Assembly (NCBI RefSeq): GCF_963921235.1 | Contig: NC_086097.1 | Location: 158,226,001-158,290,000 of the forward strand | Length of the DNA stretch: 64,000 nt | Reading direction: 5' to 3' | From: Mobula hypostoma | Taxonomy: Eukaryota | Shown here: positions 1 to 64,000 of the stretch, one piece after another | How the letters are laid out: every line of letters begins with the position of its first letter | How positions within the stretch are numbered: the first letter of the stretch is position 1 | Notes under the pieces: generated by a model | Seen by the model: only the letters and a program-made list of their open reading frames with translations | What the model was told of the DNA's origin: nothing | The model's database searches: none | Program-made: the position numbers and the translations under genes

Positions 1-709
1 CAACTTTCATGGAAGTGGTTAAAAAGATATAATAAAGACAAACTACCATCTAACTGAGTAATTATTATGTATTTAAATGAAATACAGAACAAATAAGAAC
101 ACTACCAATACCAGTGGTTGTCCGTCGCATTCGACAATGACAGGAAATGTGTGGGTGGGTGGTTAAAGTGGAAAAGCCATTGCACTGGGGAAGTTCCACT
201 CTCTCGACATTGGAAGTCCAGGATGAGTAGACGTCACATTTGGGGTCTCCCCTGCTTGCAGTTAATGACCATGACTACTTTTGTGCCTCATTATGCTCTT
301 CACTCTGCAAATAGTGTTGCAGAATTGCCTTCTTGGCCATTGGATCTCACTGTTGATCTCACCCATCCAGTCTGTTGGAGCTAACTTTGCATGCTAGAAT
401 AGGCGCGTCCCTGTCTCACCGGGTATGAGACCTGCTGGCTACCCTCACCTGCTTAAACCCGCCTGTCAAAGCAGTGTACCAGAGTGTGGTCACTGTTGCA
501 TGCAAACAGCTACTTGGAGCCAAGGTAAGAGCTGAGTGTCTAGTGGGGATAACATTCAACATTCAAGATGATTGTTGATGCCTTCAAATTATTTGTAGGC
601 CCTAACTTGTTGAAGCAGTGAAATTGTTTTATTTTCATTCGCGGCTTTTTCTGGAGTTTCCAAGTCTGAATGCTAGAAATCGCAGTGAGCAAAACAGTTC
701 TGAATTGAC
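1..709 (-). mobile_element. Decayed pogo/Tigger-like DNA transposon remnant (1-114 and 550-709), interrupted by the element at 115-549
   Basis: Reverse complements of ~60-114 and ~550-700 match ~16487-16540 and ~16170-16300, so this is a dispersed repeat. The second copy reads '...TQNCFAHCSF', resembling the end of a pogo/Tigger DDE domain. The family call is an inference. Confidence 0.4.
115..549 (-). mobile_element. 5'-truncated, decayed copy of the HDV-like-ribozyme retroposon
   Basis: The reverse complement (tccccactagacactcagctcttaccttggctccaagtagctgtttgcatgcaacagtgaccacactctgg...) aligns with 57266-57560. Both copies end in ...acaacca. Confidence 0.8.
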
Positions 710-1211
710 TGTTACGGGAAAGCAGGCTGACAGGTTTGGTAAGTGAGACAGAAGACACCGATTACAATTAAGCACATTAACCATTTATTTATAGACGAAC
801 AGTAAAACGTTTGACCAGATATGTAAGTCAAACAAGTACTCATCTGAGCCACTTCAAGTTTAAAAAAAACTGACTCAAAACATTCAGTAAACCTTCAATC
901 TGAACAGATACCTTGAGCCTCTCCAAGTTGCACAACTACAAAAATGAAACAGTAAACAGTTACTTAACTAAGTGTACATGTGGACCCTGCTATATTTGCA
1001 GCATACTCTCCCAGTGGTTCTTCAGCATTGGTCACGACCTCAGTTTGAAGAAGAACACCTGGAGACAAAGGAAAGTCTTTGTCTCTCGCATGTACTACTC
1101 TTGCATCCCTGAGGTGGCTGGAGTGGGAGACCAGTGCTGTGGCACGCATGGCAGCCAGTGGCATATTGCTGTTGCGCCCCTTGAATGGGCCAATCCATGA
1201 ATAACGCAACA
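710..1211 (-). mobile_element. Probable solo LTR (502 bp)
   Basis: TG...CA termini with a short inverted repeat tgttacg/cgcaaca, and AATAAA on the minus strand ~75 nt from the left end. No clean TSD. Confidence 0.5.
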
Positions 1212-1342
1212 GAACCAACTTTTGACTGGCAAGTAAATTAACCCCTCACCTTACAATGACTCTAAAATAGTATTGCCAAAGCAAACTCGCTTAGGTATTT
1301 ATGTGTTGGATGTTAGGTATATTTGTGAAAAAATGATAAATA

Positions 1343-1470
1343 TTCTGAAGAATGGTCATTCACCTGAACGATTGACTGTTTCTCTCTCCACAGGCACTTC
1401 CTGACCTCTTGAACATTTCTAGCATTTTGTGTTCTCATTTCAGATTTCCAGCAAATTGCAGTGTTTTGTT
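1343..1470 (+). mobile_element. Old Penelope terminal unit (pLTR) with decayed hammerhead
   Basis: CTGAAGA (1345-1351)...CCTGAACGATTGACTG followed by the family tail (cctgacc...agcattttgtg...gatttccagca). Confidence 0.55.
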
Positions 1471-2489
1471 TGTCAATAAAGTACGGGATTCATGAGGCTG
1501 GCACATTTTAAACCCCATGTTTAAATATCTTTTGAGAATTGAGGAAGAATTCAAGAAATCTTTTTTTGTTCACATATTGCCTTGAGAATGGAAAGTAGAC
1601 AAAATGTGAATGCCTTATTAGCAGATGGAAAGGTGGTTCAATTATCTTTGGTGCTCAAGCTAAACCAGTTGGCCACCACTAACTGCAAAGATGCATGAAC
1701 CTGAAGTTAAAATAGGATTGAATGGACAATATACAACCTCATTTCCTGTGAAACGTAGGACCAGTTCTTATAATTTAAACCTAATTAGTTCTGTTTACAA
1801 GAAAAAAAAACCCTGACTCTTGTGTGAAGAGGAAGAATGGAGTCCAGGCATTCCACACATTAAAAATAAATCAGTGCAAATTTCTTAGTGCAACAGCTTC
1901 TTCTCCCGACAGTTTTTGGATTTTGTGTCACCCAATTAATGTTTCCTATTCACTTAAGTTTTTGTTTCCATTCCAATACAACATCGTGGGTCTTTAGAAC
2001 CAACAAAATCACCTTTGTTTAGTAACAGAAAGCTTTCAATTATTGTGTGGGCACAATGCTCTGTAACAGAGGGCTAGTAAAGACTATCTTATTCCATGAA
2101 TTGCATCTTTCTCCATAATGATGTGATTAATGGAAGCTTTCAGAAAATAAGTTAATGTAAGAAACATAGACTGCAATAGTCGGAGAGCAGTAGTTAGAAT
2201 GCCAGTCACTGGACCACAGACCCTGTTGGGTGACTCAGACTGTGGATACTGGTTATTGCAAATTCTGCTTGTGTACTGACACATGAGCATCTTTCTTCCC
2301 TTACTAGAGACCTCATTACCAGCTCCCACAATAATCAGGCTACATGGCAACTGCTCTGTGCCAGCATTGTGCACTCTCACTGTAATCATAGTTCAATTGA
2401 TTATCTAGGCTAAAAGCCCTAGCTGTTAATCAGGAGCAGTTTAGATCTGATAACTGCAATGAGTCATAGTGGTTCATGAAGGCCTCCCT

Positions 2490-2760
2490 CCCACAAGTGC
2501 AGATGCAGAGTTTGCAGGTTCTTGTGTGCTTCTCCCTGTGTCAGTATAAGCTTCCTCCCACATCCCAAAGCCTTGTTGTTAGCTTAATTGGTTACTGTAA
2601 ACTTCCCTCAATGCAGGGGTAGCCAGAAAAATCAAAGATGATTTGATGGATGTGTTTAAGAACACATGACAGAAAAGTAAGTGGGGGAAGGGGATTGATG
2701 GGAATGCTCAGAGGGCTCAAATAGACTTGATTGTCCGAATGGTCTGCTTTTATGTCATAA
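2490..2760 (+). mobile_element. V-SINE/HE1-like SINE, decayed
   Basis: gagtttgcaggttct..., ttcctcccacatcccaaag core and a CR1-like 3' tail, shared with the copies at 4995, 36405 and 59555. Confidence 0.6.
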
Positions 2761-3330
2761 GCAAATATAAAATAATATGAATATGCAATATGAAGATGAA
2801 GAAAATGGCTGATCTGCTCCATGTGCCTTCAGCAGGATGATTCCTGCCACCCTCCAGCCATCAGCAGCCATGTATTCCTGGAGGACAGAGGCAAAAACTA
2901 GATGAAACATAGCTAAGCTGATTTAAGGGGAAAATCCAGAATATTGCTCTTTGGCCTAAGATGTTGATTCAGACTAATTATGATTCCATCTGCCTCTTGA
3001 AGCATGAGAACTCACCCAGTAGTTACACCAGCTTTTTCATTTGAAATAAACAAGAAAATTGTGTAAAATAAAAGAAGCCAATCAGGCAACATCATTCAAA
3101 GAAAGATCCAATTAATAGGCTGCAGGAAGCTTTTAGCTGGCAGCTCTGGAGGAGTGCTCTGATCTGCTGCTTGGTATTCCTCTCAACTGTACCAGCACAC
3201 TGAAAAATAAAGCCAAAGGCAAACTTGGAGATCCGATACCGATGCATCCCTCTCTGCTTTGCACAGAGGACAGGTATAGAGCATAGACAATATAAAGAGA
3301 GGGGTTAGTTGCACCTTTCAGATGGTAACG

Positions 3331-3895
3331 TAGAAACATAAAAAAAAACCTACTGCACAATACAGGCCGTTCCGCTCACAATGCTGTGTCGAACATGTAC
3401 TTAGCACTCTGTTTTCTTAAGCTCCATATACCTGTCCAGGAGTCTCTTAAAAGTCACTATTGTATCCTCCTCCTCCACCACTGTCACTGGCCCCCTATTC
3501 CATGTAGTCACCACTCTCTGTATGTAAAAAAAAAACAACTTACCCTTGACAGGTCCTCTGTACCTACTTCCAAGCACCTTAAAACTGTGCCCTCTCATGT
3601 TAGCCATTTCAGTCCTGGGCAAAAGCCTCTGACTATCCACACAATCAATGTGTCTTCGTCATCTCGTACACCTCTATCAAGTCACCTTTCATCTTCTGCC
3701 ACTCCAAGGAGAAAAGGTCAAGTTCATTCAACCTATTCTCATAAGGCATGCTCCCCAATCCAGGCAACATACTTGTAAATCTCCCCTGCGCCCTTTCTAT
3801 ACTTTCCACATCCTTTCTGTAGTGAGGTGACCAGAATTGAGCACAGTACTCCAAGTGGGGTCTGACCATATCCTACATAGTTGTAACATTAGCTC
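3331..3895 (-). mobile_element. CR1 (HER1-like) LINE 3' fragment
   Basis: ORF 3645-3869 VRPHLEYCAQFWSPHYRKD...GDLIEVY and ORF 3401-3640 RGHSFKV...FKRLLDRYM are typical of the CR1 ORF2 C-terminus. Confidence 0.9.
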
Positions 3896-4994
3896 TCAGC
3901 TGGTAGGTGCAAGAAGAACAACTGCAGCTGTTCAGATATCTTGTAATCCCAAAGGGAAGAATGCATGTTACTTTGATTTATTTTCATAATTTTAAAATTA
4001 GTGTCTAATAATTTCAGATACTTTAACTTTTGATGTTTTTTATTTAAATCTTTTAAAGCTTTTTTAATGTATCAGATTTTGAAAAGCCTTTAACAGTGCT
4101 TAGCCAGTCCTTTTGAATAGGTTTGTGCTAGTGGCACCAATTTGGACCACACCTTGGATAATCAAGCCCAATATTTTAGCTCATTGGCCTCTTTTTGTAT
4201 GAAAGTGTGCAGTGGATTGACATGAACCAAAAACTAATAAATTTCATAAACCTGTCTCGTGGGTAAAGAAGAATCTCATTATCATCTGAAACATTTAAAT
4301 CTTCTCTCTTTTTCATAAACTTGTGAGACAAGCTCTCATTACCATAAAACTCTTTCAAAAGCCTGATTTCCCCTTCTTGAGGTCAGATTGTAAAAGTGCA
4401 AATTGACAGATAGCCTTATTGACTTCAACTCAGTGGAGTTATCATGGCAGCCAGGGCTCCAGGTTATCATAAGAATGTCTTCAGTACAGTCATACAAGCT
4501 TCTGCCACTGTACTACTTTACACCTGTTCTACTCTCCTGGTGAATCTAAGTTTTTAAGAAATGAGGAGTTTAGAGTTAGAGCTTCCTTCAATTCGGTGTA
4601 ACATTATTCTTCCATGACAGCAATTGGAAAGTTCAATTGTGGCTCACATCCAAACTTAATGATTAGAATTTGGTTTGGGTTTGCTCACCATATCCAGAGG
4701 AGACAGGATGAGACTGAGATATTATGGGTGGGCCTTTCCACTGACACCCAACTCATAATCAATGAATAAACTAGTTCAAGTATCTGGTCCCACTGACTGC
4801 CAGCCAAATGCAAGATATGTTTATATGTTTATATGTAGATATGTTTAAAATTTCAAGTAAACGGGGTTATGCAGTGAATGGCTGATGGAAAGCTTAAGGG
4901 CCGGATGTGAAGCATACTAATCCCGTCACTCGGTATGATTGAGTTTCAGTACTGGGACTTAATGCAACAATATAGGAGAATTTCTGATTCCTGC

Positions 4995-5278
4995 ACTGGT
5001 CCCTCACAACGCCAGCAACCTGGGTTTAATATCGTCCTTAGATACATCTGTGCAGCATCATCACATTCTACCTGTGACTGCTTGCATTTCCTCTGCATGT
5101 TTTGGTTTCCTTGAGTCCCAAGGAGGCATGGGTTAGGTGATTATGTGAATGTTGAAAATCTCCCTCTATTGTGTAGCATCTGAAAGGAGTTAATAGGAAT
5201 GTGAGGGGGATTAATGAGCAATTGATAGCCAATTTGAGCTTATGGGCTGAAAGGCCTGTTTCCAAGTTGTATGACTGA
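4995..5278 (+). mobile_element. V-SINE/HE1-like SINE
   Basis: cctcacaacgccagcaacctgggtttaat (tRNA-like head), V-domain-like core, and tail gggctgaaaggcctgtttcc...tgtatgact. Confidence 0.65.
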
Positions 5279-5297
5279 TTTCCACAGCACTGAATAG

Positions 5298-5885
5298 GGA
5301 TTCCAGGTCCAACATATTATTCTCCGTAACTTCCGCCACCTCCAATGGGATCCCATCACTAAGCACATCTTTCCCTCCCCCCCCCCTGCTTTCCACAAGG
5401 ATCGCTCCCTGCGCGACTCCCTTGTCCATTCACCCTCACCCTCATCCCTCCCCACTGATCTCCCTCCTGGCACTTATCCGTGTAAGCGGAACAAGTGCTA
5501 CACATGCCCTTACACTTCCTCCCTTACCGCCATTCAGGGCCCCAGACAGTCCTTCCAGGTGAGGCAACACTTCACCTGTGAGTCGGCTGGGGCGATATAC
5601 TGTGTCCGGTTCTCCCGATGTGGCCTTCTATATATTGGCGAGACCCAATGCAGACTGGGAGATCGTTCTGCAGAACACCTATGCTCTGTCCGCCAGAGAA
5701 AGCAGGATCTCCCAGTGGCCATACATTTTAATTCCACATTCCATTCCCATTCTGACATGTCTATCCACGACCTCCTCTACTGTAAAGACGAAGCCACACT
5801 CAGGTTGGAGGAACACCACCTTATATTCTGTCTGGGTAGCCTCCAACCTGATGGCATGAACATTGACTTCTCTAACTTCTGCTAA
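5298..5885 (+). pseudogene. C-terminal fragment of a Penelope-like ORF (Cys-rich linker and GIY-YIG endonuclease), with no RT domain or start codon
   Basis: The frame is open from 5298 to the stop at 5885: VQHIILRNFRHLQ...DRSLRDSLV...GTYPCKRNKCYTC...HFTCES.GAIYC...CGLLYIGET...EHL...PVAIHFN...LGSLQPDGMN. Confidence 0.9.
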
Positions 5886-6320
5886 TGCCCCACCTCTCCC
5901 TTGTACCCCATCCGTTATTTATATACACACATTCTTTCTCTCTCTCTCCTTTTTCTCCTTCTGTCCCTCTGTCTATACCCCTTGCCCATCCTCTGGGTTT
6001 CCCCCCCTCCCCCTTTTCCTTCTCTCTGGGCCTCCTGTCCCATGATCCTCTCATATCCCCTTTGCCTATCACCTGTCCAGCTCATGGCTCCATCCCTCCC
6101 CTTCCTGTCTTCTTCTATCATTTTGGATCTTCCCCTGCCCCTCCCCCTCCCACTTTTAAATCTCTTACTAGCTCTTCCTTCAGTTAGTCCTGACGAAGGG
6201 TGTCAGCCTGAAACGTCGACTGTACCTCTTCCTAGAGATGCTGCCTGGCCTGCTGCGTTCGCCAGCAACTTTGATGTGTGTTGCTTGAATTTCCAGCATC
6301 TGCAGAATTCCTCATGTTTG
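5303..6320 (+). mobile_element. 5'-truncated Penelope-like element (Neptune-like): linker, GIY-YIG, pyrimidine-rich UTR, hammerhead pLTR
   Basis: The GIY-YIG coding fragment is followed by a CT-rich UTR and the terminal unit at 6181-6320, which recurs across the window. Confidence 0.9.
6186..6221 (+). ncRNA. Minimal type I hammerhead ribozyme motif
   Basis: Stem I agtc/gact; CTGACGA 6190-6196; stem II agg/cct; GAAA 6210-6213; palindromic ACGT stem III; GTC triplet with predicted cut after 6217. Confidence 0.8.
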
Positions 6321-6814
6321 TGTGGCTAAGTCCAGTGTTTAGTTATGTCTTTTGCATCTCACTCTCTGCATTGCACTGACCATGCCTCTTCTCCCAATAA
6401 CCCCTCCCATATTTTCTCTAGTCTTGTATCTTCCCTACCATCTGTTTCATCACCAAGCATTCCTATGCTTCCTCTCCACCCCAATGTTGTGCCCGGTTTC
6501 CCCCCCCCACTCTACTCCATTCAGTATTCTGCTCCCAGAAGTAGTGCTTGTTGCACAACCCCAGCTTGCTTCTCCACCCAAATAATGGTTCCCAATCCAT
6601 CCCCATCCCAGTCAGGATTGATAGGATAAGGCATAGCACATTTTCTTGTGTCATAAAAGAAATTCCTGCTGTTGAAATGTTCCTTAAAAAAAAGAGGCCA
6701 CGCTGGTTATGAGGAATTCTATCAACCCCATTCTCTGATTTTATTTCCCTATAATTTGTTCGTTCTGATGCTATTGTTGATTTCCAACCTCCACCCCTCC
6801 CCCTTTCCTATCAC

Positions 6815-6972
6815 CCACAAGAGGCAATTTAGAATGGGTGACTGACCTACTAACCAGCAGGGTTTTGCGATGTGGAGGGAAAACATGAAAACAATACAAA
6901 GCAAAAACTGGAGGTCAGTTTGTAACCTGTATCACCAGAGCTGAGGCAGCAATATCACCTGCTGCATCACTG
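6815..6972 (-). mobile_element. V-SINE/HE1-like SINE fragment
   Basis: ggcaatttaga...gatgtggagggaaaac...gagctgaggcagc is the reverse complement of the SINE head and core. Confidence 0.5.
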
Positions 6973-7009
6973 GAGCATTCATTGCAAATATAGCACCCAG
7001 TTTTCAACT

Positions 7010-7430
7010 CTCACGTACGGATGTGAGACATGGACACTCACCAAGACTATGAGAAAGTCTCTAGATGGTTGCTATACATGAATGCTCCGGATGGCTCTTC
7101 ACCTGAATTGGCAACAGCGCGTGACGAACGTTGAGCTCCATGATGACCTACTGATGTTCTCCACTAAAATTGAGGCGAGAAGACTGCAACTAACGGGGCA
7201 CTGTCTACACCACCCCGAGCTACCTGCCAGCCTAGTCATCATATGGGAGCCCAAGCATGGGAGGATGATCCCTGGGCGCTCTCCCAAGACTATGGTCAAC
7301 ATGCTCCTAGAAGACAGTGGCGCGGGTAATGTAGATGAACTGAACACACTGATGAGGGAGAGGGAGAAGTGGAGAGTCCGTCATCGTGCCCGAGGCCAGC
7401 CCCCTTGGCCTGAGTCGACGTAGTAGTAGT
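7010..7430 (+). mobile_element. RTE-clade LINE 3' fragment with (TAG)n tail and 11-bp TSD
   Basis: Translates LTYGCETWTLTK...LDGCYT*MLRMALHLNWQQRVTNVEL...LQLTGHC. TSD agttttcaact at 6999-7009 and 7431-7441. Confidence 0.85.
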
Positions 7431-7904
7431 AGTTTTCAACTGAAATATGATGTAATGCGATAAAGTTGAAGCAGTCATTGTCTTGCCATGTGTGTGTCTT
7501 ACTTGCATATGCTTTAATTTGCATCACAATACAGTATCTAGGCTCCCATTATAAAGAGGTAACAGCTTGAATGTTTCTCGTTTGGAAGGGGAATTGCTTT
7601 ATAATTCTGTTCCTCTTACAATCCAGTCCCTGCTATTGGCATATAAGAGCAGGACTGAGGGATAGGATACAGAACCCTGCAAGCCTACGCCAGCATCCAA
7701 CACATTTATGGCTTCTCCTTTACCTCAGTGCAACATTTGCTGACATATCACACAGTTGCCTTGTTATATAGGTCATATCTATTGTTCTATGTATGCCTTG
7801 AATGTACTTGCCAATTGAGGCTCGCCAGATCTCTGGGAAAGGGAATTCCAATGCTCCACAACCCTCTGGGAGACAAAATTTCTTTTCATCTCCATTCATA
7901 GGAC

Positions 7905-8470
7905 TGACTTTAGATTTATTGTCACTGTCGTAAGTCATAAAATTTGTTGTCTTGCAGCGCCCATATAGTGCAAGATATAAAATTACTTAAAGTTACAATA
8001 AATATTGCAAAAGAGGAAGAGTGAGAGAAAGTTCATGACCATTTAGAAATCTGATGGCAGATGGGAAGAAGCTGTTCCTAAAACATTGAGTGTGGACCTT
8101 CAGGCTCTTGTTCCTTCTCTCTGGTGGTAATAAGAAGAGCGCATGTCCGGGACGGTGAGTCTTTAATGATGGATGCTGCCATCTTGTGGCACCATCTTTT
8201 GAAGATATCCTCTGGTGGGCAGGCTTCTGGCCATGATGGAGCTGGCTGAGTCCAAACCCTCTGCGTCCTCTTTTGATCCTGTGCATTGGAACCTCCAGAC
8301 CAGGCGGTGATGCAACCAGTCAGAATGCTTGTCACAATACATCTGTAGAAATCTTGGTGATATGTCAAATCTCTTCAGACTTCTGATGAAATATAGCTGC
8401 TGGCATGTCTTTTTTGCGATTACATCAATATGTTGGGCCCAGGGTAGATGTTGATGCCCAGAAACTTAGT
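7905..8470 (-). mobile_element. Rex1/Babar-type LINE 3' fragment
   Basis: FYRCIVTSILTGCITAW...; HPGHALF-like and FRNSFFPSAIRFLN motifs. Confidence 0.85.
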
Positions 8471-9169
8471 TAATTAGCCAGATGTAAAGTGCTCCTACTG
8501 TAAAATCTGGAGGGAATTGACGGGAATATGGGGGAGGGAAAAAAGAGATTATTGTAAAATGGACCGTAGGTTGAAGGGCTGTCTCCCATACCCTGTGTCG
8601 CATGAGATTAGTGTTGACTATCTGACCACGGCACCCGTCTGTAGGATACCTTTGGAGCACTAATACTAAATCCAGAAGGAGTTCAAGGTTCAGCAGTGAA
8701 CATTCATTTTTTGATGCCAATTGGATCAGTATATCAGAAGTAGTGAAAACATAATAAATAGTGCTTTATGCTTTACTCCCACACAACTGTCAGAATTTTC
8801 CCATCTCTGATGAACTGATATTTCCCACTTATCTAATTTTGAACAGAGGGAGGTTAAAAAAAAATGATTGGCAAGAATTTAGTGTCTTTCATACATTTTC
8901 TTGGAAGTGAGTCATGTGGAGGCAGGAAAAAGGTGCCATGGTTACATAACAATATTTGGTCTTCATTGTTTCTTCTAGATCTGCTTAGCTTTATTGTTAC
9001 AATCTGTCCTTCATTTTTGTATTTTTCCAATGTTAATGTACAACAGTTTTTGAAAGAGAACTTGATTTAATCTGTCCTTAGTAGATTCAGGGATATTTTA
9101 TTCCGGCCTTGCTACAGCTTTTGGTTCTTTTTCTTTCCTGAAATGGATTGAATATTCTATTGAAATGGT

Positions 9170-10240
9170 CAATTTCAACACCATAATTCTCCCCAGGCTC
9201 GACAAGAAACTCAAAGACTTTGGCCTCCACCTTGCCTTGTGTAGTTGGATCCTGAACTTCCTGTCAGATTGCCGGCGGATGGTAAGAGTGAGCTCCCTCA
9301 CCTCTGCCCCTCTGACCCTCAACCTAGGTGCCCCTCAGGGCTGTGTACTAAGCCCCCTCCTTTACGCTCTGTATTCCCATGACTGTGTTGCTACCCACAG
9401 CTTCAACCTGCTAATTAAATTTGCCAATGACACTACATTGATTGGCCTAATCTCAAATAATAATGAGGCAGCCTACAGAGAAGAAGTCATTACCCTGACA
9501 CAGTGGTGTCAAGAAAACAACCTCTCCCTCAATGTCGCAAAAACAAAGGAGCTGGTTGTGGACCACAGGAGGAATGGAGACAGGCTAACCCCTATTCAAA
9601 TCAATGGATCTGGAGAGGGTAAACAGCTTTAATTTTCTTGGCATACACATCACTGTGGATCTCATGTGGTCTGAGTATACTGGCTGTGTGGTGAAAAAGG
9701 CACAATAGCGCCTCTTTCACCTCAGACGGTTGAAGAAGTTTGATATGGACCCCCATATCTTAAGGACATTCCACACGGGCACAATTGAGAGCATCCTGAC
9801 TGGCTGCATCACTGCCTGGTATGGGAACTGTACTTCCCTCACTCTGCAGGGAGGTGCGGACAGCCCAGTGCATCTATATTTGTGAACTTCCCTGTATTCA
9901 GGACATTTACAAAGACAGGTGTGTAACAAGGGCCTGAAGGATCATTGGAGACCCGAGTCACCCCAACCACAAACTGTTCCAGCGGCTACCATCCAAGAGA
10001 CGGTACCACAGCATAAAAGCCAGGACCATCAGGCTCAGGGACAGCTTCTTTCACCAGGCCGTCAGACTGATTAACTCGTGCTGATGCAACTGTATTCTCT
10101 GTTATATTGACCATCCTGTTGTACATAATATTTATTATAAATTACTATAATTGCACAATGTGCATTTAGACAGAGACGTAATGTAAATATTTTTACTCGT
10201 CTTTATGAAAGATGTAAGTAAAAGAAATCAATTCAATTCA
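9170..10240 (+). mobile_element. Rex1/Babar-type LINE, RT domain to 3' end
   Basis: FNTII...GAPQGCVLSPLLY...IKFANDTT...WCQENNLSLNVAKTKELVVD, frameshifted downstream, with a (TCAAT)n tail. Confidence 0.9.
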
Positions 10241-10769
10241 GTTTGTTAATATGCATTATATACCACTCGTCTTTGTCTTGTCTATTTCCCTGCATCCAAA
10301 TAATATGGAATTTCTCATGATAACGGCATTCCCACTGCTTTTTTGAGACTTCCATAAGCTGGGTATAGTGCCAAATATAAGTTGCTACTGGTTGATTTAC
10401 TTCAACATTTCTCTACCCATTTGGATGTAGAGATTTCTTTCTATCTCCATCTGAGTGACTGACTGGAGAACCTGATATCATTCCTTATAGCCAGAGGAAA
10501 ACTTCATTCCAGGATCTGCCATCAAGCCTGCAAAGAATTATGCTCCAGTGCAATCACCTTTTCTACTGTGGTCCTCTGGCCAGTGTGGCCCTCCTTTGCT
10601 TAAGCTTTCTTCACAGCATATTTCCTCCACCCAGGAATCAACTTGGTGAATCTTTATTGCATTTATGGTTAGGTGTTGGAAAAAGTTGCTGCTTCATAGC
10701 TTTGTTGAACCAGATTCAATCCTGATCTTTAGTGCCATCTTTTTCAAGTCAAGTTTATTGTTATACTGT

Positions 10770-11240
10770 AATTATGCCACATCTGGAGTATAGCATTCAT
10801 TTCTGCTTGTCTCATGGAAGGATGTGGAGGCTTTGTAGATGGTACAGATGAGGCTTACTAGGATGCTGTCTGGATTAGAGGGGATGTGCTATAATGAGAA
10901 GTTGGACCAACTTCGGTTGTTTTTTCTGGCGAAACAGGCTCGGGAAAAGTGATAGATGTTTATTAAGTTATGAAAGGCATAGATAGGGTAAAGAGCAGAA
11001 GAATTTCCTAGGGTTGAAATGTCTAAATACAGAGGGCATGTCTTTAAAGCAAGAAAGGGGTAAGTTCAAAGGAAACGTGCAAGGCAAGTTTTTACAGAGT
11101 GGAGTGTGTCTGGAATGTGTTGCCAAGAGTGGTAGTGAAGGCAAATATGATAGAGGCATTTGTCCTCATAGGGACATGAATGTAGGGTTACAGGCTAATG
11201 GGATTAGTTTGGTATGGCATTTAATTACTAGTTTAATTAG
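10770..11240 (+). mobile_element. CR1 LINE 3' fragment, decayed
   Basis: ccacatctggagtat..., ggaaggatgtggaggcttt, agagggcatgtctttaa, matching the other CR1 3' ends in the window. Confidence 0.75.
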
Positions 11241-11527
11241 TACAGTACAATATGTTGGGTGCTGTTCAACATCCACAAGCATGTGTATGGTAAGGAGGAG
11301 TGAAAGCTTGCTTGCTGCAGGACTTAAGGTTCTACATCAGAAGAAAAATATCAACTGAACATGAATTGTATATCACTTGTACATGAAAATGTACATTTTA
11401 AACTGAAAAATGAAGTTTATTGTAATGTAAAGTGATCAAAGTATTCATAGCTATACTGAGGTATTGACTCGGGTTGTGCTGGTATGTTCAAGAGTGAACT
11501 GATTGAAGGAAGGTGGTTATTATTAAA

Positions 11528-13600
11528 AGACTATAAGACTGTAAGATAAGAGCAGAATTAGGCTATTTGACTTATTGAGTCTACTCCACCAGTCCATCAC
11601 GACTGATTTATTAACCCTTTCAACCCCATTCTCCTGCTTTCTCCCCATAACCTTTGTTCTTACCAACCAAGAACCCATTAACTTCTGCTTTAAATATACT
11701 CAGTGTCTTGGCTTCCACAGCTGTCTGTGGAAATGAATTCCACAGTTTCACTCACCTCCTGGATAAAGAAATTCCTTCTCATCTCTGTCCTACCTCGACG
11801 TTCCTCTATTCTGAGGTTGTGGCCTCTGGTGACTCACACAAGATAGGAAGCATTTTCCCCACATCCATCCCATCTAGGCCTTTCAATATTTGATAGGTTT
11901 CAAAGATATTCCCTCCTCATTCTTCAAAACTCCACGGAGTACAGGTCTAGAGAAATCAAATGCTGTTCATACATTAACCCTTGCATTCCTGGAATCATTC
12001 TCATGAACCTCCTCTGCACCCTTTCCAGTGCCAGCACATCTATTCTTTGATAAGGGGCCCAAAACTGATCACAATATATATTCTAATCCTTTCAAAATGA
12101 ATGCTATCATTGCATTTGCCTTTCTTACCACTGACTCATCCTGCAAGTTAACTTTTCAGGAATCCTGCACAAGGCCTCCCAAGTTCCTTTGTGTCTCAGT
12201 TTTTTGTATTTTCTCACCACTTAGAAAATAGTCAACCCTTTTGTTTCTTCTACTAAAGTGTATGACCATACACTTCCTAACACTGTATTCTATCTGCCAC
12301 TTTGCCCATTCTCCTGATTGGTTTAAATCCTTATGCAGATTCCCTGTTTCCTCAACACTACTTGCCTCTCCACATTTCTTCGTATCACCCACAAATTTGG
12401 ATATAAAGCCAAGAATTCTATCATCCAAATCAGTGACATAACATAAAAAGACATGGTCCCACCACTGACCCCCTACGGAACTTCACTAGTCACCAGTGGC
12501 CAATCAGAAAATGTTGCTTTCATTCCTGCTCTTTGTTCTTTGCCAGTCAGCCAATTTTTCATCCATGCTGTTATCTTTCCCGTAACACCATGGGCTCTTA
12601 CTTTCTTTAGCAGCCTCATGTCTGGCACCTTGTCACCAGCCTTCTGAAAATCCAAGTAAACAACATTCACTGACTCTCCTTTGTCTATCCTGGTTGTTGT
12701 TTCCTCAGAGATTTGTCAGGCAAAATTTCCCTTTAAGGAAACCATGCTAACTTTATATCATGTGCCTTCTAAGTACCTTGTCCTTAATAATGGACTCCAA
12801 CATGTTCACAACCACTGAATTCAGGCCAACTGGCTTATAATTTCTTTTCTTCTGGCTCCCACCCTTCTGAAAGAGTAGAGTGACATTTGCAATTTACCAG
12901 TCCTCCAGAACCATTCCATAATCCAGTGATTCTTTAAAGATAATTACTAATGCCTGCACAATCTCTTCAGCTACCCCTTTCAGAACTCTGGGTTATAGTC
13001 CACCTGGTTCAGGTGATATGTCTACCTTTAAACCTTTCAAATTCCCTAGCATTTTCTCCTTAGTGATAGCCACTACTTTCACTTGTGCCCCCTGACACTC
13101 TGGCATTTCTGGCATAGTGCAAGTGTCTTCCACAGTGAATACTGATACAAAGTACTTGTTAAGTTCCGTTGCCATTTCTTAGTCCCATTACCACCCCTCC
13201 ATTCCAGAATTGCCTTGCCCCTAGTTGGCTCAACCACAAGCTACTATAGAAAGCAATCTCATAGGCATTCTACAAATTCCCTTTCTTAATTTTCCCAATC
13301 TACCTGTATGGTGAAATCCCCATTACTATTGCAATAGTGCTCTTTTTACATGACTTTCTAACTCCTGTTTTAATTTTACCCCACATCATGGCTACTGCTC
13401 AGAGGCATGTGTATAACTCACTTTAGATGTGTGTTTTTTTACCCTTTCTACCCACAAGGATTCTACCGATCCTTTGTCACCTCTTCTAAAGATTTGTTAT
13501 TTTTATTTAACCACCAGAGCCACTAACTGTCTCTGCCTACCTGCATGCCCTTTCAATACAAAGTTTATCCTTTGATATTAAGCTTCCAACTATGATCTAT
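11528..13600 (-). mobile_element. CR1 LINE, decayed ORF2 with deletions
   Basis: VVYLDFQKA.DKVP..RLLKKVRAHG; ISKFVGDTK; MATELNKYFVSVFTVED; short-repeat 3' tail at ~11528-11550. Confidence 0.9.
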
Positions 13601-14059
13601 GATAGTGATTAAAAAAGAAAAGTCAACATGTCTTTGATTCGGAGGATCCTGTCTGATTAAATTAACACAACTAAATGTATCAATGAGGGAAGTGCAGTTG
13701 AGGTGAGTGGTTAATTGTAGTCTACATGGACTTCAATAAGAAGTTTGAGCAAGTTGCAAATTGGAAGGATGTGATTGCATTGGAGAGGATGCAGAAAGGC
13801 TTTGCCAGATGATTACTTGCAGTGGAACATTTCACGTATTGGGAGAGTCCAGACAGGTTATTTTTCCCCCTTGGAATGGAGAGTTATGAGTGAGGACCCT
13901 TCAAAATTATGGAACTTTTCCCTTAACAGAACTATTTCTAAAAAAGGATAAAACCTGAGATCGCGAGGAGCCATTGGTGAGCACATTGTGAGAGTGAGAT
14001 TTGAAAAGGTGAGTCGGACATTCTGTGCCCTGAGTTCATGAGGATCTGTTGGTGACTGC

Positions 14060-15790
14060 ATTTTAGGGGTAAGAGTTGAAAGAAGGTGTATGTTCTTTAT
14101 TAGTCAGGAGATTGAGTTCAAATGTAAACCCTGGTTAGACCATACTTGGACTATTGTGTTCCGTTCTGGTCACCTCATTATGGGAAGGATGTGGAAGCTT
14201 TCAAAAGGGAGCAGAGAAGATTTACCAGGATGTTGCCTGGACTAGGGGCATGTTTTATGAATATAGGTTGAGCGAGCTAAAGCTTTTTTCTTTGGACCTG
14301 AGATAATGAGGGGAGACTTGATGGAGGTGTACAAGGTGAGATGAGGCATAAATTGAGAGGATAGCTAGAGACTTTTTCCTAAAGTACAACTTACTAATAC
14401 AAGGGGGCATAATTTTAAGGTTAAACACACAAAATGCTGGAGGAACTCAGCAGGTTAGACCATTGCCATTCTGTCCATGCCAGTCCATGGCCTTCTCTTG
14501 TGCCAAGATGAGGCCACTCTCAGGGAATCTATGGAAATTAATAAACAGTTGAAGTTTCAGGCCGAGTCCATCCTTCAGGAGGAGGGGAAGGAAGATAGCT
14601 AGAAAGTAATAGGTGAAGCCAGGTAGTTAAAGGGCTGAAGAGGAAGAAATCTGATAGGGGAGGAGAGTGGACCATAGAAGAAATGGAAAGAGGAGGGGAC
14701 CCAGGGTGAGGCGCTGGGCAGGTGAGAAGAAGTAAAAGGCTGGTGGGGAATAGAAAAAAAGGGGAGGGGAGGATGTGTTTTTAACCCAAAGGAGAAATTG
14801 ATAATCATGCCATCAGGTTGGAGGCTACCCAGAAGGAATATAAGGTGTTGCTCCTCCACCTTGGGGGTGGGCTCATCTTGGCCCAACAGGAGGCCATGGA
14901 CTGACATGATGGAATGGGAATTAAAATGTTTGGTCACTGGGAAGTTCCACTTTTGGTGGATGGAGTGGAGCTGATCGACAAAGTGTCCCCAGTTTATGAT
15001 GGGTCTCAACCAATGAAAAGAAGGCCACATTGGGAGCACTGGACACAATAGATGACCCCAGCATATTCACAGGTGAAGTGTTTCCTCACCTGGAATGGTC
15101 TATTTGGGACTCAGCATGGAAGGTGAAGGATGAGGTGAATTGGCAGGTGTAGTGCTGAGAGGAAGATTAGTGCAGAGGGACGAATGGACAAGGGAATCCA
15201 TTTCCACAGTGATATCTGCAGAAAAGGGAGGGGGGGAGGTAAAGATATGTTCAGTGGTACAATCTCTTTGGAATTGGTGGAAGTTGCGGAGGATGATGTG
15301 TTGGATGTGGAGGCCCATGGGATGGTATGGTTGGCAAGGACACGTGAAACTGTATCGCTGTTAAGATGGCGGGAAGATGGGGTGACCGCAGATGTTCAGG
15401 AAATTGAGGAGATGCAGGTAAAGGCAGAATCAATGGTGGATGAAGGGAAACCCCGTTCTTTGAAAAAGATGCTGCCTGACCTACTGAGTTCCTCTAGTAT
15501 TTAGTGTGTTGCTTTGGAATTTCAGCATCTGCAGACTTTCACCTGTTCTTAATATTAAGGTGGTTAGCAGAAAGTATAAAGGAGATGTCAGAGGTATTGT
15601 AAGTCTTTAAATAGAGTGTGGTGGTTGCGTGAAATGCCCTGCCAGCGATGATGGATACATTAGAGGCATTTAAGAAACCGTTAGATGCATGGATGATCAT
15701 AAAATGGAGGGATATGTAGGATGGAAGACTTAAATTAATCTTAAAGTAGGTTAAAAGTTTGGCACAACGTGGGCTGAAAGGCCTGTACTT
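14060..15790 (+). mobile_element. CR1 3' fragment split by a Penelope insertion (14060-14421 and 15550-15790)
   Basis: ctggttagaccatacttggactattgtgtt (LVRP.L.YC). The CR1 sequence resumes after the duplicated taa(t/a)ttaaggt-type site. Confidence 0.85.
14422..15549 (-). mobile_element. Penelope-like element, 5'-truncated, with an inverted pLTR piece at its 5' end
   Basis: Minus-strand IQHIILRNFHQFQRD and LGSLQPDGM. Minus pLTR at 14424-14580 and plus-strand pLTR tail at ~15468-15549. TSD taattttaaggt 14410-14421 / taatattaaggt 15550-15561. Confidence 0.85.
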
Positions 15791-15959
15791 TCATTTTGGG
15801 TATAGGGGAAGAAATTTAGAGTTGTTGTTTTCAACCAGAGAGTGGTTGAAATCTGGTGCACACACCCAATTTGGGTTGTGGCATTTGGGCATTTAGCATT
15901 GTCAATGACCCTTCAGATTCATTCAACAATCTCATTGACAATTGCCTTTGCTTATTTGG

Positions 15960-16545
15960 GACACTACCCTTCTTATCTGGGACAGGTGACTATTGCTGAA
16001 CAGATTCTAACTAATGTCAATCATGTGCTCTTGCTGTTGTTGTTAGGCATTACATTGTACTTTCAGCAAACAGGTTTTTGAACAGTGCCCATTGTGATTT
16101 GTGTTCAAAGAGCTGTAATCTTTGTCACTTATACTGTAGTTTGCAAGAACTAAGAGGTAAGAGGACTCAGAACTGTTTTGCTCACTGCAGTTTCAAGCAT
16201 TCAGGCTTGGAGATGGCTGGGAGTGAAAAACCATTTCATTACGTCAACAAGTTAGGACTGACAAAGAATTTGAAGGCATCCACAATCATCTTGAATGTTA
16301 CAATGAAAGTGAAGAATTGGAAGATGCAATTGTCAAATTGCATTGTATAAAGGCAGTCTATTATCTGCACTAGGTGTCTGGACTGATTTTGTTCATTTAC
16401 AGTCAATCAAAATAACCTGGCATTGTACCTCTGGATGAACTTCTCTAATAACTATTAGAAACGGTTACAGTTTTGTAGTACTGTCGTAGTATTGGTAGTG
16501 TTCTAATTACTTCTGTGTTTCATTTAAATACATAGTTTGTTACTT
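15960..16545 (+). mobile_element. pogo/Tigger-like DNA transposon remnant
   Basis: Homologous to 1-114 and 550-709; NCFAHCSF motif. Confidence 0.4.
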
Positions 16546-16559
16546 TTTTTTCCTCCTTT

Positions 16560-17085
16560 TTCATCTAAGTTACAAAGATACAGTGATAGACTATGCAGGT
16601 CAAATCATTATTCAGTGTATTGAGCTAGAATAAGCTAAAATAATAATGCAGAATGAAGTGTTAAAAGCTACTACAAAAAACCCATATTGCAGGTAAATGA
16701 TAGAGTGCATCATCATCATCATCATAATGAGTTGGATTGTGAGGCCAAGAATCCATCTTATTGTACAAGTCGTCAGCTTAAGACTGATAACAGTGGGATA
16801 GAAACTGTCCTTGAACCTGGTGGTATTGCTTTCAGGCTTTTATAACTTCTTCCCAATGGAAGGGGAGAGAAGACAGAGTACCATAATGACTGAAGTCTTT
16901 GATTATGTTGGCCGCTTGATTATGAGGCAGCGGAGTATAGACACAGTCCATAGATGGGAGGCTGGGTCTTGAGATATGCTGAGCTGTGTCCAGAACTCTG
17001 CAGTTTCCTGCAGTCACATGCAGAGTAGCTGCTGTACCAAGCCATGATGAATTAAGACAGAATGCCTACTATGTGCATCAATATC
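16560..17085 (-). mobile_element. Rex1/Babar-type 3' fragment
   Basis: RVLDTAQHISRPSLPSMD...AANIIKD on the minus strand. Confidence 0.7.
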
Positions 17086-20000
17086 GACAGTTTGTGATAT
17101 CACTACACGAAGTCTCAGAGGCATAAGCTCACGAAGTGCATCTCTATCTGCCCAATTTAGATGCACTGTAGTCAGTTTGTATTCGGGCAAAACAGCAAAA
17201 AATATTGTTCGTCTTGGAGTTTCCAGAATTGATGTCAATATGATTTGTTTAACTGGAGTGCTGCAGTTCTTGAGGCTAAAATGCTGATGGTATAATGGTT
17301 AGCTCAAAGAAAGTACGCATTATGTTCTATACATTTGTGTTCAAATTAAAATCTGTTTTGTTAGATGCCAAATTTAAGCTTCAGTCATTCTAATTCACAG
17401 CTATCCCCTGAAACTGTTTCCCCTAATCAGAGACTACTTGTAGGCTATACTGTATATGAGCAGAAACATTTTTTGATTTATCATGTTTTGGATAATAAAC
17501 TGGACAAATTTCATTGTTTTAGTGAGTCACGTAAAACAAAATAGCGAAAAAGGGCATTGCAAAGTATAAATATTTTAAGGAAGAAAACTCAAATTTTTGA
17601 GAATAGTGGCATGTTGATGACTTCAATTTGTATGAAGCTAGCTTCTTTGCAGCAGGAAAACGTCACATTTTTAATGACTTTTCCATATTGTGCCTTGAGG
17701 CGTTTGCAGTCATGTGAAATTATATTTCTTCAGTCCCCACGCGTCTCCTCATCCGCATTAATCACATCTTTCAACTCTGGCTTAACTTGATTACAAAATT
17801 GTAAGGGTTGCCCATGTCACAATTGTGACAATGGCTTATTACATGAGAAAAGCTTTCTTATTATGCTTGCTATCCTATACCAAGCCATTGGTTCAGTTAT
17901 GAGGTATCTGTAACAAGAAAACCCCCAGATAACATGCTTTTCAATGTTAGCCATGTAATTATGTAATACATTACAAAAACTGTGTTGTGTTTGTCAAATC
18001 CCATCTATTGTGCTTGATCTTTGTGTTTCGACTGTAAACTATCCAATTTTTACCTTTAACTGTGCTGGAGCTACTAGGTTTAGGAAAACTTGACAAGTAG
18101 CATGATAGGATAATAACTTGACTTTGCTTAGGCTGAAAATTTATCGTATGACTAATAACTCGAAGCTCCCCATTGCAAGAGACATGGGAGTAAGATAAAT
18201 GAAACACAAAAATAAGAAAGGGAATTATGTTTCTATCATTTAAATAAAAAGTGTTTTAATAGATGTTTCAATTGTATTTAAGAAAATAACCAAGATTCTT
18301 GGACTTAAGTCTAGTTTGGGTACCATCCGAGATCACTCCCCTCATTTTAACCTATGGCAGATCAAAATCTGTTTTCCTGAATATAACCTTAGATGGTTGA
18401 ACTACAATTGAGAACTGATCTGGGAGGGAAAGGAATTGTCTTCTTGCTTGCCTGTATTGTTTTTTGTTCAACTGTGTCCCACCATGGAGCTGTCTGTTTC
18501 TTTGCACTTCCCAATGATTTGCATATTAAATGGGAAGCATTTTACCATAACAGGTCACAATGCACAAAATATTGATTGATTTGATGTTTGGAAGCCTTTT
18601 GTCTAGAAGATGAAAAGTCGTAATTTGTGTCTTAAACATGCATTCACACATCTCTGCAAAGCAACTTGATAAAAATAGCTGAAAATCATTGAAATCTAAT
18701 GATTTGAAAGGATGGGCTAATATTGTTGCTTGGAATTGTGATTATTTACACCCTGATTGTTTTTCTAGAACAGTTAGTACTTTCAATTTTCACTTATTCT
18801 TTCTTTCCCTGTGAAAGGTGTCCTTTTTTTGTCTGAGCTGGCAATTGATAAATTCAATATTTAGCAACAGTCATAGGTACCTAGAATGTTCAGGTAGTTT
18901 GCCTAATGTAGGATGTTCTTGGTAGATCTACCCCCACACTTGAATATTTTTTCCTAGTTTGTGGTCAATGAAGAAGCAGAGGGGTGTGGTGACAACTGCA
19001 GGAAGAAGCTGGGAATGGGAGCATGTTGATTCATGCAGTGACGTGAACTGCTTAAACTCCTCACACTGAAAGATCGCTATATGCAATATAGAAGCAAATA
19101 AATCAGTGCTTTGAAATAAATTGTAAAGATAGCATCAACCATTGAATTACAGACTGACTCTAAGGGACTTCATGGACTACTCATGTTCTTCATCTGCTGA
19201 AAAGTGCTCAAATGCATGCTTCCAAGTTATATTACAATCAGTGGGTTACTGCGCAGTGAAGTGGGTCAGCATGACAGGGTTGTCTAGAGAGAGGAAATCA
19301 ATGGGCAGTCTGGCTCCATCATGAACAATGAATGCTGCCTCAGTAATGATGAACATTTCCTAACTATTATTTTAACAAAATAACTGCTCTTAGGCTCTCT
19401 GAATCTCACCTGTAGGATTTCTGAATGTAATTGACTTTGGGCAAAGATTCATTTCACAAGTGAGCAGATTTCAAAAGATTTTGTTAAATGTTTGCCTACT
19501 GGTACTGTGCACTGTAATTTAAAATGCATTTGCAGATGATAGAGGGCCCCGTGTGGTTTATTTGCATTTTAGTTTGCATTCTCTACCTTTATATATTTTT
19601 CTCTTTCTGCCAATGTTGGTTATTGTGAAACAGCGTCACATTGTACAATTGTGCTCAGAAGAGGGCTGCAATATTGCACTCTGATGTAATTGGTCAGAAT
19701 GTAAGGGGTTTTCACAGTCGGAGTAGGTTATTGATTTATGCATTCCACTGATTTAGCGTTCCACTGAGAACATTGGAATTTAATTTTGATGCAAGGAGGA
19801 AGATAAGAGCCTGTCCAGGTATATAATAGAACAGCCAATATTTGAGATAGCAGGTGTGTGGATGAGTAATTCTGCAGACTTCCTCTGATACTGTCACATT
19901 GAGTTGCTATCCCAGTCTTTTTTTTATGGCTTATCCATTTAAGTTTTCATGCCTTAGTTAAACTTCAAAGCCAGTAATTTATTTCATATTGAAAGATCCC

Positions 20001-20182
20001 TTCCTGTCCTTTTGGAGAAGAGTCCATACACATCTTTAGGTGGTTGGTAAAGCCAACCTTTCTATCCATCTATATGGTATTTTTGAGTTGGAGAATTCTG
20101 GTCTCAGAACGAAAGATTCATGAGTTAAGGTGTTACAAATTCCTAATTTCTGCCCGTGGTTAACAATGCCTTAATTGTTTAG

Positions 20183-20284
20183 CAACACACATCAAAGTTG
20201 CTGGTGAATGCAGCAGGCCAGGCAGCATCTCTAGGAATAGGTACAGTCGACGTTTCGGGCCGAGACCCTTCGTCAGGACTAACT
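20183..20284 (-). mobile_element. Solo hammerhead/pLTR insertion, 102 bp, 12-bp TSD
   Basis: TSD ttaattgtttag at 20171-20182 and 20285-20296. The insert is nearly identical to the reverse complement of 6182-6283. Confidence 0.9.
20245..20280 (-). ncRNA. Minimal hammerhead ribozyme motif, intact core
   Basis: The minus strand reads agtc-CTGACGA-agggtctcggccc-GAAA-cGTC-gact. Confidence 0.8.
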
Positions 20285-21452
20285 TTAATTGTTTAGACCA
20301 ACTTTCCAATATAACAATGAATAGAATTTTTTATATAATGTTTTAACCTAAAAATGACATGCCCATATGCTTAGCAGGTACATTGATATAAAAAGGTACC
20401 CGAATAAGCCACATAGCATAAAGTTTGCTTCAAGAGCAGGTTTTTAAGCAGTTTTTCTCTGAAAGGAGAAATGAGGAAGAGATGTGGAAGGGTATGGGAA
20501 TTGAATTTCAAAGTTTGGGGTGCGTACTGCAGGAGGTGTGGCCACTTAAACTCCCGAAGATGGCAGCTCAGATGCAAATACAGTGCCAAAAGAAACCCCT
20601 GAACAACACAGGTGCTCGACTGTCATCACAAATCTGCTGCCTGTGGGCAGATTGTTGGTTGGAGGCCATCAACCATCATAGAGTGGCTGATTAAAAATCA
20701 GGGGATAATACTATAGCCAATGAGAGCAAATTCAGTCAGTCATAATGATAGGAGTACAGTAAAAGGAGAAAAACTAGTTTAAACTGTGTTTATTTCAGTG
20801 CACAAAAAGTGACAGGTAAGGCTGATGAAGTTGTTGGTGATTGGTTGTGGGACTGGGATGTCATAACCATAACAGGAACATGGTGGAGGGAAAGGGGTAG
20901 GCTAGGCAGCCCAGTGTTCCAGGATACTGATGCTACAGGTGTGACAGAGATGTAGGTAAGAGAGGGGTAGTTGTTTTCTTGATGAAAGAGGACACAACAG
21001 TCATTCTTAGAGAGTATATTCTTGGGGAAATCATCAAATGAGGCTATATGGGTATAACTTAGAAATAGAAAGGGAAGTAGGGAATGGTCGTTCTGTCAAG
21101 ATTGTATTATTGCCCCCACCCCATAGTCAGCAGGAATTGGAAGAGCAGAAATGTGGAAAGTTTGCAGCTAGTTTGTTAACATAATAGGGTAGCATTAGTG
21201 AGAGATTTTAACTTCCCTAATATTGACAGGGCCAACCATGCTGCGAAAGGCTGGAGTGGATTGAAATATTTGAAATCTGTCCTAGACAGCTTTTTGGAAA
21301 CGACTTAGGGCAAGTTGTGGAAGTGCCTGTTGGCAAGCACTTTGGATCCTGTGACTATAATTCAGTTAGTTTTAAAATAGTGACCGAGAAGGATGTGGTC
21401 AGTTCATGGATTAAGGTCCTGAACTAGAGCAGAGCAAATTTTGGAGCCATTA

Positions 21453-21581
21453 CACGAGGAATTCTGCAGATGCTGGAAATTCAAGCAACACACATCAAAG
21501 TTGCTGGTGAACGCAGCAGGCCAGGCAGCATCTCTAGGAGGAGGTATAGTCGACGTTTCGGGCCGAGACCCTTCGTCAGGA
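21453..21581 (-). mobile_element. Solo hammerhead/pLTR insertion with 5-bp TSD; hammerhead core intact at 21548-21582
   Basis: catta at 21448-21452 and 21582-21586. The minus strand reads gtc-CTGACGA-agggtctcggccc-GAAA-cGTC-gact. Confidence 0.85.
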
Positions 21582-22011
21582 CATTAGACAGGATTTTGCA
21601 GTTGTTAATTGAGCAAGATTGTTTGCAGGGAAAGGAGCATCTGCCAAGTGGAAGCCTTCAGAAATGTAATGCCAGGAGTTCGGGGCCTGTATGTTCCTGC
21701 TAGGATGAAGGATAAGGCTGGCAGATGGAGAGGATCTTGTTTGAGGAAAGATGTTGAGGCTCTGGTTAAGATAAAGAGGGGGCATACACTGCACTTGAAG
21801 ATTACAATCAAGAGGGGTGCACTTCAGAGAGATGTTAAGAGGGCAAAAATAGCATATGAGAAGGATCTGGCAGACAAGGTGAAACAAAATCCCAGGCGAT
21901 TCCATAGGTATGCTAAGAGTATAAGGGTGACTAGGGAGAGAATAAGTCACCTTAAAGGTCAATGTGGCCATTTGTGTGTGAAACCAATGGAAATGAATGA
22001 GATTTTTAATG

Positions 22012-22173
22012 TTTCAGGCCGAGACCCTTCGTCAGGACAAATTCCTGACAAAGGGTCTCGGCCTGAAACGTCGACTGTACCTCTTCCTAGAGATGCTGCC
22101 TGGCCTGCTGCGTTCACCAGCAACTTTGATGTGTGTTGCTTGAATTTCCATCATCTGCAGAATTCCTCATGTT
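22012..22173 (+). mobile_element. pLTR insertion with an inverted duplication of the hammerhead core, 14-bp TSD
   Basis: TSD tgagatttttaatg at 21998-22011 and 22174-22187. The 27-bp arms 22011-22037 and 22043-22069 have one mismatch. Confidence 0.9.
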
Positions 22174-22699
22174 TGAGATTTTTAATGAACACTTCTCATC
22201 AGGTTTTACTGTGGAGAAACAATGGAAGTTGAGGAAATGGAGAAATGAATGGTGTTGTTTTCGACCATTTACCAGTCAGCAGGGAGGAGGTGGTGGAGGC
22301 TTTAAAGTATTTTTGAACATAATGTAGAACAAAACACAATACAGGACTTTCAGCCCATGACACAGTGTTGACCTTTTAACCTAAAATCAATCTAACACAT
22401 CCCTTCCACTTAATCCTCCATTTAGATTTCATACATGCAGCTTTCTAAAGAGTCTTTCAAATGTCCTGAATGTATCAGTCTCGACAACCACCCCTCCCCT
22501 AACCAATGAAGGTTAACACACAATATGCGTTATTAACAACCCCATCAACTTTAGAGGGATCTGAGAACTTGGATTCCAAGAACCCCTCTGTTCCTCCACA
22601 CTGCTAACATGATATCTGAAATACTGTAGTCTTCTCCCGTCACTAATCCTCATTCGTTACAATCGTTTTTGAATTTCCATTTGCCAATACTCAAAAGGG

Positions 22700-23790
22700 C
22701 AGCCAAGGGAATCAAAGGAGTTAGTCACCTGGACCATATTGACTACATGTCAGGATTCTGAAAAAGGTGGCTGAAGAGATTGTGGCAACAATAGTAGTGA
22801 TCTTGCAAGAATCATAAGATTCTGGAATGATTCCAGGGGACTGGAAAAGTGCAAATGTCACTCCACACTTTAAGAAGGGAGGGACTCAAAAGACATGAAA
22901 TTAGAGGCCAGTTAGCTTGACTACAATGGTTAGAGTCCATTATTAAGGCACATGATAAAATAGGCCAAAGCCAGCATGGTTTCTTAAAGGGAAATTTTGC
23001 CTGACAAATCTGTCGGAAATCTTGGAGGAAATAATAGGCAGGATAGATAAAGGAAAGTCAGTGGAAGTTTTTCACTTGGATTTCCAGAAGGCCTTTAACA
23101 AGATGCTGCACTTGAGGTTGCTAAATAAGATGAGAGCCCATGGTATTACAGGAAAGATACTAGTATGTATAGAAGGTTGGTTTACTGATGGAGAGAGTGA
23201 GAATAAAAGGGACCTTTTCTAGCTGGCTGCCTGTGTCTACTTTTCATGTTATATGTTATCATTCTAGATCACGGAATTGATGATGTCTTTATGACCAATG
23301 TTGGCAGACTGTAAAAGATGGGGGCCAGTTGAGACATTCTTAAGACTACATTTGGAGTTCGTGAGCAGTTTTGGAACCATAGCCTAGAAAACAATGTGCT
23401 AGCATGGAAGAGGAAGTTTACAAGAATGATCCCAAGAATAAAATGGTTAATATTCGAGGAGCATTTGATGGCTCTGGGACTGTACTTGTTGGAGTTTAAA
23501 GAATAAGGTGGGATCTCCTTGAACCTACTGAATATTGAAAGTTGTGGATAGAGGATTTGTAGTAGTCAGAGAGTCAAGGGTCAGAATGAAGAATGTGCTT
23601 TTAGGGTGCATTTAGAGCAGAGATGAGGAATTTCTTTAGCCAGAGGGTGGTGAATCTGTGGAAATTGTTGCCACAGACCACTGGGAATGAGAGAAGGATG
23701 GAAATGGACTTTGTATACATTTGGTATAAATGGTTGCTTGATAGTTGATTGAATGGGCCAAAGTCCTGTTTCCATGCTGTATGACACTTT
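22700..23790 (+). mobile_element. CR1 LINE RT to 3' end, with deletions
   Basis: IPGDWKSANVTP.FKKG; SQHGFLKG; LDFQKAFNKM.HLRLLNKMRAHG. Confidence 0.85.
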
Positions 23791-24931
23791 AATTCTCAGT
23801 GAATTCTAGTTACCGCATTACAAGAAAGATATGATTTCATTCAAAAGGTCTCAATAAAGGATTATGATGTCAGAACTGGAAAATATTAGCTGTGAGGATA
23901 CATTAAATCAGCAGGGCTGTCTTCTTTGGAATAAAGGAGATTAAGCGAGATATAATTGAGGTGTTTGAAATTATATTATGTTCAGATATGAATAGAAAGG
24001 ACCTGCTTCCTTTGACAGAACCAGAGGGATTGAAAATGGCAGGAAGATTAGAGGGGAAATGGCTGCAAGTACTTTCAGAACTGATTGGGTTGAGGCAGAA
24101 ACTCCATATTATAGAAGTATATTAATACAGTATGTACTTGTAGAGCTGTGACCTGCAAAGCTGCTCACTGAAATTGAAATGGCTTGGGCAATTACTCAAC
24201 TGGTCATTGTAAGTTATTCTGTGATTAGGTTAGTGTTAAAATAGTTGTGTTGGAAGGACCTGTTGTGAGCTTTATCACTAAATGAGTAAATCCGACATCA
24301 GATCTCCCTATTGAAATATAATGTTAACTTTAACAAAGTTTTCAGTGCTAAAATTTAACAGCCTTACATGTTTGTTGAAGTAAGATCACCAAGTTTTTTT
24401 GTTTTATGAACCAATTTAACCTATTTCATAAGGAAATGAAATAGCAGAATTTATGTCGGATATTCTAATACCCTTCTTACATTTCAATTGTGCTGCTGTA
24501 TTTTTGCCTTTAGGAGTTTTATTATTTCAATAAACAAGAGCAAAACTCGAAGGTTGGACAGCAAATCTGAGGAGCACAATGACATTGATTTGATTGCCAA
24601 GACCTAGATTGCTTCACTTTGAGTACTGCTGGTGGATGTGAATTTTTTTTTGCCGCTGAGCGTGATGGAAGTTCTGACATTCTATGATGTGAGACATCAG
24701 GTAAAGTAGCGGTAGAATGCAAAGCACCCTACCTGGACAAGGGTGCATCTGTGTCTTTTTTTTAAAAAAAAGAGTGCATTCGAGCTGCAAGAGTATCTGT
24801 TTCAGTATTGTATCCAAAGTGGAGAAGTTCTTTTGTGGGGAGAAACTACAGCTTATTATTTTTTAATAAATCCGGAAAATCATACAGGAGTGAGAAGACC
24901 ATGTTTTGCAGATCTTGTAGTTTTTGATTAT

Positions 24932-25492
24932 ACACACAGTGGCTACATTATTAGGTACACTTGTATACCTGCTCATGAATAGAAGTATCCTATCAGCCAA
25001 TCATGTGGCATCAACACAATGCATAAAGACATACAGACATGGTTAAGAGATTCAGTTGTTGTGCAGACCAAACATCAGAATGGGGAAGAAATGTGATCTA
25101 ATTGACCATGGAATGTTTGCTGGTGCCAGATGGGGTAGTTTAAATATCTCAGAAATTGCTGATCTTCAGGGGTTTCACACATAAGTCTCTAGAGTTTACA
25201 GAGAATGGTCTGCAAAGCAAAAAAAAACATCCAGTGAGCAGCAGTACTGAGGGCAAAAATGCCTTGCTAATGTGAAAGGTCAGAGGTAAATGGCTAAACT
25301 GATTCAAGCTGACAGGAAGGCAACAGCAACTCAAATAGTCACATATTACAACAGTGGTGTGGAGAAGAACATCTCTGAATGCACAACATGTCGATTCTTG
25401 AAGTGCATGTGCTACAGCAGCAGAAGACCACGAAAGTAGACTCGGTGGCTACTTTATAAGGTATAGGAGGTACCTAATAATATTACTGAGTG
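24932..25492 (+). mobile_element. Tc1-like non-autonomous deletion derivative
   Basis: TIR-like ends (acacacagtggctacattattaggtac / gtacctaataa...actgagtg). From the ATG at 25080 there is a frameshifted MGKKCDL...GARWG..ISEIADL.GF...SRVYREW HTH. Confidence 0.8.
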
Positions 25493-25884
25493 AACTTTCG
25501 GTGTAGTATAGCTTATCACGTAGGTTAAGAGGTTGTTTAAAATAAAGATTTGTGCATCCTTAATTAAACTGTGCTGTGCAAGAACCCTTGCCCTCACAAA
25601 GATCTCATTTTAGGATGTGAGCCAATGGTACTTTGGAGAATGCTCTGAAGGGGAACTTATGAAAGATGCTTCCCAATTATCGTATGTACCAGAAGCTGCA
25701 CATTGTGCCATGGGAGAGTGAATGTGCAGAACAGAGAAAAGTTATGGGCATTAAAGAAGTTCAGCTAAGCTATGAAGCCTGCCGTGACTTGGCACCAGAG
25801 CACACAATTAACCTTAATATTCACCCTGGCCCTCACTCCTTCCTCCTTATATTGATTTGTATCTTATTTTCTGGGAGAAGCAAA

Positions 25885-27910
25885 ATCTTTTCTTTATCAA
25901 TCTTTTTATTAATTTTTAAAAAAGTACTTACAAGTAAATACAAACGAGGAGAATTATCTCAAATATCTATATCGATAACAATACATATAGAAGGTAAAAT
26001 AAATATTATCAAGATCATACATGGTAATAGTCTAATAATATATAATAAAAAATAAGATAATTCTCCTCTTATCATTTCATAAAAAGAAAAAGAGATAAAG
26101 AAACTTTTATAATTTTTTTTATATATTAAAACTATTCTCTATAAACAAAAAGAAAAAGCAAAGAAAAGGGGACTGGGCAGCCCTTACTGAGAGTAAAAGC
26201 AAGAAAAAAGAGAAACTTTCTGATCAAATCCAAAGTTTTGAGAAAGTAACTGGAAGAGCAATAAATCAAACCATATGGAAATATTGAATAAAAGGTAGCC
26301 AGGTTTCTTCAAATTTAAAGGATGTATCAAATGCTTGACTTCTTATTTTCTCTAAGCTTAGGACGTAATGGAGGAAAGCCAATAAAAAACAGAATCCTTC
26401 CATTTAAGCAAAATGGCTCTCCTAGCTAATAAAGTTGTGAAAGCTATCATCTGTTGAGTGGAAACAGTAATATATCCTACTTCCATCCAGTGAAATGATC
26501 CCAAAAATTGCTGTAAATAAATTTGGTTCTAGGTCCAAATTCAAGACTTTCGATAATGTTTTAAAGACATCTTTCCAAAAATTATCTATCTTGATACAAG
26601 ACCAAAACATATGAGTTAAGAGTAACCACCTCAATATTACATCTGTCGCAAATAGGATTAATATAGGGAAAATACGGGCTAATTTATCTTCTGACATTTG
26701 TGCCCGATATACTACCTTGAACTGTATCAAGGAATAATGAGCACAAATAGATGAAGTATTTACCAAATGAAAAATTTTATCCCATTGATTATCTGAAAGT
26801 GACTATCAAAATTCCAATTCCCACACGCCTTTAATTTTATTGTTAGATTCCTTTCGCAAATTCAATAACCGTTTGTAAATTATAGCTATCAGTTCTTTTT
26901 GAAATGGTTTAACCTAAAAAAGGGTATCTATCATATTGGGTGGATAAGCAAAGGGAAAAATTGGAAGTAAACTATGTAAAAAATTCCTAATTTGTAAATA
27001 TCTAAAAGAGTGTGCAGTAGATAAGTCATATTTGTCCACTAACTGAGTGAAAGACATTAAACAATCTCCCATAAACAAATCTAAAAAAGTAATTGTTCCT
27101 TTGGTTTTCCAAATTAAAAAGGTCTGATCGGAAATCGATGGTTTAAAAAAAAATTAAGATGGATTTTACTAGAAAGAACAAAGTTATTAAACTCAAAAAA
27201 TCTACGAAACTGAAACCAAATTCTTATTGTATGTTTAAAAATTTATTTTTTTTAGATTATGAGGACACTCAGTCCTCATGTTTTGTCATTTAGAAATGCA
27301 TGCATGCATTAAGAAATGATACAATGTACCTCCAGAGTGATATCACAAAAAAATAGGACAAACCAAAGACTAACACTGACAAGACCACATAATTGTAACA
27401 TAAAGTTACAGCAGTGCAAAGCAATACCATAATTTGATAAAGAGCAGACCATGGGAACGGTAAAAAAAGTCTCAAAGTTCCGATCGACTCCCGATAGTCC
27501 CAATAGCAGGCAGCAGAAGGGAGAAACTCTCTCTGCCACAAACCTCCATGCACCAATAACTGTCGATGCATTAGAAGCACCCGACCACAGCCGACTCTGA
27601 GTCAGTCTGAAAACGTCGAGCCTCCGACCAGCCCTTTGACACCAAGCATCATCGCTGCCGAGCTCTTCGACCCTGTCCCGGCCGTCAAGCAATAAGCAAA
27701 GCCAAGGACTCGGGGCCTTCCCCTCCGGAGATTCTGGATAGGTTAGACACAGATAATGGGATTGAGGTCTTGACTACCAATCTTAGAAAACAAAAAAGGA
27801 AGAGGAGCTCACAGTAAAGAGGCCAAAGAATACTCCTTCACCGAGTTTTTCTCCAAATCCACCCATAAAGGACAATCAGAGAAGCAATAATCTTAGAAAG
27901 CTAATGTTGG
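25885..27910 (-). mobile_element. L1-clade LINE 3' portion (ORF2 C-terminus and UTR), interrupted at ~27240-27740
   Basis: VNTSSICAHYSLIQFKVVYRA...LTHMFWSC...NFWKDVFKTLS...AIFG resembles the Cys-rich C-terminus of fish L1 ORF2. Confidence 0.8.
27240..27740 (-). mobile_element. Unclassified GC-richer retroposon fragment nested in L1
   Basis: Abrupt compositional switch inside the AT-rich L1, a T-rich left end (A-rich tail on minus), and CpGs retained. Confidence 0.5.
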
Positions 27911-28611
27911 TACTGCTGAATAAAGAATCCCTCTCCACAATCAAACCAGTCCCATAGGCAGTGATTAGGCATATGTAATAGCAAATGCACAAATCTCTTA
28001 ACCAAGGTGTAGCCTCCTTCTGAACATATTCGAGCTGCAAGGCACGCGTTGGGTGAAGAAAATAACTGTTCAACACATTTCATATTCCTGTGTTATAGTA
28101 GATTAAACGTGCTCCCTCGTCTTCTTCAGTGTGTCAAACTGTAATGAACTGCCACAAGGCAAGACATTGCCGGATGAAAATGGCAGAGTTTGTCATCAAA
28201 ATGTCTGTCATAATCGATACCTGTACTTGGCTGGAAGCTTGAGAAAAGTTTATTCATCATATACACCAGGAAAGCATTAGATCATTTTTCAATAAATTTC
28301 AAGCTTATGGTGAGATCAAGTGTCTAACTTATCGTACAAAAAACGTGTTCTACAGTCTGATAACATTAGGATAGAAGCTGTCCTTGAGACTGATAATAAT
28401 ATGCTTTATGCTCTTGTATTTTTTTTGCCCGGTGGCAGAGAGCAAGCGAACTAGTATCTTAGGTGGGTGGGGTGCATGATTATGCTGGCTGTTTTACTGG
28501 CAATGAGAAATATAGACAGAGTTCATGGCAACAAGGCTGGTTTCTTTGATGTGCTAAGCTGTATCCACATCTCTGCATTTTCTTGTGGTTGTGTGCAGAG
28601 CAGTTACCATA

Positions 28612-29340
28612 GTTCAAGTTCCAATTTAATTGTCATTCAACCATATATGAATGCCATGAATACAGCCAATCGAAACAGTGTTACTCCAGGACCAATGTGC
28701 AAAAAACGGTACCAACGTTCATACACAGCACAGGGCACATGTACAATAGCAAGCACATAGATGATATCAGTAAAATATATTCACACAAATAATGTATAGT
28801 CCAAGACCCTGAGTCCATGAATGTTGCAGCAATCTGCAATCAAGCACAATATAGTTTACCTTCTGCTGAGCCACACTGGGGGTATCACTGACTGACACCT
28901 CTCCCCTGAGTGGCTGTAAACAAGTGACGTCATGGCTTGAGGCCTAGTGGTTGCTACGACTGAGACCTTGCAGCTCCCCTGCCAGCCACCAATAAATCAG
29001 TGAATCGGACATAGCATTCCGCATTAACTGTGTTCAATGAGGTCTTGCGATGACAAGAAAAGTGACAAAGATAATTACTCGCTGTTAGACTGCACACCAC
29101 CTTCAAGTACCAACTCCTCCGACACTTCTCTGTCAAAGGCAGCAGCGTGATCTGCACCAAATCCAGCTCCTTCAGTTTCTCTGTCAATGAGCAACTCAAT
29201 GATGAGGCAAAGCTGCAATACTTGAAGATCTTAATGTCCAGCAGGATCTTGTGATCATAAAAAAAAATACCTCTTAAAAAGACAATAACACCTTCGGTTA
29301 ACCCCATAGAAACCACTGCAACCAAGCACGCTGCCATCTC
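28612..29340 (-). mobile_element. Non-coding retroposon with Rex1-like tail, nested in a Rex1 fragment (28300-28611, 29341-29400)
   Basis: The minus strand begins gagatggcagcg and ends aattaaattggaacttgaac, the (TTGAAC)-type tail also seen at 52870-52885. Confidence 0.5.
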
Positions 29341-29879
29341 ACCAGATAGAAGGCTTTATGTGCGACATCAATTAAAAATTGGTAGCTGTGTATATTGGGG
29401 TCTTATTGACACATTTTATATGTGTGGGTCAGCAGAAAGAGTAGAGAATACAAGTCCCTACCCTAGCCAGCCTGTCTATTGTTTTAGACTAACTGGGAGT
29501 TTTTATGTTATATTGGCAGAGCCTGTGCTTCCCTAGAGCAGAGCCCCACACAGAATGTAAATTTACTTCATGAGAAATGCATGAACACAAGAATCAACTC
29601 TAAGACATTGTGTGCTCAAGGGACAATGCCAGAGTAAAAAATGTTTCACTGAAGCTGAACATGGTATGTGATGCCAGGCAACTTGGGGAATTGACAGTGT
29701 GATTAATAGTACTGTTTTTCTGAGGATGTTTGAAGTCAAGTTGATCATTATTGTTCACCCTTCCTGTGTTGTGCTATCTTTCCATAGTGCTTTGTTTAAA
29801 CAAATGGCAGTTGATAGATAAAACTTTCCAGTCTTCTAGAATAGCTTTAGCTATTTTTACTTAGAAAATCAGTCTGCCC

Positions 29880-30470
29880 TGGTCTGTGCAGATGGAGTGG
29901 AAACAGCTTATCCTCTGTTTCAAAGGCCTTTTATCAGAACAGGGAAAGAGAAAAAGGTAAGAAAGGAGATAGCTCTGGTACAGTGACACTCGCTCGATGA
30001 GTCACTGTTTCACTTGAAAGGACTGTTCAGGTCCCTGGATAGTTTGAGTGGTGAAGGAACAAATGTTGCATCTCCTGAAATGTTGGAGGAAGTTGTATGA
30101 TATGGGAAATCAGAGACGGGACAAACAGACCAAGAAATCATGAAAGGAGCGAACCCTTATAAATACTGAAAGGTGGGGACAATAGGTGACTAGTAGTGGA
30201 ATCTGGTCAGAATCTTCCATCCTCACCTCTTCCAGTTTTCAGAACGTGGCCTTCACTACATCGGAGAAACAAAGCCCAGATGGGATAGAGCACCTGTACC
30301 CAGTTCTCAGGAATGATCCTAAACTTCCAGTTCCCTGCCACATTAATTTATTATAATATCTCAGTCTGACTTTTATGTGTGTGGCCCAATGCAAGCTTCA
30401 GAAACAACACGTATCTGCTGTCTGGACTCACTGTAACCTAAAGAACACTGTGCCTACTTCTCGAACTTTG
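29880..30470. mobile_element. Heavily decayed Penelope-like element with an internal inversion
   Basis: Minus-strand pLTR and linker remnants at 29880-30200, then plus-strand GLHYIGETK...EHL...LPV..H at 30245-30350. Confidence 0.55.
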
Positions 30471-30909
30471 GATAACTTCCTCTTTGTTTGTATCAGTAGT
30501 GACCATTTCCCTTTGCCATCACCTTGGCTCAGTGTTGCTTTTTCTCTTTGTATCATCTGGCAAGCTGGGCATGTCTTACAACCTTACTGTTAGCAATATA
30601 TTATGCATTTAGAAGTTTAAATTGATCTTAATTGCTCAATATCTACCTTCATTAGAGATCAAACCCCACACTATCAGAGAAATTTCCTTTGTTTTACCCA
30701 TTCCACTCCCCCATAGACGTTACCTACTTTACTCAGAATATTCAGCATTTGCTATTTTACTTCAAATTTTCAGCATTTGCACATTTTTCAGTTCTCAGTC
30801 TTAAGGGATTGCATGCACAGAAAAAGTGGAAGAAGTTCAAGAATTTGCTTTCTGTCTTATTTTGCCTGTAAAACCATGAAATTTCTTGGCCAGTGGGAAG
30901 ACGGGTTTC

Positions 30910-31326
30910 TGTCCCACCGAGAGCGTTAGATCCATGGATTATGACCACAGGAAAAATAACTGGCGTCTCTTAGCACTTTAGTGCAAGGGTGTTTATTGGG
31001 TGCATCAAAAAAACAAACTTACAAAAATTAGGAAAATAGTGAAAAGAAAGCTGCCAATATTTACAAAAAATTATCTACCAGAAAACAATAATTGCTCTAT
31101 ACTTATTCGTGTCCTTTGTGACCTCCCAGCAGTCCCTCTCTCTCTCACTGAGAGTGAAGAGCCCTGTTTTATTAGGCACTAGGACACACCATCTTTAATT
31201 TCCCTCAAAGTTAACTTAAAACTACATGAGGTAGAATATGACGCACCCTGCATTGTAGTTACAATAATATTACAGAATAAACAGAAGTATCTACCTTAAA
31301 TACAGTATACAAACAACATTTACACA
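30910..31326 (-). mobile_element. Possible LTR
   Basis: TG...CA ends, minus-strand AATAAA at ~30993, and a purine-rich run adjoining the right end on the minus strand. No TSD. Confidence 0.35.
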
Positions 31327-31926
31327 TCCCCATTATTAAAGAAATGGAACATTTCGTCGTAGGAAGGAAAGAAACCAGAAAACCAACCCAAGCTGCTTGG
31401 TTTAAGACCCATTATGAGAGTACTATGAGGAAGACACTGAAGTGTGTGCACTCGGTGCATGACAGCAGAGTGATAAGGCAATGTTTGTGTGTGTGAGGAG
31501 TGTGTTTACTGAGTGCTCTCTGCCAGATGGAGTTTATGCTTGATGGGAATAAGGGGACAACTCTGGTACAAGAAACACCTATCTCTTCCCCCTGGGCATG
31601 AAACCTAGAAGCTATCTTGGCCTTTTTTTTAACATGCCTTAACCTAGCACCAACTTTCTAAGAGGCTTACACTTCAAGAAGATGTCTTAAAAGGTGAAAG
31701 TGTGGTCCCTTTAGAGGGCCAGTACTGAAGTTTTGATATTGTGTAGATTACTTGCTATTACTGATCTGATTTAAGTTGATGAGCTATTCTATCTGGAGTG
31801 CAGACCTCAGTTATTTCTGAGTGTACATGCCTGAAGCATGGCTTACTTTCAGGGGAGAACAGGCCAATATTACCAGTTGGTGATAACTGAACAATGAAAA
31901 AGAGTGATAGTATGGCAGATCATTAA

Positions 31927-32672
31927 TCTTTGACCTTTGCTACATTTGTCAGATCATCAAGTTTCTTCTTGTTATCCAGGACAGTCATATGGACGATGTA
32001 ATTGTTGTGGCGTGGTTGTAATCACCGGAGAGAGAGAGTTACTGGTAGATACAAAGCAGCTTCTTTATTTGACAAAACAAGGTTCAGCAGGCATCATACA
32101 GACAGAGATGCTTTGGGTGGAAAGGTCTGCTGCCCAATGTGGGGCTCAATATTTATTTGCTACACACACAAAGGGCAATTCCATATTTACAAAGTATAGA
32201 CAAGGCTTTCTTTTGAAGCTACATACAAACCTCACACCTCCCGATTACACTCATCCGACCGGCGCCAGCAGCATTGTTCCGAACCAAATCCACAATGCAT
32301 TTATTTGGTATTTTATGTGCTAACATAGAGGACAATTCATACTTACAAAGTATAAATAATGCTGTCTTCGAAACACCCTGTAAACTTCACACTTCCATCC
32401 CAGAGGCAACAGAAGCGTCTGGGCTAGTATTCCAGTATTTACAGCTTTTAGGAACAGCATTGTTACAAATGAACTGGGTTTACAGCTTTTAGGAAATGCA
32501 TTGCTATGAACTCAATCCACAGTATTTTGTCAAAGAACAGAAGACTGGTGGCCAAAGTCATTTAAGTGTAAATGAATCATCTACCCAAAAACTCACTCTT
32601 TGACCTTTGCTACATTTGTCAGATCATCAAGTTTCTTCTTGTTATCCCGGGCAGTCATATGGACGTTGTAAT
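31927..32672. repeat. 76-bp direct repeats (31927-32002, 32597-32672) flanking a 594-bp LTR-like insert
   Basis: 73/76 identical by direct comparison. The insert starts tgttgtgg and has a minus-strand AATAAA at ~32063. Confidence 0.85.
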
Positions 32673-34317
32673 GACCTTCAGTATCTTTCCTGTCTCCATT
32701 TAGATGATTTGAGTGTCTGAGACAATTGATTAAGTCTTGTCCACCTAACATGTTCAGTCCAATGGCATACCTTTGATGCTGCCACTTAGAAACTTAACAA
32801 GCAACCACCCCTTTGCTCTGCTCCTAAACTCCATTGATTCATATGTTTTAGCGGAGCCCTTTCTTCCCTGTCAGAGAAGCTGTTCAGTTGCTTGATGGAA
32901 TTCAGCTTCTTTGCTTTACCAGTGATGTACCAATTGGACTTTTGCCCAGGGAGGTGCTAGTAATTTGTAGTTTCTGTTGTTCTGCTGCATTTACAAATGT
33001 TAGTTATTATGATCTAGAAAGAACCCATTTAGCCTTTTGGTCATGGCACTGGGTGGAACAGTAATTTCATTAAATGTTATTCAGCTGCTTAAAATTTACC
33101 TGAAATTCAACCTGATACCCCAGAGTCCTGATGAGTTAAGGCCAAGTATGCCGTGAAATCATGAAGAGTGTGAGAATTGCCTTGATGTCCTCACATATAA
33201 TTAATCCTCCACTAACATTATAGAATAACCAGATTGTTTGCTTTAATATTGCTGTCTGCAGGAGATTGCTTAGCAGAAGTTTTCTCCCACTATTCTGTGT
33301 TTTAATCAGTCTTCAGAGGCTCTAGGAGCTCCTTGGGAGATCCAGAAAGGGATGTGAAAGACATCACATTTTCTACCACTTTTTCATCTAGAAAAGATAA
33401 AGAAAACCCAACACACTAAGTATCACCCTGTCTGTCATCTCACTCATTTGAAAGTAGCCATCAGTATTGTCATCAAGAAATAACCGTTGCATCAATAATC
33501 ATTTGGTTAATATTTGGGTTCGATTACGTAGGAGTTACTTAATTGTGACCTCATCACATTTTTGAAGGTGTTGCGCTGCGAGGACAGTCTGTGAGAGAAG
33601 GGACAATATTGAATGGGTTCACTACTACAGAATTTCATTGAAGCTAAAAATCAATAGGCAGTGCAAGAAATGTACCGTGGCTGGAGTCATTCCTGTCCAA
33701 GATTTTGATAGTCAACTAGTGATTATTGCTGCCCTAGGACATCATTAGCAGTCCACAGGGAAACATCCTTTGCTCAACTATCTCAAACTGCTGAATCATA
33801 GTTGCCTAGAAACAGCACTAGGCAAAATCTGTCCTTTTTATATGTAAACAACAAATTAAAAGCAATTCTATACATGTTTGAAGTGCTTGTTCATATTTCT
33901 TGTTGACGTGCTCCCCATTGGGAAATTGGATTGGGCACTTCCTGTTACAGTTCACCACATGGTTGTAGTCATTCCCCTGTTGGATTTCCTGCATGTGATA
34001 ATATCATGAGTGTGCATCGTACCCATCAGTTACTGTAGGGCAGAGATTGGATAGTGATTTTTGACCTTAGTAATTAACACATAGCTTTGACAAAGAGAAT
34101 ATCACAGTGAATGCAGTAAATTCTTTGTAATCTCAAGTGCATTGCCTACAACTGAGGCACGGGGGAAATCTTGGTGTTAGCCAGCCCTGCCCTGATTGTG
34201 GCTGCAGGGTTGCCTGTGGTCAGTCAAAACCCCGTCTGTTCATGATAATTGCCATTTAAAACTCAGCCCTTCCCGAGACCACATCCTGGTCCCAGCATTT
34301 GCACCCACACTCTGAAC

Positions 34318-34840
34318 CTCTTGAACATATCCTGACTGGTTGCATCACGGCCTGGTAGAGCAATTTAAATGCACAGGAATGTAAGAAGCTGCAGAGAGTA
34401 GTGGGCTCAGCTGAATGGTTCCCAGGTGTGTGCCTCCTCAACATAGATGGTTATCTACTGGAGCTGGAGCTGCTGCCTCAAGAGGGAGACATCCATCATT
34501 GAAGATTCCCACCATTCAGGCCATGCCACATCATCTTTACGCTGCTACCATTGGGCAGGAGGTAGAACAGCTTGAAATCACATACCAACAGGTCAAGAAT
34601 AGCTTCTTCCTTTCAACCTTATGGTTCTTTAAACAAACTGGCGCAACAGTTTGACAACACGGCGGTCATTTTGCACTAAAATAGACTTCCATTTCATACT
34701 AATTGTGCTCCTTCTAGTAAAAATGGTATGTCATTTGTTTTTCTTGTGAATGTTGCTTATCTGATGTAATGTGCCTGTGATGCTGCAACAAGTAAGATTT
34801 TCATAACACTTGTGTAGATTTATAATTGCTCATATGACAG
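34318..34840 (+). mobile_element. Rex1/Babar-type 3' fragment
   Basis: ILTGCITAW...AQECKKLQRVV and KNSFF. Confidence 0.8.
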
Positions 34841-35358
34841 TATAATTGCTCACATGAAGCAGCCTGATAGGTCTGACTGAGGGAGTCAAAGTCGAGTTCA
34901 AGATGACCTACTCTTCAACAGATTCTTGATACACCACCCTCTTTTCCTCTCCTCACCTTGCCCCACACACACAATGCTAGGAAACCCCTGAAAATAATAA
35001 CTCTAGTGCTCTTCTCCTCCCACACCTGCATCTAAGATGCTAAAAATAGTCCCGAAACATAGCAGAAACTCTTTGTCAGAATTAAGCTGTTGGAGGTTGA
35101 TTTGAAGATTTGTGTCATTGTCAGTTTAATGCTTTTTTTTTACTCAGATGGTGGGTGCCTGGATTGCGCTGAGGGAGATATTTGTGGAGGCAAATGCAAC
35201 ATAAGTGTCTTAGATAAGCAGACACATATTCAGAGAATGGAGGGATGTGGGTATTTTGTAGGCAGAAGGGATTCTTTTAGCTAAGCATTTAATTACTAGT
35301 TTAATTAGTTTAAACATTGTGAGCTGAAAGGGTTATTTCTGCAGTGTTTGATTTAAAT

Positions 35359-35436
35359 TGGATTCCCAAACTATTTTATACCATGGACTCTTACCATTAA
35401 CCAGACGGTCCATGGACCCCAGGTAGGGAACCTCTG
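35359..35436. mobile_element. ~78-bp palindromic mini-MITE (hAT-like)
   Basis: Ends ggattccca / tagggaacctctg, internal inverted pair ccatggac/gtccatgg, and imperfect 8-bp flanks atttaaat/attgaaac. Confidence 0.45.
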
Positions 35437-35487
35437 ATTGAAACAAATTTAGAAAACAAATCATTTCATTTTTTAACAGGACAGACC

Positions 35488-35600
35488 GGTTCTGATGAAA
35501 GGTCATTCAGAAGAAATGTTAAGTGCATTTCTCTTTAGGCCACTGACTGTTCTGTTGAGTATTTCCAGCATTTATTGCTCTTACTAGAATTCAGCCTCTT
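35488..35600 (+). mobile_element. Old solo pLTR with decayed hammerhead
   Basis: CTGATGA 35492-35498...GAAATGTT, then tgagtatttccagcattt. Confidence 0.55.
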
Positions 35601-36404
35601 TTTATTGTGAACCTTGAGATATTTTGTTTAAAATGTCGGCTAAACTAATTTGATTCCGTGAGACGTTGAAAAGGAAATAAATTGTTTGCCTAAGGTTATT
35701 AGTTAATCTAATGGGTTTAAGGGAGTCTAAACAAAGTTATTTCAGGTCCATGGTTACTCATGGAGACTAATACAGTGTTTGAACTGGCTGTTATGACTAA
35801 AGCCTTGGTTTAATTATGAATGATATGGCAGATTTATATTCATTTATTTATCACATGTACATCAAAACGTGCAGTGAAAATGAATTGATTGCATTAACAA
35901 TCAACATAACCTAAAGATGTTCTGGGGGGCAGGTCACAACTTTTGCTGTACAATCTCTGGACATTGTTTGTACTTGCAGACATTGGAGCTTTTTTCCCCT
36001 AGTGGACTCTCAGACATGGCCATAGTCATCGGGCTAATTGGCATTCAGGCTTTAATCTTCAGTATCGACCCCAGGACTTATGATGATGAATGAGGACCCT
36101 GGATCCAGACCTCAAACTCTGGACTCTCCAATGACTGGGATCCTGAATGCTTGGTCTCAAATGGTAGATGATCAATTTGAGAGGATTCGGTCATTGCTAG
36201 CCTGAATGCCTAGAGAAGCTGACAAGATTGAGTATAAAAGGGGCTCCCTTCGCTGTTTCGAGGTTTAGTACAAGTTCACTCAAGGTCATCTTTTCACAAA
36301 CATTAAACCATTGAAGCACTTGAATTAATGAGGTTAGGTATCTCTCATTGAAGGATATCAGAGAGTGCATGGTAGCACAAGAAAACTTTGTGATAAAAAT
36401 TTAC

Positions 36405-36632
36405 CGGGGTGATGTAATGTAGCACTTTGCATTGCACTATATGCATTGTGTTCAGTCCTGCTTCCTTCCATAAGGAGTTTGTTCATTCTCCCTGTGCTCG
36501 TGTGCATTTCCTTCAGGTGCTCCAGTTTCCTCCCATGTTCCAAAGATGTATGGATTAGTAGGTTCATTAGTCACGTGGGTGTAATGGGCCGCACAGGCTC
36601 CTTGCACTGGCAGGGTTTGTTACCATGCTGAA
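36405..36632 (+). mobile_element. V-SINE-like SINE
   Basis: ggagtttgttcattctccctgtg...ggtgctccagtttcctcccatgttccaaaga. Confidence 0.7.
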
Positions 36633-37360
36633 CCTCCCACTAAAGATTATCTTTGGCAAACTCAGCACCTCCCTTCAAAGTTGCACTAACAGGATAAGTA
36701 GTAACCTTGATTTTGCTCTCATTTTCTGAAGGGATACTGTGTAATTGTCGTCATAGATAATAAAATAATGAAAATAACTGGGCCCAGAACTTATGCAATG
36801 TGACGACTCAAAAATACTTTGTCTATGAGGAGAACAGCATGACCCTGTCATCACACTGCTCTGAATTCTGAACAGAGAAATACCACTTTTATGCAGTTAC
36901 AGATGTCGACCATTGGGTAAATTTTATATGTTTGAATTCCTTACTTACACGATCAGCTGCCATTCACAATAAAGATGTTTAAAGTTCATAGAGACTACAA
37001 GCTGACAACCAGTGACAATTTAAAGTTAGTTAAGCAATTGTCCCTTAGATGTTGGGTGTGTTTCATATCTTTCTGTTGATCTTATCCATTCTGTCTCTGG
37101 CACCCCTTACTGTGTAAAGGGAAGCTATGTTCTTCTAGGTTGATTATACACTGCCTACAGTCATTCTCACCTAAAAGATGGCTCTGCTAGTCTCACTTCG
37201 AAGGTCTCTCTTGACAACAACTGCACCCAGGCAATCCTTGCTTGGATGTTGTCTTTAACCCTTCCCTTACTGCAACTCCCATATAATTTCTCCATAACCT
37301 CAGTGAGGGCTGCTTTGCTTTGTGTTTTAGATCTTTTCTAATATCTGCATACAAAATAAA

Positions 37361-37580
37361 GAACTGCAGAGGCAGGAAAGCTTACACTGTGACAGAATAT
37401 ACTGGAAATATTCTGCAGATCAGGCAGCATCTGTGATGGAGAAGTAATGAAGGTTCAGGTCACCATCTATTTTCAGACTGGTGGATCCTGATGAAAGGTC
37501 ATTGACTTGAAAGATTAGTTGCTTCTTTCTCCATAAGTACGACCTAACCTGCTAAATGCTTGCAGCATTTGTTGTTACTT
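37361..37580. mobile_element. Old head-to-head inverted pLTR pair
   Basis: Minus unit at 37361-37479, then plus unit CTGATGA 37488-37494, aggtc/gactt stem, and GAAA 37509-37512. Confidence 0.6.
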
Positions 37581-38375
37581 TGAGTGGGATAAATTCTGAA
37601 ACCTGAATTTGAAGGTCTAGACAGTTAAGTCTGCGTAAAACCTAAAAGACTGGCATTGCAAAGAGTAAGATTGTAGTTAAGGCTATTTTAACTAAATATA
37701 CACACCTTTCTGCATGAGTTAATATCTGTCATTTGTAACAATGATTTTCTAACATGAAAAAATCTTATGATTGTGACTATTTTTCTAGCTTTCAGCTCAT
37801 TCAAATGATGGTAATGGTGTAATTTCCAGGTTTTGTTCTGATGTGATTTTCAAGCACATTAGTCTGAATCACCACTTACAGAAAAACAGTTTTTAATAAT
37901 ATGAGCCATATTTATAAGATTGAGCACTTCTCCCCCTGCAATCATGCACAGGCTACTGCATAAATCCCTTCAAAGCAAGACTTGTGTTGTCTGACCCCAA
38001 GTCATCATGTCACTAGTTGGTTTCAGCAAGTTCCCTCTCCAATTGACATAGTTTGTAGTGCCGAAAAAAATACCTCAAGGTGGTTTCATGTTCTGAAAAT
38101 CACAAATAAGTAAAAGAAAAATAGAAGAGAATTCTGACAAAATAGTCTGATGAAAGAGGTGGCAAGACTAGAACATTAAGGGGAACTTCCCTAACAGGAG
38201 GAAAATGTGTTATGATGCCCCAAAGGATTTATGCTTGTGTCAGTCTTAACTTGTACTCCAATACTAAGATGGAATGTCTGAGGATGAAGGACCATCCATT
38301 TAAGACAGAGACAAGGTGAAACTTTACAGATGGTTGTACTTAACACGAGTTCAATTACCTGTATCAAAATGAATG

Positions 38376-38892
38376 TACACTCAGGGGCCACTTTATTACC
38401 TCACCTGTACACTTTACTGATGCAAATATCTAATCAGCCAATCATGTGGCAGCAACTCAATGCAGAAAAGCATGCAGACATGGTCAAAACGTTCAATTGT
38501 TGTTCAGACCAGACATCAGAATGAGGAAGAAATGTGATTTAAGTGACTTTGACTGTGGAGAGATTGTTGGTGCCACATGAGGTGGTTTGAGTATCAGAAA
38601 AAGTACTGATCTGGGATTTTCACACATGAATATCTGTAAAGTTAAAGAATGATGTGAAAAATGAACAAAAAATCCAGTTAGCAGCAGTTCTGTAGATGAA
38701 AAAAGCTTCATTAATGAGAGAGGCCAGAGGAGAATGTCCAGGCTGGCACAAGCTGACAGGAAGGCAACAGTAACTAAAATAATGATGCATTATAACAGAA
38801 GAACATCTCTGAACACACAACATGTTGAACCTTGAAGTGGATGGACTACAGCAGCAGAAAACCATGAGCATAGACTTAGTAGCCACTGAATA
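38376..38892 (+). mobile_element. Tc1-like non-autonomous deletion derivative, second copy
   Basis: Colinear with 24932-25492; MRKKCDLSDFDCGEIVGA from 38521. Confidence 0.8.
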
Positions 38893-39029
38893 TGTCGAAT
38901 TTAAGCTGTCATTGGTAGGAATTGGAGAGACATCAGCTTAGTTTTCCTTGTTCACCCCTGTTTACTCATCATTCCTTCAGGTCTGTGTTGCTTACTATGC
39001 ATTTCTCCAGTTTTCATTACCTTTTTTTT

Positions 39030-39445
39030 GAACGGAGAGATTGAGTCACTTGGGGCTGTACTTGCTGGAATTCAGAAGAAGGGGAGGAGATCTTATAGAA
39101 ACGTATAAAATTATGAAAGGGATAGATAAGATAGAGGCAAGAAAGTTGTTTCCACTGGTAGGTGAGACTAGAACTTGGGGACATAGCGTCAAGATTCGGG
39201 TGAGTAGACTTAGGATGGAGATGAGGAGGATCTGCTTTTCACAGAAAGTGGTGAATCTGTGGAATTCTCTGCCCAATGAAGCAGTTGAGGCTACCTCAGT
39301 AATTATATTTAAGACAAGATTGGATAGATTTTTGCATCGTAGGAGATTATGTGGAAAAGGCAGGTAGGCGGAGAAGAGTCCATGGCCAGATTGAACAGCA
39401 GAGCGGGCCAGATGGCCTACTCCTGCTCCTACTTCTTATGTTCTA
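39030..39445 (+). mobile_element. CR1 3' end
   Basis: LGLYLLEFRR.GGDLIETYKIMKGIDK...VVNLWNSLP. Confidence 0.9.
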
Positions 39446-41604
39446 AACTAAGACGTGTTATATAGCCTAATGCTTCATATTCTTTGCAATCCTTTTCATT
39501 CACAGATTCTGTTCCAAAGATCTTTCTATCCTCCTCTCCCCACCGCCCGCAACCTCTCCAGTTCATTCCTATATCTTCTTTATTCCTCACCCAGAAATAT
39601 TGCTGTCACTTCTCATTTTACTTTGTTGGAAGGTGTTACAAATTCAGTTAAATGAATTTGTGCTCTTATTTACAGATGGGAGCTCAGTCTCTATTGTGTC
39701 ATTGATAGCAGCGCCAAACTCCAAAATGAATTACTACCCTGTTACTTCAGATAACTTTTTATTGCTAGCAACTCTTCACTGAACTGGAATATTTTGTGTT
39801 TCTACAATGCAACTTTTTGTACTAGTCAGCTGGTTTTCTTTCACTCTTGGATTTCTTCTATGTACATCATTTTATTTGTTGTGTAGTTCCTTCAGACGAG
39901 ATGCCTCTTGGGCTCAGCTGGGGGTCCACTTCAGAAATGGAGATGTAGCAGTGTGTCTTCAACGGCTGTTATGATGATGACTCTGTGTATATGTCTCAGT
40001 AACCTGTGTTAATTTGGAGTCTGAAGTTTCAAAAACTGTAGCCATAGCTCTGACAAGAGGAATTGGAGCTAATAATTCAAATCTTAATGTATTCTTTTCA
40101 ATTACAGTCCGACCTGAGGTTGGGCAGCATTATAAATGCCAAGGAAATAACTGTGGAATAATAAAAAATATTACCATCGGTATTAAATTATAGTACTATT
40201 TTGTTAATATTCCACAGTTTATGTATAATCAAAAGAGATCAGTTTCTGGTTTACATTTTAAAATTTGGATATTTTGCTATTATTTGCTCACTTCTGAGGA
40301 TCAAGTTATGGAATGTGTTTTCACTTCTGCCTAAGTTGTTTTGATCTTTCTGCGTTTGAAAATTGTGATAATGTGATTCATATCAATGTCTTCATTTAAT
40401 GATGTAGTGTGACAAATGTTGAGGTATAAGCTTAATGCACAAGACTGTGCAGTGAGTTTCCAAGATCTAAGACACTTCTGAAATTGGAGATTGAGGATCA
40501 AATCTGTTTACTTTGTTCTGTGGAAAAGGAGCAAGCAGATTTGTTCAAAGGGCTTTGCAATTGTCTGATTTCTGACATCTATTTCATGCTTTTTTACAAA
40601 AAACAAGACTTTGTGTAGTATATTATGTAAGACTCAGCATTAAAGAATGATAGTTTCCTGCAGCCGTTGATGATAAAAGGCACCTAGATGAAGGAAAATT
40701 GGAGGGCGAATGGGAGGGAAGGGATGGTGAGTTGATCATGGAGTAGGTTGAAAGGTTGGCACAAAGTCATGGAGTAAAGTGCCTAAACTGTGTTGTACAG
40801 TTCTGTGTTCTATGATGACCTGTGGCAGCAGGAATTAATGCTCATATTGTCAAATTACTGATCACAATGTCCCGGTAACCATCTCCACTGATTGTCCAAT
40901 CTAGTTGAAAGAAATTTGGCTAAGGTGATGCATTTCCCAACATTTTAAGTCATATATGTTCCTCAAAAGCTTTGTATGCAAAAGGAAAAGATTTTTTCCC
41001 CCTCAAAGCCTGCTGATGGACAAATACTAATCAATACTTCTTAATTTGAGTCTCTGAGGCCAGTAATAAATAATAAGGTACCTTACATGGTAATATTCCC
41101 AAAGCAATATGTGACAACTGTTTTGACAGCACCAGTTGTGCTAAAGTGGCTAGATGGATTACGGGTGAGATACAGTTCAGCGGCATTGATTAGAATTTGC
41201 AAACACATATAACCTTCTGAGCTCATGATGTGTCAGATTATACATTGGATGCCTAGATTATTGTATGTTGTCTCAGTTAATTTTAATATGTGCATTTCAA
41301 TTACATGTTTGGATGTTGCTGTCACTTCTCTTTAGAAGAGATGGTACCCTGTTGCAGATCTCTGTTAGGTCAGTAGAAATGTCAGAAAACAAATGTCTGC
41401 TGCTGAATAATATTGCTTGCTGCTTTCTTTCCAGTTTTACTTGGACTTTCATAACCTTGTCAGGTAATGGAAAGGGGAGCCGGGAGGGGGAATGTTATAT
41501 CAGTAAATCTTATAGGCAAAACTGATTGCAAAAGAATCTAAATTATTAATTTTCCTGTGGTTGACAATGAAGGATTTGGAATAGATTAGCAACAATATCT
41601 CATG

Positions 41605-42530
41605 CACAATCTCCATCAGCATAGGTGCACCACAAGGCTGTGTGCTTTGGCCACTGCGCTAGTCACATTTACACTTGTGACTGTGTGACTAAGCACAGCT
41701 CCAGTGCCATACTTAAGTTGATAACTGCACTGGTGACAAATCATCATATAGAGGGAGATTGAAAATCTAGCTGAGGAGTGCCACAACAACCTCATATTCA
41801 ATGTCAGCAAGACCAAGGAGTAGATTATTGACTTCAGGAGGAGGGAACCGGAGGCCCATGAACCAGTCCTCATTGTGTGGAGAGTCAGTAACTTTAAATT
41901 CCTCGGTATTATTATTTTGGGGGACCTGTCATGTACCCAGCTCATAAGTGCAATTACAAAGAAAGCTTCTACTTTCTTATATGTTTGCAAAGACTCATCA
42001 TGGCAAACTTCTATAGATTTGCAGTGGAGAGCATATGGACTGGCTACATCACAGCCTGGTATGTCACAGGAAAGCAGCATCCATCACTGAGAGCACCACT
42101 GTCCAGGTCATGCTCTTTTCTCACTGCTGCCATGAGGAAGAAGGTACAGGAGTTTTGGATGCATAGTACCACTTTCAGGAACAGTTATTACTCCTCAACC
42201 ATCAAGCTCTGAACCAATGGCAATAACTTCATTCACCCTCACTTGCTTCATAACTGAACTGTCCCCACACCGTATGAACTCACCTTCCAATGACTCTTCG
42301 TCTATGTGTTTCAATATTTATTACCTATTTATTTATTATCATTATTATTTATCTCTTGTGTTTGCACAGTTTGTTGTCTTTTGTACACTGGTTGTTAGTC
42401 TGCCCTGTTGGGTGCGGCCTTTCATTGATACTATTTTGGTTCTTGGATTTACTGAGTATGTCTGCAAGAAAACAAATCTCAGGTTTGTATGTGGTGATAT
42501 ATATGATAGTAAGTTTACTTTAAACTTTTA
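41605..42530 (+). mobile_element. Rex1/Babar-type RT to 3' end, decayed
   Basis: GAPQGCVL, NVSKTKE, SNFKFLG, FRNSYY. Confidence 0.8.
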
Positions 42531-42982
42531 TATGTTTGCAAATGCTAATTCAGTTTAATGATGTCCATGGATCTGGGCAGGATTTTACACCTGAAAATTT
42601 GAAGTGATAAAATGTGGTGATCTGGTTATTTAGTTATTCTTGTTTAATGCTGCTGGGCTGTGGTTATGTAGTAGTTCCATTCGTTGTGTTGGTATTTAAT
42701 AGGGTGGATTTTGGTGGGAATTTCAGAAAAGCAGCTGTGAATTGAGATGGATAAATGGTTGGTTGTGCTTGCCTGGTTTCTACTCGTGAGGAAATTGTGG
42801 GTCTAATTGGCAAGTGTTACAGAGTGCACGTACTTTATATTAATTGCTGCCTTTTATCTTTATATTCATGTTCTAGGATGTTGGTGTTGTTGGCAAGTTC
42901 AGTATTGTCCCACTGAAGTTGGTGATAAGCTGCTGCGGTCCAAGGTGATTCAAATTTATTGTTAAAAGCATATGTACAGGTA

Positions 42983-43275
42983 CAGGATGTCATGAACAGA
43001 GCAAGCACAAAAAGAGAAATAATGTATGAGATCATGAAAAGGCAACATTACTTCATTGGACATGTGATTGGGAAAGAGGAGTTAGAATGCACTGTAATTA
43101 TGGGAAAGATTGAAGGGAAGAAAGCAAAAGGAAGGCAAAGACAAATGATCATGGAGACAGCAGCTAGAAAACTGGAAGTGAATACCAATGAGTTGATCCA
43201 CTTAAGCTGAAACAGGAGTGTGTGGGCCATGGCAGTCAAAGCTGAATCTGGGCGTGGCACCTAATGCTGATGGTG
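42983..43275 (+). mobile_element. RTE-clade LINE 3' end with 7-bp TSD, inserted in a minus-strand Rex1 tail (to ~43640)
   Basis: KRQHYFIGHVIGKEELE..VIMGKIEGKKAKGRQR. TSD acaggta at 42976-42982 and 43276-43282. Confidence 0.8.
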
Positions 43276-44879
43276 ACAGGTATGCATGGGTGAAATTAAA
43301 ACCTTACTTGCAGTAGCATCAAAAGCACATAGCATTCATAACAAAACCATGTATTAAGCACCAATTATACTTGAATTTTAAGAAAAGGAACATAACTAGA
43401 ACAAAAAAGAATCAAATCCATTTTAGTGCAGGGTGAGCATGGTGTTGCTAAGCTGTAGTGATCTGGGTTACGCCGGTTCAAAAATGGAAGTAGCTGTTTT
43501 TGAACCCTGTGATGTGAGACTTGAAGGTTATGTACCTCCTGCCTGATGATAGCTGTGAGAAACTGGCATGGACTGGATAGTGGTAATCTTTGATGACAGA
43601 TGCTTGGAGCAGCACCTCCTGTAGATACTACCAATGGTGGGATTTGCTCCCGCAGTATCTTGTACAGCTAGTTCCCATATTAGGCCATAGGTAATGATGT
43701 AACAGGTATGTTACTTGGAGGAACCTGCAGGTAATGACAAGCTTGTGAATCTACTGCCCCATTTATGGACTCAGTAAATTATGTAACATGGGTGGTTTAA
43801 TGCAGTGCAGTTTATATCTAATACAAGCTTCAGTCACAATAGTTATGGAAATAGTATTCATTGAAACTTAACTTGGGGTTCATGACACCAGATTAAATCC
43901 TACTTTGATATGACTTCATGAGTTCAGTTCTTTTCTCTATCTTCGGATGAGATAGCAATAAGGTCTAGTGTCAAATGTTCCTGGTGAAATCTAATCTGAG
44001 CATAATCAGTGAGTAAATGCCTTTTAACAACATGGTCAGTGATACCTTCCATCAAATTAATCTTGATTGAAATGTGACAACTTTCAGTAAGTAGCTGGAT
44101 TAGATTTGACATTTTTATGTGAACACAACATACTTGAGCAATCTTTCACATCACTGTGTGGATGACAGCTGTAACTGTGCTACAACAGAATGGCTAAAGG
44201 CATGCCCAGTTCTGAACTGTGGTTGTATCCATTGGTCTCGGCAATTTCGTGATATAATTTCACGTGAATTGATTTGAACAAAATTGGCTTTTTGATGACT
44301 GGGACTTTGGACAAAGCCAAGATAGATTATTTCATTCTTGCTTCCAATTGAAGTTGGATGAAAAAGATTCAACTTTGTCTTTGGCACCTCACCTGTGAGC
44401 TGTTTAAATATTCACCACCATTAGTGATTGGATTTGGCATGTCTGCAGAGCTTTGATCTGACCTGCTGTCCATTTGTACTATTTACCTCTGTCCAAGGCA
44501 TGCGACTTTTACTGAAAAGTTGCATTTAGTCCTACATTACATCTTCACTGGATTGCCACCTCGTTTTCGGGTATACTTGTTCTGCATACTTGGCTGCAGG
44601 TACACGGTGACATCTGTGATGTGTTGCTGCTAGGTGGAATGAAAACTTCAGGAGAGGGTGGGTTGTCCATTAAGTGACTTGCTTTGTTCTAGATGGTGTT
44701 GATCTTATTGAGAGTTGTTGAAGCTGCTTTTGGGCAGACAACTTCAGAATATTCAGTTGTATTCTTGACTTGTGCTTTGGAAATAGCAGGAAGACCTGGA
44801 GATTCCGGAATCAAATCACTTGCCGTAGGGTATAGTATCTGACATTCTGTTGCAGCCACTGCGTTCATGCAGGTTGTGT

Positions 44880-45905
44880 TTAGATGGTTGCCTCTCTGAC
44901 TGGAAGCCTGTGACAATGTTGTGGTGCAGTAATTGGTGGTGGGTCTGTGGTTGTTTGTCATCTATATCAATCGTCTGGACGATAATGTGGTAAACTGGAT
45001 TAACAAATTTGTGGAAGGCACCAAGATTGTTAGTGGACAAAGAGGAAGGCTATCAAAGCTTGCAGTGGGATCTAGACCAGCTGGAAAAATGGGCTGCAAA
45101 ATGGCAGTTGGAATTTAATGCGGACAAGTGTGAGGTGTTGCACTTTTGGAGGACAAGCCAGGGTAGGTCTTGCATGGTGAGTGGCAGGGCACTGAGGAGT
45201 GCAGTAGAACAGAGAGATCAGGAAATACAGATCCCTAATTCCTTGAAAGTGGCGTTGTAGGTAGATATGGTCCTAAAGAAAGCCTTTGGCTTCATAAATC
45301 TGTGTATTGAGTACAGGAGTTAGGATGTTATGTCAAAATTGAATAAGAGGTTGGTGAAGTCTAATTTGGACTATTGTATGCAGTTCTGGTTACCTTCTTA
45401 CAGGAGAATTTCATTCAGATTGAAAGAGTGCGGAGAAAATTTACAAGGATATTGTCAAGAATTGAGAACCTGAGTTACTGAGAAAGGTGAATAGGTTAGG
45501 ATGTTATTCCCCAGACCATAGCAGAATGCGGGAAGATTTGATAGAGGTATACAAAATTATGAGGGATATAGATACGATAAATGCAAACAGCTTTTTCCAC
45601 TGAGGTGGGGGAGACTAAAACTAGAGGTCATGGGTTAAGGGTGAAAGGTGAACTGTGTATGGGGAACATGAGGGAGAACTTATTCGCTCAGAGGGTGGTG
45701 AGAATGAGGAAAGAGCTGCCAATGTAAGTGGTGGATGTGGGGTCCATTTCAACATGTAAGAGAAGTTTGGATAGGTACATGGATAGGAGGGCTACAGAGG
45801 GCAATGATCTGAGTTCAGGTCAATGGGACTAGGCAGATTAATAGTTTAGCACTAACTGGATAGGTCAAAAGACCTGTTTCTTTGTGCAGTGTAAAGCCTA
45901 TAACT
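44880..45905 (+). mobile_element. CR1 RT to 3' end
   Basis: LFVIYIN.LDDNVVNWINKFV..TKI; LQWDLDQLEKWAAKWQLEFNADKCEVLHF. Confidence 0.9.
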
Positions 45906-46620
45906 CAAAAAAAAGATGGATAAATATGTGCCTTCTGCTTTATTTTGAAAGGTCCCATTCACCTACTGGTTCCCAAAAACCTCAGGAATGGTTTCCTGTC
46001 TGTGCTTCTGCAGCCTTTCAGCGCATTCCATTGCAGAATATATCCAATCCATTTGCAGCCTCCTCATCGCTCTCTTAAGGCTGTTCTTAGTCTTTATGGA
46101 CAATGCCCCTAAGTGGCAGTCTTTCTTAGAAGTGTTTCAAGGTGGCTAAAATTGAAACTTTGTCTGACCTTGATCTAAGATTTTTGTATGCACAGGACCA
46201 TTTAAAGAATATTGCAGCAATGAACATGCAGTCTGTGCAAATTCTTGATTCATTTTTAATGCAATTTTAAGAAAGTGTGTGTGAGGATGTAACAAGCAGA
46301 GAATATAAGGAGGCACTGGACACAGAAAATCAGGGGCAACACACTGTGGACAACATGGTCATATGGACAGATAATTTCGTAATTGACTATCCTGGCTTAG
46401 CTTTTATCTATTCTGCTTGATCCTCTGAGTTCCTCCAGTACCTTGTGTTTCTTCAGACTTCAGATTCTGCTCCTGTTGTCTCCAAGTTCTTGAATCCCTC
46501 ACTTTGTTCAGCAGAGCAACAAAAATTAATAGAAAAAAAATTAAGTTCCATTTCTTCAGCTGTATTACATTGCAAGTGGAAGCTATTCATCTGTAATATA
46601 ATAATACAGTAATTTTCTAA

Positions 46621-46760
46621 ATACAAGGGATTCTACTGAATCTGGAAATCCTGAGCAACTAACAGAAAATGCTGGAGGAACTGAGCAGGACAGGCAGCAC
46701 CTATGGAGTGGGAAAAAAAAACTGTCAACGCTTTGGGCCAAGACCCTTCATCAGAACTCC
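46621..46760 (-). mobile_element. Solo pLTR insertion, intermediate age, 11-bp TSD, hammerhead GAAA box mutated
   Basis: TSD taattttctaa at 46610-46620 and 46761-46771. The minus strand reads CTGATGA-agggtcttggccc-AAAGcgtt-gac. Confidence 0.85.
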
Positions 46761-48949
46761 TAATTTTCTAATTTGTTTGGACAAGGGAGCTCAGTTTTGC
46801 TACCTATTGGAGCTAAAGTCTATGCAGAGTATGAGATTTCTTTGTCTCCTAAGCCAAAGCTTAAAACAGTAACCTGGTCATTGTTATCTCACTGTTGCCT
46901 GTGAAGATTTGTTTGTGTATACTGATACTTACCTTGGTTCTGCATTGGTCACAGATGATTAGAAGCAACAGCTATAGCAACAGTATTAAAAGAAGGGAGA
47001 GTGAAAAAAGAGAATCACAGTAATCAGCTTGATGTCACTTGACAGGGACATATAGAAATCAGTTTTTAGGGGGCATACTGGCGTTTAGAAAATTATTATA
47101 CAAGATAAATCCAATACAGTTTTAAGAAAGTGATTGATGATGTAACAAAATGAGCAGGTAAGGCAGTTCTGGTACAAAAATTAAGGAGGTTACGGCATTG
47201 TGAACAATATATTAGTATGGATAAAGCATTTGTTAATAGGCATTAAAGGCACTTGCATACTGGTTGTGTTCTGCAATTATTTATAGGATATCAAAATGAT
47301 TGGCACCAGATTCAGTTATTTGCCATTTATGTTAAAGACAGATGAAAGGACATGTTGAAATTTGCTGATTATGAAAAACAAAGTAAATGAATATTCAGTG
47401 GTACACTGACAAATTTTCTAAATGCCGAAATGTTCCAGATGGAGTCTAATTAGAAGAAATGTGAGGTATTAGAAGGGAGAGGGTAGCATTTTTTTGAAGG
47501 TGAGTTATAAGCAAATTTTGATGCCCAGATGGAACTGTAAGATAAACATGTAGAAAAAAAAAGTGGTTCAGCAAACAAGTGATCAATTTCAAAGTTCAAA
47601 GTTTAATTTATTATCAAAGTACATTTATGTCACCATATACTACCTTGAAATTCATCTTCTTATGGCCATTCACAATAGATACAAAGAAATACAATGGAAT
47701 CAATGAAAAACTATGTACCTACAAAAACGGAGAAACAACCAGACTGAAAAGGAAGCTAATTTGTGAAAATACAGAAAGGGGTGATAAATATTATTGAGAA
47801 CATGAGTAGATGAGTAGTAGAGAGTGTGAAAGTGAGTCCATAAGTTGTGGAATCAGTTCAGTGTTGAGGTGAATGAAGTTATCCATGCTAGCTCAGGAGT
47901 CTGATAGTTTAAGTGTTGTAACTATTCGCGAACCTGGTGGTCTGGGGAAACATTTCCCAATTGAAAGCTGTGATCCTTCAGAATTTTCTACGATAAAATC
48001 TGTGGTTTCATAGAGTATATTCTCAGGGTTATATATGAGAACATATGTGTATTTTGATAATATATTTATGATGAACTTTGAGAAAGATTTTAAACTCCAG
48101 AGTTTCAAGTGATATAGGAACATATTGCAAAAGGAGAAGGTGATTAAGGATATTTCTGAATGGTGGATCAGGCTTAGGCAACTTTCCAGTCTTACTGCTA
48201 TTTTGTAAATTCTTACTTTACGGCTGTGATCACAGTTCAGAAGTACTTTATCGGCTGAAAAGAACTGTGCGCCATCCTAAAATCAAAGTTCAAAGTGCAT
48301 TTATTATCAAAGTATGTATACACTATATAACAGTGAGATTTGTCTCCCCATAAGCAGCCGCAAAACAAAGAAAGCTCAAGAACTTTTAAAAAAAACGACC
48401 ATCAAACTTGTTGTAAATAAAGTGTTATTAAATCATGAACAATGATAAAGAATGGTAAAGAAATGCAGATTTTAAATGAGTCCAGAACAAATCAGAATGT
48501 ACTTTCACACTGAATGCAAAAAGGGGGAAAAAGTGATGGTGCAAATAAATGCACTGTCTCAAAGTTTGCCAGATTTAACGTCTAGACTTGGAACACTGTG
48601 TTAAAGAGTGGGATGGGAAGGGGAAGTACATTTTGAGCCAGGAAGCGCATTAAATAGCTGGTGAGCAACATTAGAAAATGGTTCATTTAGGATTATTTAG
48701 GATTATTTATAGTGTTTTGATGGGGCATGGTTTACAGGTGGCAAGGTGAAAACCAGAATCTGTACTGATAAAATTCAGTCTGAACTCAAAATAGTTGAGA
48801 AACACAACTGCAAAACAATTCTTGCAATATTTAAACTAGAAGGGCTTTACGGCTTTCTTCAAGATCTGGATTCTTAGCTTGACAGTAGTATGAAGGGCAA
48901 TTCTGGGTGTAGTTTCAGGGGGTGAAGGAGTATTCGTGTGAGAGTTAAC

Positions 48950-49487
48950 CATAGAAAATGCAGGAAGAACTCAGCAGTTCAGGCTACATCTAGTAGGAGA
49001 AATCGATGTTCATGCTATCAGGTTGGAGGCCACCTAGACAGAATATGAGGTATTGTTCTTCCACCATGATAGTAGCCTCATCATGGCAGAAGAGGAGCCC
49101 ATGGACTGACATGTTGGAATGGGAATTGGGGTAAGAATTAAAATAATTGGCCACTGGGAATTTCTGCTTTTGCCAGATGGAGTGGAGGTGCTCGACAAAA
49201 CAATCTCCCAATATGAGTCAGGTCCCAGTGCACATCAGGAGCACTGGATACAATAGACACCCCCAATAGATTAGCAGGTGAAGTGTTGCCCTACCTGGAA
49301 AGGCTGATTGGGGTCATGAATGGGCAGGTGTAGTGTTTCTCTTGTTTGCAAGGGTATGTGACAGGAGTAAGATTAGTAGGTAGGGATGAAATAGACAAGG
49401 AAATCACAGAGGGAGCGATCCCTGTAGAAATTAGAGAGTGGGGGTGGTGTAAAGTAAAGATTTGTTTGGTGGTAGGACCCTGTTGAA
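48950..49487 (-). mobile_element. Penelope-like GIY-YIG fragment
   Basis: GDCFVEHLHSI...PVANYFNS...EEQYLIFCLGGLQPDSMNIDFS. Confidence 0.85.
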
Positions 49488-50189
49488 AGTGTTTATTATG
49501 AAAGTGAACAAAGATGAAGAAGGCAAAAATTTTTCATTTAACTTCTGGTGAGAAGCTAATGAACTGAAATGCTGGTTGTTTCTTTCTAAACAGATGATGT
49601 CTGTCCGCTGATAATTTACAGTATTTTCTGTTGTATTTCAAATTTTCCACATCTGCAAGGGTTTTATTTGGCTTTCAGTGAAATTTTTAAATTGAGAGAA
49701 AGAAAATTGTATTCATCTGAATTATCATAATGCAGGAATGAACTAGAACCAGCATGAAAATGGGTCCTTCTCCCATCGAGTCCGTCCTGACCATCAGCCA
49801 CTCCTGCATTTTCATCAACTCTCCCATTATCGTACCACCCACCTTGTCATGATGCTGGTCAATCTTAGAGCCAAGGGAGGTGCTCACAGAGAACCAAAGG
49901 TTCAATGTCAGCATGTTCTAACAAATTATAAGAGTGATACTGCAAAAGTAGAATCTCCAAATAATCAAATGCATGCATGTAGGCAAAAGTAGGAAATGGA
50001 AACTTGTGTGAGATCTTAATGCAGGAAAATGTGTAGAGGAATGTAAGAAGTTGTATGAGAGAAATAGGAGCAAAATAAGTTAAACACTTGTTTGAACCAT
50101 TCAATCAGATCATGTCTGATAAAGTTTTGGCTTCAACACTACTTTCACGTTCTCTCTTCCCATTTTTCTGACCATCTTTTGAACTGTGC

Positions 50190-51325
50190 AACCTTTACGC
50201 AGACTTCGAGGCATGCAACACAACACCAGCCATGAACTCTACCCTCTTCCCAGGTGAACAGCCACTGTCTGTAACAGAGCAGAGGTGAGAAGGACTCTGC
50301 AGAGTCAATCCCCGTAAGGTGGCTGGGCCAGACAGCATCCCAGGCTGAGTACTAAGGAAGCATGCACACCAACTCACTGGCGTCTTCTTGGACATTTTCA
50401 ACACTTCATTCATCCAGGCTGCTGTCCCCACATGCTCCCTGATTCAGAGAGGAGGTGGAAGAACTTGAGCCTGAAGCCAGGCAAATAAACTCTTCCTTAA
50501 TGTCAAGAAGACAAAGGAGATGGTTATCAACTTCAGGAGAACTCGCACCACTCACACTCTTCCCCCAGCCCCCCGCTTCACATCAGCAGCACAACAATGG
50601 AAATTACTAGCAGTTTCAAACTCCTGGGAGTGTACATCATACACAACCTCTGATGATCCCAGATTACATCCTACATAGTCAAGAAAGTTTACCAATGCCT
50701 CTACTTTCTGAGGAGGCTGAAGAGAGATGGACTTTGCACAACTGTACTCACATTATTCTACAGATGTGTAGTAGAGAGCATCCTAACAAACTGCATCCTT
50801 GCTTGGTGCGGAAACTACAGTGCGTTAGACAGGAAGGCTCTACAACTGGTAGTCAAAACTGTCCAATGCATCACTGGCACTAGCCTACCCACCATCAAGG
50901 GCAGATATATAGAAAGGTGCCAGCAAAGGGCCAGTAACATCACGAAGCCCCCCACACACCTTGATTGTGGACTATTTGTCCCACTTCATTCAGGGAGGGG
51001 GCTACCTAGCATCCATACCATAGCAGTCAGACTGAAAAACAATTGTATTCCCCAAGCTGTGAGACTAATCAACACCTCCACCCATTAACTCCATACCTAT
51101 TTTATTATTTCCCATTATTTAGCGGCACTTCATGGACATACAATTAATCTATGTATATAAACTATCTTATTTATTTACATCATTTGTGTGTGATTTTTGT
51201 TATTATTGCGTTCTTTATCTTTTGTGTTTTTTGTGTTGTTTCGGATCTGGAGTAACAAATATCTTGTTCTCCTTACACTTGTGTACAGGAAATGACATCA
51301 AACAATCTTGTGTCTCGAATCTCTC
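50190..51325 (+). mobile_element. Rex1/Babar-type LINE with internal deletion
   Basis: RVNPRKVAGPDSIPG, GVFLDIFN.S, NVKKTKEM.INFRR, SSFKLLGV. Confidence 0.85.
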
Positions 51326-51929
51326 TTAAGGTTAAATATCTGACAATTCACCTTTGTATTTAATTCAACAATTTCATCTCTACAGCTGTTTGGGTAAAGT
51401 GTTCCATTGCCTTTGAAGAGAAGAAATTCTTTCTTGCTTGTGTCTGCTACAGGTGATCTCATACTTGTAGACGGCACATTTTAGTTCTGCATGTCTCATT
51501 AGTGGAATCGTGTTCTTGACATTCAGCTTGTCCAAACGCAGAAGTCTTTTGGGTCTAAAGGAGAATGGAAAGTTAGATCTGTTATTGTCCTTGTGGTTGT
51601 GTAACTGGATCGTAAACAAGTAGCAATTCATAAGACTTGATAATAAAGAGGAATGATTCAGACTTCAATGCACGATGATAGAAGACATAGAAAAATTGCT
51701 ATTTTAGTTGAAAGTGAGGAAGAAATCTTTATTTTGCAAGAAGGCAGAATGCAAGTACTACATGTATTTCTGGTCACTGAACGCTGAGGAGATTTATGAA
51801 GGCATTGCTAATGTTGAAAACTTTTTGTTTGAGCAGGAGAGATTAAAGGAAGATTTAGCTGAGTTGTCTAAAAAAAAATGGGTGTCCCAATTAGACTGGA
51901 ATAGAAAGGTCTCTTTCCTTTAGTAAAGG

Positions 51930-53330
51930 GAAAAGTTAATTTATTATTGTCACATGTACCAAATTACAGTGAAAAACTTACTTTGCGAAGTGAAACAGTA
52001 ACAAGATGGAGAATAAAGTATAAAACCTATTGAAAAAGTGCAGTGCAGGTAGTTAATAGTAGACTGAGGTCAAAAGTCAGTCTTGTCCTCCTAGGGTATT
52101 GTTCAATAGCCTTATTGAAGTTGTCCTTGAGCCTTGTATGTGTACGTGCTTTCAGGTTTTTCTATCTTCTGTCTGATAACAAAGGGGAGAAGAGAGAAAG
52201 AGCGTGATGGGTGGGTTTTTGATTGTGCTGTTTGCTTCACCGAGGCAACAAGAAGTGCAGACGGAGTCCATGGAGGGGAGGCTGGTTTTCGTGATGTGCT
52301 GACCTGTGTCCTCAATTCTCTGCGGTTTCTTGCAGTCACGGGCAGAGATCTTGCCATACCGAGATGTGATGTATCCAGTATAATGCTTTCTCATGTGCAT
52401 TGATAAAAGTTATTGAGTTTGATGGGATCATGCCAAATTTCTTCAGCCTCCTAAGGAAGTAGAGGTACTAGTGAGCAGTTGCAAGAAAAGTTGCATCCAT
52501 CATCAAGGAACCACATCATCCAAGCCTTACTCTCTGGTCACTGCTGCCATCGGAAAGAAGGTACAGGAGCCTCAGGACGCACACCAGCAGGTTCAGGAAC
52601 CGGTGGAGAAAACTTCACTTACCCCATCACTAAACTGTTCCCACAACCTCTAAACTCATTTTGAAGGACTGTTCATTTCATGTTATTGGTATTTATTGCT
52701 TATTTTTTATTAGTATTGAAATTTTTATTTGTATTTACACAATTTGTCATCTTTTACAAATTGGTTATTTGTCTGTCTTATTGGGTGCAGTCTTTCATTG
52801 ATTCTGTTGAGTCTTTTGTGTTTCTCAGGGTTGTATATGGTGACACGTGTATTTTGATCATGAATTTACTTTGAACTTTGAACTTCCTTGGCTATGGCCT
52901 CAATGTGGTTATACCAAACAGGTTATTGGTGATGTTTGCTCCAAGGAGCTTGAAGCTTTCAACCCTCTTAACCTCCACTGTTGATGTAAACGGGAGCATG
53001 TGCACTGCCCCCTTCACCTTCCTGAAGTCAGTGACACTTGCTGACATTGAGAGAAAGATCAGTATCATGCACAATATCATGAGCCTCTCTTACTCCTTCC
53101 TGTAGTCCATTACTTGAGATATTACCTACTACAGTGGTATTACCTACAAACATAGATGCAGTTAGAGAAGAATCTGGCCAGAGTTGTGAGTATATAGAGA
53201 TAAAGGACTGAGGACATAGATTATTGCGGCACCATTGTTGAGGATAATGATGGTGGAGGTGTTGCTACCAATCCTTATTGGTATCTGTTGATCATGAAGT
53301 CAAGGATCTTGTAGCAAAGGAGGTGTGAGT
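51930..53330 (-). mobile_element. Rex1/Babar-type fragment containing an opposite-strand Rex1 3' end (~52470-52885)
   Basis: Minus-strand RDCKKPQRI.DT.QHIT.TSLPSMD and VESFKLLG; plus-strand insert ending ttgaactttgaact. Confidence 0.75.
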
Positions 53331-53379
53331 TGAGTCTTGGACTTCGGAGATGTGTTCAAAAACTGAAGAGCAATAGATT

Positions 53380-54080
53380 TAGAGTCGTAGAGTCATATAA
53401 CATAGAAACAGGCCCTTCAGCACAAATGTTCAGTTCCATTCAAGGTTCCCATTTAAGCAAAGCCCATTTGCCTGTGTTGGGCTCATATTGTTCTAAACCT
53501 TTTATATCATGTAACTGTTCAAGAACCTTCGAAGTGTTGTTAATGTATCTGCATCAACCATTTCTTCTGACAGCTCATTCCATGTACTTATCACCCTCTG
53601 AGTGAAAAGGTTGTCCCTCGATTCCCCAACCCTGGTAAACTTTATGCAATGAATAAAGTCCCAACCTGTGCAATGGCTGTCTGTAACTCAGTCCCCTGTG
53701 TCCAAAGAACATCCTTGAAGGTCTCCTCTGCATTCTTTCCAGTTTAATAGTGTTTTTCCTATAGCAAGGTGACCAAAACTGAGCACAGTATTCCAAATGT
53801 GGATTTTCTGTTGTAAGACAACAGGAACTCATAATTTGTATACTCAGTGCTCTGACTGAGAGAAGCTTGTGTGTTTTCATCTTTCACCTGTTCTTGCAAG
53901 GATATATTTACTACCCTGTTGACCTGTGACATCACTTTCAAGGAACTATACTTGTACTCCAAGATCCCTTTGTTCTGAATAACTTCCCAAACTCCTATCA
54001 TTCATTGAGAATGTCTTACCCAGATTTGTCTTCCCAAAATGGAACACCCCACATTCATGGAATTAACCTCCATTTGAAGT
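53380..54080 (-). mobile_element. CR1 3' fragment
   Basis: PHLEYCAQFWSPCYRK..IKLERMQRR. Confidence 0.85.
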
Positions 54081-54684
54081 AAGGAAAAATAAAATAAAGA
54101 AACTTGGTGAATATTTGGAATGAGCTGTCAGAGGAAGTGGAAGAGGCTGGTAAAGTTACAACATTTAAGACATTTCGACAGATAAATTATCATGAAGGTT
54201 CGGGGGCACGTGGGCAAAATACAGGGAAGAGGAATTAGCTCAGGCAAGTAATTTGGTCAGCATGTATAAATTGGGACAAAGGGCCTGCTTTTATGTTGCA
54301 TGACTCTATGATTGTTGATGTTGGAAATCTAAAATAAAAACCGAAATTGCTGGATATATTCAGCAGGCCAGGCTGAGTTTGTGGGAAAATAAACAGAACT
54401 GATTTTTCAGGTTGAGTGATGGAGGGTCGAAGAATGTAGAACATGGAACAGTGCAGCAGAGGAACAGGTTCTTTGGCCCACGATGTCTGTGCCGACCACG
54501 ATGCCTGTCCAACCTAACCCCATCTGCCCGCAAGTGGTCCATGTCCCTCTGTAACCTGCCCGTTTCTATGCTTGTCGAACCATCTCTAAATGTTGCCGTT
54601 GTATCTGCTTCCACCACTTCCCCTGGTTGTGCATGTCAGGCACCTAACACCCTCTGTGTAAGGAAAAGAAACAAAACTTACCTC

Positions 54685-56150
54685 ACAGTGGCCACCCATT
54701 TAAATTCTGCTTCCCATTCCTGTTCCAATATGTCGATCCATGGTCTCCTCTGCTGTCGAGATGAAGCCACACTCAGGATGGAGGAGCAACACCTTATGTT
54801 TGTCTGGGTAGCCTCCAACCTGATGGCACGAACACTGAATTCTCAAACTTCTGTTAATGTACCCCCCCCCACCGCCTCTCTATTCCCCATTCCCTTTCTC
54901 CTCTCTCACCTTATCTCCTTGCCTGCCCATTGCCTCCCTCAGGTGCTCCTCCCTGTTTTTCTTTCTTCCATGGTCTTCTGTCAGCTTCTATTACATTCCA
55001 AAATCAGAATCAGAATCAGCGGCATGTGATGAGAAATTTGTTAACTTAGCAGCAGCAGTTCAATGCAATACATAATCTAGCAGAGCGAGAAAAATAATAA
55101 TAAATAAAATAAAACAAAACATAATAAATAAACAAGTAAATCAAATTACATATATTGTATAGATTTTAAAATATGTGCAAAAACAGAAATACTGTATATT
55201 TTTAAAAAAAGTGAGGTAGTGTCCAAAGCTTCAATGTCCATTTAGGAATCAGATGGCAGAGAGGAAGAAGCTGTTCCTGAATGGCCGAGTGTGTGCCTTC
55301 AGGCTTCTGTACCTCCTGCCTGATACTAACAGTGAGAAAAGAGCATGCCCTGGGTGCTGGAAGTCCTTAATAATGGACGCTGCCTTTCTGAGACACCGCT
55401 CCCTAAAGATGTCCTGGGTACTTTGTAAGCTAGTGCCCGAGATGGAGCTGACTAGATTTACTGTTTTCTGCAGCTTCTTTCGGTCCTGTGCAGTAGCCCC
55501 TCCATACCAGACAGTGATGCAGCCTGTCAGAACAGTCTCCACGGTACAACTGTAGAAGTTTGTGAGTGTATTTGTTGACATACCAAATCTCTTCAAACTC
55601 CTAATAAAGTATAACCACTGGTGCCTTCTTTATAACTACATCAATATGTTGGGACCAGGTTAGATCCTCAGAGATCTTGACACCCAGGAACTTGAAGATG
55701 CTCACTCTCTCCACTTTTCATCCCTCTATGAAGATTAGTATGTCTTCCTTTGTCTTACCCTTCCTGAAGTCCATAATCAGCTCTTTCATCTTATTGACGC
55801 TGAGTGTCAGGTTGTTGCCGCAGCACCACTCCACGAGTTGGCCTATCTCACTTCTGTACACCCTGTTGTGACCACCTGAGATTTTACCAACGATGGTTGT
55901 ATCGTCAGCAAATTTCCCTTCTCCAGCCCTGCACCTCTTTCACCAGTCAACTTCCCAGCTCTTTACTTTCGCTCCCCTCTCAGTTTTACCTGTCACCTAG
56001 TGTTTCTTCCTTTCCTTCCCCCAACTTCTAGATCTGACTTTTTCTCCAGTTCCGCTGAAGGGTCTCATTCTGAAATGGTGACTGTTCACTCTTTTCCATA
56101 GATGCTGCCTGGTCTCCTGAGTTCCTCCAGCATTTTGTGTGTGTTACTTG
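54685..56150 (+). mobile_element. Penelope-like 3' end (54685-54999 and 55915-56150) split by a Rex1 insertion; hammerhead decayed
   Basis: VATHLNSASHS..MSIHGLL...EATLRMEEQHL. The UTR resumes at ~55915 and is followed by ccgctgaagggtctcattctgaaatggtgactg and the pLTR tail. Confidence 0.8.
55001..55912 (-). mobile_element. Rex1/Babar-type LINE 3' part, well preserved
   Basis: KRFGMSTNTLTNFYSCTVETVLTGCITVWYG...HPGHALF...FRNSFF; FADDTT at the right end; (GATTCT)n tail. Confidence 0.9.
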
Positions 56151-56829
56151 CCTCCTAAACCTCCTTTAAATGTTTGTTGCCTTACCTCAAAGCTATGCCC
56201 ACTAGTATTTGGCATTTCAACCTTCAGAAGATACGAGTAACTATCTCCCCTATCTGTCTCTCATAATTTTAGATACTTCTATCAGGTCACTCATCAGACT
56301 GCTTCAGATCACCCAGACTCTCCTTACAGCTGCAACATCCTGGAGAACCTCTTCCTGTATGGCTGCGACCAAAACTATACACAATACCCCAAATATAGCC
56401 TAATCAAAGTTCTACACAGCTGCAACTTGTCTTTGCAACTTTTATATTCAACACCCTGACCAATGAAAACAATATGCCACCTTTACCATCCTACTTACAG
56501 GTGTTGCTACTTTCAAGGAGTAATTGATTTGCTCCCCAAGTCCCCCCCTCCGTACATCAGTATCCTTGGAAGTCCTGCCTTTTACCATACTTCCTTCTTG
56601 TATTTCACCTCCCAGTTTGCAGCATTTCACTTGTCCAAATTCAACTCCATAAATGTTAACTCTGTTCCTTTTTCCACAGATGTGGTTTAATTTGCCAAGC
56701 ATTTGCTGCATTTTCTGTTTTTATTGCAGATTGAAGGTACTTGGTAGGATGAGAACAGGATAAAGGAAATATTTTCATTCAGAACATTGTAGACATCTGC
56801 CTGAAAGGAGGGGAGAGGATAAAACTCTC

Positions 56830-57017
56830 ATTCGTTTTCTCCTTTTGCTTGTTCTTTCTTTCCTTTCTTTTCTATAGGTGTACACCTCAGATAAATATTA
56901 TGTGGAAATTTGAGGCAAATATGATTGTATGATATATATGTACAATATCTGAAATACATCTGATGGAAATGTCTGTTTAATGATGAACTTCAATAAAAAA
57001 TAAATTACAAAAAAAAG
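56830..57017 (+). mobile_element. Poly(A)-tailed retroposon 3' end (L1-like UTR)
   Basis: AATAAA at 56992-56997 followed by an A-rich tail. Confidence 0.5.
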
Positions 57018-57186
57018 ATTTATGTTCAAATTGTATTTGGATGTGCAGTCTAAGACCTCTGTGGAGCAAGTTTTGGAAAATGGGATTAGGTGAGAAGCTC
57101 TTTATTTTGATTAGGCTGGAACAAATATGACTGCTTATTCTTTCAGACATTCAGAAGGTGCTTGGCAACCTGTTACCAGTGGGGTG

Positions 57187-57738
57187 TATGGGGTGTCAGG
57201 GAGGGGTAGCACCTCTGGTGGGGGAACATGTCGCGTCCTTTTCAAGGTGGTTAGTCCACCTTTGGTCCCCACCTGGCACTCAGCTCTCACCTGTGGCTCC
57301 CCGTAGCTGTTTGTATGCGACAGCGGCCACACCCCGGGCAATGGCTTTGACAAGCCGGCTAAACCAGGTGAGGGTAGCCGATGGGTCTCAAACCCTCAGT
57401 GAGATAGCGAGTTGTCTATCCCAGCATGTGAAGACAGACTCCGGCAGATTGAGCGGACGAGACCAATGGAAGGCCCAATGGTCAAGAAGGAGGTCTCTGC
57501 AAGCGTCGTGGAACGTGTAGAGCACGACAAGACACAGAAGACGTCCTGGTCATCCACTGCACCTAGTCCCATCTCCAGCCGTCTCGACTCTGTCTTGCCA
57601 CTGGATCCAGATGGGAATTGGGAAGAGAGCGTGAGGCTGACACTGCGCAACTCTCCTTCACTTAAATCCAAATTGTGCTAGTTTCGACACCATCATAATA
57701 GTGTCAAGGTCCTCATTGATGTCGACGATGGATGAACA
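57187..57738 (+). mobile_element. Apparently full-length non-coding retroposon (552 bp) headed by an HDV-like ribozyme, inserted in a decayed CR1 RT
   Basis: TSD accagtggggtg 57175-57186 / accagtgggatg 57739-57750 splits the CR1 VTSGVPQG motif. A homologous copy lies at 115-549. Confidence 0.85.
57190..57374 (+). ncRNA. HDV-like (nested double pseudoknot) self-cleaving ribozyme candidate
   Basis: P1 GGGGTGT 57190-57196 / ACACCCC 57329-57335; P2 CTCTCACCTG 57284-57293 / CAGGTGAGGG 57365-57374; P3 GGC 57295-57297 / GCC 57326-57328; L3 TCCCCGTA; P1.1 CC 57299-57300 / GG 57336-57337; GCAA; P4 GGCTT/AAGCC; J4/2 GG-C57359-TAA. Confidence 0.75.
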
Positions 57739-59554
57739 ACCAGTGGGATGCCACAAGGATTTGTTTACATTATGTGTTGGAGGAATAAAGTGAATGGACA
57801 TTTGGCCAGATTTGTTGATTACATAATAATAAGTGGGAAGGTTAACTGATGAGGCCGGTGACATAGAGAGAGATATTGATAGGTTAGATAGGCAGGCAAA
57901 TGATTGGTGAAAGGAAAGTAATCCAGGAAAATGAGCAGTCCTTTATGTTGAGAAAGAAAATTCCTATTCCTTGTGTTCTTTATTTAATTATGCAATCTAT
58001 CTCTTTAGAATTGCTGTATAAAAGCACTCCCTACCTTTTGGGTACTAGTGTCTGCAGATAACCTTCAGAGAAGTGCTCTGATAGGAATCTAAGGATATTG
58101 TGAACAATTCTTGTTGCAAAAAAGAACCTGAAAATATTTTGGCTTTGTGTGATGTGAAAGTGAGTTTTAGCGGTGCTTCAGGCCATAATTACCTCTCACA
58201 TAGGCAAACTGTGGCTGCAAATTTACCCTAAATTTACATGTTTGGTTTGACATTTTCTTGAAAACTGTTTCCACATTAAGTGAACTTTGAAGTGTACATG
58301 TTTTTATCATTCTTAAAGACTTTGATATTTCAATTTTAATCTCATGTCTTTGTGGTCTTTAGTCCTAATTGCACTCATCTCAGCCTGGGCATCAGTCCTG
58401 GCTGCACTTAACTTTTGTGGTAATGGAACTTCTATATTGTCAAGGTCTTAAACGTAGTGGCGATGCTTGTAGGCAGCCTCTGCACCTCAGCCAGTGCATG
58501 TATCACCCATCAATGTCTAGTCCTCCAGCTCAGGATGTTGTAGAACTGGATCTACACTTTGTGGTGATTCTTGCTACAAAGGATGAGATCAAATGCAGAG
58601 ACATCTTAGCTCCAGTGCATTCAATGCAGGGTGCAGGAGTAGAATTAATGAATCTTCTTACCTGTGAGAAAGCTATAATAGCAGACCTCTATCACCAAAT
58701 CTTCATGAACCGTTTTCTGTGAGTTTGGTGGTAAGAAACATTGGTTTTCCATTTGCACAGAATTTGGCCCATACCTCTCATTAGAAGTATCCCTCTGTTG
58801 CAATGTAGAAGGCTGGTTTCCTGAAACATACTTGCCATGATTCTTTGATTTTTGTAAGGTGTTCTGTTCTCTTTAGATCTTTTGCGTGTGCTGTGGTGTT
58901 TTCTAAAGGCAGTGCTAGATGGCTGCTTATTGCTATTAACCATTGCTTCGCATGAAGGTGGAAGAAATTTGCCTTCTGAACTCTAACTTGACGGCTTCGG
59001 TGGTTGCAGTCAATTTTTCATCAGAGTGCTTTGTATGCTTAGTAAAATCAGTTTAAATGTATACATGGTGTATTTTCCAGCTTGATTTGAATCAATATAG
59101 CTGAGGTTCTATTGATGAAAATCAAATTCTTGGAGGGTTCACTCCGTTGTCAAATCCTTGGCTCTTCCACCAGCAGCAGCTATATGATTTTCTTTCCCTT
59201 TTTTACTCCCACTCCTTTGGGACACATTATCTCCCCCCCCCCCCGCCATGAGTGGAATCTGAGTGGAGGCCCTTGAGGTCAAATTTCTGTTCATCCCATC
59301 AGACTTATAAATGTTTCTGGACTTGTTGACTTGATTTGCATGTTATTTTTGAGTTGGTGTGTACTCATCATTTTTTTGTTGCACAGAAATCCTTTTCAGA
59401 AATTGGCATGTCTGTTGTTTGAAGGTTATTCTAGCAGTTCCCGGACCAAGTCAGTGCTTAAGTTCTAATTGAAAGTACATCATGATTTGCTTCTCATTCC
59501 CTGCTGGAAAACTTGGACAGAATCGCTGTCAAGTAAGCTCATGTGTTGCCTCTA

Positions 59555-59862
59555 GAGAGCAGCAAACAGAGCTGCTGCCTCCCAGAGTCAATCAGTCCTA
59601 ATCTCCGGGGTTGTCAGTGTGGAATTTGCTTGTTCCTCCTGTAACTGTGTGGTTTACTCTGGGTTCTCTGGTTTCCTCCAACATCCCAAAGTCATGTGGA
59701 TTGGTGGGTTCATTAGCTACTGTAAGTTGCTGAAAGTTTGAAGCTGAGTAGCTGAATATGGGAGCAGTTGATGAGAATGTAAGGAGATGAAAACTGGCTT
59801 ATTTAAAGTGGGTGTGTAGACTTTGTAGGCTGAAGGGCCTGTTTTCATGCTGTATGATTCTA
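59555..59862 (+). mobile_element. V-SINE/HE1-like SINE
   Basis: gagctgctgcctcccag head; ggtttcctccaacatcccaaag core; ggctgaagggcctgttttcatgctgtatgattcta CR1-like tail. Confidence 0.75.
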
Positions 59863-60273
59863 TAAAAATATCAAAAAACTTTAATCCCTCCTTCCATTGA
59901 GGATTAACCTCAAATTAAGAAAGAGTGAACCAGATGAGGTAGTAATATGTTGAGGTTTGAGGAGAAACCTTTACACCCAGAAAATGGTTGAAATCTGGAA
60001 TGTACCATGTTTAGTAAGTATTTAGATAAGCACTTGAATTATCAACACATTAGAAGCTGTAGGTCATATGCTATTAGATGGAATTAATGTATTTGGCTAC
60101 TTGATGATCAGCATGGACAAGTATTAAAGCTATCTAAAATGCTTCAAAGATAGAAGAACATTTTAGAAGTTAGAAGATGAGCCCGGAATAAAGGTCTTGG
60201 CCCAAAATGGCAAAAGGTTTATGCCCCTGCTGAGTTCCTTCAGCATTTTGTGTGTGTGTTGCTCATTTGAGAA

Positions 60274-60478
60274 CAAGCAACGCACATAAAAGTTGCTGGT
60301 GAATGCAGCAGGCCAGGCAACATCTCTAGGAAGAGGTACAATCGACATTTCGGGCCGAGACCCAGGGTCTTGAAATGTCGACTGTACCTCTTCCTAGAGA
60401 GCTGTCTGGCCTGCTGTGTTCACCAGCAACTTTTATGTGTGTTGCTTGAAATTCCAGCATCTGCAGATTTCCTCGTGT
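60274..60478. mobile_element. Palindromic head-to-head pLTR insertion, 15-bp TSD, placed in the tail of an older pLTR (~60180-60273)
   Basis: Arms 60274-60351 and 60372-60448. TSD ttgctcatttgagaa 60259-60273 / ttgctcattttagaa 60479-60493. Confidence 0.9.
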
Positions 60479-62848
60479 TTGCTCATTTTAGAATCCAGGT
60501 TTAAAATGTAAACCATAAAAATTAGTAACTACGTTAAAAAGAAGCAAAGGATGGGATTTGTATTGGCAAAATTAATTGTGGAAAGGAGAATAAATTTGTT
60601 TATGGAGTTTATTAGATAATGTGCAGCAGGGAGGGAGTCCTGGGACTTGAAGCACAAGAATGTTTGTGAAAGAAAATTTTGAAGTAGAATATATCGGGGA
60701 AAGAGCTGGCATCAGGGACTGGTATAGATTGCTTCAGCTAGCAACTTGACATTGCAGGCATAATATTATTGCTTTCTGTGCTAAAATCTCCAAGCAGAAG
60801 CAGTGCCAGAATTGTCACCGTCTTCCTGGGAATTTCAGCAGTTTCATGCTTGCGGAATCCAATTCCACATGGGCAGGATTACTTCCCATTCTGCAGAGCA
60901 GAGATTCTGCAGGTTTTAAGTGATGCATTCAGAATCGAGAATGCACCTTCTGCAAAAGACTTCCCCAGTTGCAGGAACATAGATAAGTTGTGATAAGAAC
61001 ACTGTCAAAACCCCTCAGAACATTTCAGGACCATTCATATAACTTGGTGGTTCTTACTGAGTGTGGCATTTCTCTGTTGAGTTCTCAGTGGTATTTATCA
61101 GCAATACATTCTCATCCTGTCAGGTAGGGAGTCCCTGTGCTGTATCTGCTGGATGATACAGACTCAGCATAAGGGCCTGTACCTAGATTACTGCTTGAAG
61201 TCAAACCACAGGATTTTTAGCAACGTTGTTTGCCTCTGAGTAGAGTTAGGTACGTACCCAACAAATATCTGTAAACTCTGCAATGGATGTTACAATATAA
61301 GGCTTTTGCAATATAATCTTGTCACTGATAATGCATTAATTGATGCAAACTTAGCAATCCTTTAAATGCCACAGTGGATTTTTGGTTTGACTCCTGCGCC
61401 TTTTGACGTGTTATGTTTTGGCTGCACAATAAAATGAGGTCAGAAATATATCCAGAGGATGGTTAAAATGAACTCCCTCGAACACAATCCTGTTGAAGTG
61501 AATAGGAGAGATCAGTGGTGCCACAACACACAACTTGCTCATCCAGTCTGTGGAACAGTGTTGCCTGTACTGAACAGAGTGCCCCCTCATTGAAAGATCA
61601 AAGGTTTCCTCTCAAAGACTTTGAAAACAGTTGGAGCCATACCCTGGACTTCACAGGTCACAAAATTAGGAAATGACAGCATATCTCTACAGGTCCTCTC
61701 CAGGTGATGTCAGGGTTCTGTTTCTGAGAATTGTTGGTAACTTGAACTACATAGGTCCTCCCCAGCTTTCAAATGATCGACCTCTGAACAGACTGTACTT
61801 ACGATCGAGCATTTGGGAGACTTTGGCGTGATGGATTTGCAACAGCAGCCCCATGGTCTACATAAGCTCGAAAGCTGGGGCAGACCTATGTCGGTCTTTG
61901 ACACCCATAAAATTGCAAAATACTTTATCCTTATTGAAATTAATTATTTAGAATTAAAAATATTTATATAATAGAAACAAACTCAGATTTGAATACGTCT
62001 CCATTCCTGATCTTTTGCTGTGGTTGCATAGCCGTCCGTGTCCCTGACTCCGGCCATCTGTCTGTGTACCCATCCACCTGCCCGCAGACCCTAGCTCGGG
62101 CTGCGGACTTGACTGTCCATGTCCCCAGCTCTGTCTGTGCACACGCCCATATGCCCACAGCTCCTGGTTCTGGCAGCGGTCCCACTTGACTGTCTGTCCC
62201 TGGCTACGGTTGCCTACCATGTCTGTGTCCATAGCTCCGGTTGCCTCCCCACCTGCCTGGTGCTGAAAGTTCCTGCATTTGGGCACATTCAGAGGATAAG
62301 TTCCAGACCTTCATTGACTAGTATATGGTAGAGCCTGAGAGGACAGGTATTGCCATGGCTATTGCTGGGTGGACTTCAGGGCTGGTTTGAAGTGGCAGAC
62401 CCGGGTGCAAGAGTGAAAACCAACTGATATTTAGCCAATTTAAGCAGTGAGCCAGGTTGAAAAGATGTAAGGTTTTGAGGGTGGAGTTCAGCTCACTACT
62501 CTGTGTCAGCCAGGAACTCCCACCTGAGGCAATCCTGTATTTGACTTGTCTTGCTCTCTTGCTGCTACCATCAAGAGTGGTGCAGGAGTCCCATCAGGTT
62601 CGGGAGTAGTTGCTGCCCTATAGCCGTCGGGCTCACAGACTGGCTCTCTGCACTGCACTGACTCTGTAGCTAACTGGCTGTACTTGCCTCAGCATTGATC
62701 TGGCTACATGACTGTGGGCTCACTTTCGGGAACTCTGCAGTTCATGTTTGTGTATTATTGGTCTACTTATTTATTGTTTGCACGAGTTGTTCTTCTTTTT
62801 CGCACATTAGATGTTTGGCGGTCTTTGTTATGTTTTTTGTAGATTCTA

Positions 62849-64000
62849 TCGAGATAGCAGAGGTACTTAATGAATACTCTGCTTCAGTATTCACTACGGA
62901 AGAGGATCCTGGCAATGGTAGGGATAACTTACAGCAGACTGAAAAGCTTGAGCATGTAGATATTAAGAAAGAGGATGTGCTGGAGCTTTTGGAAAGCATC
63001 AAGTTGGATAAGTCATCGGGACTGGACGAGCTGTACCCCAGGCTACTATGGGAGGTGTGGGAGGAGATTGCCGAGCCTCTGACGATGATCTTTGCATCAT
63101 CAATGGAGACAGGAGAAGTTCCGGAGGATTGGTGGGTTGTGCATGTTTTTCCATTATTCAAGAAAGGGAGTAGAGATAGCCTAGGAAATTATACAGCGGA
63201 GAGTCTTACTTCAGTGGTTGGTAAGTTGATGGAGAAGATACTGAGAGGCAGGTTGTACTTTATGAGCCTGATAGAATTTTTTGAGGATGTGACTAAACAC
63301 GTTGATGAAGGTAGAGCAGTAGATGTAGTGTATATGGATTTCAGCACGGCATTTGACAGGGTACCCAATGCAAGGCTTATTGAAAAAGTAAGGAGGCATG
63401 GGATCCAAGGGGACATTGCTTTGTGGATCGAGAACTGGCTCGCCCACAGAAGGCAAAGAGTGGTTGTATTTGGGTAATATTCTGCATGGAGGTCGGTCAC
63501 CAGCGGTGTGCCTCGGGGATCTGTTCTGGGACCCCTACTCTTTGTGATTTTTATAAATGACCTGGATGAAGAAGTGGAGGGATGGGTTAGTAAATTTGCT
63601 GATGACACAAAGGTTGTAGGTGTTGTGGATAGTGTGGAGGGCTGTCAGAGGTTGCAGCGGGACATTGATAGGGTGCAAAACTGGGCTGAGAAGTAGCAGA
63701 TGGAGTTCAACCCAGATAAGTGTGAGCTGGTTCATTTTGGTAGGTCAAATATGATGACAGAATATAGTATTAATGGTAAGACTCTTGGCAGTGTGGAGGA
63801 TCAGAGGGATCTTGTGGTCTGAGTCCATAGAACACTCAAAGCAGCTGCTCAGGTTGACTTCGTGGTTAAGAAAGCATATGGTGCATTGGCCTTCATCAAT
63901 TGTGGGATTGAGTTTAGGAGCCGAGAGGTAATGTTGCAGATTCTTTGTCAGACCCCACTTGGAGTACTGTGCTCAGTTCTGGTCGCCTCACTATAGGAAG
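62849..64000 (+). mobile_element. CR1 LINE RT region, inactivated, runs off the window end
   Basis: EIAEVLNEY.ASVFT; VPEDW...[35 protein letters not shown] at 63595-63606. It has in-frame stops, and the SQHGF segment is missing. Confidence 0.92.

Follow-up and report, generated by a model that had tools for sequence, protein, structure and literature searches.

Of some 100,000 copies of a repeat in the genome of Mobula hypostoma, roughly a quarter to a third begin a few letters before a hammerhead motif, at what we call the hot spot. Judged by sequence, these repeats are pLTRs, the 3' ends of a Penelope-like retrotransposon (PLE) of Neptune type that bears an endonuclease, and the short copies are 3' pieces of it, probably made by an RT that primes internally and runs off an RNA beginning at about -4. 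Position 0 is the first C of the CTGANGA hammerhead core, and negative numbers lie upstream. Our literature search found no earlier report of a 5'-end peak at the foot of a hammerhead. The window is the whole stretch of DNA analysed, 64,000 nucleotides of contig NC_086097.1, and unsigned coordinates refer to it.

The reference element carries a single ORF of 1,016 aa with YIDD and GVIY-CxxC-LYIGET motifs, and its ATG lies at +166. PF00078 was found in 8 of 8 homologues and PF01541 in one; a Pfam scan of three ORF fragments returned no family. The Cys linker ahead of the EN motifs reads C-x4-C-x2-C and falls within the CX2-5CxxC linker between RT and EN that defines the Neptune motif in the available text of PMC8557442; the Neptune assignment rests on this linker, and Nematis has such a linker too. 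Partial tandems forming the pLTRs are present at L064, L070, L075/L078 and L077 and at 20 read-through loci. The hammerhead ribozyme of this element is predicted from its core, stem II, GAAA, palindromic stub and stem I within the pLTR, with the cut site at +27/+28; an Rfam search gave no hammerhead match. A mir-5681 Rfam match at 60330-60393 was rejected as an inverted repeat lying far under the family cut-off. One long copy in the window provides the landmarks:

5302..6320, plus strand: young PLE, long 5'-truncated copy (about -873..+130) that passes the hot spot; it contains the ORF end with the GIY-YIG endonuclease (frame 5298-5885), a 296-nt 3' UTR, the hammerhead and a tail
6182..6222, plus strand: hot-spot region and minimal type I hammerhead of this copy, from sequence and with a predicted fold; -8 is 6182, the stem I 5' strand 6185/6186-6189, the core starts at 6190, the predicted cut is 6217/6218 and the stem I 3' strand 6218-6222

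Young-family arms reaching +4 were scored in 16 random 100-kb blocks across the genome, and 16 of 45 had their 5' end in -8..+4, spread from -8 to +4 and set in different flanks. The next 13 nt beyond this interval held none of 29 arm ends. The peak is 17-fold above the upstream rate (15 ends per 8,019 nt at risk; p 3e-12) and 9-fold above the rate downstream at +5..+60 (10 ends per 2,792 nt; p 1e-7), where a slight shoulder is seen at +5..+24 (5 ends per 944 nt). None of 20,000 constant-rate simulations, each scanned for its best 13-nt window, reached 16 ends, and the peak persists when each insertion is counted once (14/40). Loci retrieved with a query starting at -3 were excluded from the rate estimates; because the query itself begins there, their many -3 ends are a selection bias, as is the recurrence of the three bases that precede these ends. 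Motif counts over the whole genome (77,261 copies, with an anchor specific to the young family) have their mode at -4/-3. The loss per added base from -3 to -9 is 4.3, 8.2, 8.2, 2.9, 2.8, 3.7 and 2.8%, above a mutation rate of about 1.6% per site, and the last matched base is therefore mostly -3 or -4. The same peak recurs in older families, in which the upstream pyrimidine tract is missing from 45 of 113 cores. About two thirds of copies pass the hot spot. The sharp stem I peak that the original prediction had asked for in a genome-wide histogram is thus present, and the uniform distribution of breakpoints that it named as refuting was not seen.

That prediction had been drawn from six insertions in the window. 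The three solo inserts ending at 20284, 21581 and 46760 do begin just upstream of the core, at -8, -3/-2 and -6. The inversion points, expected just before or within the ribozyme, resolve into two that lie just before it, at 22038-22043 (-3/-2) and about 37481-37487 (-5/-2), and one inside it, at 60363/60364 (+8/+7):

20183..20284, minus strand: tailless solo unit, -8..+95, about 102 bp, with a 12-bp TSD (20171-20182/20285-20296)
21453..21581, minus strand: tailed solo unit, -3/-2..+127, with a 5-bp TSD (21448-21452/21582-21586) that is weak taken alone
22012..22173, both strands: head-to-head insertion with a 14-bp TSD (21998-22011/22174-22187); minus arm 22011-22038 (-3..+24), followed by 4 extra nt and the plus arm 22043-22175 (-2..+130)
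37400..37580 (outer limits approximate), both strands: older-family head-to-head insertion whose arms end at about -5 and -2, meeting at about 37481-37487; no TSD was found here
46621..46760, minus strand: older-family solo unit with its 5' end at -6 and an 11-bp TSD (46610-46620/46761-46771); this family is 71% like the young one
60274..60478, both strands: head-to-head insertion with a TSD of about 15 bp (one mismatch); minus arm 60274-60363 (+8..+97), plus arm starting at +7 (60364, 5-nt gap) and reaching +131, the junction lying inside the ribozyme

The 3' ends converge as the original prediction had noted, clustering at +91..+99 and +122..+136 with the mode at +129/+130. The units accordingly come in two sizes, about 100 and 135 bp, with 3' starts near +95 and +130; two internal RT start sites are the known 'tail' signature of PLEs in the available part of PMC11167929. 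Microhomology to the target at the 3' junction, also noted there, is partly borne out: among 27 copies whose TSD is at least 7 bp long, 15 overlap the target by 1-4 nt, as a raw count. Subfamily alleles split 32:14 in short and 67:37 in long copies (p 0.58). Because the alleles match those of long copies, the short units are by-products and not a SINE. The quantised, self-standing mobile unit of about 130 bp that had been suggested thus gives way to two sizes of unit with the alleles of the long copies.

Could the peak be an artefact or a population effect, namely a boundary where families diverge, a SINE-like sub-lineage or selection against longer copies? Older families diverge upstream of -5, which would mimic an end there, a small share of the C-preceded -4 ends in the genome counts may be matches at such a family boundary, and a minisatellite has expanded one solo to 10 copies. 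However, TSDs directly abut the ends in 10 of 11 resolved hot-spot solos, which largely refutes this explanation, and the amplified copies were scored once. An independent SINE-like family was rejected given the varying ends and the lack of diagnostic alleles, and selection against long copies would raise the downstream rate evenly, whereas the peak stands well above +5..+60. We therefore consider an artefact very improbable. Loose contig ends at -4 from two sequencing studies, with a purine-rich consensus, were set aside because they may reflect related families diverging there. Extra bases occur at 1 of 11 hot-spot junctions vs 8 of 16 elsewhere (p 0.04); the hot-spot junctions are clean, and therefore no upstream exon is attached. 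A first or host exon spliced to -6/-2 is out as the main route, since the TSDs abut directly. For three hot-spot solos without a near TSD, no convincing distant TSD was found within 1.5 kb.

The ribozyme marks the location of the 5' ends, but its cleavage does not make them. In R2, an HDV-like ribozyme generates the template's 5' end, and a similar role for the hammerhead would place ends at the cut. The predicted cut region, +25..+31, holds 1 end per 354 nt at risk, which is the background rate, and the random-block arms show no excess at +25..+43. The original prediction had remarked that the ends are not at the predicted cut site, and this is so; its suggestion that cleavage sets the RT stop finds no peak at +27/+28. 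The peak lies 30 nt upstream of the cut and takes in the entire core. A single arm begins at +28, which microhomology explains too, and the minus arm at 22011 has its 3' end near the cut, the sole such arm seen. For the anole element PAc, the available text of PMC11167929 describes uncleaved RNA as the substrate and no reads ending at the cut site. Cleavage is refuted for the 5' ends if the cut is at the consensus site, and we give it almost no credence.

Two further candidates were rejected on position. A stop at a lariat branch point would leave ends near -25..-20, where 0 of 29 were found, and AT-rich microhomology fails as the sole cause because -36..-24 is more AT-rich, yet has few ends.

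The paired arms of inverted insertions bear on how the ends are set. Where both arms reach the motif (n=37), both stop at the hot spot in 9 pairs, both pass it in 26 and only 2 are discordant (binomial p 2e-5 with the rate set most conservatively); 35 of the 51 inverted pairs came from targeted loci and the rest from random ones, with part of the ends read by hand. The random-block pairs alone gave 2, 5 and 0 (p 0.02). One arm is tailed and the other tailless in 14 of 16 random inverted pairs, and in 10 of these 14 the tailed arm is the shorter, so that it cannot have been copied from the tailless arm by folding back. The same 5' end also recurs within single insertions away from the hot spot, at -47 twice, -46 twice, -503/-504 and -37/-37 (one insertion each), and the TSD-bounded single insertion L266 reads [-5..+567][-5..+128]. 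Because paired arms are concordant and repeats share a 5' end, the limit is most likely the RNA's own 5' end.

The original prediction also held that the ribozyme fold may halt RT or make it switch template, and stem I in the cDNA could act likewise by folding back. Several details agree with this: stem I has its first Watson-Crick pair at the mode, -4/-3, inversion C40 joins -4 to +28 by a 4-nt stem I complement, the shoulder at +5..+24 is there, and with upstream sequence included an alternative predicted hairpin puts -6..-1 in its loop. A polymerase moving 3' to 5', however, meets stem I first at +28..+32, where ends are not in excess, and the observed ends lie on the wrong, far side of the helix, with the motif by -4 already copied and unwound. 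A random stall at each pass predicts some 36-46% discordant pairs, against the 2 of 37 observed, and the shared ends at unrelated positions are not accounted for. The hammerhead region also folds no better than shuffles (z -0.6). We thus regard a fold-induced stall as quite unlikely.

A stronger competitor is a roadblock, in which RT would be halted on intact, unspliced RNA by a protein bound to the 3' splice site or by the element's own protein, so that both enzymes on one RNA would halt there. A candidate 3' splice site, with a pyrimidine tract and an AG at both -8/-7 and -4/-3, overlaps stem I at its foot. Two loci carry 310-nt tandem arrays in which +303 is joined exactly to -6, directly after AG, at six junctions with a 310-nt period (4 on C2, 2 on C50), each running into the core; these junctions suggest that an acceptor at the foot of stem I is in use. 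The bases following +303 are ATATCCTTT, which we take to be a match to the minor-spliceosome donor consensus; it is the sole match within the 3,510-nt monomer, and L077 has the GT form of the donor. Across families the upstream CAG is conserved (C-5 in 62, A-4 in 60 and G-3 in 59 of 68) and preceded by a pyrimidine tract. Pairing in stem I could explain the conserved CAG as well.

A tract and CAG ahead of the core in all families would suit a roadblock, as would an obstacle, since RT halts 3' of such a block and this fits -4..+4, and concordant arms would also result if two tethered enzymes stalled together at a bound protein. Stops are equally frequent, within error, on the first pass (16/45) and the second (3/17; p 0.23), and in D. 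virilis Penelope, in the part of PMC4209133 available, the intron ends at helix I. Against it, the shared ends at -37, -46, -47 and -503/-504 are left unexplained, the spliced junction is rare (2 loci), the acceptor used is -7/-6 whereas the peak mode is -4/-3, and minor introns of the AT-AG type are a disfavoured class without a pyrimidine tract (PMC3584512). On balance, we judge a roadblock unlikely.

Our preferred reading is run-off at an RNA end. RT would prime within the RNA, near +95 or +130, by target-primed internal initiation as shown in vitro for PAc, and would run off an RNA that begins at about -4 (edge -8), its physical end setting the 5' limit. Two cDNAs from one RNA, started at both sides of a staggered cut, could then be joined head to head. 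As to how such an RNA end would arise, a transcription start at the initiator-like A-4 is tentatively and slightly favoured, and 5'-to-3' trimming that halts at the protein-bound ribozyme is a somewhat weaker possibility. The non-T bases before A-4 are G in 1,813, C in 2,281 and A in 1,457 copies, so that a signal from a cap-derived G is at best weak, and by eye no downstream promoter element is present at the distance that a start at -8 or -4 would call for. Fourteen of 17 copies reading through into the upstream pLTR pass the hot spot; a start at -4 is therefore not the sole template end unless the jump is seamless.

Such a jump belongs to a retrovirus-like variant that we consider rather doubtful. 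Transcription would start at the hammerhead foot, and RT, primed in the 5' pLTR, would run off at the cap after about 100-135 nt and have to jump to the matching 3' pLTR. The roughly 30,000 solo units would be the remains of failed jumps, a second jump would yield partial tandems, and occasional back-splicing from donor +304 to acceptor -6 would give circles and from these the retrozyme-like arrays. Strand-transfer scars were not evident at -17..+8 (a single indel among 87 long copies and a single one among 86), and no loss of linkage was found across the hot spot (r2 0.72). Retroviral minus-strand strong-stop DNA is a short cDNA made near the RNA 5' end, and R2 template jumping leads from a 5' end to a part of an RNA lying further downstream. 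The units described here would share the short cDNA near an RNA 5' end, and L266 resembles a jump; they would differ in being target-primed and integrated as is.

The peak touches several open questions about PLEs, whose RT is the sister group of telomerase RT: where their cDNA starts and finishes, how partial tandems and inverted copies form, and what the hammerhead does. A peak at the foot of the ribozyme narrows the models, arguing against cleavage and towards a defined RNA end or a roadblock at -4, and it names exact positions for end mapping and for the existing PAc in vitro system. The element resembles EN+ PLEs of the Neptune clade as described in the available text of PMC8557442 in its single ORF of RT and C-terminal GIY-YIG with a Cys linker before EN, in pLTRs from partial tandems, an inverted 5'-truncated copy, an optional 30-40-nt tail and a pLTR hammerhead; variable 5' truncation is described in that text, but neither a preferred 5' boundary nor a coupling of inverted arms. 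PAc (Poseidon, from Anolis carolinensis) likewise has two internal RT starts matching the tail, extends both target strands and is predicted to act as a dimer, whereas its ORF begins inside the ribozyme and its genomic 5' ends are not mapped in the available part of PMC11167929.

In D. virilis Penelope, transcription also starts within the pLTR from an internal promoter, and helix I has a splice acceptor at its foot; why tandems form is described there as unknown (PMC2377424, as far as available). That start lies 121 nt (46 nt plus a 75-nt intron) upstream of helix I, across the intron (PMC2377424 and PMC4209133, available parts), which speaks against a start at -4, while the copies here carry no short first exon. 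The minimal hammerheads of metazoan PLEs in the accessible text of PMC4209133 are likewise type I, with a palindromic helix III stub and an extra base before stem II. Most are widespread there as single elements, while some form pairs on opposite strands; that text considers the single motifs to be probably truncated PLEs and proposes cleavage and circularisation, whereas the 5' ends here precede the core and are not at the cut. The peak accounts for the fact that most PLE hammerheads are found alone, with the motif intact.

With at least two tandem type I hammerhead units, the 310-nt arrays are, by their motifs, candidate non-LTR retrozymes as that class is defined. In the available part of the retrozyme report (bioRxiv 10.64898/2026.07.22.740005), such arrays likewise consist of repeats derived from pLTRs, every unit of which carries a type I hammerhead; the solo units here differ in being monomers with TSDs, not arrays. 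The array junction lies at splice-site-like ends and not at the ribozyme cut, which offers a splice-based origin for some retrozyme arrays.

The three solos (short units beginning near the hammerhead) and three head-to-head inversions of the window were located as originally predicted, and together with a longer copy (5302-6320) they represent the 3′ termini of a single type of element. The monomer assembled from long genomic copies is 3,510 nt long with one 1,016-aa ORF, which contains RT motifs, a C-x4-C-x2-C linker, and GIY-YIG motifs. A Pfam scan of three ORF fragments matched no family; among the ORF's homologues, RT family PF00078 was present in eight of eight and GIY-YIG family PF01541 in one. 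Judged from its sequence, the element is an EN+ Penelope-like element (PLE), and its linker, by the definition in PMC8557442, would make it Neptune-type. All element positions refer to a majority reference compiled from copies in this analysis, with 0 at the first C of the CTGANGA core, the ORF stop at -296, the ATG of the next ORF at +166, stem I formed by -5/-4..-1 paired with +28..+32, and the predicted cut at +27/+28.

The solos are flanked by target duplications (TSDs) of 12, 5, and 11 bp and two of the inversions by TSDs of 14 and ~15 bp, while none was seen for the inversion at ~37480. The long copy passes the hot spot at -8..+4. The inverted arm at 22011-22038 has its 3′ end at +24, adjoining the predicted cut, the only such end among the arms examined, and could reflect priming on a cleaved 3′ end. 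The inversion at 22012 lies within a LINE-type RT ORF fragment, and two of the older-family remnants, at 1345 and 35492, likewise appear to start at the core.

Other features of the window
1342-1433, older-family pLTR remnant
14545-14606, older-family pLTR remnant
15467-15547, older-family pLTR remnant
35492-35580, older-family pLTR remnant
55915-56150, older-family pLTR remnant
9066-9632, other LINE-type RT ORF fragment
21609-22010, other LINE-type RT ORF fragment
50657-51088, other LINE-type RT ORF fragment
55249-55629, other LINE-type RT ORF fragment
62674-63640, other LINE-type RT ORF fragment

The 5′-end peak is a real and strong feature of this known kind of element. Sixteen 100-kb genome blocks, picked blind, yielded 71 young arms (identity at least 86%, 3′ end in +55..+145), or 62 once ten copies within one minisatellite were counted as one. 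The peak anticipated at stem I is present: 16 of the 45 arms reaching +4 end in -8..+4, and 0 of 29 end in -21..-9, with 5′-end rates per nt of 0.032 in the hot spot versus 0.0019 upstream and 0.0036 downstream. Because -8..+4 was chosen after the data were seen, constant-rate simulations were scanned for their best 13-nt window, and none of 20,000 runs reached 16 ends. Counted per insertion, 14 of 40 fall in -8..+4, a 19-fold excess. Older families in the same blocks behave like the young family at the hot spot: the upstream pyrimidine tract is missing from 45 of their 113 recognisable cores, although a few of these are borderline. A possible weaker cluster at -47..-30 (C1, C21, and C40 blocks; loci L009, L022, L247, L260, and L263) was not significant in the random sample (3/29). 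At G000:C45:60014108-60024159 (L187-L188), a solo (-3..+91/95) was multiplied to ten copies in a minisatellite array.

Genome-wide counts used exact-match patterns with a young-family anchor (+5..+11 plus +35..+44). The anchor itself gave 94,246 matches, of which 77,261, 59,664, and 56,256 were left when -2..+3, -11..-6, and -18..-13, respectively, were added. Mutation alone destroys 11/100 and 7/100 of such six-mers by our own count of 100 matches listed; corrected for this loss, ~92% of copies extend to -2, 68% to -11, and ~66% to -18, the last assuming ~90% retention. Base-by-base extension from -2 outward left 73,953, 67,889, 62,338, 60,542, 58,849, 56,648, and 55,058 matches, corresponding to losses of 4.3, 8.2, 8.2, 2.9, 2.8, 3.7, and 2.8%. 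Since these exceed the mean mutation background of 1.6% per site (63 long copies), copies that stop here mostly have -3 or -4 as their last matching base, and some run on as far as -8; part of the losses at -4 and -5 may be sequence variation (3 and 2 mismatches, respectively, in the 63 copies).

The 3′ ends form two groups, +91..+99 and +122..+136 (the PLE tail), which in PAc, the Poseidon PLE of Anolis carolinensis, correspond to two internal RT starts (PMC11167929). There are therefore two unit sizes rather than the single ~130-bp mobile unit proposed earlier; the short units share subfamily alleles with long copies and are thus by-products of the autonomous element. Extrapolation from 1.6 Mb gives ~100,000 insertions, ~30,000 of them short.

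Fourteen of 16 random inverted insertions combine a tailed and a tailless arm, and the tailed arm is the shorter in 10 of these 14, so neither arm arose by fold-back copying of its partner. We infer that both arms were synthesised on RNA, which speaks against applying here the self-priming on antisense template by which inverted junctions are explained in PMC3846280. Arm ends, curated by hand, were compared in 16 random and 35 targeted pairs, 14 of which were excluded with one arm ending downstream. In the 37 pairs with both arms at the motif, 9 were stop/stop (5′ end in -8..+8), 26 pass/pass, and 2 discordant; overall, arm ends were correlated (rho 0.50, n=16, p 0.025). At locus L266, -5..+567 is joined to -5..+128 within one 13-bp TSD, with 8 extra bases, alternatively a degenerate -11, at the inner junction. 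Other single insertions repeat a 5′ end at -47 (twice), -46 (twice), -503/-504, and -37/-37. The 5′ position differs from one locus to the next but is shared inside each, which suggests that the template molecule itself sets it. Extra bases occur at 1 of 11 hot-spot junctions versus 8 of 16 elsewhere, where some short TSDs may be chance. The L266 insertion occupies 1581-2320 on the reverse strand of that locus (G000:C50, about 110,316,100-110,316,800), and its outer junction has 10 extra bases, partly the reverse complement of the adjoining target; L260 and L263 are built similarly, but there the ends are -47 and -46, and the jumps lead to +571 and +565.

Structural RT stalls fall on the near side of a fold, and the 5′ ends lie on the far side of the hammerhead motif, making a stall at the hammerhead improbable. 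Cleavage by the ribozyme can practically be dismissed as the source of the ends, since the predicted cut has a single end over 354 nt at risk, and an artefact is very improbable. The far-side position, the RNA-made arms, their agreement, the repeated ends, and the clean junctions together favour, with somewhat better than even probability, an RT that would run off the template at the RNA's own 5′ end. The original prediction was thus right in its observation and partly wrong in its mechanism, in which the ribozyme fold or cleavage was suggested to set the RT stop. A single fixed start is countered by the 14 of 17 read-through copies that pass the upstream site and by the lack of visible jump scars across the hot spot in long copies. 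The RNA end might be a transcription start at A-4 or A-8, both in what we take to be an initiator-like context. Among non-T bases before A-4, C (2,281) is the most frequent, so any cap signature is weak, even though G (1,813) outnumbers A (1,457) in an AT-rich genome. Alternatively, the RNA might be trimmed back to the protein-bound ribozyme, which fits both the hot-spot position and the scattered shared ends; the PAc ribozyme needs the protein (PMC11167929). Stem I is predicted only without the upstream tract: its pair probability is 0.69 in an RNA that starts at -8 and 0.38 in one that starts at -4, against 0.001-0.016 when the tract is included. An RNA beginning at the hot spot would be the form able to fold the ribozyme.

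A roadblock to RT at the hot spot is unlikely but stays alive, since the hot-spot bases resemble a splice acceptor and a splicing factor could block there. A prediction made in the course of this analysis led to two loci where a 310-nt unit (-6..+303) is repeated in tandem, with +303 joined exactly to -6 at all 6 junctions.

310-nt arrays with identical junctions
G000:C2:157816556-157817712
G000:C50:58412481-58412822

The bases after +303, ATATCCTTT, are the only donor in the 3,510-nt monomer of what we take to be minor-spliceosome type; L077 carries its GT form. The acceptor side lies directly after CAG. The AT-AG minor-intron combination is disfavoured (PMC3584512). The arrays resemble what copying of a back-spliced circle would leave, making them candidates for retrozyme-like elements, and suggest that the acceptor at the foot of stem I is probably used, which is what keeps a splicing-factor roadblock in play.

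The hammerhead motif, solo and opposite-strand motifs, tail, inverted copies, and internal priming are already known. The portions consulted of PMC11167929, PMC4209133, PMC2377424, PMC3846280, PMC8557442, PMC6765202, PMC3584512, and bioRxiv 2026.07.22.740005 contained no mention of the 5′-end peak, of the coupling of inverted arms, or of the splice-like array junction.

Several variants were seen among further copies. At -9..-2, the young family has CAGTTAGTC versus CAGTC in older families, a 4-nt duplication in the hot spot that might be an old imprecise jump. The near-identical pairs L075/L078 and L029/L030 have common 5′ ends and were counted once as duplicated segments; the ORFs of L075 and L078 share an insert of ~80-90 nt from another repeat. 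Copies in the C18 and C22 blocks and at L069 and L076 jump from about +1016 to -2705, a common internal duplication of ~210 nt, which for C22, L069, and L076 may mark a subfamily.

Follow-up and report, generated by a model that had tools for sequence, protein, structure and literature searches.

The element at positions 57181-57740 of the window, that is, of the whole 64,000-nt stretch of Mobula hypostoma DNA analyzed here, is likely an internally deleted RTE derivative with an HDV-like ribozyme head, which is predicted to cut at 57180/57181, and with a history of spread in trans. It joins the first ~520 nt of a LINE to the last ~40 nt, ~3.5 kb with the endonuclease/RT frame having been lost. 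Covariation supports an HDV-like fold for the first 194 nt, a nested double pseudoknot in which J1/2 forms a large domain and L3 has an additional helix on its 3' side. The initial annotation of this DNA described a ribozyme-headed SINE-like family. A high-copy non-coding retroposon is indeed present, but its head proved to be the 5' end of an RTE LINE, so that the element is an internally deleted RTE.

Structure and origin of the element

The window is rich in repeats and has a GC content of ~40%. The element, referred to as the window copy of family A, is a bipartite non-autonomous RTE element of 560 nt on the plus strand. Downstream of the predicted ribozyme it comprises the rest of the RTE 5' non-coding region, common to the autonomous element (57375-57699), and the RTE 3' terminal ~40 nt with a (CAA)n tail (57696-57740). 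It is flanked by an exact TSD of 9 bp (57175-57183 and 57739-57747), the final three G of the left copy doubling as 5' bases of the element; the duplication had been noticed before, but with coordinates that fit a 12-bp version with one mismatch, which includes element sequence. No tRNA, 5S or 7SL-type head was found (ARAGORN, 0 tRNA genes; Rfam, 0 matches), the head being LINE 5' sequence, and the two plus-strand ATG frames tested (110 and 71 aa) gave no Pfam match, in agreement with the initial description of the element as non-coding and without a tRNA head. Furthermore, Pfam revealed no host exon among the 95 open frames of at least 85 aa in the window, the matches being RT and ALKBH8_N only.

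In the genome searched, a 3.48 Gb assembly of 200 contigs, one head-anchored locus runs on into coding sequence. Locus L181 is a ~4.1 kb element in which family positions 3-524 are matched at 96.7% and the 3' end, the sole LINE 3' end examined, matches family positions 518-553 (36 nt) at 83%; between these shared ends lies a broken APE-RT frame (RVT_1, E 1.6e-24). The majority sequences of LINE and short element are 99.0% identical over 521 nt and contain the same ribozyme, and in 17 of 30 LINE loci, those extending to positions 1-3, the 5' 520 nt including the ribozyme are continuous with the LINE's own 5' end. The LINE with shared ends that the initial annotation proposed to look for is thus an RTE LINE of the same genome. 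The partner LINE, which probably belongs to the RTE clade and which we take to be 'BovB-like', has a single APE-RT frame in ~4.1 kb, with its best named vertebrate match in Pelodiscus sinensis (80%). The RT piece gave 2,250 homologues among 7,983 scored candidates, mostly APE-RT proteins of ~1,060 aa. Stretches of RTE-1_PSi and RTE-3_AMi given in the PMC5786205 supplement resemble, by eye, 57535-57690 and 57698-57740.

The insertion sites point in the same direction. In 27 of the 28 TSDs described below (one was dropped as a doubtful G-run match), the TSD starts with A in 24 cases and is preceded by T in 24, a T|A signature that agrees with the Tn-TA insertion signature reported for Bov-B/RTE elements (PMC13295347, section 3.2), with the T-rich stretch peaking at -13 to -15 and not at ~-10. 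Like bipartite RTE elements, the element combines a lack of coding capacity with TSDs and a (CAA)n microsatellite tail. Since its head is the 5' end of an RTE LINE from the same genome, it is an internally deleted RTE of a known kind, and the shared ends and TSD signature therefore define a bipartite non-autonomous RTE rather than a SINE with a new head. A true SINE that acquired its ribozyme head independently and was joined to an RTE tail would also be expected to lack an ORF and to reach a high copy number, but this scenario is highly improbable given the continuity of the head with the LINE's own 5' end, and it is already contradicted by L181 and L186-L215.

Two other searches for the partner were set aside: PF20049 led to another RTE lineage (L051), 30 loci showing no DNA likeness, and PF00078 returned yet another LINE family. 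L051 (reverse strand, 2189-5242) represents an RTE-like lineage whose open frame encodes 1,018 aa and whose tail is (GAA)n, without a ribozyme-model match. L091-L120 belong to a young, very abundant LINE family, whose open frames reach ~1,264 aa and which dominates the RT search (332,532 candidates).

The deletion junction (~57696-57699) sits in the loop of a 9-bp hairpin (57685-57706), the arms of which derive from the LINE 5' region and the LINE 3' end. Long-range pairing of these arms may have guided the deletion. Loop-length variants of the hairpin make up subfamilies.

Copy number and variants of family A

The genome search returned 4,605 candidates, and all 39 other scored copies were full length at 94%. 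With 2,161 occurrences of the deletion-junction motif (control 1), family A comprises at least 2,161 copies. A further 249 matches were obtained with a pattern that mostly caught junction variants; it was designed to exclude the short element by its 3' end, and its loci served as a 5'-unbiased sample. A 14-nt head motif common to relatives occurs 2,866 times (control 80). The element has thus spread to thousands of copies. Family A is young, the 30 best copies, a set biased to close copies, differing from their own majority by a mean of 2.2%, while the window copy is 4.9% diverged from the majority of 29 others.

A number of loci depart from the common structure. L168, L175 and L176 have an extra segment of ~145 nt at the junction, after family position 517, which looks, by eye, like the tRNA-derived head of a SINE, with A and B boxes; related sequence stands alone in L182 and L206. 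A ~3 kb RT-bearing insertion splits the family A copy of L185, the first 149 nt of the copy in L180 are inverted relative to the remainder, and L174 holds two copies in tandem.

The predicted ribozyme fold

All components of an HDV-like nested double pseudoknot, i.e. P1, P2, P3, P1.1 and P4, are found in the right order. P1 consists of 7 bp formed by a first heptamer (57181-57187) with 57329-57335, opens with a G-pyrimidine pair at its 5' end and is paired in 92.2% of alignment cells. The 96-nt J1/2 domain (57188-57283) is closed by a basal stem (57191-57200 with 57272-57281) which sequesters a second copy of the heptamer (57190-57196). The 5' strand of P2 (57284-57294) pairs with 57363 and 57365-57374, with one bulged C. 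P3 (57295-57297/57326-57328) encloses L3 within 57295-57328. L3 opens with UCCCCGU (57298-57304), including U57298, C57299, C57300 and G57303, and C57299 and C57300 form P1.1 with the GG at 57336-57337. J1.1/4 is GCAA (57338-57341), completing the segment 57329-57341 that starts with the P1 3' strand. P4 is a 6-bp hairpin (57342-57357; 57342-57347/57352-57357), and J4/2 is GCUAA (57358-57362) with C57359 as the predicted catalytic base.

The canonical HDV L3 loop has 7-8 nt. The loop of the window copy departs from this by a 21-nt insertion (57305-57325), placed between L3 and the P3 3' strand, which contains a 5-bp helix (57306-57310/57320-57324) and a variable loop. This was missed in the initial annotation, which claimed a complete HDV fold, even though P2 (57284-57293/57365-57374), P3, L3, the P1 3' strand, P1.1, GCAA, P4 and C57359 had all been placed correctly. 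Its two stems within J1/2 are matched by complementary sequence, but the one at 57217-57223/57267-57273 forms only in the P1 register assumed there and not in the favored one. The substitutions of the window copy within the ribozyme fall in J1/2, in two loops and in the first P4 pair, which is U-G here and C-G in the family, leaving the core untouched.

The descriptor for the fold was drafted after sight of the window sequence, so its statistics are only a guide: it matched 1 of 5,000 dinucleotide shuffles of 57181-57376, 0 of 20 shuffled windows and 0 of 30 unrelated RT loci. In the window it matches solely at this element, and only when the L3 insertion is allowed, the canonical-L3 descriptor giving no match. 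Across loci it passes 24/30 best-match, 10/30 3'-anchored, 6/30 head-anchored, 5/30 LINE and 0/30 family B loci; on the majority sequence of family B the regular expression failed, though the core as printed shows the elements. Rfam gave no match at the gathering score over the whole window, nor at E<=10 over 57100-57800; the models of Rfam 15 do not recognize the L3-extended head. The helix-in-L3 descriptor matches 11 of the 17 metagenome loci described below, while Rfam-type models give nothing on the window copy. Plain folding energy is unexceptional (z -0.93), as expected since the structure is a pseudoknot. This z-score and the lack of an Rfam match would also suit a chance arrangement in a G-rich repeat; however, the rarity of descriptor matches in shuffles and in unrelated RT loci, together with covariation in P1, P2, P4 and the J1/2 stem, leaves that explanation next to no credibility.

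Competing folds weigh against the model. A pseudoknot-free fold reaches -79.3 kcal/mol, compared with -66.3 for the native nested fold plus -16.8 for the P2 duplex, before any pseudoknot penalty. When the upstream flank is included, the best fold pairs L3 with 57187-57193. In family A, L3 (57299-57305) is complementary to this stretch, which lies between and extends into both heptamers, and such pairing would be expected to give an inactive alternative fold. The L3 of family B does not have complementarity to the inter-heptamer stretch.

P1 register and 5' boundary

As the P1 5' heptamer is present twice (57181-57187 and 57190-57196), the predicted cut depends on the register. The upstream heptamer is favored by the 5' ends of the family, by the TSD edges, by the folding energy and by compensatory changes seen in distant relatives. 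The element starts there, and the cut is therefore predicted at 57180/57181, between U-1 and G1, at the modal 5' boundary of the family. Of the 30 loci selected with a 3' pattern, 17 begin at the 57181 position, and 57190 is not used by any of them. A second set consisted of 30 LINE loci selected through sequence outside the shared region: 12 of these begin at 57181, 17 at one of the first three bases and one at 57190. Pooling of 5' ends retained 106 of 120 loci after removal of duplicates and of loci below 85% identity: 60 start at position 1 and 77 at positions 1-4, starts before position 1 being unscorable because the query began there. As the initial annotation had anticipated, the ends thus cluster at a P1 G. 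Contigs from two other organisms have loose ends at 57180-57181 as well.

TSD edges agree with this boundary. A TSD of 8-13 bp that ends between -5 and +4 of G1 is present in 28 of 47 full-length copies, and in 12 of them it ends exactly at G1. The bases upstream of G1 are mixed except for a T at -1 (42/60 copies, 70%), which lies inside the TSD in 13 of 20 cases.

A cut at 57189/57190, with P1 formed by 57190-57196, had been proposed in the initial annotation; it lies 9 nt too far downstream and we consider it very unlikely. In the window copy the second heptamer is equally complementary to 57329-57335, and this register still pairs 90% of P1 cells, because of which the counts alone do not exclude it. 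Moreover, one of the 106 copies starts at the 57190 position and one a base earlier, leaving room for occasional use. Against it, 60 of 106 copies have their 5' end 9 nt upstream, covariation links the second heptamer to 57272-57281, and neither L216 nor L218 can form P1 in this way: in L216 the second heptamer and its J1/2 partner change together, and in L218 a P1 G-C to U-A exchange is accommodated only in the first register. The nested energy is also ~10 kcal/mol worse (-56.5 vs. -66.3 kcal/mol), and a cut there would strip the first heptamer from daughter copies. It is the 5' ends, L216 and L218, and the energy gap of 10 kcal/mol that exclude this register in favor of the first heptamer.

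In L014 and L138, and by eye also in L009 and L028, an extra TAT precedes G1, outside the TSD. These are the same three bases that precede the second heptamer, and they may have arisen by cDNA slippage between the heptamers.

Comparative analysis and covariation

A search with the core pattern led to 17 metagenome loci, while viral contigs gave 0 matches. Thirteen sequences were aligned: two from family A (the window copy and one other), two from family B and nine of the 17 metagenome loci, the remaining loci being truncated, degenerate or redundant. With P1 formed by the first heptamer and the second heptamer held in the J1/2 stem, 92.4% of cells are paired and both partners change in 16 of 44 pairs, i.e. 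pairing is conserved across copies, as the initial annotation had proposed. None of 500 shuffles reached the observed level and slid controls paired 38-45%, although the shuffle counts are not probabilities and overstate independence because the 13 sequences form about six related groups. Changes on both sides affect five of 11 pairs in P2 (96.5% of cells paired), six of ten in the J1/2 stem, three in P4 and two in P1. P3 and the L3 helix are uninformative for covariation because they are largely fixed by the search pattern, and for the same reason the invariance of the L3 helix ends is not independent.

The equivalents of the catalytic-core bases U20, G25, C75 and A78 are invariant while the stems covary. 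The conserved U and G of HDV-type L3 form a reverse wobble (PMC3774820, section 12); both counterparts, U57298 and G57303, are invariant in 13/13 sequences, the U being fixed by the search pattern and the G free. GCUAAA, i.e. J4/2 with the predicted catalytic C and the downstream A, is likewise invariant (13/13), although the pattern left it free. Fewer non-CpG changes than expected are seen at core positions in two of three copy sets (8 vs. 17.6 and 38 vs. 53.6; P 0.009 and 0.016 against base-matched flanking positions), while the 30 LINE loci gave no significant excess of core conservation (40 vs. 45.5, P 0.23). The reduced variation of the core may reflect selection among source copies.

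The metagenome contigs L217, L218 and L219 are 73-79% identical to family A over ~500 non-coding nt. L216 precedes an endonuclease-like frame that belongs to a more distant element, and L219 represents a short bipartite element in its own right. Judging from sequence similarity, these matches suggest a wide spread of the lineage, possibly by horizontal transfer. When a covariance model was run on 60 unrelated LINE loci, no additional family emerged.

Proposed mechanism of spread

Family A copies would be transcribed by read-through from host promoters, and the ribozyme would then cut between U-1 and G1 using C57359. Cleavage would remove the upstream host RNA and leave a uniform 5' end, and the released RNA would be retrotransposed by the parent LINE protein in trans through target-primed reverse transcription. 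This last step is proposed because of the shared tail, the 8-13 bp TSDs and the RTE-type T|A signature. The cleavage model draws on HDV chemistry (PMC1874588) and follows the precedent of R2, L1Tc and RTE (PMC3774820; PMC6765202). The genomic HDV ribozyme cuts fastest with U-1, >25-fold faster than with G-1 (PMC1874588). U-1 is present in the window copy and in 70% of full-length insertions; as this T is mostly derived from the target, new copies would tend to land in a context that favors cutting. No tested precedent for an insertion in L3 of the ribozyme could be found in the literature searched.

The same fold could also serve another purpose, with an internal Pol II promoter of the head determining the 5' end. 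In this case the pseudoknot would cleave weakly or not at all and have a protective, protein-binding or translation role, or both functions would coexist as in Pr77 of L1Tc, in which promoter and ribozyme share 77 nt (PMC3383444). Sharp 5' ends are equally expected from an internal promoter, the T at -1 could be an element base, and competing folds have similar energy. In addition, contigs of presumed RNA runs extend across the 5' junction into the flanks, although these fit incomplete cleavage, antisense RNA or DNA alike. Evidence against an internal promoter comes from the invariance of the four catalytic-core equivalents while the stems covary, the coincidence of the 5' boundary with G1 of P1 to the base, and the location of the -1 T mostly within the TSD. 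We regard it as unlikely, albeit the most serious competitor of self-cleavage after read-through.

Comparison with known elements and significance

Ribozyme-headed non-autonomous retroposons, bipartite RTE derivatives and predicted RTE ribozymes are all known already (PMC3414825; PMC4035085; PMC5786205). The bipartite RTE elements RTESINE1/2, WALLSI3 and MAR4_MD (Kojima, 2018; PMC5786205) likewise consist of RTE 5' and 3' ends, with no ORF and a CAA-type tail, while the heads of WALLSI1, 1A and 2, as printed there, are unlike the family A head. R2 SIDEs are also internally deleted, retain the 5' ribozyme and the 3' end and are mobilized in trans (Eickbush and Eickbush, 2012; PMC3414825); however, they belong to the R2 clade, are rDNA-specific and are described as rare, whereas family A derives from an APE-type RTE and its thousands of copies are dispersed. 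Dispersed short retroposons with HDV-like ribozyme heads are found in NARTc, RIME and SIDER with L1TcRz, several of which are active in vitro (Sanchez-Luque et al., 2014; PMC4035085). In contrast to family A, these belong to the trypanosomatid ingi clade and have a compact 77-nt ribozyme that doubles as a promoter, and the consulted sections of that paper mention no L3 insertion. An HDV-like fold at the RTE 5' terminus, with a proposed role in freeing the element from host co-transcripts, was reported by Ruminski et al. (2011), as cited in PMC5786205 and PMC6765202. Finally, twister variants of the Perere-3 RTE likewise process the RTE 5' end from host-promoter transcripts, but they represent another ribozyme class and their P1 derives partly from the target site (PMC8501958).

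In the literature searched, no description was found of the L3-extended ribozyme or its L3 helix, nor of a high-copy element of this lineage with such a head, though Ruminski et al. (2011) or Repbase may cover them. We tentatively propose, with slightly less than even confidence, that an undescribed HDV-like subclass, distinguished by the L3 helix and by a duplicated P1 strand held in the J1/2 stem, heads a widespread RTE lineage and its short derivatives across animals and escapes Rfam and canonical descriptors. It would place on the order of a thousand or more predicted self-cleaving sites in host DNA, a sizeable share of them intact, with the RTE nuclease supplying U-1 by cutting after T.

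Such a head is a candidate explanation for the defined 5' ends of an RTE lineage that is poor in promoters. PMC5786205 left open the question of why the bipartite derivatives of RTE retain the extreme 5' end, and here too the ribozyme offers a candidate answer. The findings also expose a blind spot of HDV ribozyme searches, namely a helix within L3. Intact copies in sense orientation within introns could, if active, cut host pre-mRNA. Furthermore, opossum RTE-1_MD serves as a gene-writing tool, with templates containing its own UTRs (PMC13708176), and if its UTR has the same ribozyme, this would be relevant to template design.

An older related family

Family B comprises 5,819 candidates with 74-79% identity to the window copy of family A and is the older of the two. 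Its copy in the window lies at ~114-560 on the minus strand, and L061-L090 are the sampled loci. The doubled head and the ribozyme core are the same as in family A; because the middle of L3, J1.1/4 and the 3' tail differ, its LINE partner is probably a different one. In ~13 of 30 family B loci, including the family B copy in the window, a 5'-truncated B is fused to a shared unrelated repeat, presumably DNA-transposon-like, and the two together form an amplified chimera.

Follow-up and report, generated by a model that had tools for sequence, protein, structure and literature searches.

A candidate HDV-like ribozyme with a hairpin inserted in L3 and a predicted third pseudoknot in RTE-type retroelements of Mobula hypostoma

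A short retroelement in a 64,000-nt stretch of Mobula hypostoma DNA (hereafter the window) begins with a sequence that we predict with high confidence to fold as an HDV-like ribozyme. Its L3 carries an additional predicted hairpin that is fixed in the family, and the hairpin loop is complementary to a hexamer lying ~50 nt beyond P2 (47-58 nt past the P2 core). On the comparative evidence we incline slightly towards reading the covarying hairpin and the loop-hexamer pairing, which would be a third pseudoknot, as a peripheral brace on the HDV-like core.

Results

Seven lineages were compared, namely subfamilies A, B, C, D and F and the loci L062 and L063. Of 176 candidate cores, nhmmer retained 162, which were assigned, on features outside the loop and the hexamer, to A (45), B (65, a few F copies included), C (42), D (4) and other (3), plus the single copies L061-L063; subfamily F was added from 30 loci. 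The predicted parts in the window are as follows.

57181-57187, forward strand: P1 5' strand, partner 57329-57335; the heptamer is identical in L061-L063, and G57181 is the predicted cleavage site
57188-57282, forward strand: structured J1/2 domain with closing helix 57191-57200 / 57272-57281; fold -40.8 kcal/mol, z -1.61
57283-57293, forward strand: P2 5' strand, 11 bp with 57365-57375
57295-57297, forward strand: P3 5' strand GGC, pairing with GCC 57326-57328; invariant in the seven lineages
57298-57305, forward strand: canonical 8-nt part of L3, TCCCCGTA, with U20, C21-C22 and G25
57306-57325, forward strand: inserted hairpin 57306-57324 plus spacer G57325 (20 nt); stem of 5-6 bp, 7-nt loop 57312-57318
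57329-57337, forward strand: P1 3' strand ACACCCC and the GG of P1.1; invariant in the seven lineages
57342-57357, forward strand: P4 hairpin; 40/42 pairs and 3 double changes in the seven lineages
57358-57364, forward strand: J4/2 with C57359 at the catalytic position
57365-57375, forward strand: P2 3' strand, pairing with 57283-57293
57377-57420, forward strand: two predicted hairpins 3' of P2, P5 (57377-57400) and P6 (57403-57420)
57424-57429, forward strand: downstream hexamer GCATGT, with which the hairpin loop is predicted to pair, directly 5' of the GAAG(A/T)C anchor (57430-57435)

The nested double pseudoknot of P1, P2, P3, P1.1 and P4 was recovered in the right order in all seven lineages. 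P2 (76/77 pairs, one double change) and P4 covary; P1, P3 and P1.1 are invariant and thus carry no covariation information. P1.1 would be formed by C21-C22 of L3 with GG 57336-57337. UCC and G25 of L3 are kept in 7/7 lineages while positions 23, 24 and 26 vary, and a role for the U20/G25 reverse wobble in L3 is given in passages of PMC4227795. The C of J4/2, a residue whose loss cannot be rescued according to PMC9901934, was present in 7/7 lineages and in 100 of the 105 copies with a parsable region. By eye, the closing helix of J1/2 (~95 nt) can also be read in other lineages. Across 11 copies, 84.5% of the P5 cells and 85.2% of the P6 cells are paired, with double changes at two pairs and one pair, respectively. 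T57294 could pair with either the P1 or the P2 strand.

Minimum free energy folding of the whole region gives no pseudoknots and was no better than shuffles (z -0.17). The preliminary description of this DNA had expected the variant to be missed by descriptors with a fixed L3, and for the Rfam models in this window the expectation is borne out: the scan returned no HDV-type hit among 4 unrelated matches at E<=1. Elsewhere in the window, two repeat copies of ~100-130 nt lie head to head at 60274-60481; the long hairpin that they make accounts for the Rfam matches to mir-5681 and mir-641 below threshold.

Published descriptors fix L3 at 7-8 nt, and its U27 can be deleted. The canonical loop is unpaired, 7-8 nt long (PMC1874588; CPEB3 preprint 10.1101/2022.09.22.508989) and covers U20-U27 (PMC1874588), and its residues 25-27 are flexible in HDV crystals (PMC4227795). 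In place of such an unpaired loop, the L3 found here totals 28 nt (26 in C and L062) and encloses a hairpin. The 20-nt insert reads exactly as the preliminary description had given it: GCTGTT (57306-57311), TGTATGC (57312-57318), GACAGC (57319-57324) and G57325, followed by GCC (57326-57328). On its own the hairpin folds at -5.2 kcal/mol (z -1.99), and 11 of 200 shuffles did equally well. As this is weak evidence, the case is supplied by the family comparison.

When the genome was searched with a pattern of exact flanks, 3010 matches had a spacer of 15-40 nt vs 10 with 3-14 nt, and reversed controls gave none. The ten short-spacer matches are heterogeneous deletions in decayed copies. The hairpin is therefore conserved in the family, one of the points on which the preliminary description had let its reading stand or fall. 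The 5-bp stem is paired at 35/35 positions over the seven lineages, with double changes at three positions: G-C to A-U in F, and C-G to U-A and U-A to C-G in L063. Wobbles occur in subfamily C and L062, and a loose end from sequencing run X21 has a fourth stem type, GTCGC/GCGAC. In F copies with A at the A-U pair, the opposite side is TG in 13, CG in 2 and CA in 1; the counts in B are CG 12, TG 10 and CA 6. T57314 of the loop is a copy-level change, C being found in 27 of the 30 closest copies (window copy among the 30). We regard it as highly probable that the hairpin is kept as a structure. The seven-lineage fold and the intact stem thus uphold the earlier claim that the fold is HDV-like and that a structured insert, conserved here, follows L3 position 27, and the covariation that had been proposed as a check is seen in the stem. 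Its support does not come from the changes originally cited, which belong to another copy in the window.

116-540, reverse strand: second copy, decayed and 5'-truncated, of the older subfamily B; hairpin 492-510, hexamer 389-394

This copy is without the catalytic C, one P3 pair and the P1 5' strand. The pair-preserving changes cited earlier are CpG decay in a dead copy, and such sites decay in both directions in this subfamily; at the loop-end CpG site of subfamily B, 30 parsed copies gave TG 11, CA 9, CG 6 and other 4. Around the second copy (window 116-660 on the reverse strand, and 16227-16534), both flanks are common to L032, L034, L042 and L044. The subfamily B copy is nested in another repeat, and the two appear to have spread as a composite.

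A competing pairing of TGTGGC (57292-57297) with GCCACA (57326-57331) had also been put forward as a possible switch. Both strands are present, and the isolated segment 57292-57331 folds into an extended form of this pairing (-14.8 kcal/mol), but a switch role found no support. The pairing is intact in 6 of 8 lineages, and L061 and L063 have an A-C mismatch. In L063 the switch base changed together with its P2 partner (G-C to A-U); hence the switch position tracks P2. The pairing is better seen as a misfold risk than as a selected switch.

The preliminary description overlooked both the pairing of the loop with a downstream site and the retroelement context. Between loop and hexamer, 42/42 pairs are standard in the seven lineages, 39 of them Watson-Crick. 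The loop GCAUGC faces GCAUGU in A, F and L062 and GCAUGC in B and D, (A/G)CACGC faces GCGUGU in C, and GUGCAC faces GUGCAC in L063. Equally good pairing was obtained in 120 of 5040 partner permutations, which is the floor of the test because only C and L063 differ among the lineages. In 6/6 lineages (F left out), no other site within ~320-350 nt formed as good a duplex with the loop as the anchor-adjacent hexamer. Cognate duplexes ranged from -7.1 to -9.6 kcal/mol, against -1.3 to -3.0 kcal/mol for the C loop and -3.3 to -4.8 kcal/mol for the L063 loop with non-cognate partners; GCAUGC-type loops can wobble-pair with the C partner too (-7.0 and -6.7). Both sides of the site are changed in C, the downstream dinucleotide being CG in 30 of 37 C copies vs CA in 44 of 44 A copies. 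As the C partner is the reverse complement of the loop and not a loop copy, complementarity rather than repetition is indicated.

A MAFFT alignment of 11 real copies had 92.7% of cells paired and 95.5% in the third knot, compared with 32-43% in slid controls. Its structure score was reached by 0 of 500 shuffles, a control that ignores relatedness. In this alignment L063 has a different hexamer in register (3/6 pairs), and the complementary one lies inside a 10-nt insertion, still abutting the anchor; its four double changes may consequently be one replacement event. The GUGCAC pairing is seen in L063 only, and this loop type gave 0 pattern matches in the genome of the window, where a further search recovered other subfamilies. 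L350 and L351 were considered as counter-examples and dropped, since most of the 30 loci of their subfamily F show normal pairing. The knot of the window copy itself is weakened (4 Watson-Crick and 3 G-U pairs, -3.6 kcal/mol) because of its private C-to-T change at 57314. The loop hexamer is palindromic in 6/7 lineages, which pure cis pairing does not demand, and the kissing form, in which a hairpin would present the downstream hexamer in its loop, is predicted for subfamily A and the window copy alone. Taken together, the alignments and duplex energies make it probable that the loop-hexamer pairing is real.

Two further observations concern this region. In L063, the loop and its partner (621-640 and 744-752) share an identical 8-mer at the end of the 10-nt insertion; where the loop is palindromic, a local copy of it may come to serve as the new partner. 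TCTCA in the loop of P5 has its complement, TGAGA, immediately 3' of that hairpin (window 57386-57405), and the two might form a small further pseudoknot; the match is weaker in B and C.

A search with a motif taken from the RTE 5' UTRs that PMC5786205 prints uncovered a separate RTE family, termed H (583 matches, 25 fetched as L431-L455). It starts at the P1 strand and has a 3-bp P3 and an ordinary 7-nt L3. Only 4 nt separate P2 from the anchor, and the P5/P6 region is absent. The full 5' pattern fits 10 and the 3' pattern 19 of the 25 loci. Its HDV-like fold begins with C at +1, P1.1 consists of one pair, and the P4 region is long. Beyond the anchor on the 3' side, its sequence aligned in register with D and L062 (0/500 shuffles) and less strongly with A and B (1/500 shuffles), while homology to C and L063 was not significant in the shuffle test; nhmmer gave no match of family H to the window. 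Judged by these alignments, the predicted hairpin and the downstream module are jointly absent in H, which is one presence/absence contrast.

The element carrying the predicted ribozyme has the following limits.

57175-57180, forward strand: upstream target site duplication (TSD) copy ACCAGT; downstream copy 57739-57744
57181-57738, forward strand: non-autonomous RTE-type retroelement of subfamily A with ribozyme head, RTE 5' UTR piece and RTE 3' end

It is ~560 nt long, ends in a short (CAA)n-type tail and contains no ORF of at least 150 aa. A search for further copies in the 3.5-Gb genome gave 2804 first-look candidates, of which 40 were scored and 30 fetched. These 30 closest copies aligned over ~515-570 nt and had unrelated flanks. 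The alignment of 28 of the 29 other copies began no more than 4 bases from 57181; a TSD of at least 8 nt lay within 3 bases of 57181 in 18/30 copies, and one of at least 9 nt ended exactly there in 10/30. Since the query for these copies included 11 flank bases, the boundary was rechecked in sets not selected by flank, using the copies long enough (A 17/23, B 28/65, C 33/42). Conservation stepped up at G57181 in each set: 13-17 of 17 inside vs 7-9 upstream in A, 18-26 of 28 vs 9-16 in B, and 26-33 of 33 vs 10-17 in C. G57181 opens GGGGTGT, the complement of ACACCCC (57329-57335), and the element therefore starts at the predicted cleavage site. Judged by the boundaries and TSD ends of the DNA copies, the RNA would begin with the first base of P1. 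At -1, just before G1, the most frequent base is T (42/78 copies of subfamilies A, B and C). This base should not pass on after cleavage; a target preference, an added base or an AT-rich genome may explain it.

With the longer 5' UTR of the metagenome locus L062, ~4-kb elements with endonuclease and reverse-transcriptase pieces were retrieved (RVT_1, E 6e-19; Exo_endo_phos_2, E 4e-4, below its cut-off). The ~4-kb endonuclease/RT elements of subfamilies C and D contain the same predicted ribozyme. The 5' part of the window element is common to six ~4-kb autonomous elements at 72-84% identity, its first ~430 nt having ~75% identity to 4-kb APE+RT elements. The 3' end of subfamily A gave no match to C or D; judged by eye, the 3' half is similar to the pieces of RTE-1_PSi, RTE-3_AMi and RTE-3_PM that the PMC5786205 supplement prints. 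High copy number, TSD, microsatellite tail and lack of an ORF are those of bipartite non-autonomous RTE elements. With a head shared with APE+RT elements and a 3' half like Repbase RTE, the window element is, as classified from these matches, most likely a bipartite, non-coding RTE derivative. L303, L320 and L326 have the subfamily C head on short elements with another 3' tail, which suggests tail exchange among RTE families. RNA-library runs X19 and X20 contain pieces of the family at small shares, and their contigs reveal no transcript starts.

Outside this genome, loose-pattern loci in prokaryotic genomes (120) and viral contigs (100) were rejected as chance matches. The P1 strand and J4/2-P2 matched together in 3 of the 240 loci examined, all from the own genome. 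A tighter viral pattern found one unrelated locus, and an RTE protein scan of viral contigs found none.

Discussion

HDV-like ribozymes free non-LTR elements from read-through transcripts (PMC6765202, PMC3774820). We infer a similar course here, in which the element RNA would be made by read-through transcription and the ribozyme would cut before G57181 to create the element 5' end. The hairpin would leave the core at position 27 and dock its loop on the 3' extension of P2. Such a helix may tie the P3/L3 side to this extension, bracing the catalytic core and offsetting the cost of the 20-nt insert and the ~95-nt J1/2. Cleavage would then be favoured only once ~60 further bases had been transcribed. 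Granted that the pairing exists, we put the chance that its main role is to promote folding or cleavage at about even. The larger picture is more tentative and, in our estimate, falls somewhat short of even: a widespread RTE lineage with a triple-pseudoknot HDV-like ribozyme, invisible to current models, in which docking of the L3 hairpin 3' of P2 would control cleavage, cutting would need ~60 nt more, and the HDV family would have its first peripheral tertiary contact.

A brace is not the only possible use of such a knot. It might be real but act after cleavage, locking the 5' end for RTE protein binding, protection of the 5'-OH RNA, second-strand synthesis or cap-independent translation, with cleavage independent of it. 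The same loop-hexamer covariation would fit this reading. Transcription reaches the partner ~55 nt after the core has been completed, the knot is kept in the non-coding subfamilies A, B and F, and protein-binding and IRES-like roles have been ascribed to the HDV-like ribozymes of R2 and L1Tc (PMC6765202). The catalytic loop, two bases from G25, is however an expensive site for a hairpin that is a handle and nothing more; family H multiplied without the knot (583 pattern matches), and translation is useless to non-coding copies. We hold a purely post-cleavage role to be unlikely, though worth keeping in mind. An off-switch, in which the transcribed hexamer pulls on L3 and silences the ribozyme so that cleavage is limited to a short co-transcriptional window, seems improbable. 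The downstream region of the L1Tc ribozyme attenuates rather than activates (PMC4035085), and pairing of L3 in trans opens P1.1 in CPEB3 crystals (10.1101/2022.09.22.508989); yet the pairing proposed here uses the added loop and not the P1.1 bases, and it is hard to see much benefit in silencing an RNA that has already been cut.

The self-complementary loop hexamer, found in 6/7 lineages and in two kinds (GCAUGC and GUGCAC), raises the idea of a dimerisation (kissing) site between two element RNAs, with the downstream match secondary. The loop presumably resembles the dimer-initiation loop of HIV-1. Dimers mediated by L3 are known for CPEB3 (10.1101/2022.09.22.508989), but the loop of the autonomous subfamily C is non-palindromic (commonest forms GCACGC 8 and ACACGC 7 in 39 parsed copies) and has a matching downstream change, so that dimerisation as the primary function appears quite improbable. 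It is very improbable that the hairpin is a tolerated passenger, or that the TGTGGC/GCCACA switch is the point, and that the downstream match is inherited chance. Only two informative events back the knot, the isolated segment does favour the extended pairing, and the flexibility of HDV residues 25-27 in crystals (PMC4227795) would suit a passenger. Against this, the switch pairing is disrupted in L061 and L063 at a place where P2 covaries, the anchor-adjacent site is the best loop partner in 6/6 lineages, and hairpin and module are missing together in H.

The retroelement setting of the ribozyme is already known biology. L3 is part of the HDV active site and has been treated as nearly fixed in length. 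A stem in L3 with a covarying partner beyond the accepted ribozyme boundary, in thousands of copies, would extend the fold, and the family would offer a natural test of peripheral activation among HDV-like ribozymes. If there is indeed a third knot, activity may be misjudged in constructs that stop at P2, and position 27 would suit the engineering of switches.

In a full-text literature search, no HDV-like ribozyme with an L3 stem or a third pseudoknot came to light; the fold could already be shown in Ruminski 2011, Webb 2009, and Webb and Luptak 2011, which lie outside the search. As far as the literature searched goes, the predicted structural variant is new. The supplements of PMC5786205 and PMC7245038 did not contain the ribozyme region of the window lineage. 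Passages of PMC4908430 indicate that peripheral tertiary contacts had not previously been suggested for the HDV family.

The closest known systems are the 5' HDV-like ribozymes of non-LTR elements (R2, L1Tc/ingi, RTE, baggins), which, in the passages concerned of PMC3774820, PMC6765202 and PMC4035085, likewise have a nested double pseudoknot and a C at the catalytic position of J4/2. Their elements also start at the first P1 base, and the ribozyme is common to autonomous and internally deleted copies. The variation described in these passages covers P1, P2, P4, J1/2, J1/4 and L3 spacing, with no L3 stem. Unlike them, the window sequence has, following L3 position 27, a hairpin of 19 nt, and a third pseudoknot with a site 3' of P2 is predicted. 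The large structured J1/2 and long P2 are shared with drz-Agam-2, where the P2 has 11-12 bp and these features speed cleavage (PMC4908430). The element itself is built like bipartite non-autonomous RTE LINEs of the WALLSI, Bov-A and RTESINE types, with a 5' UTR piece, an RTE 3' end and no ORF; the paper describing them (PMC5786205) mentions predicted 5' ribozymes only in general terms. Natural hammerhead ribozymes have an unrelated fold and serve as an analogy only, in that a loop-loop tertiary contact locks their helices round a small core (PMC4908430).
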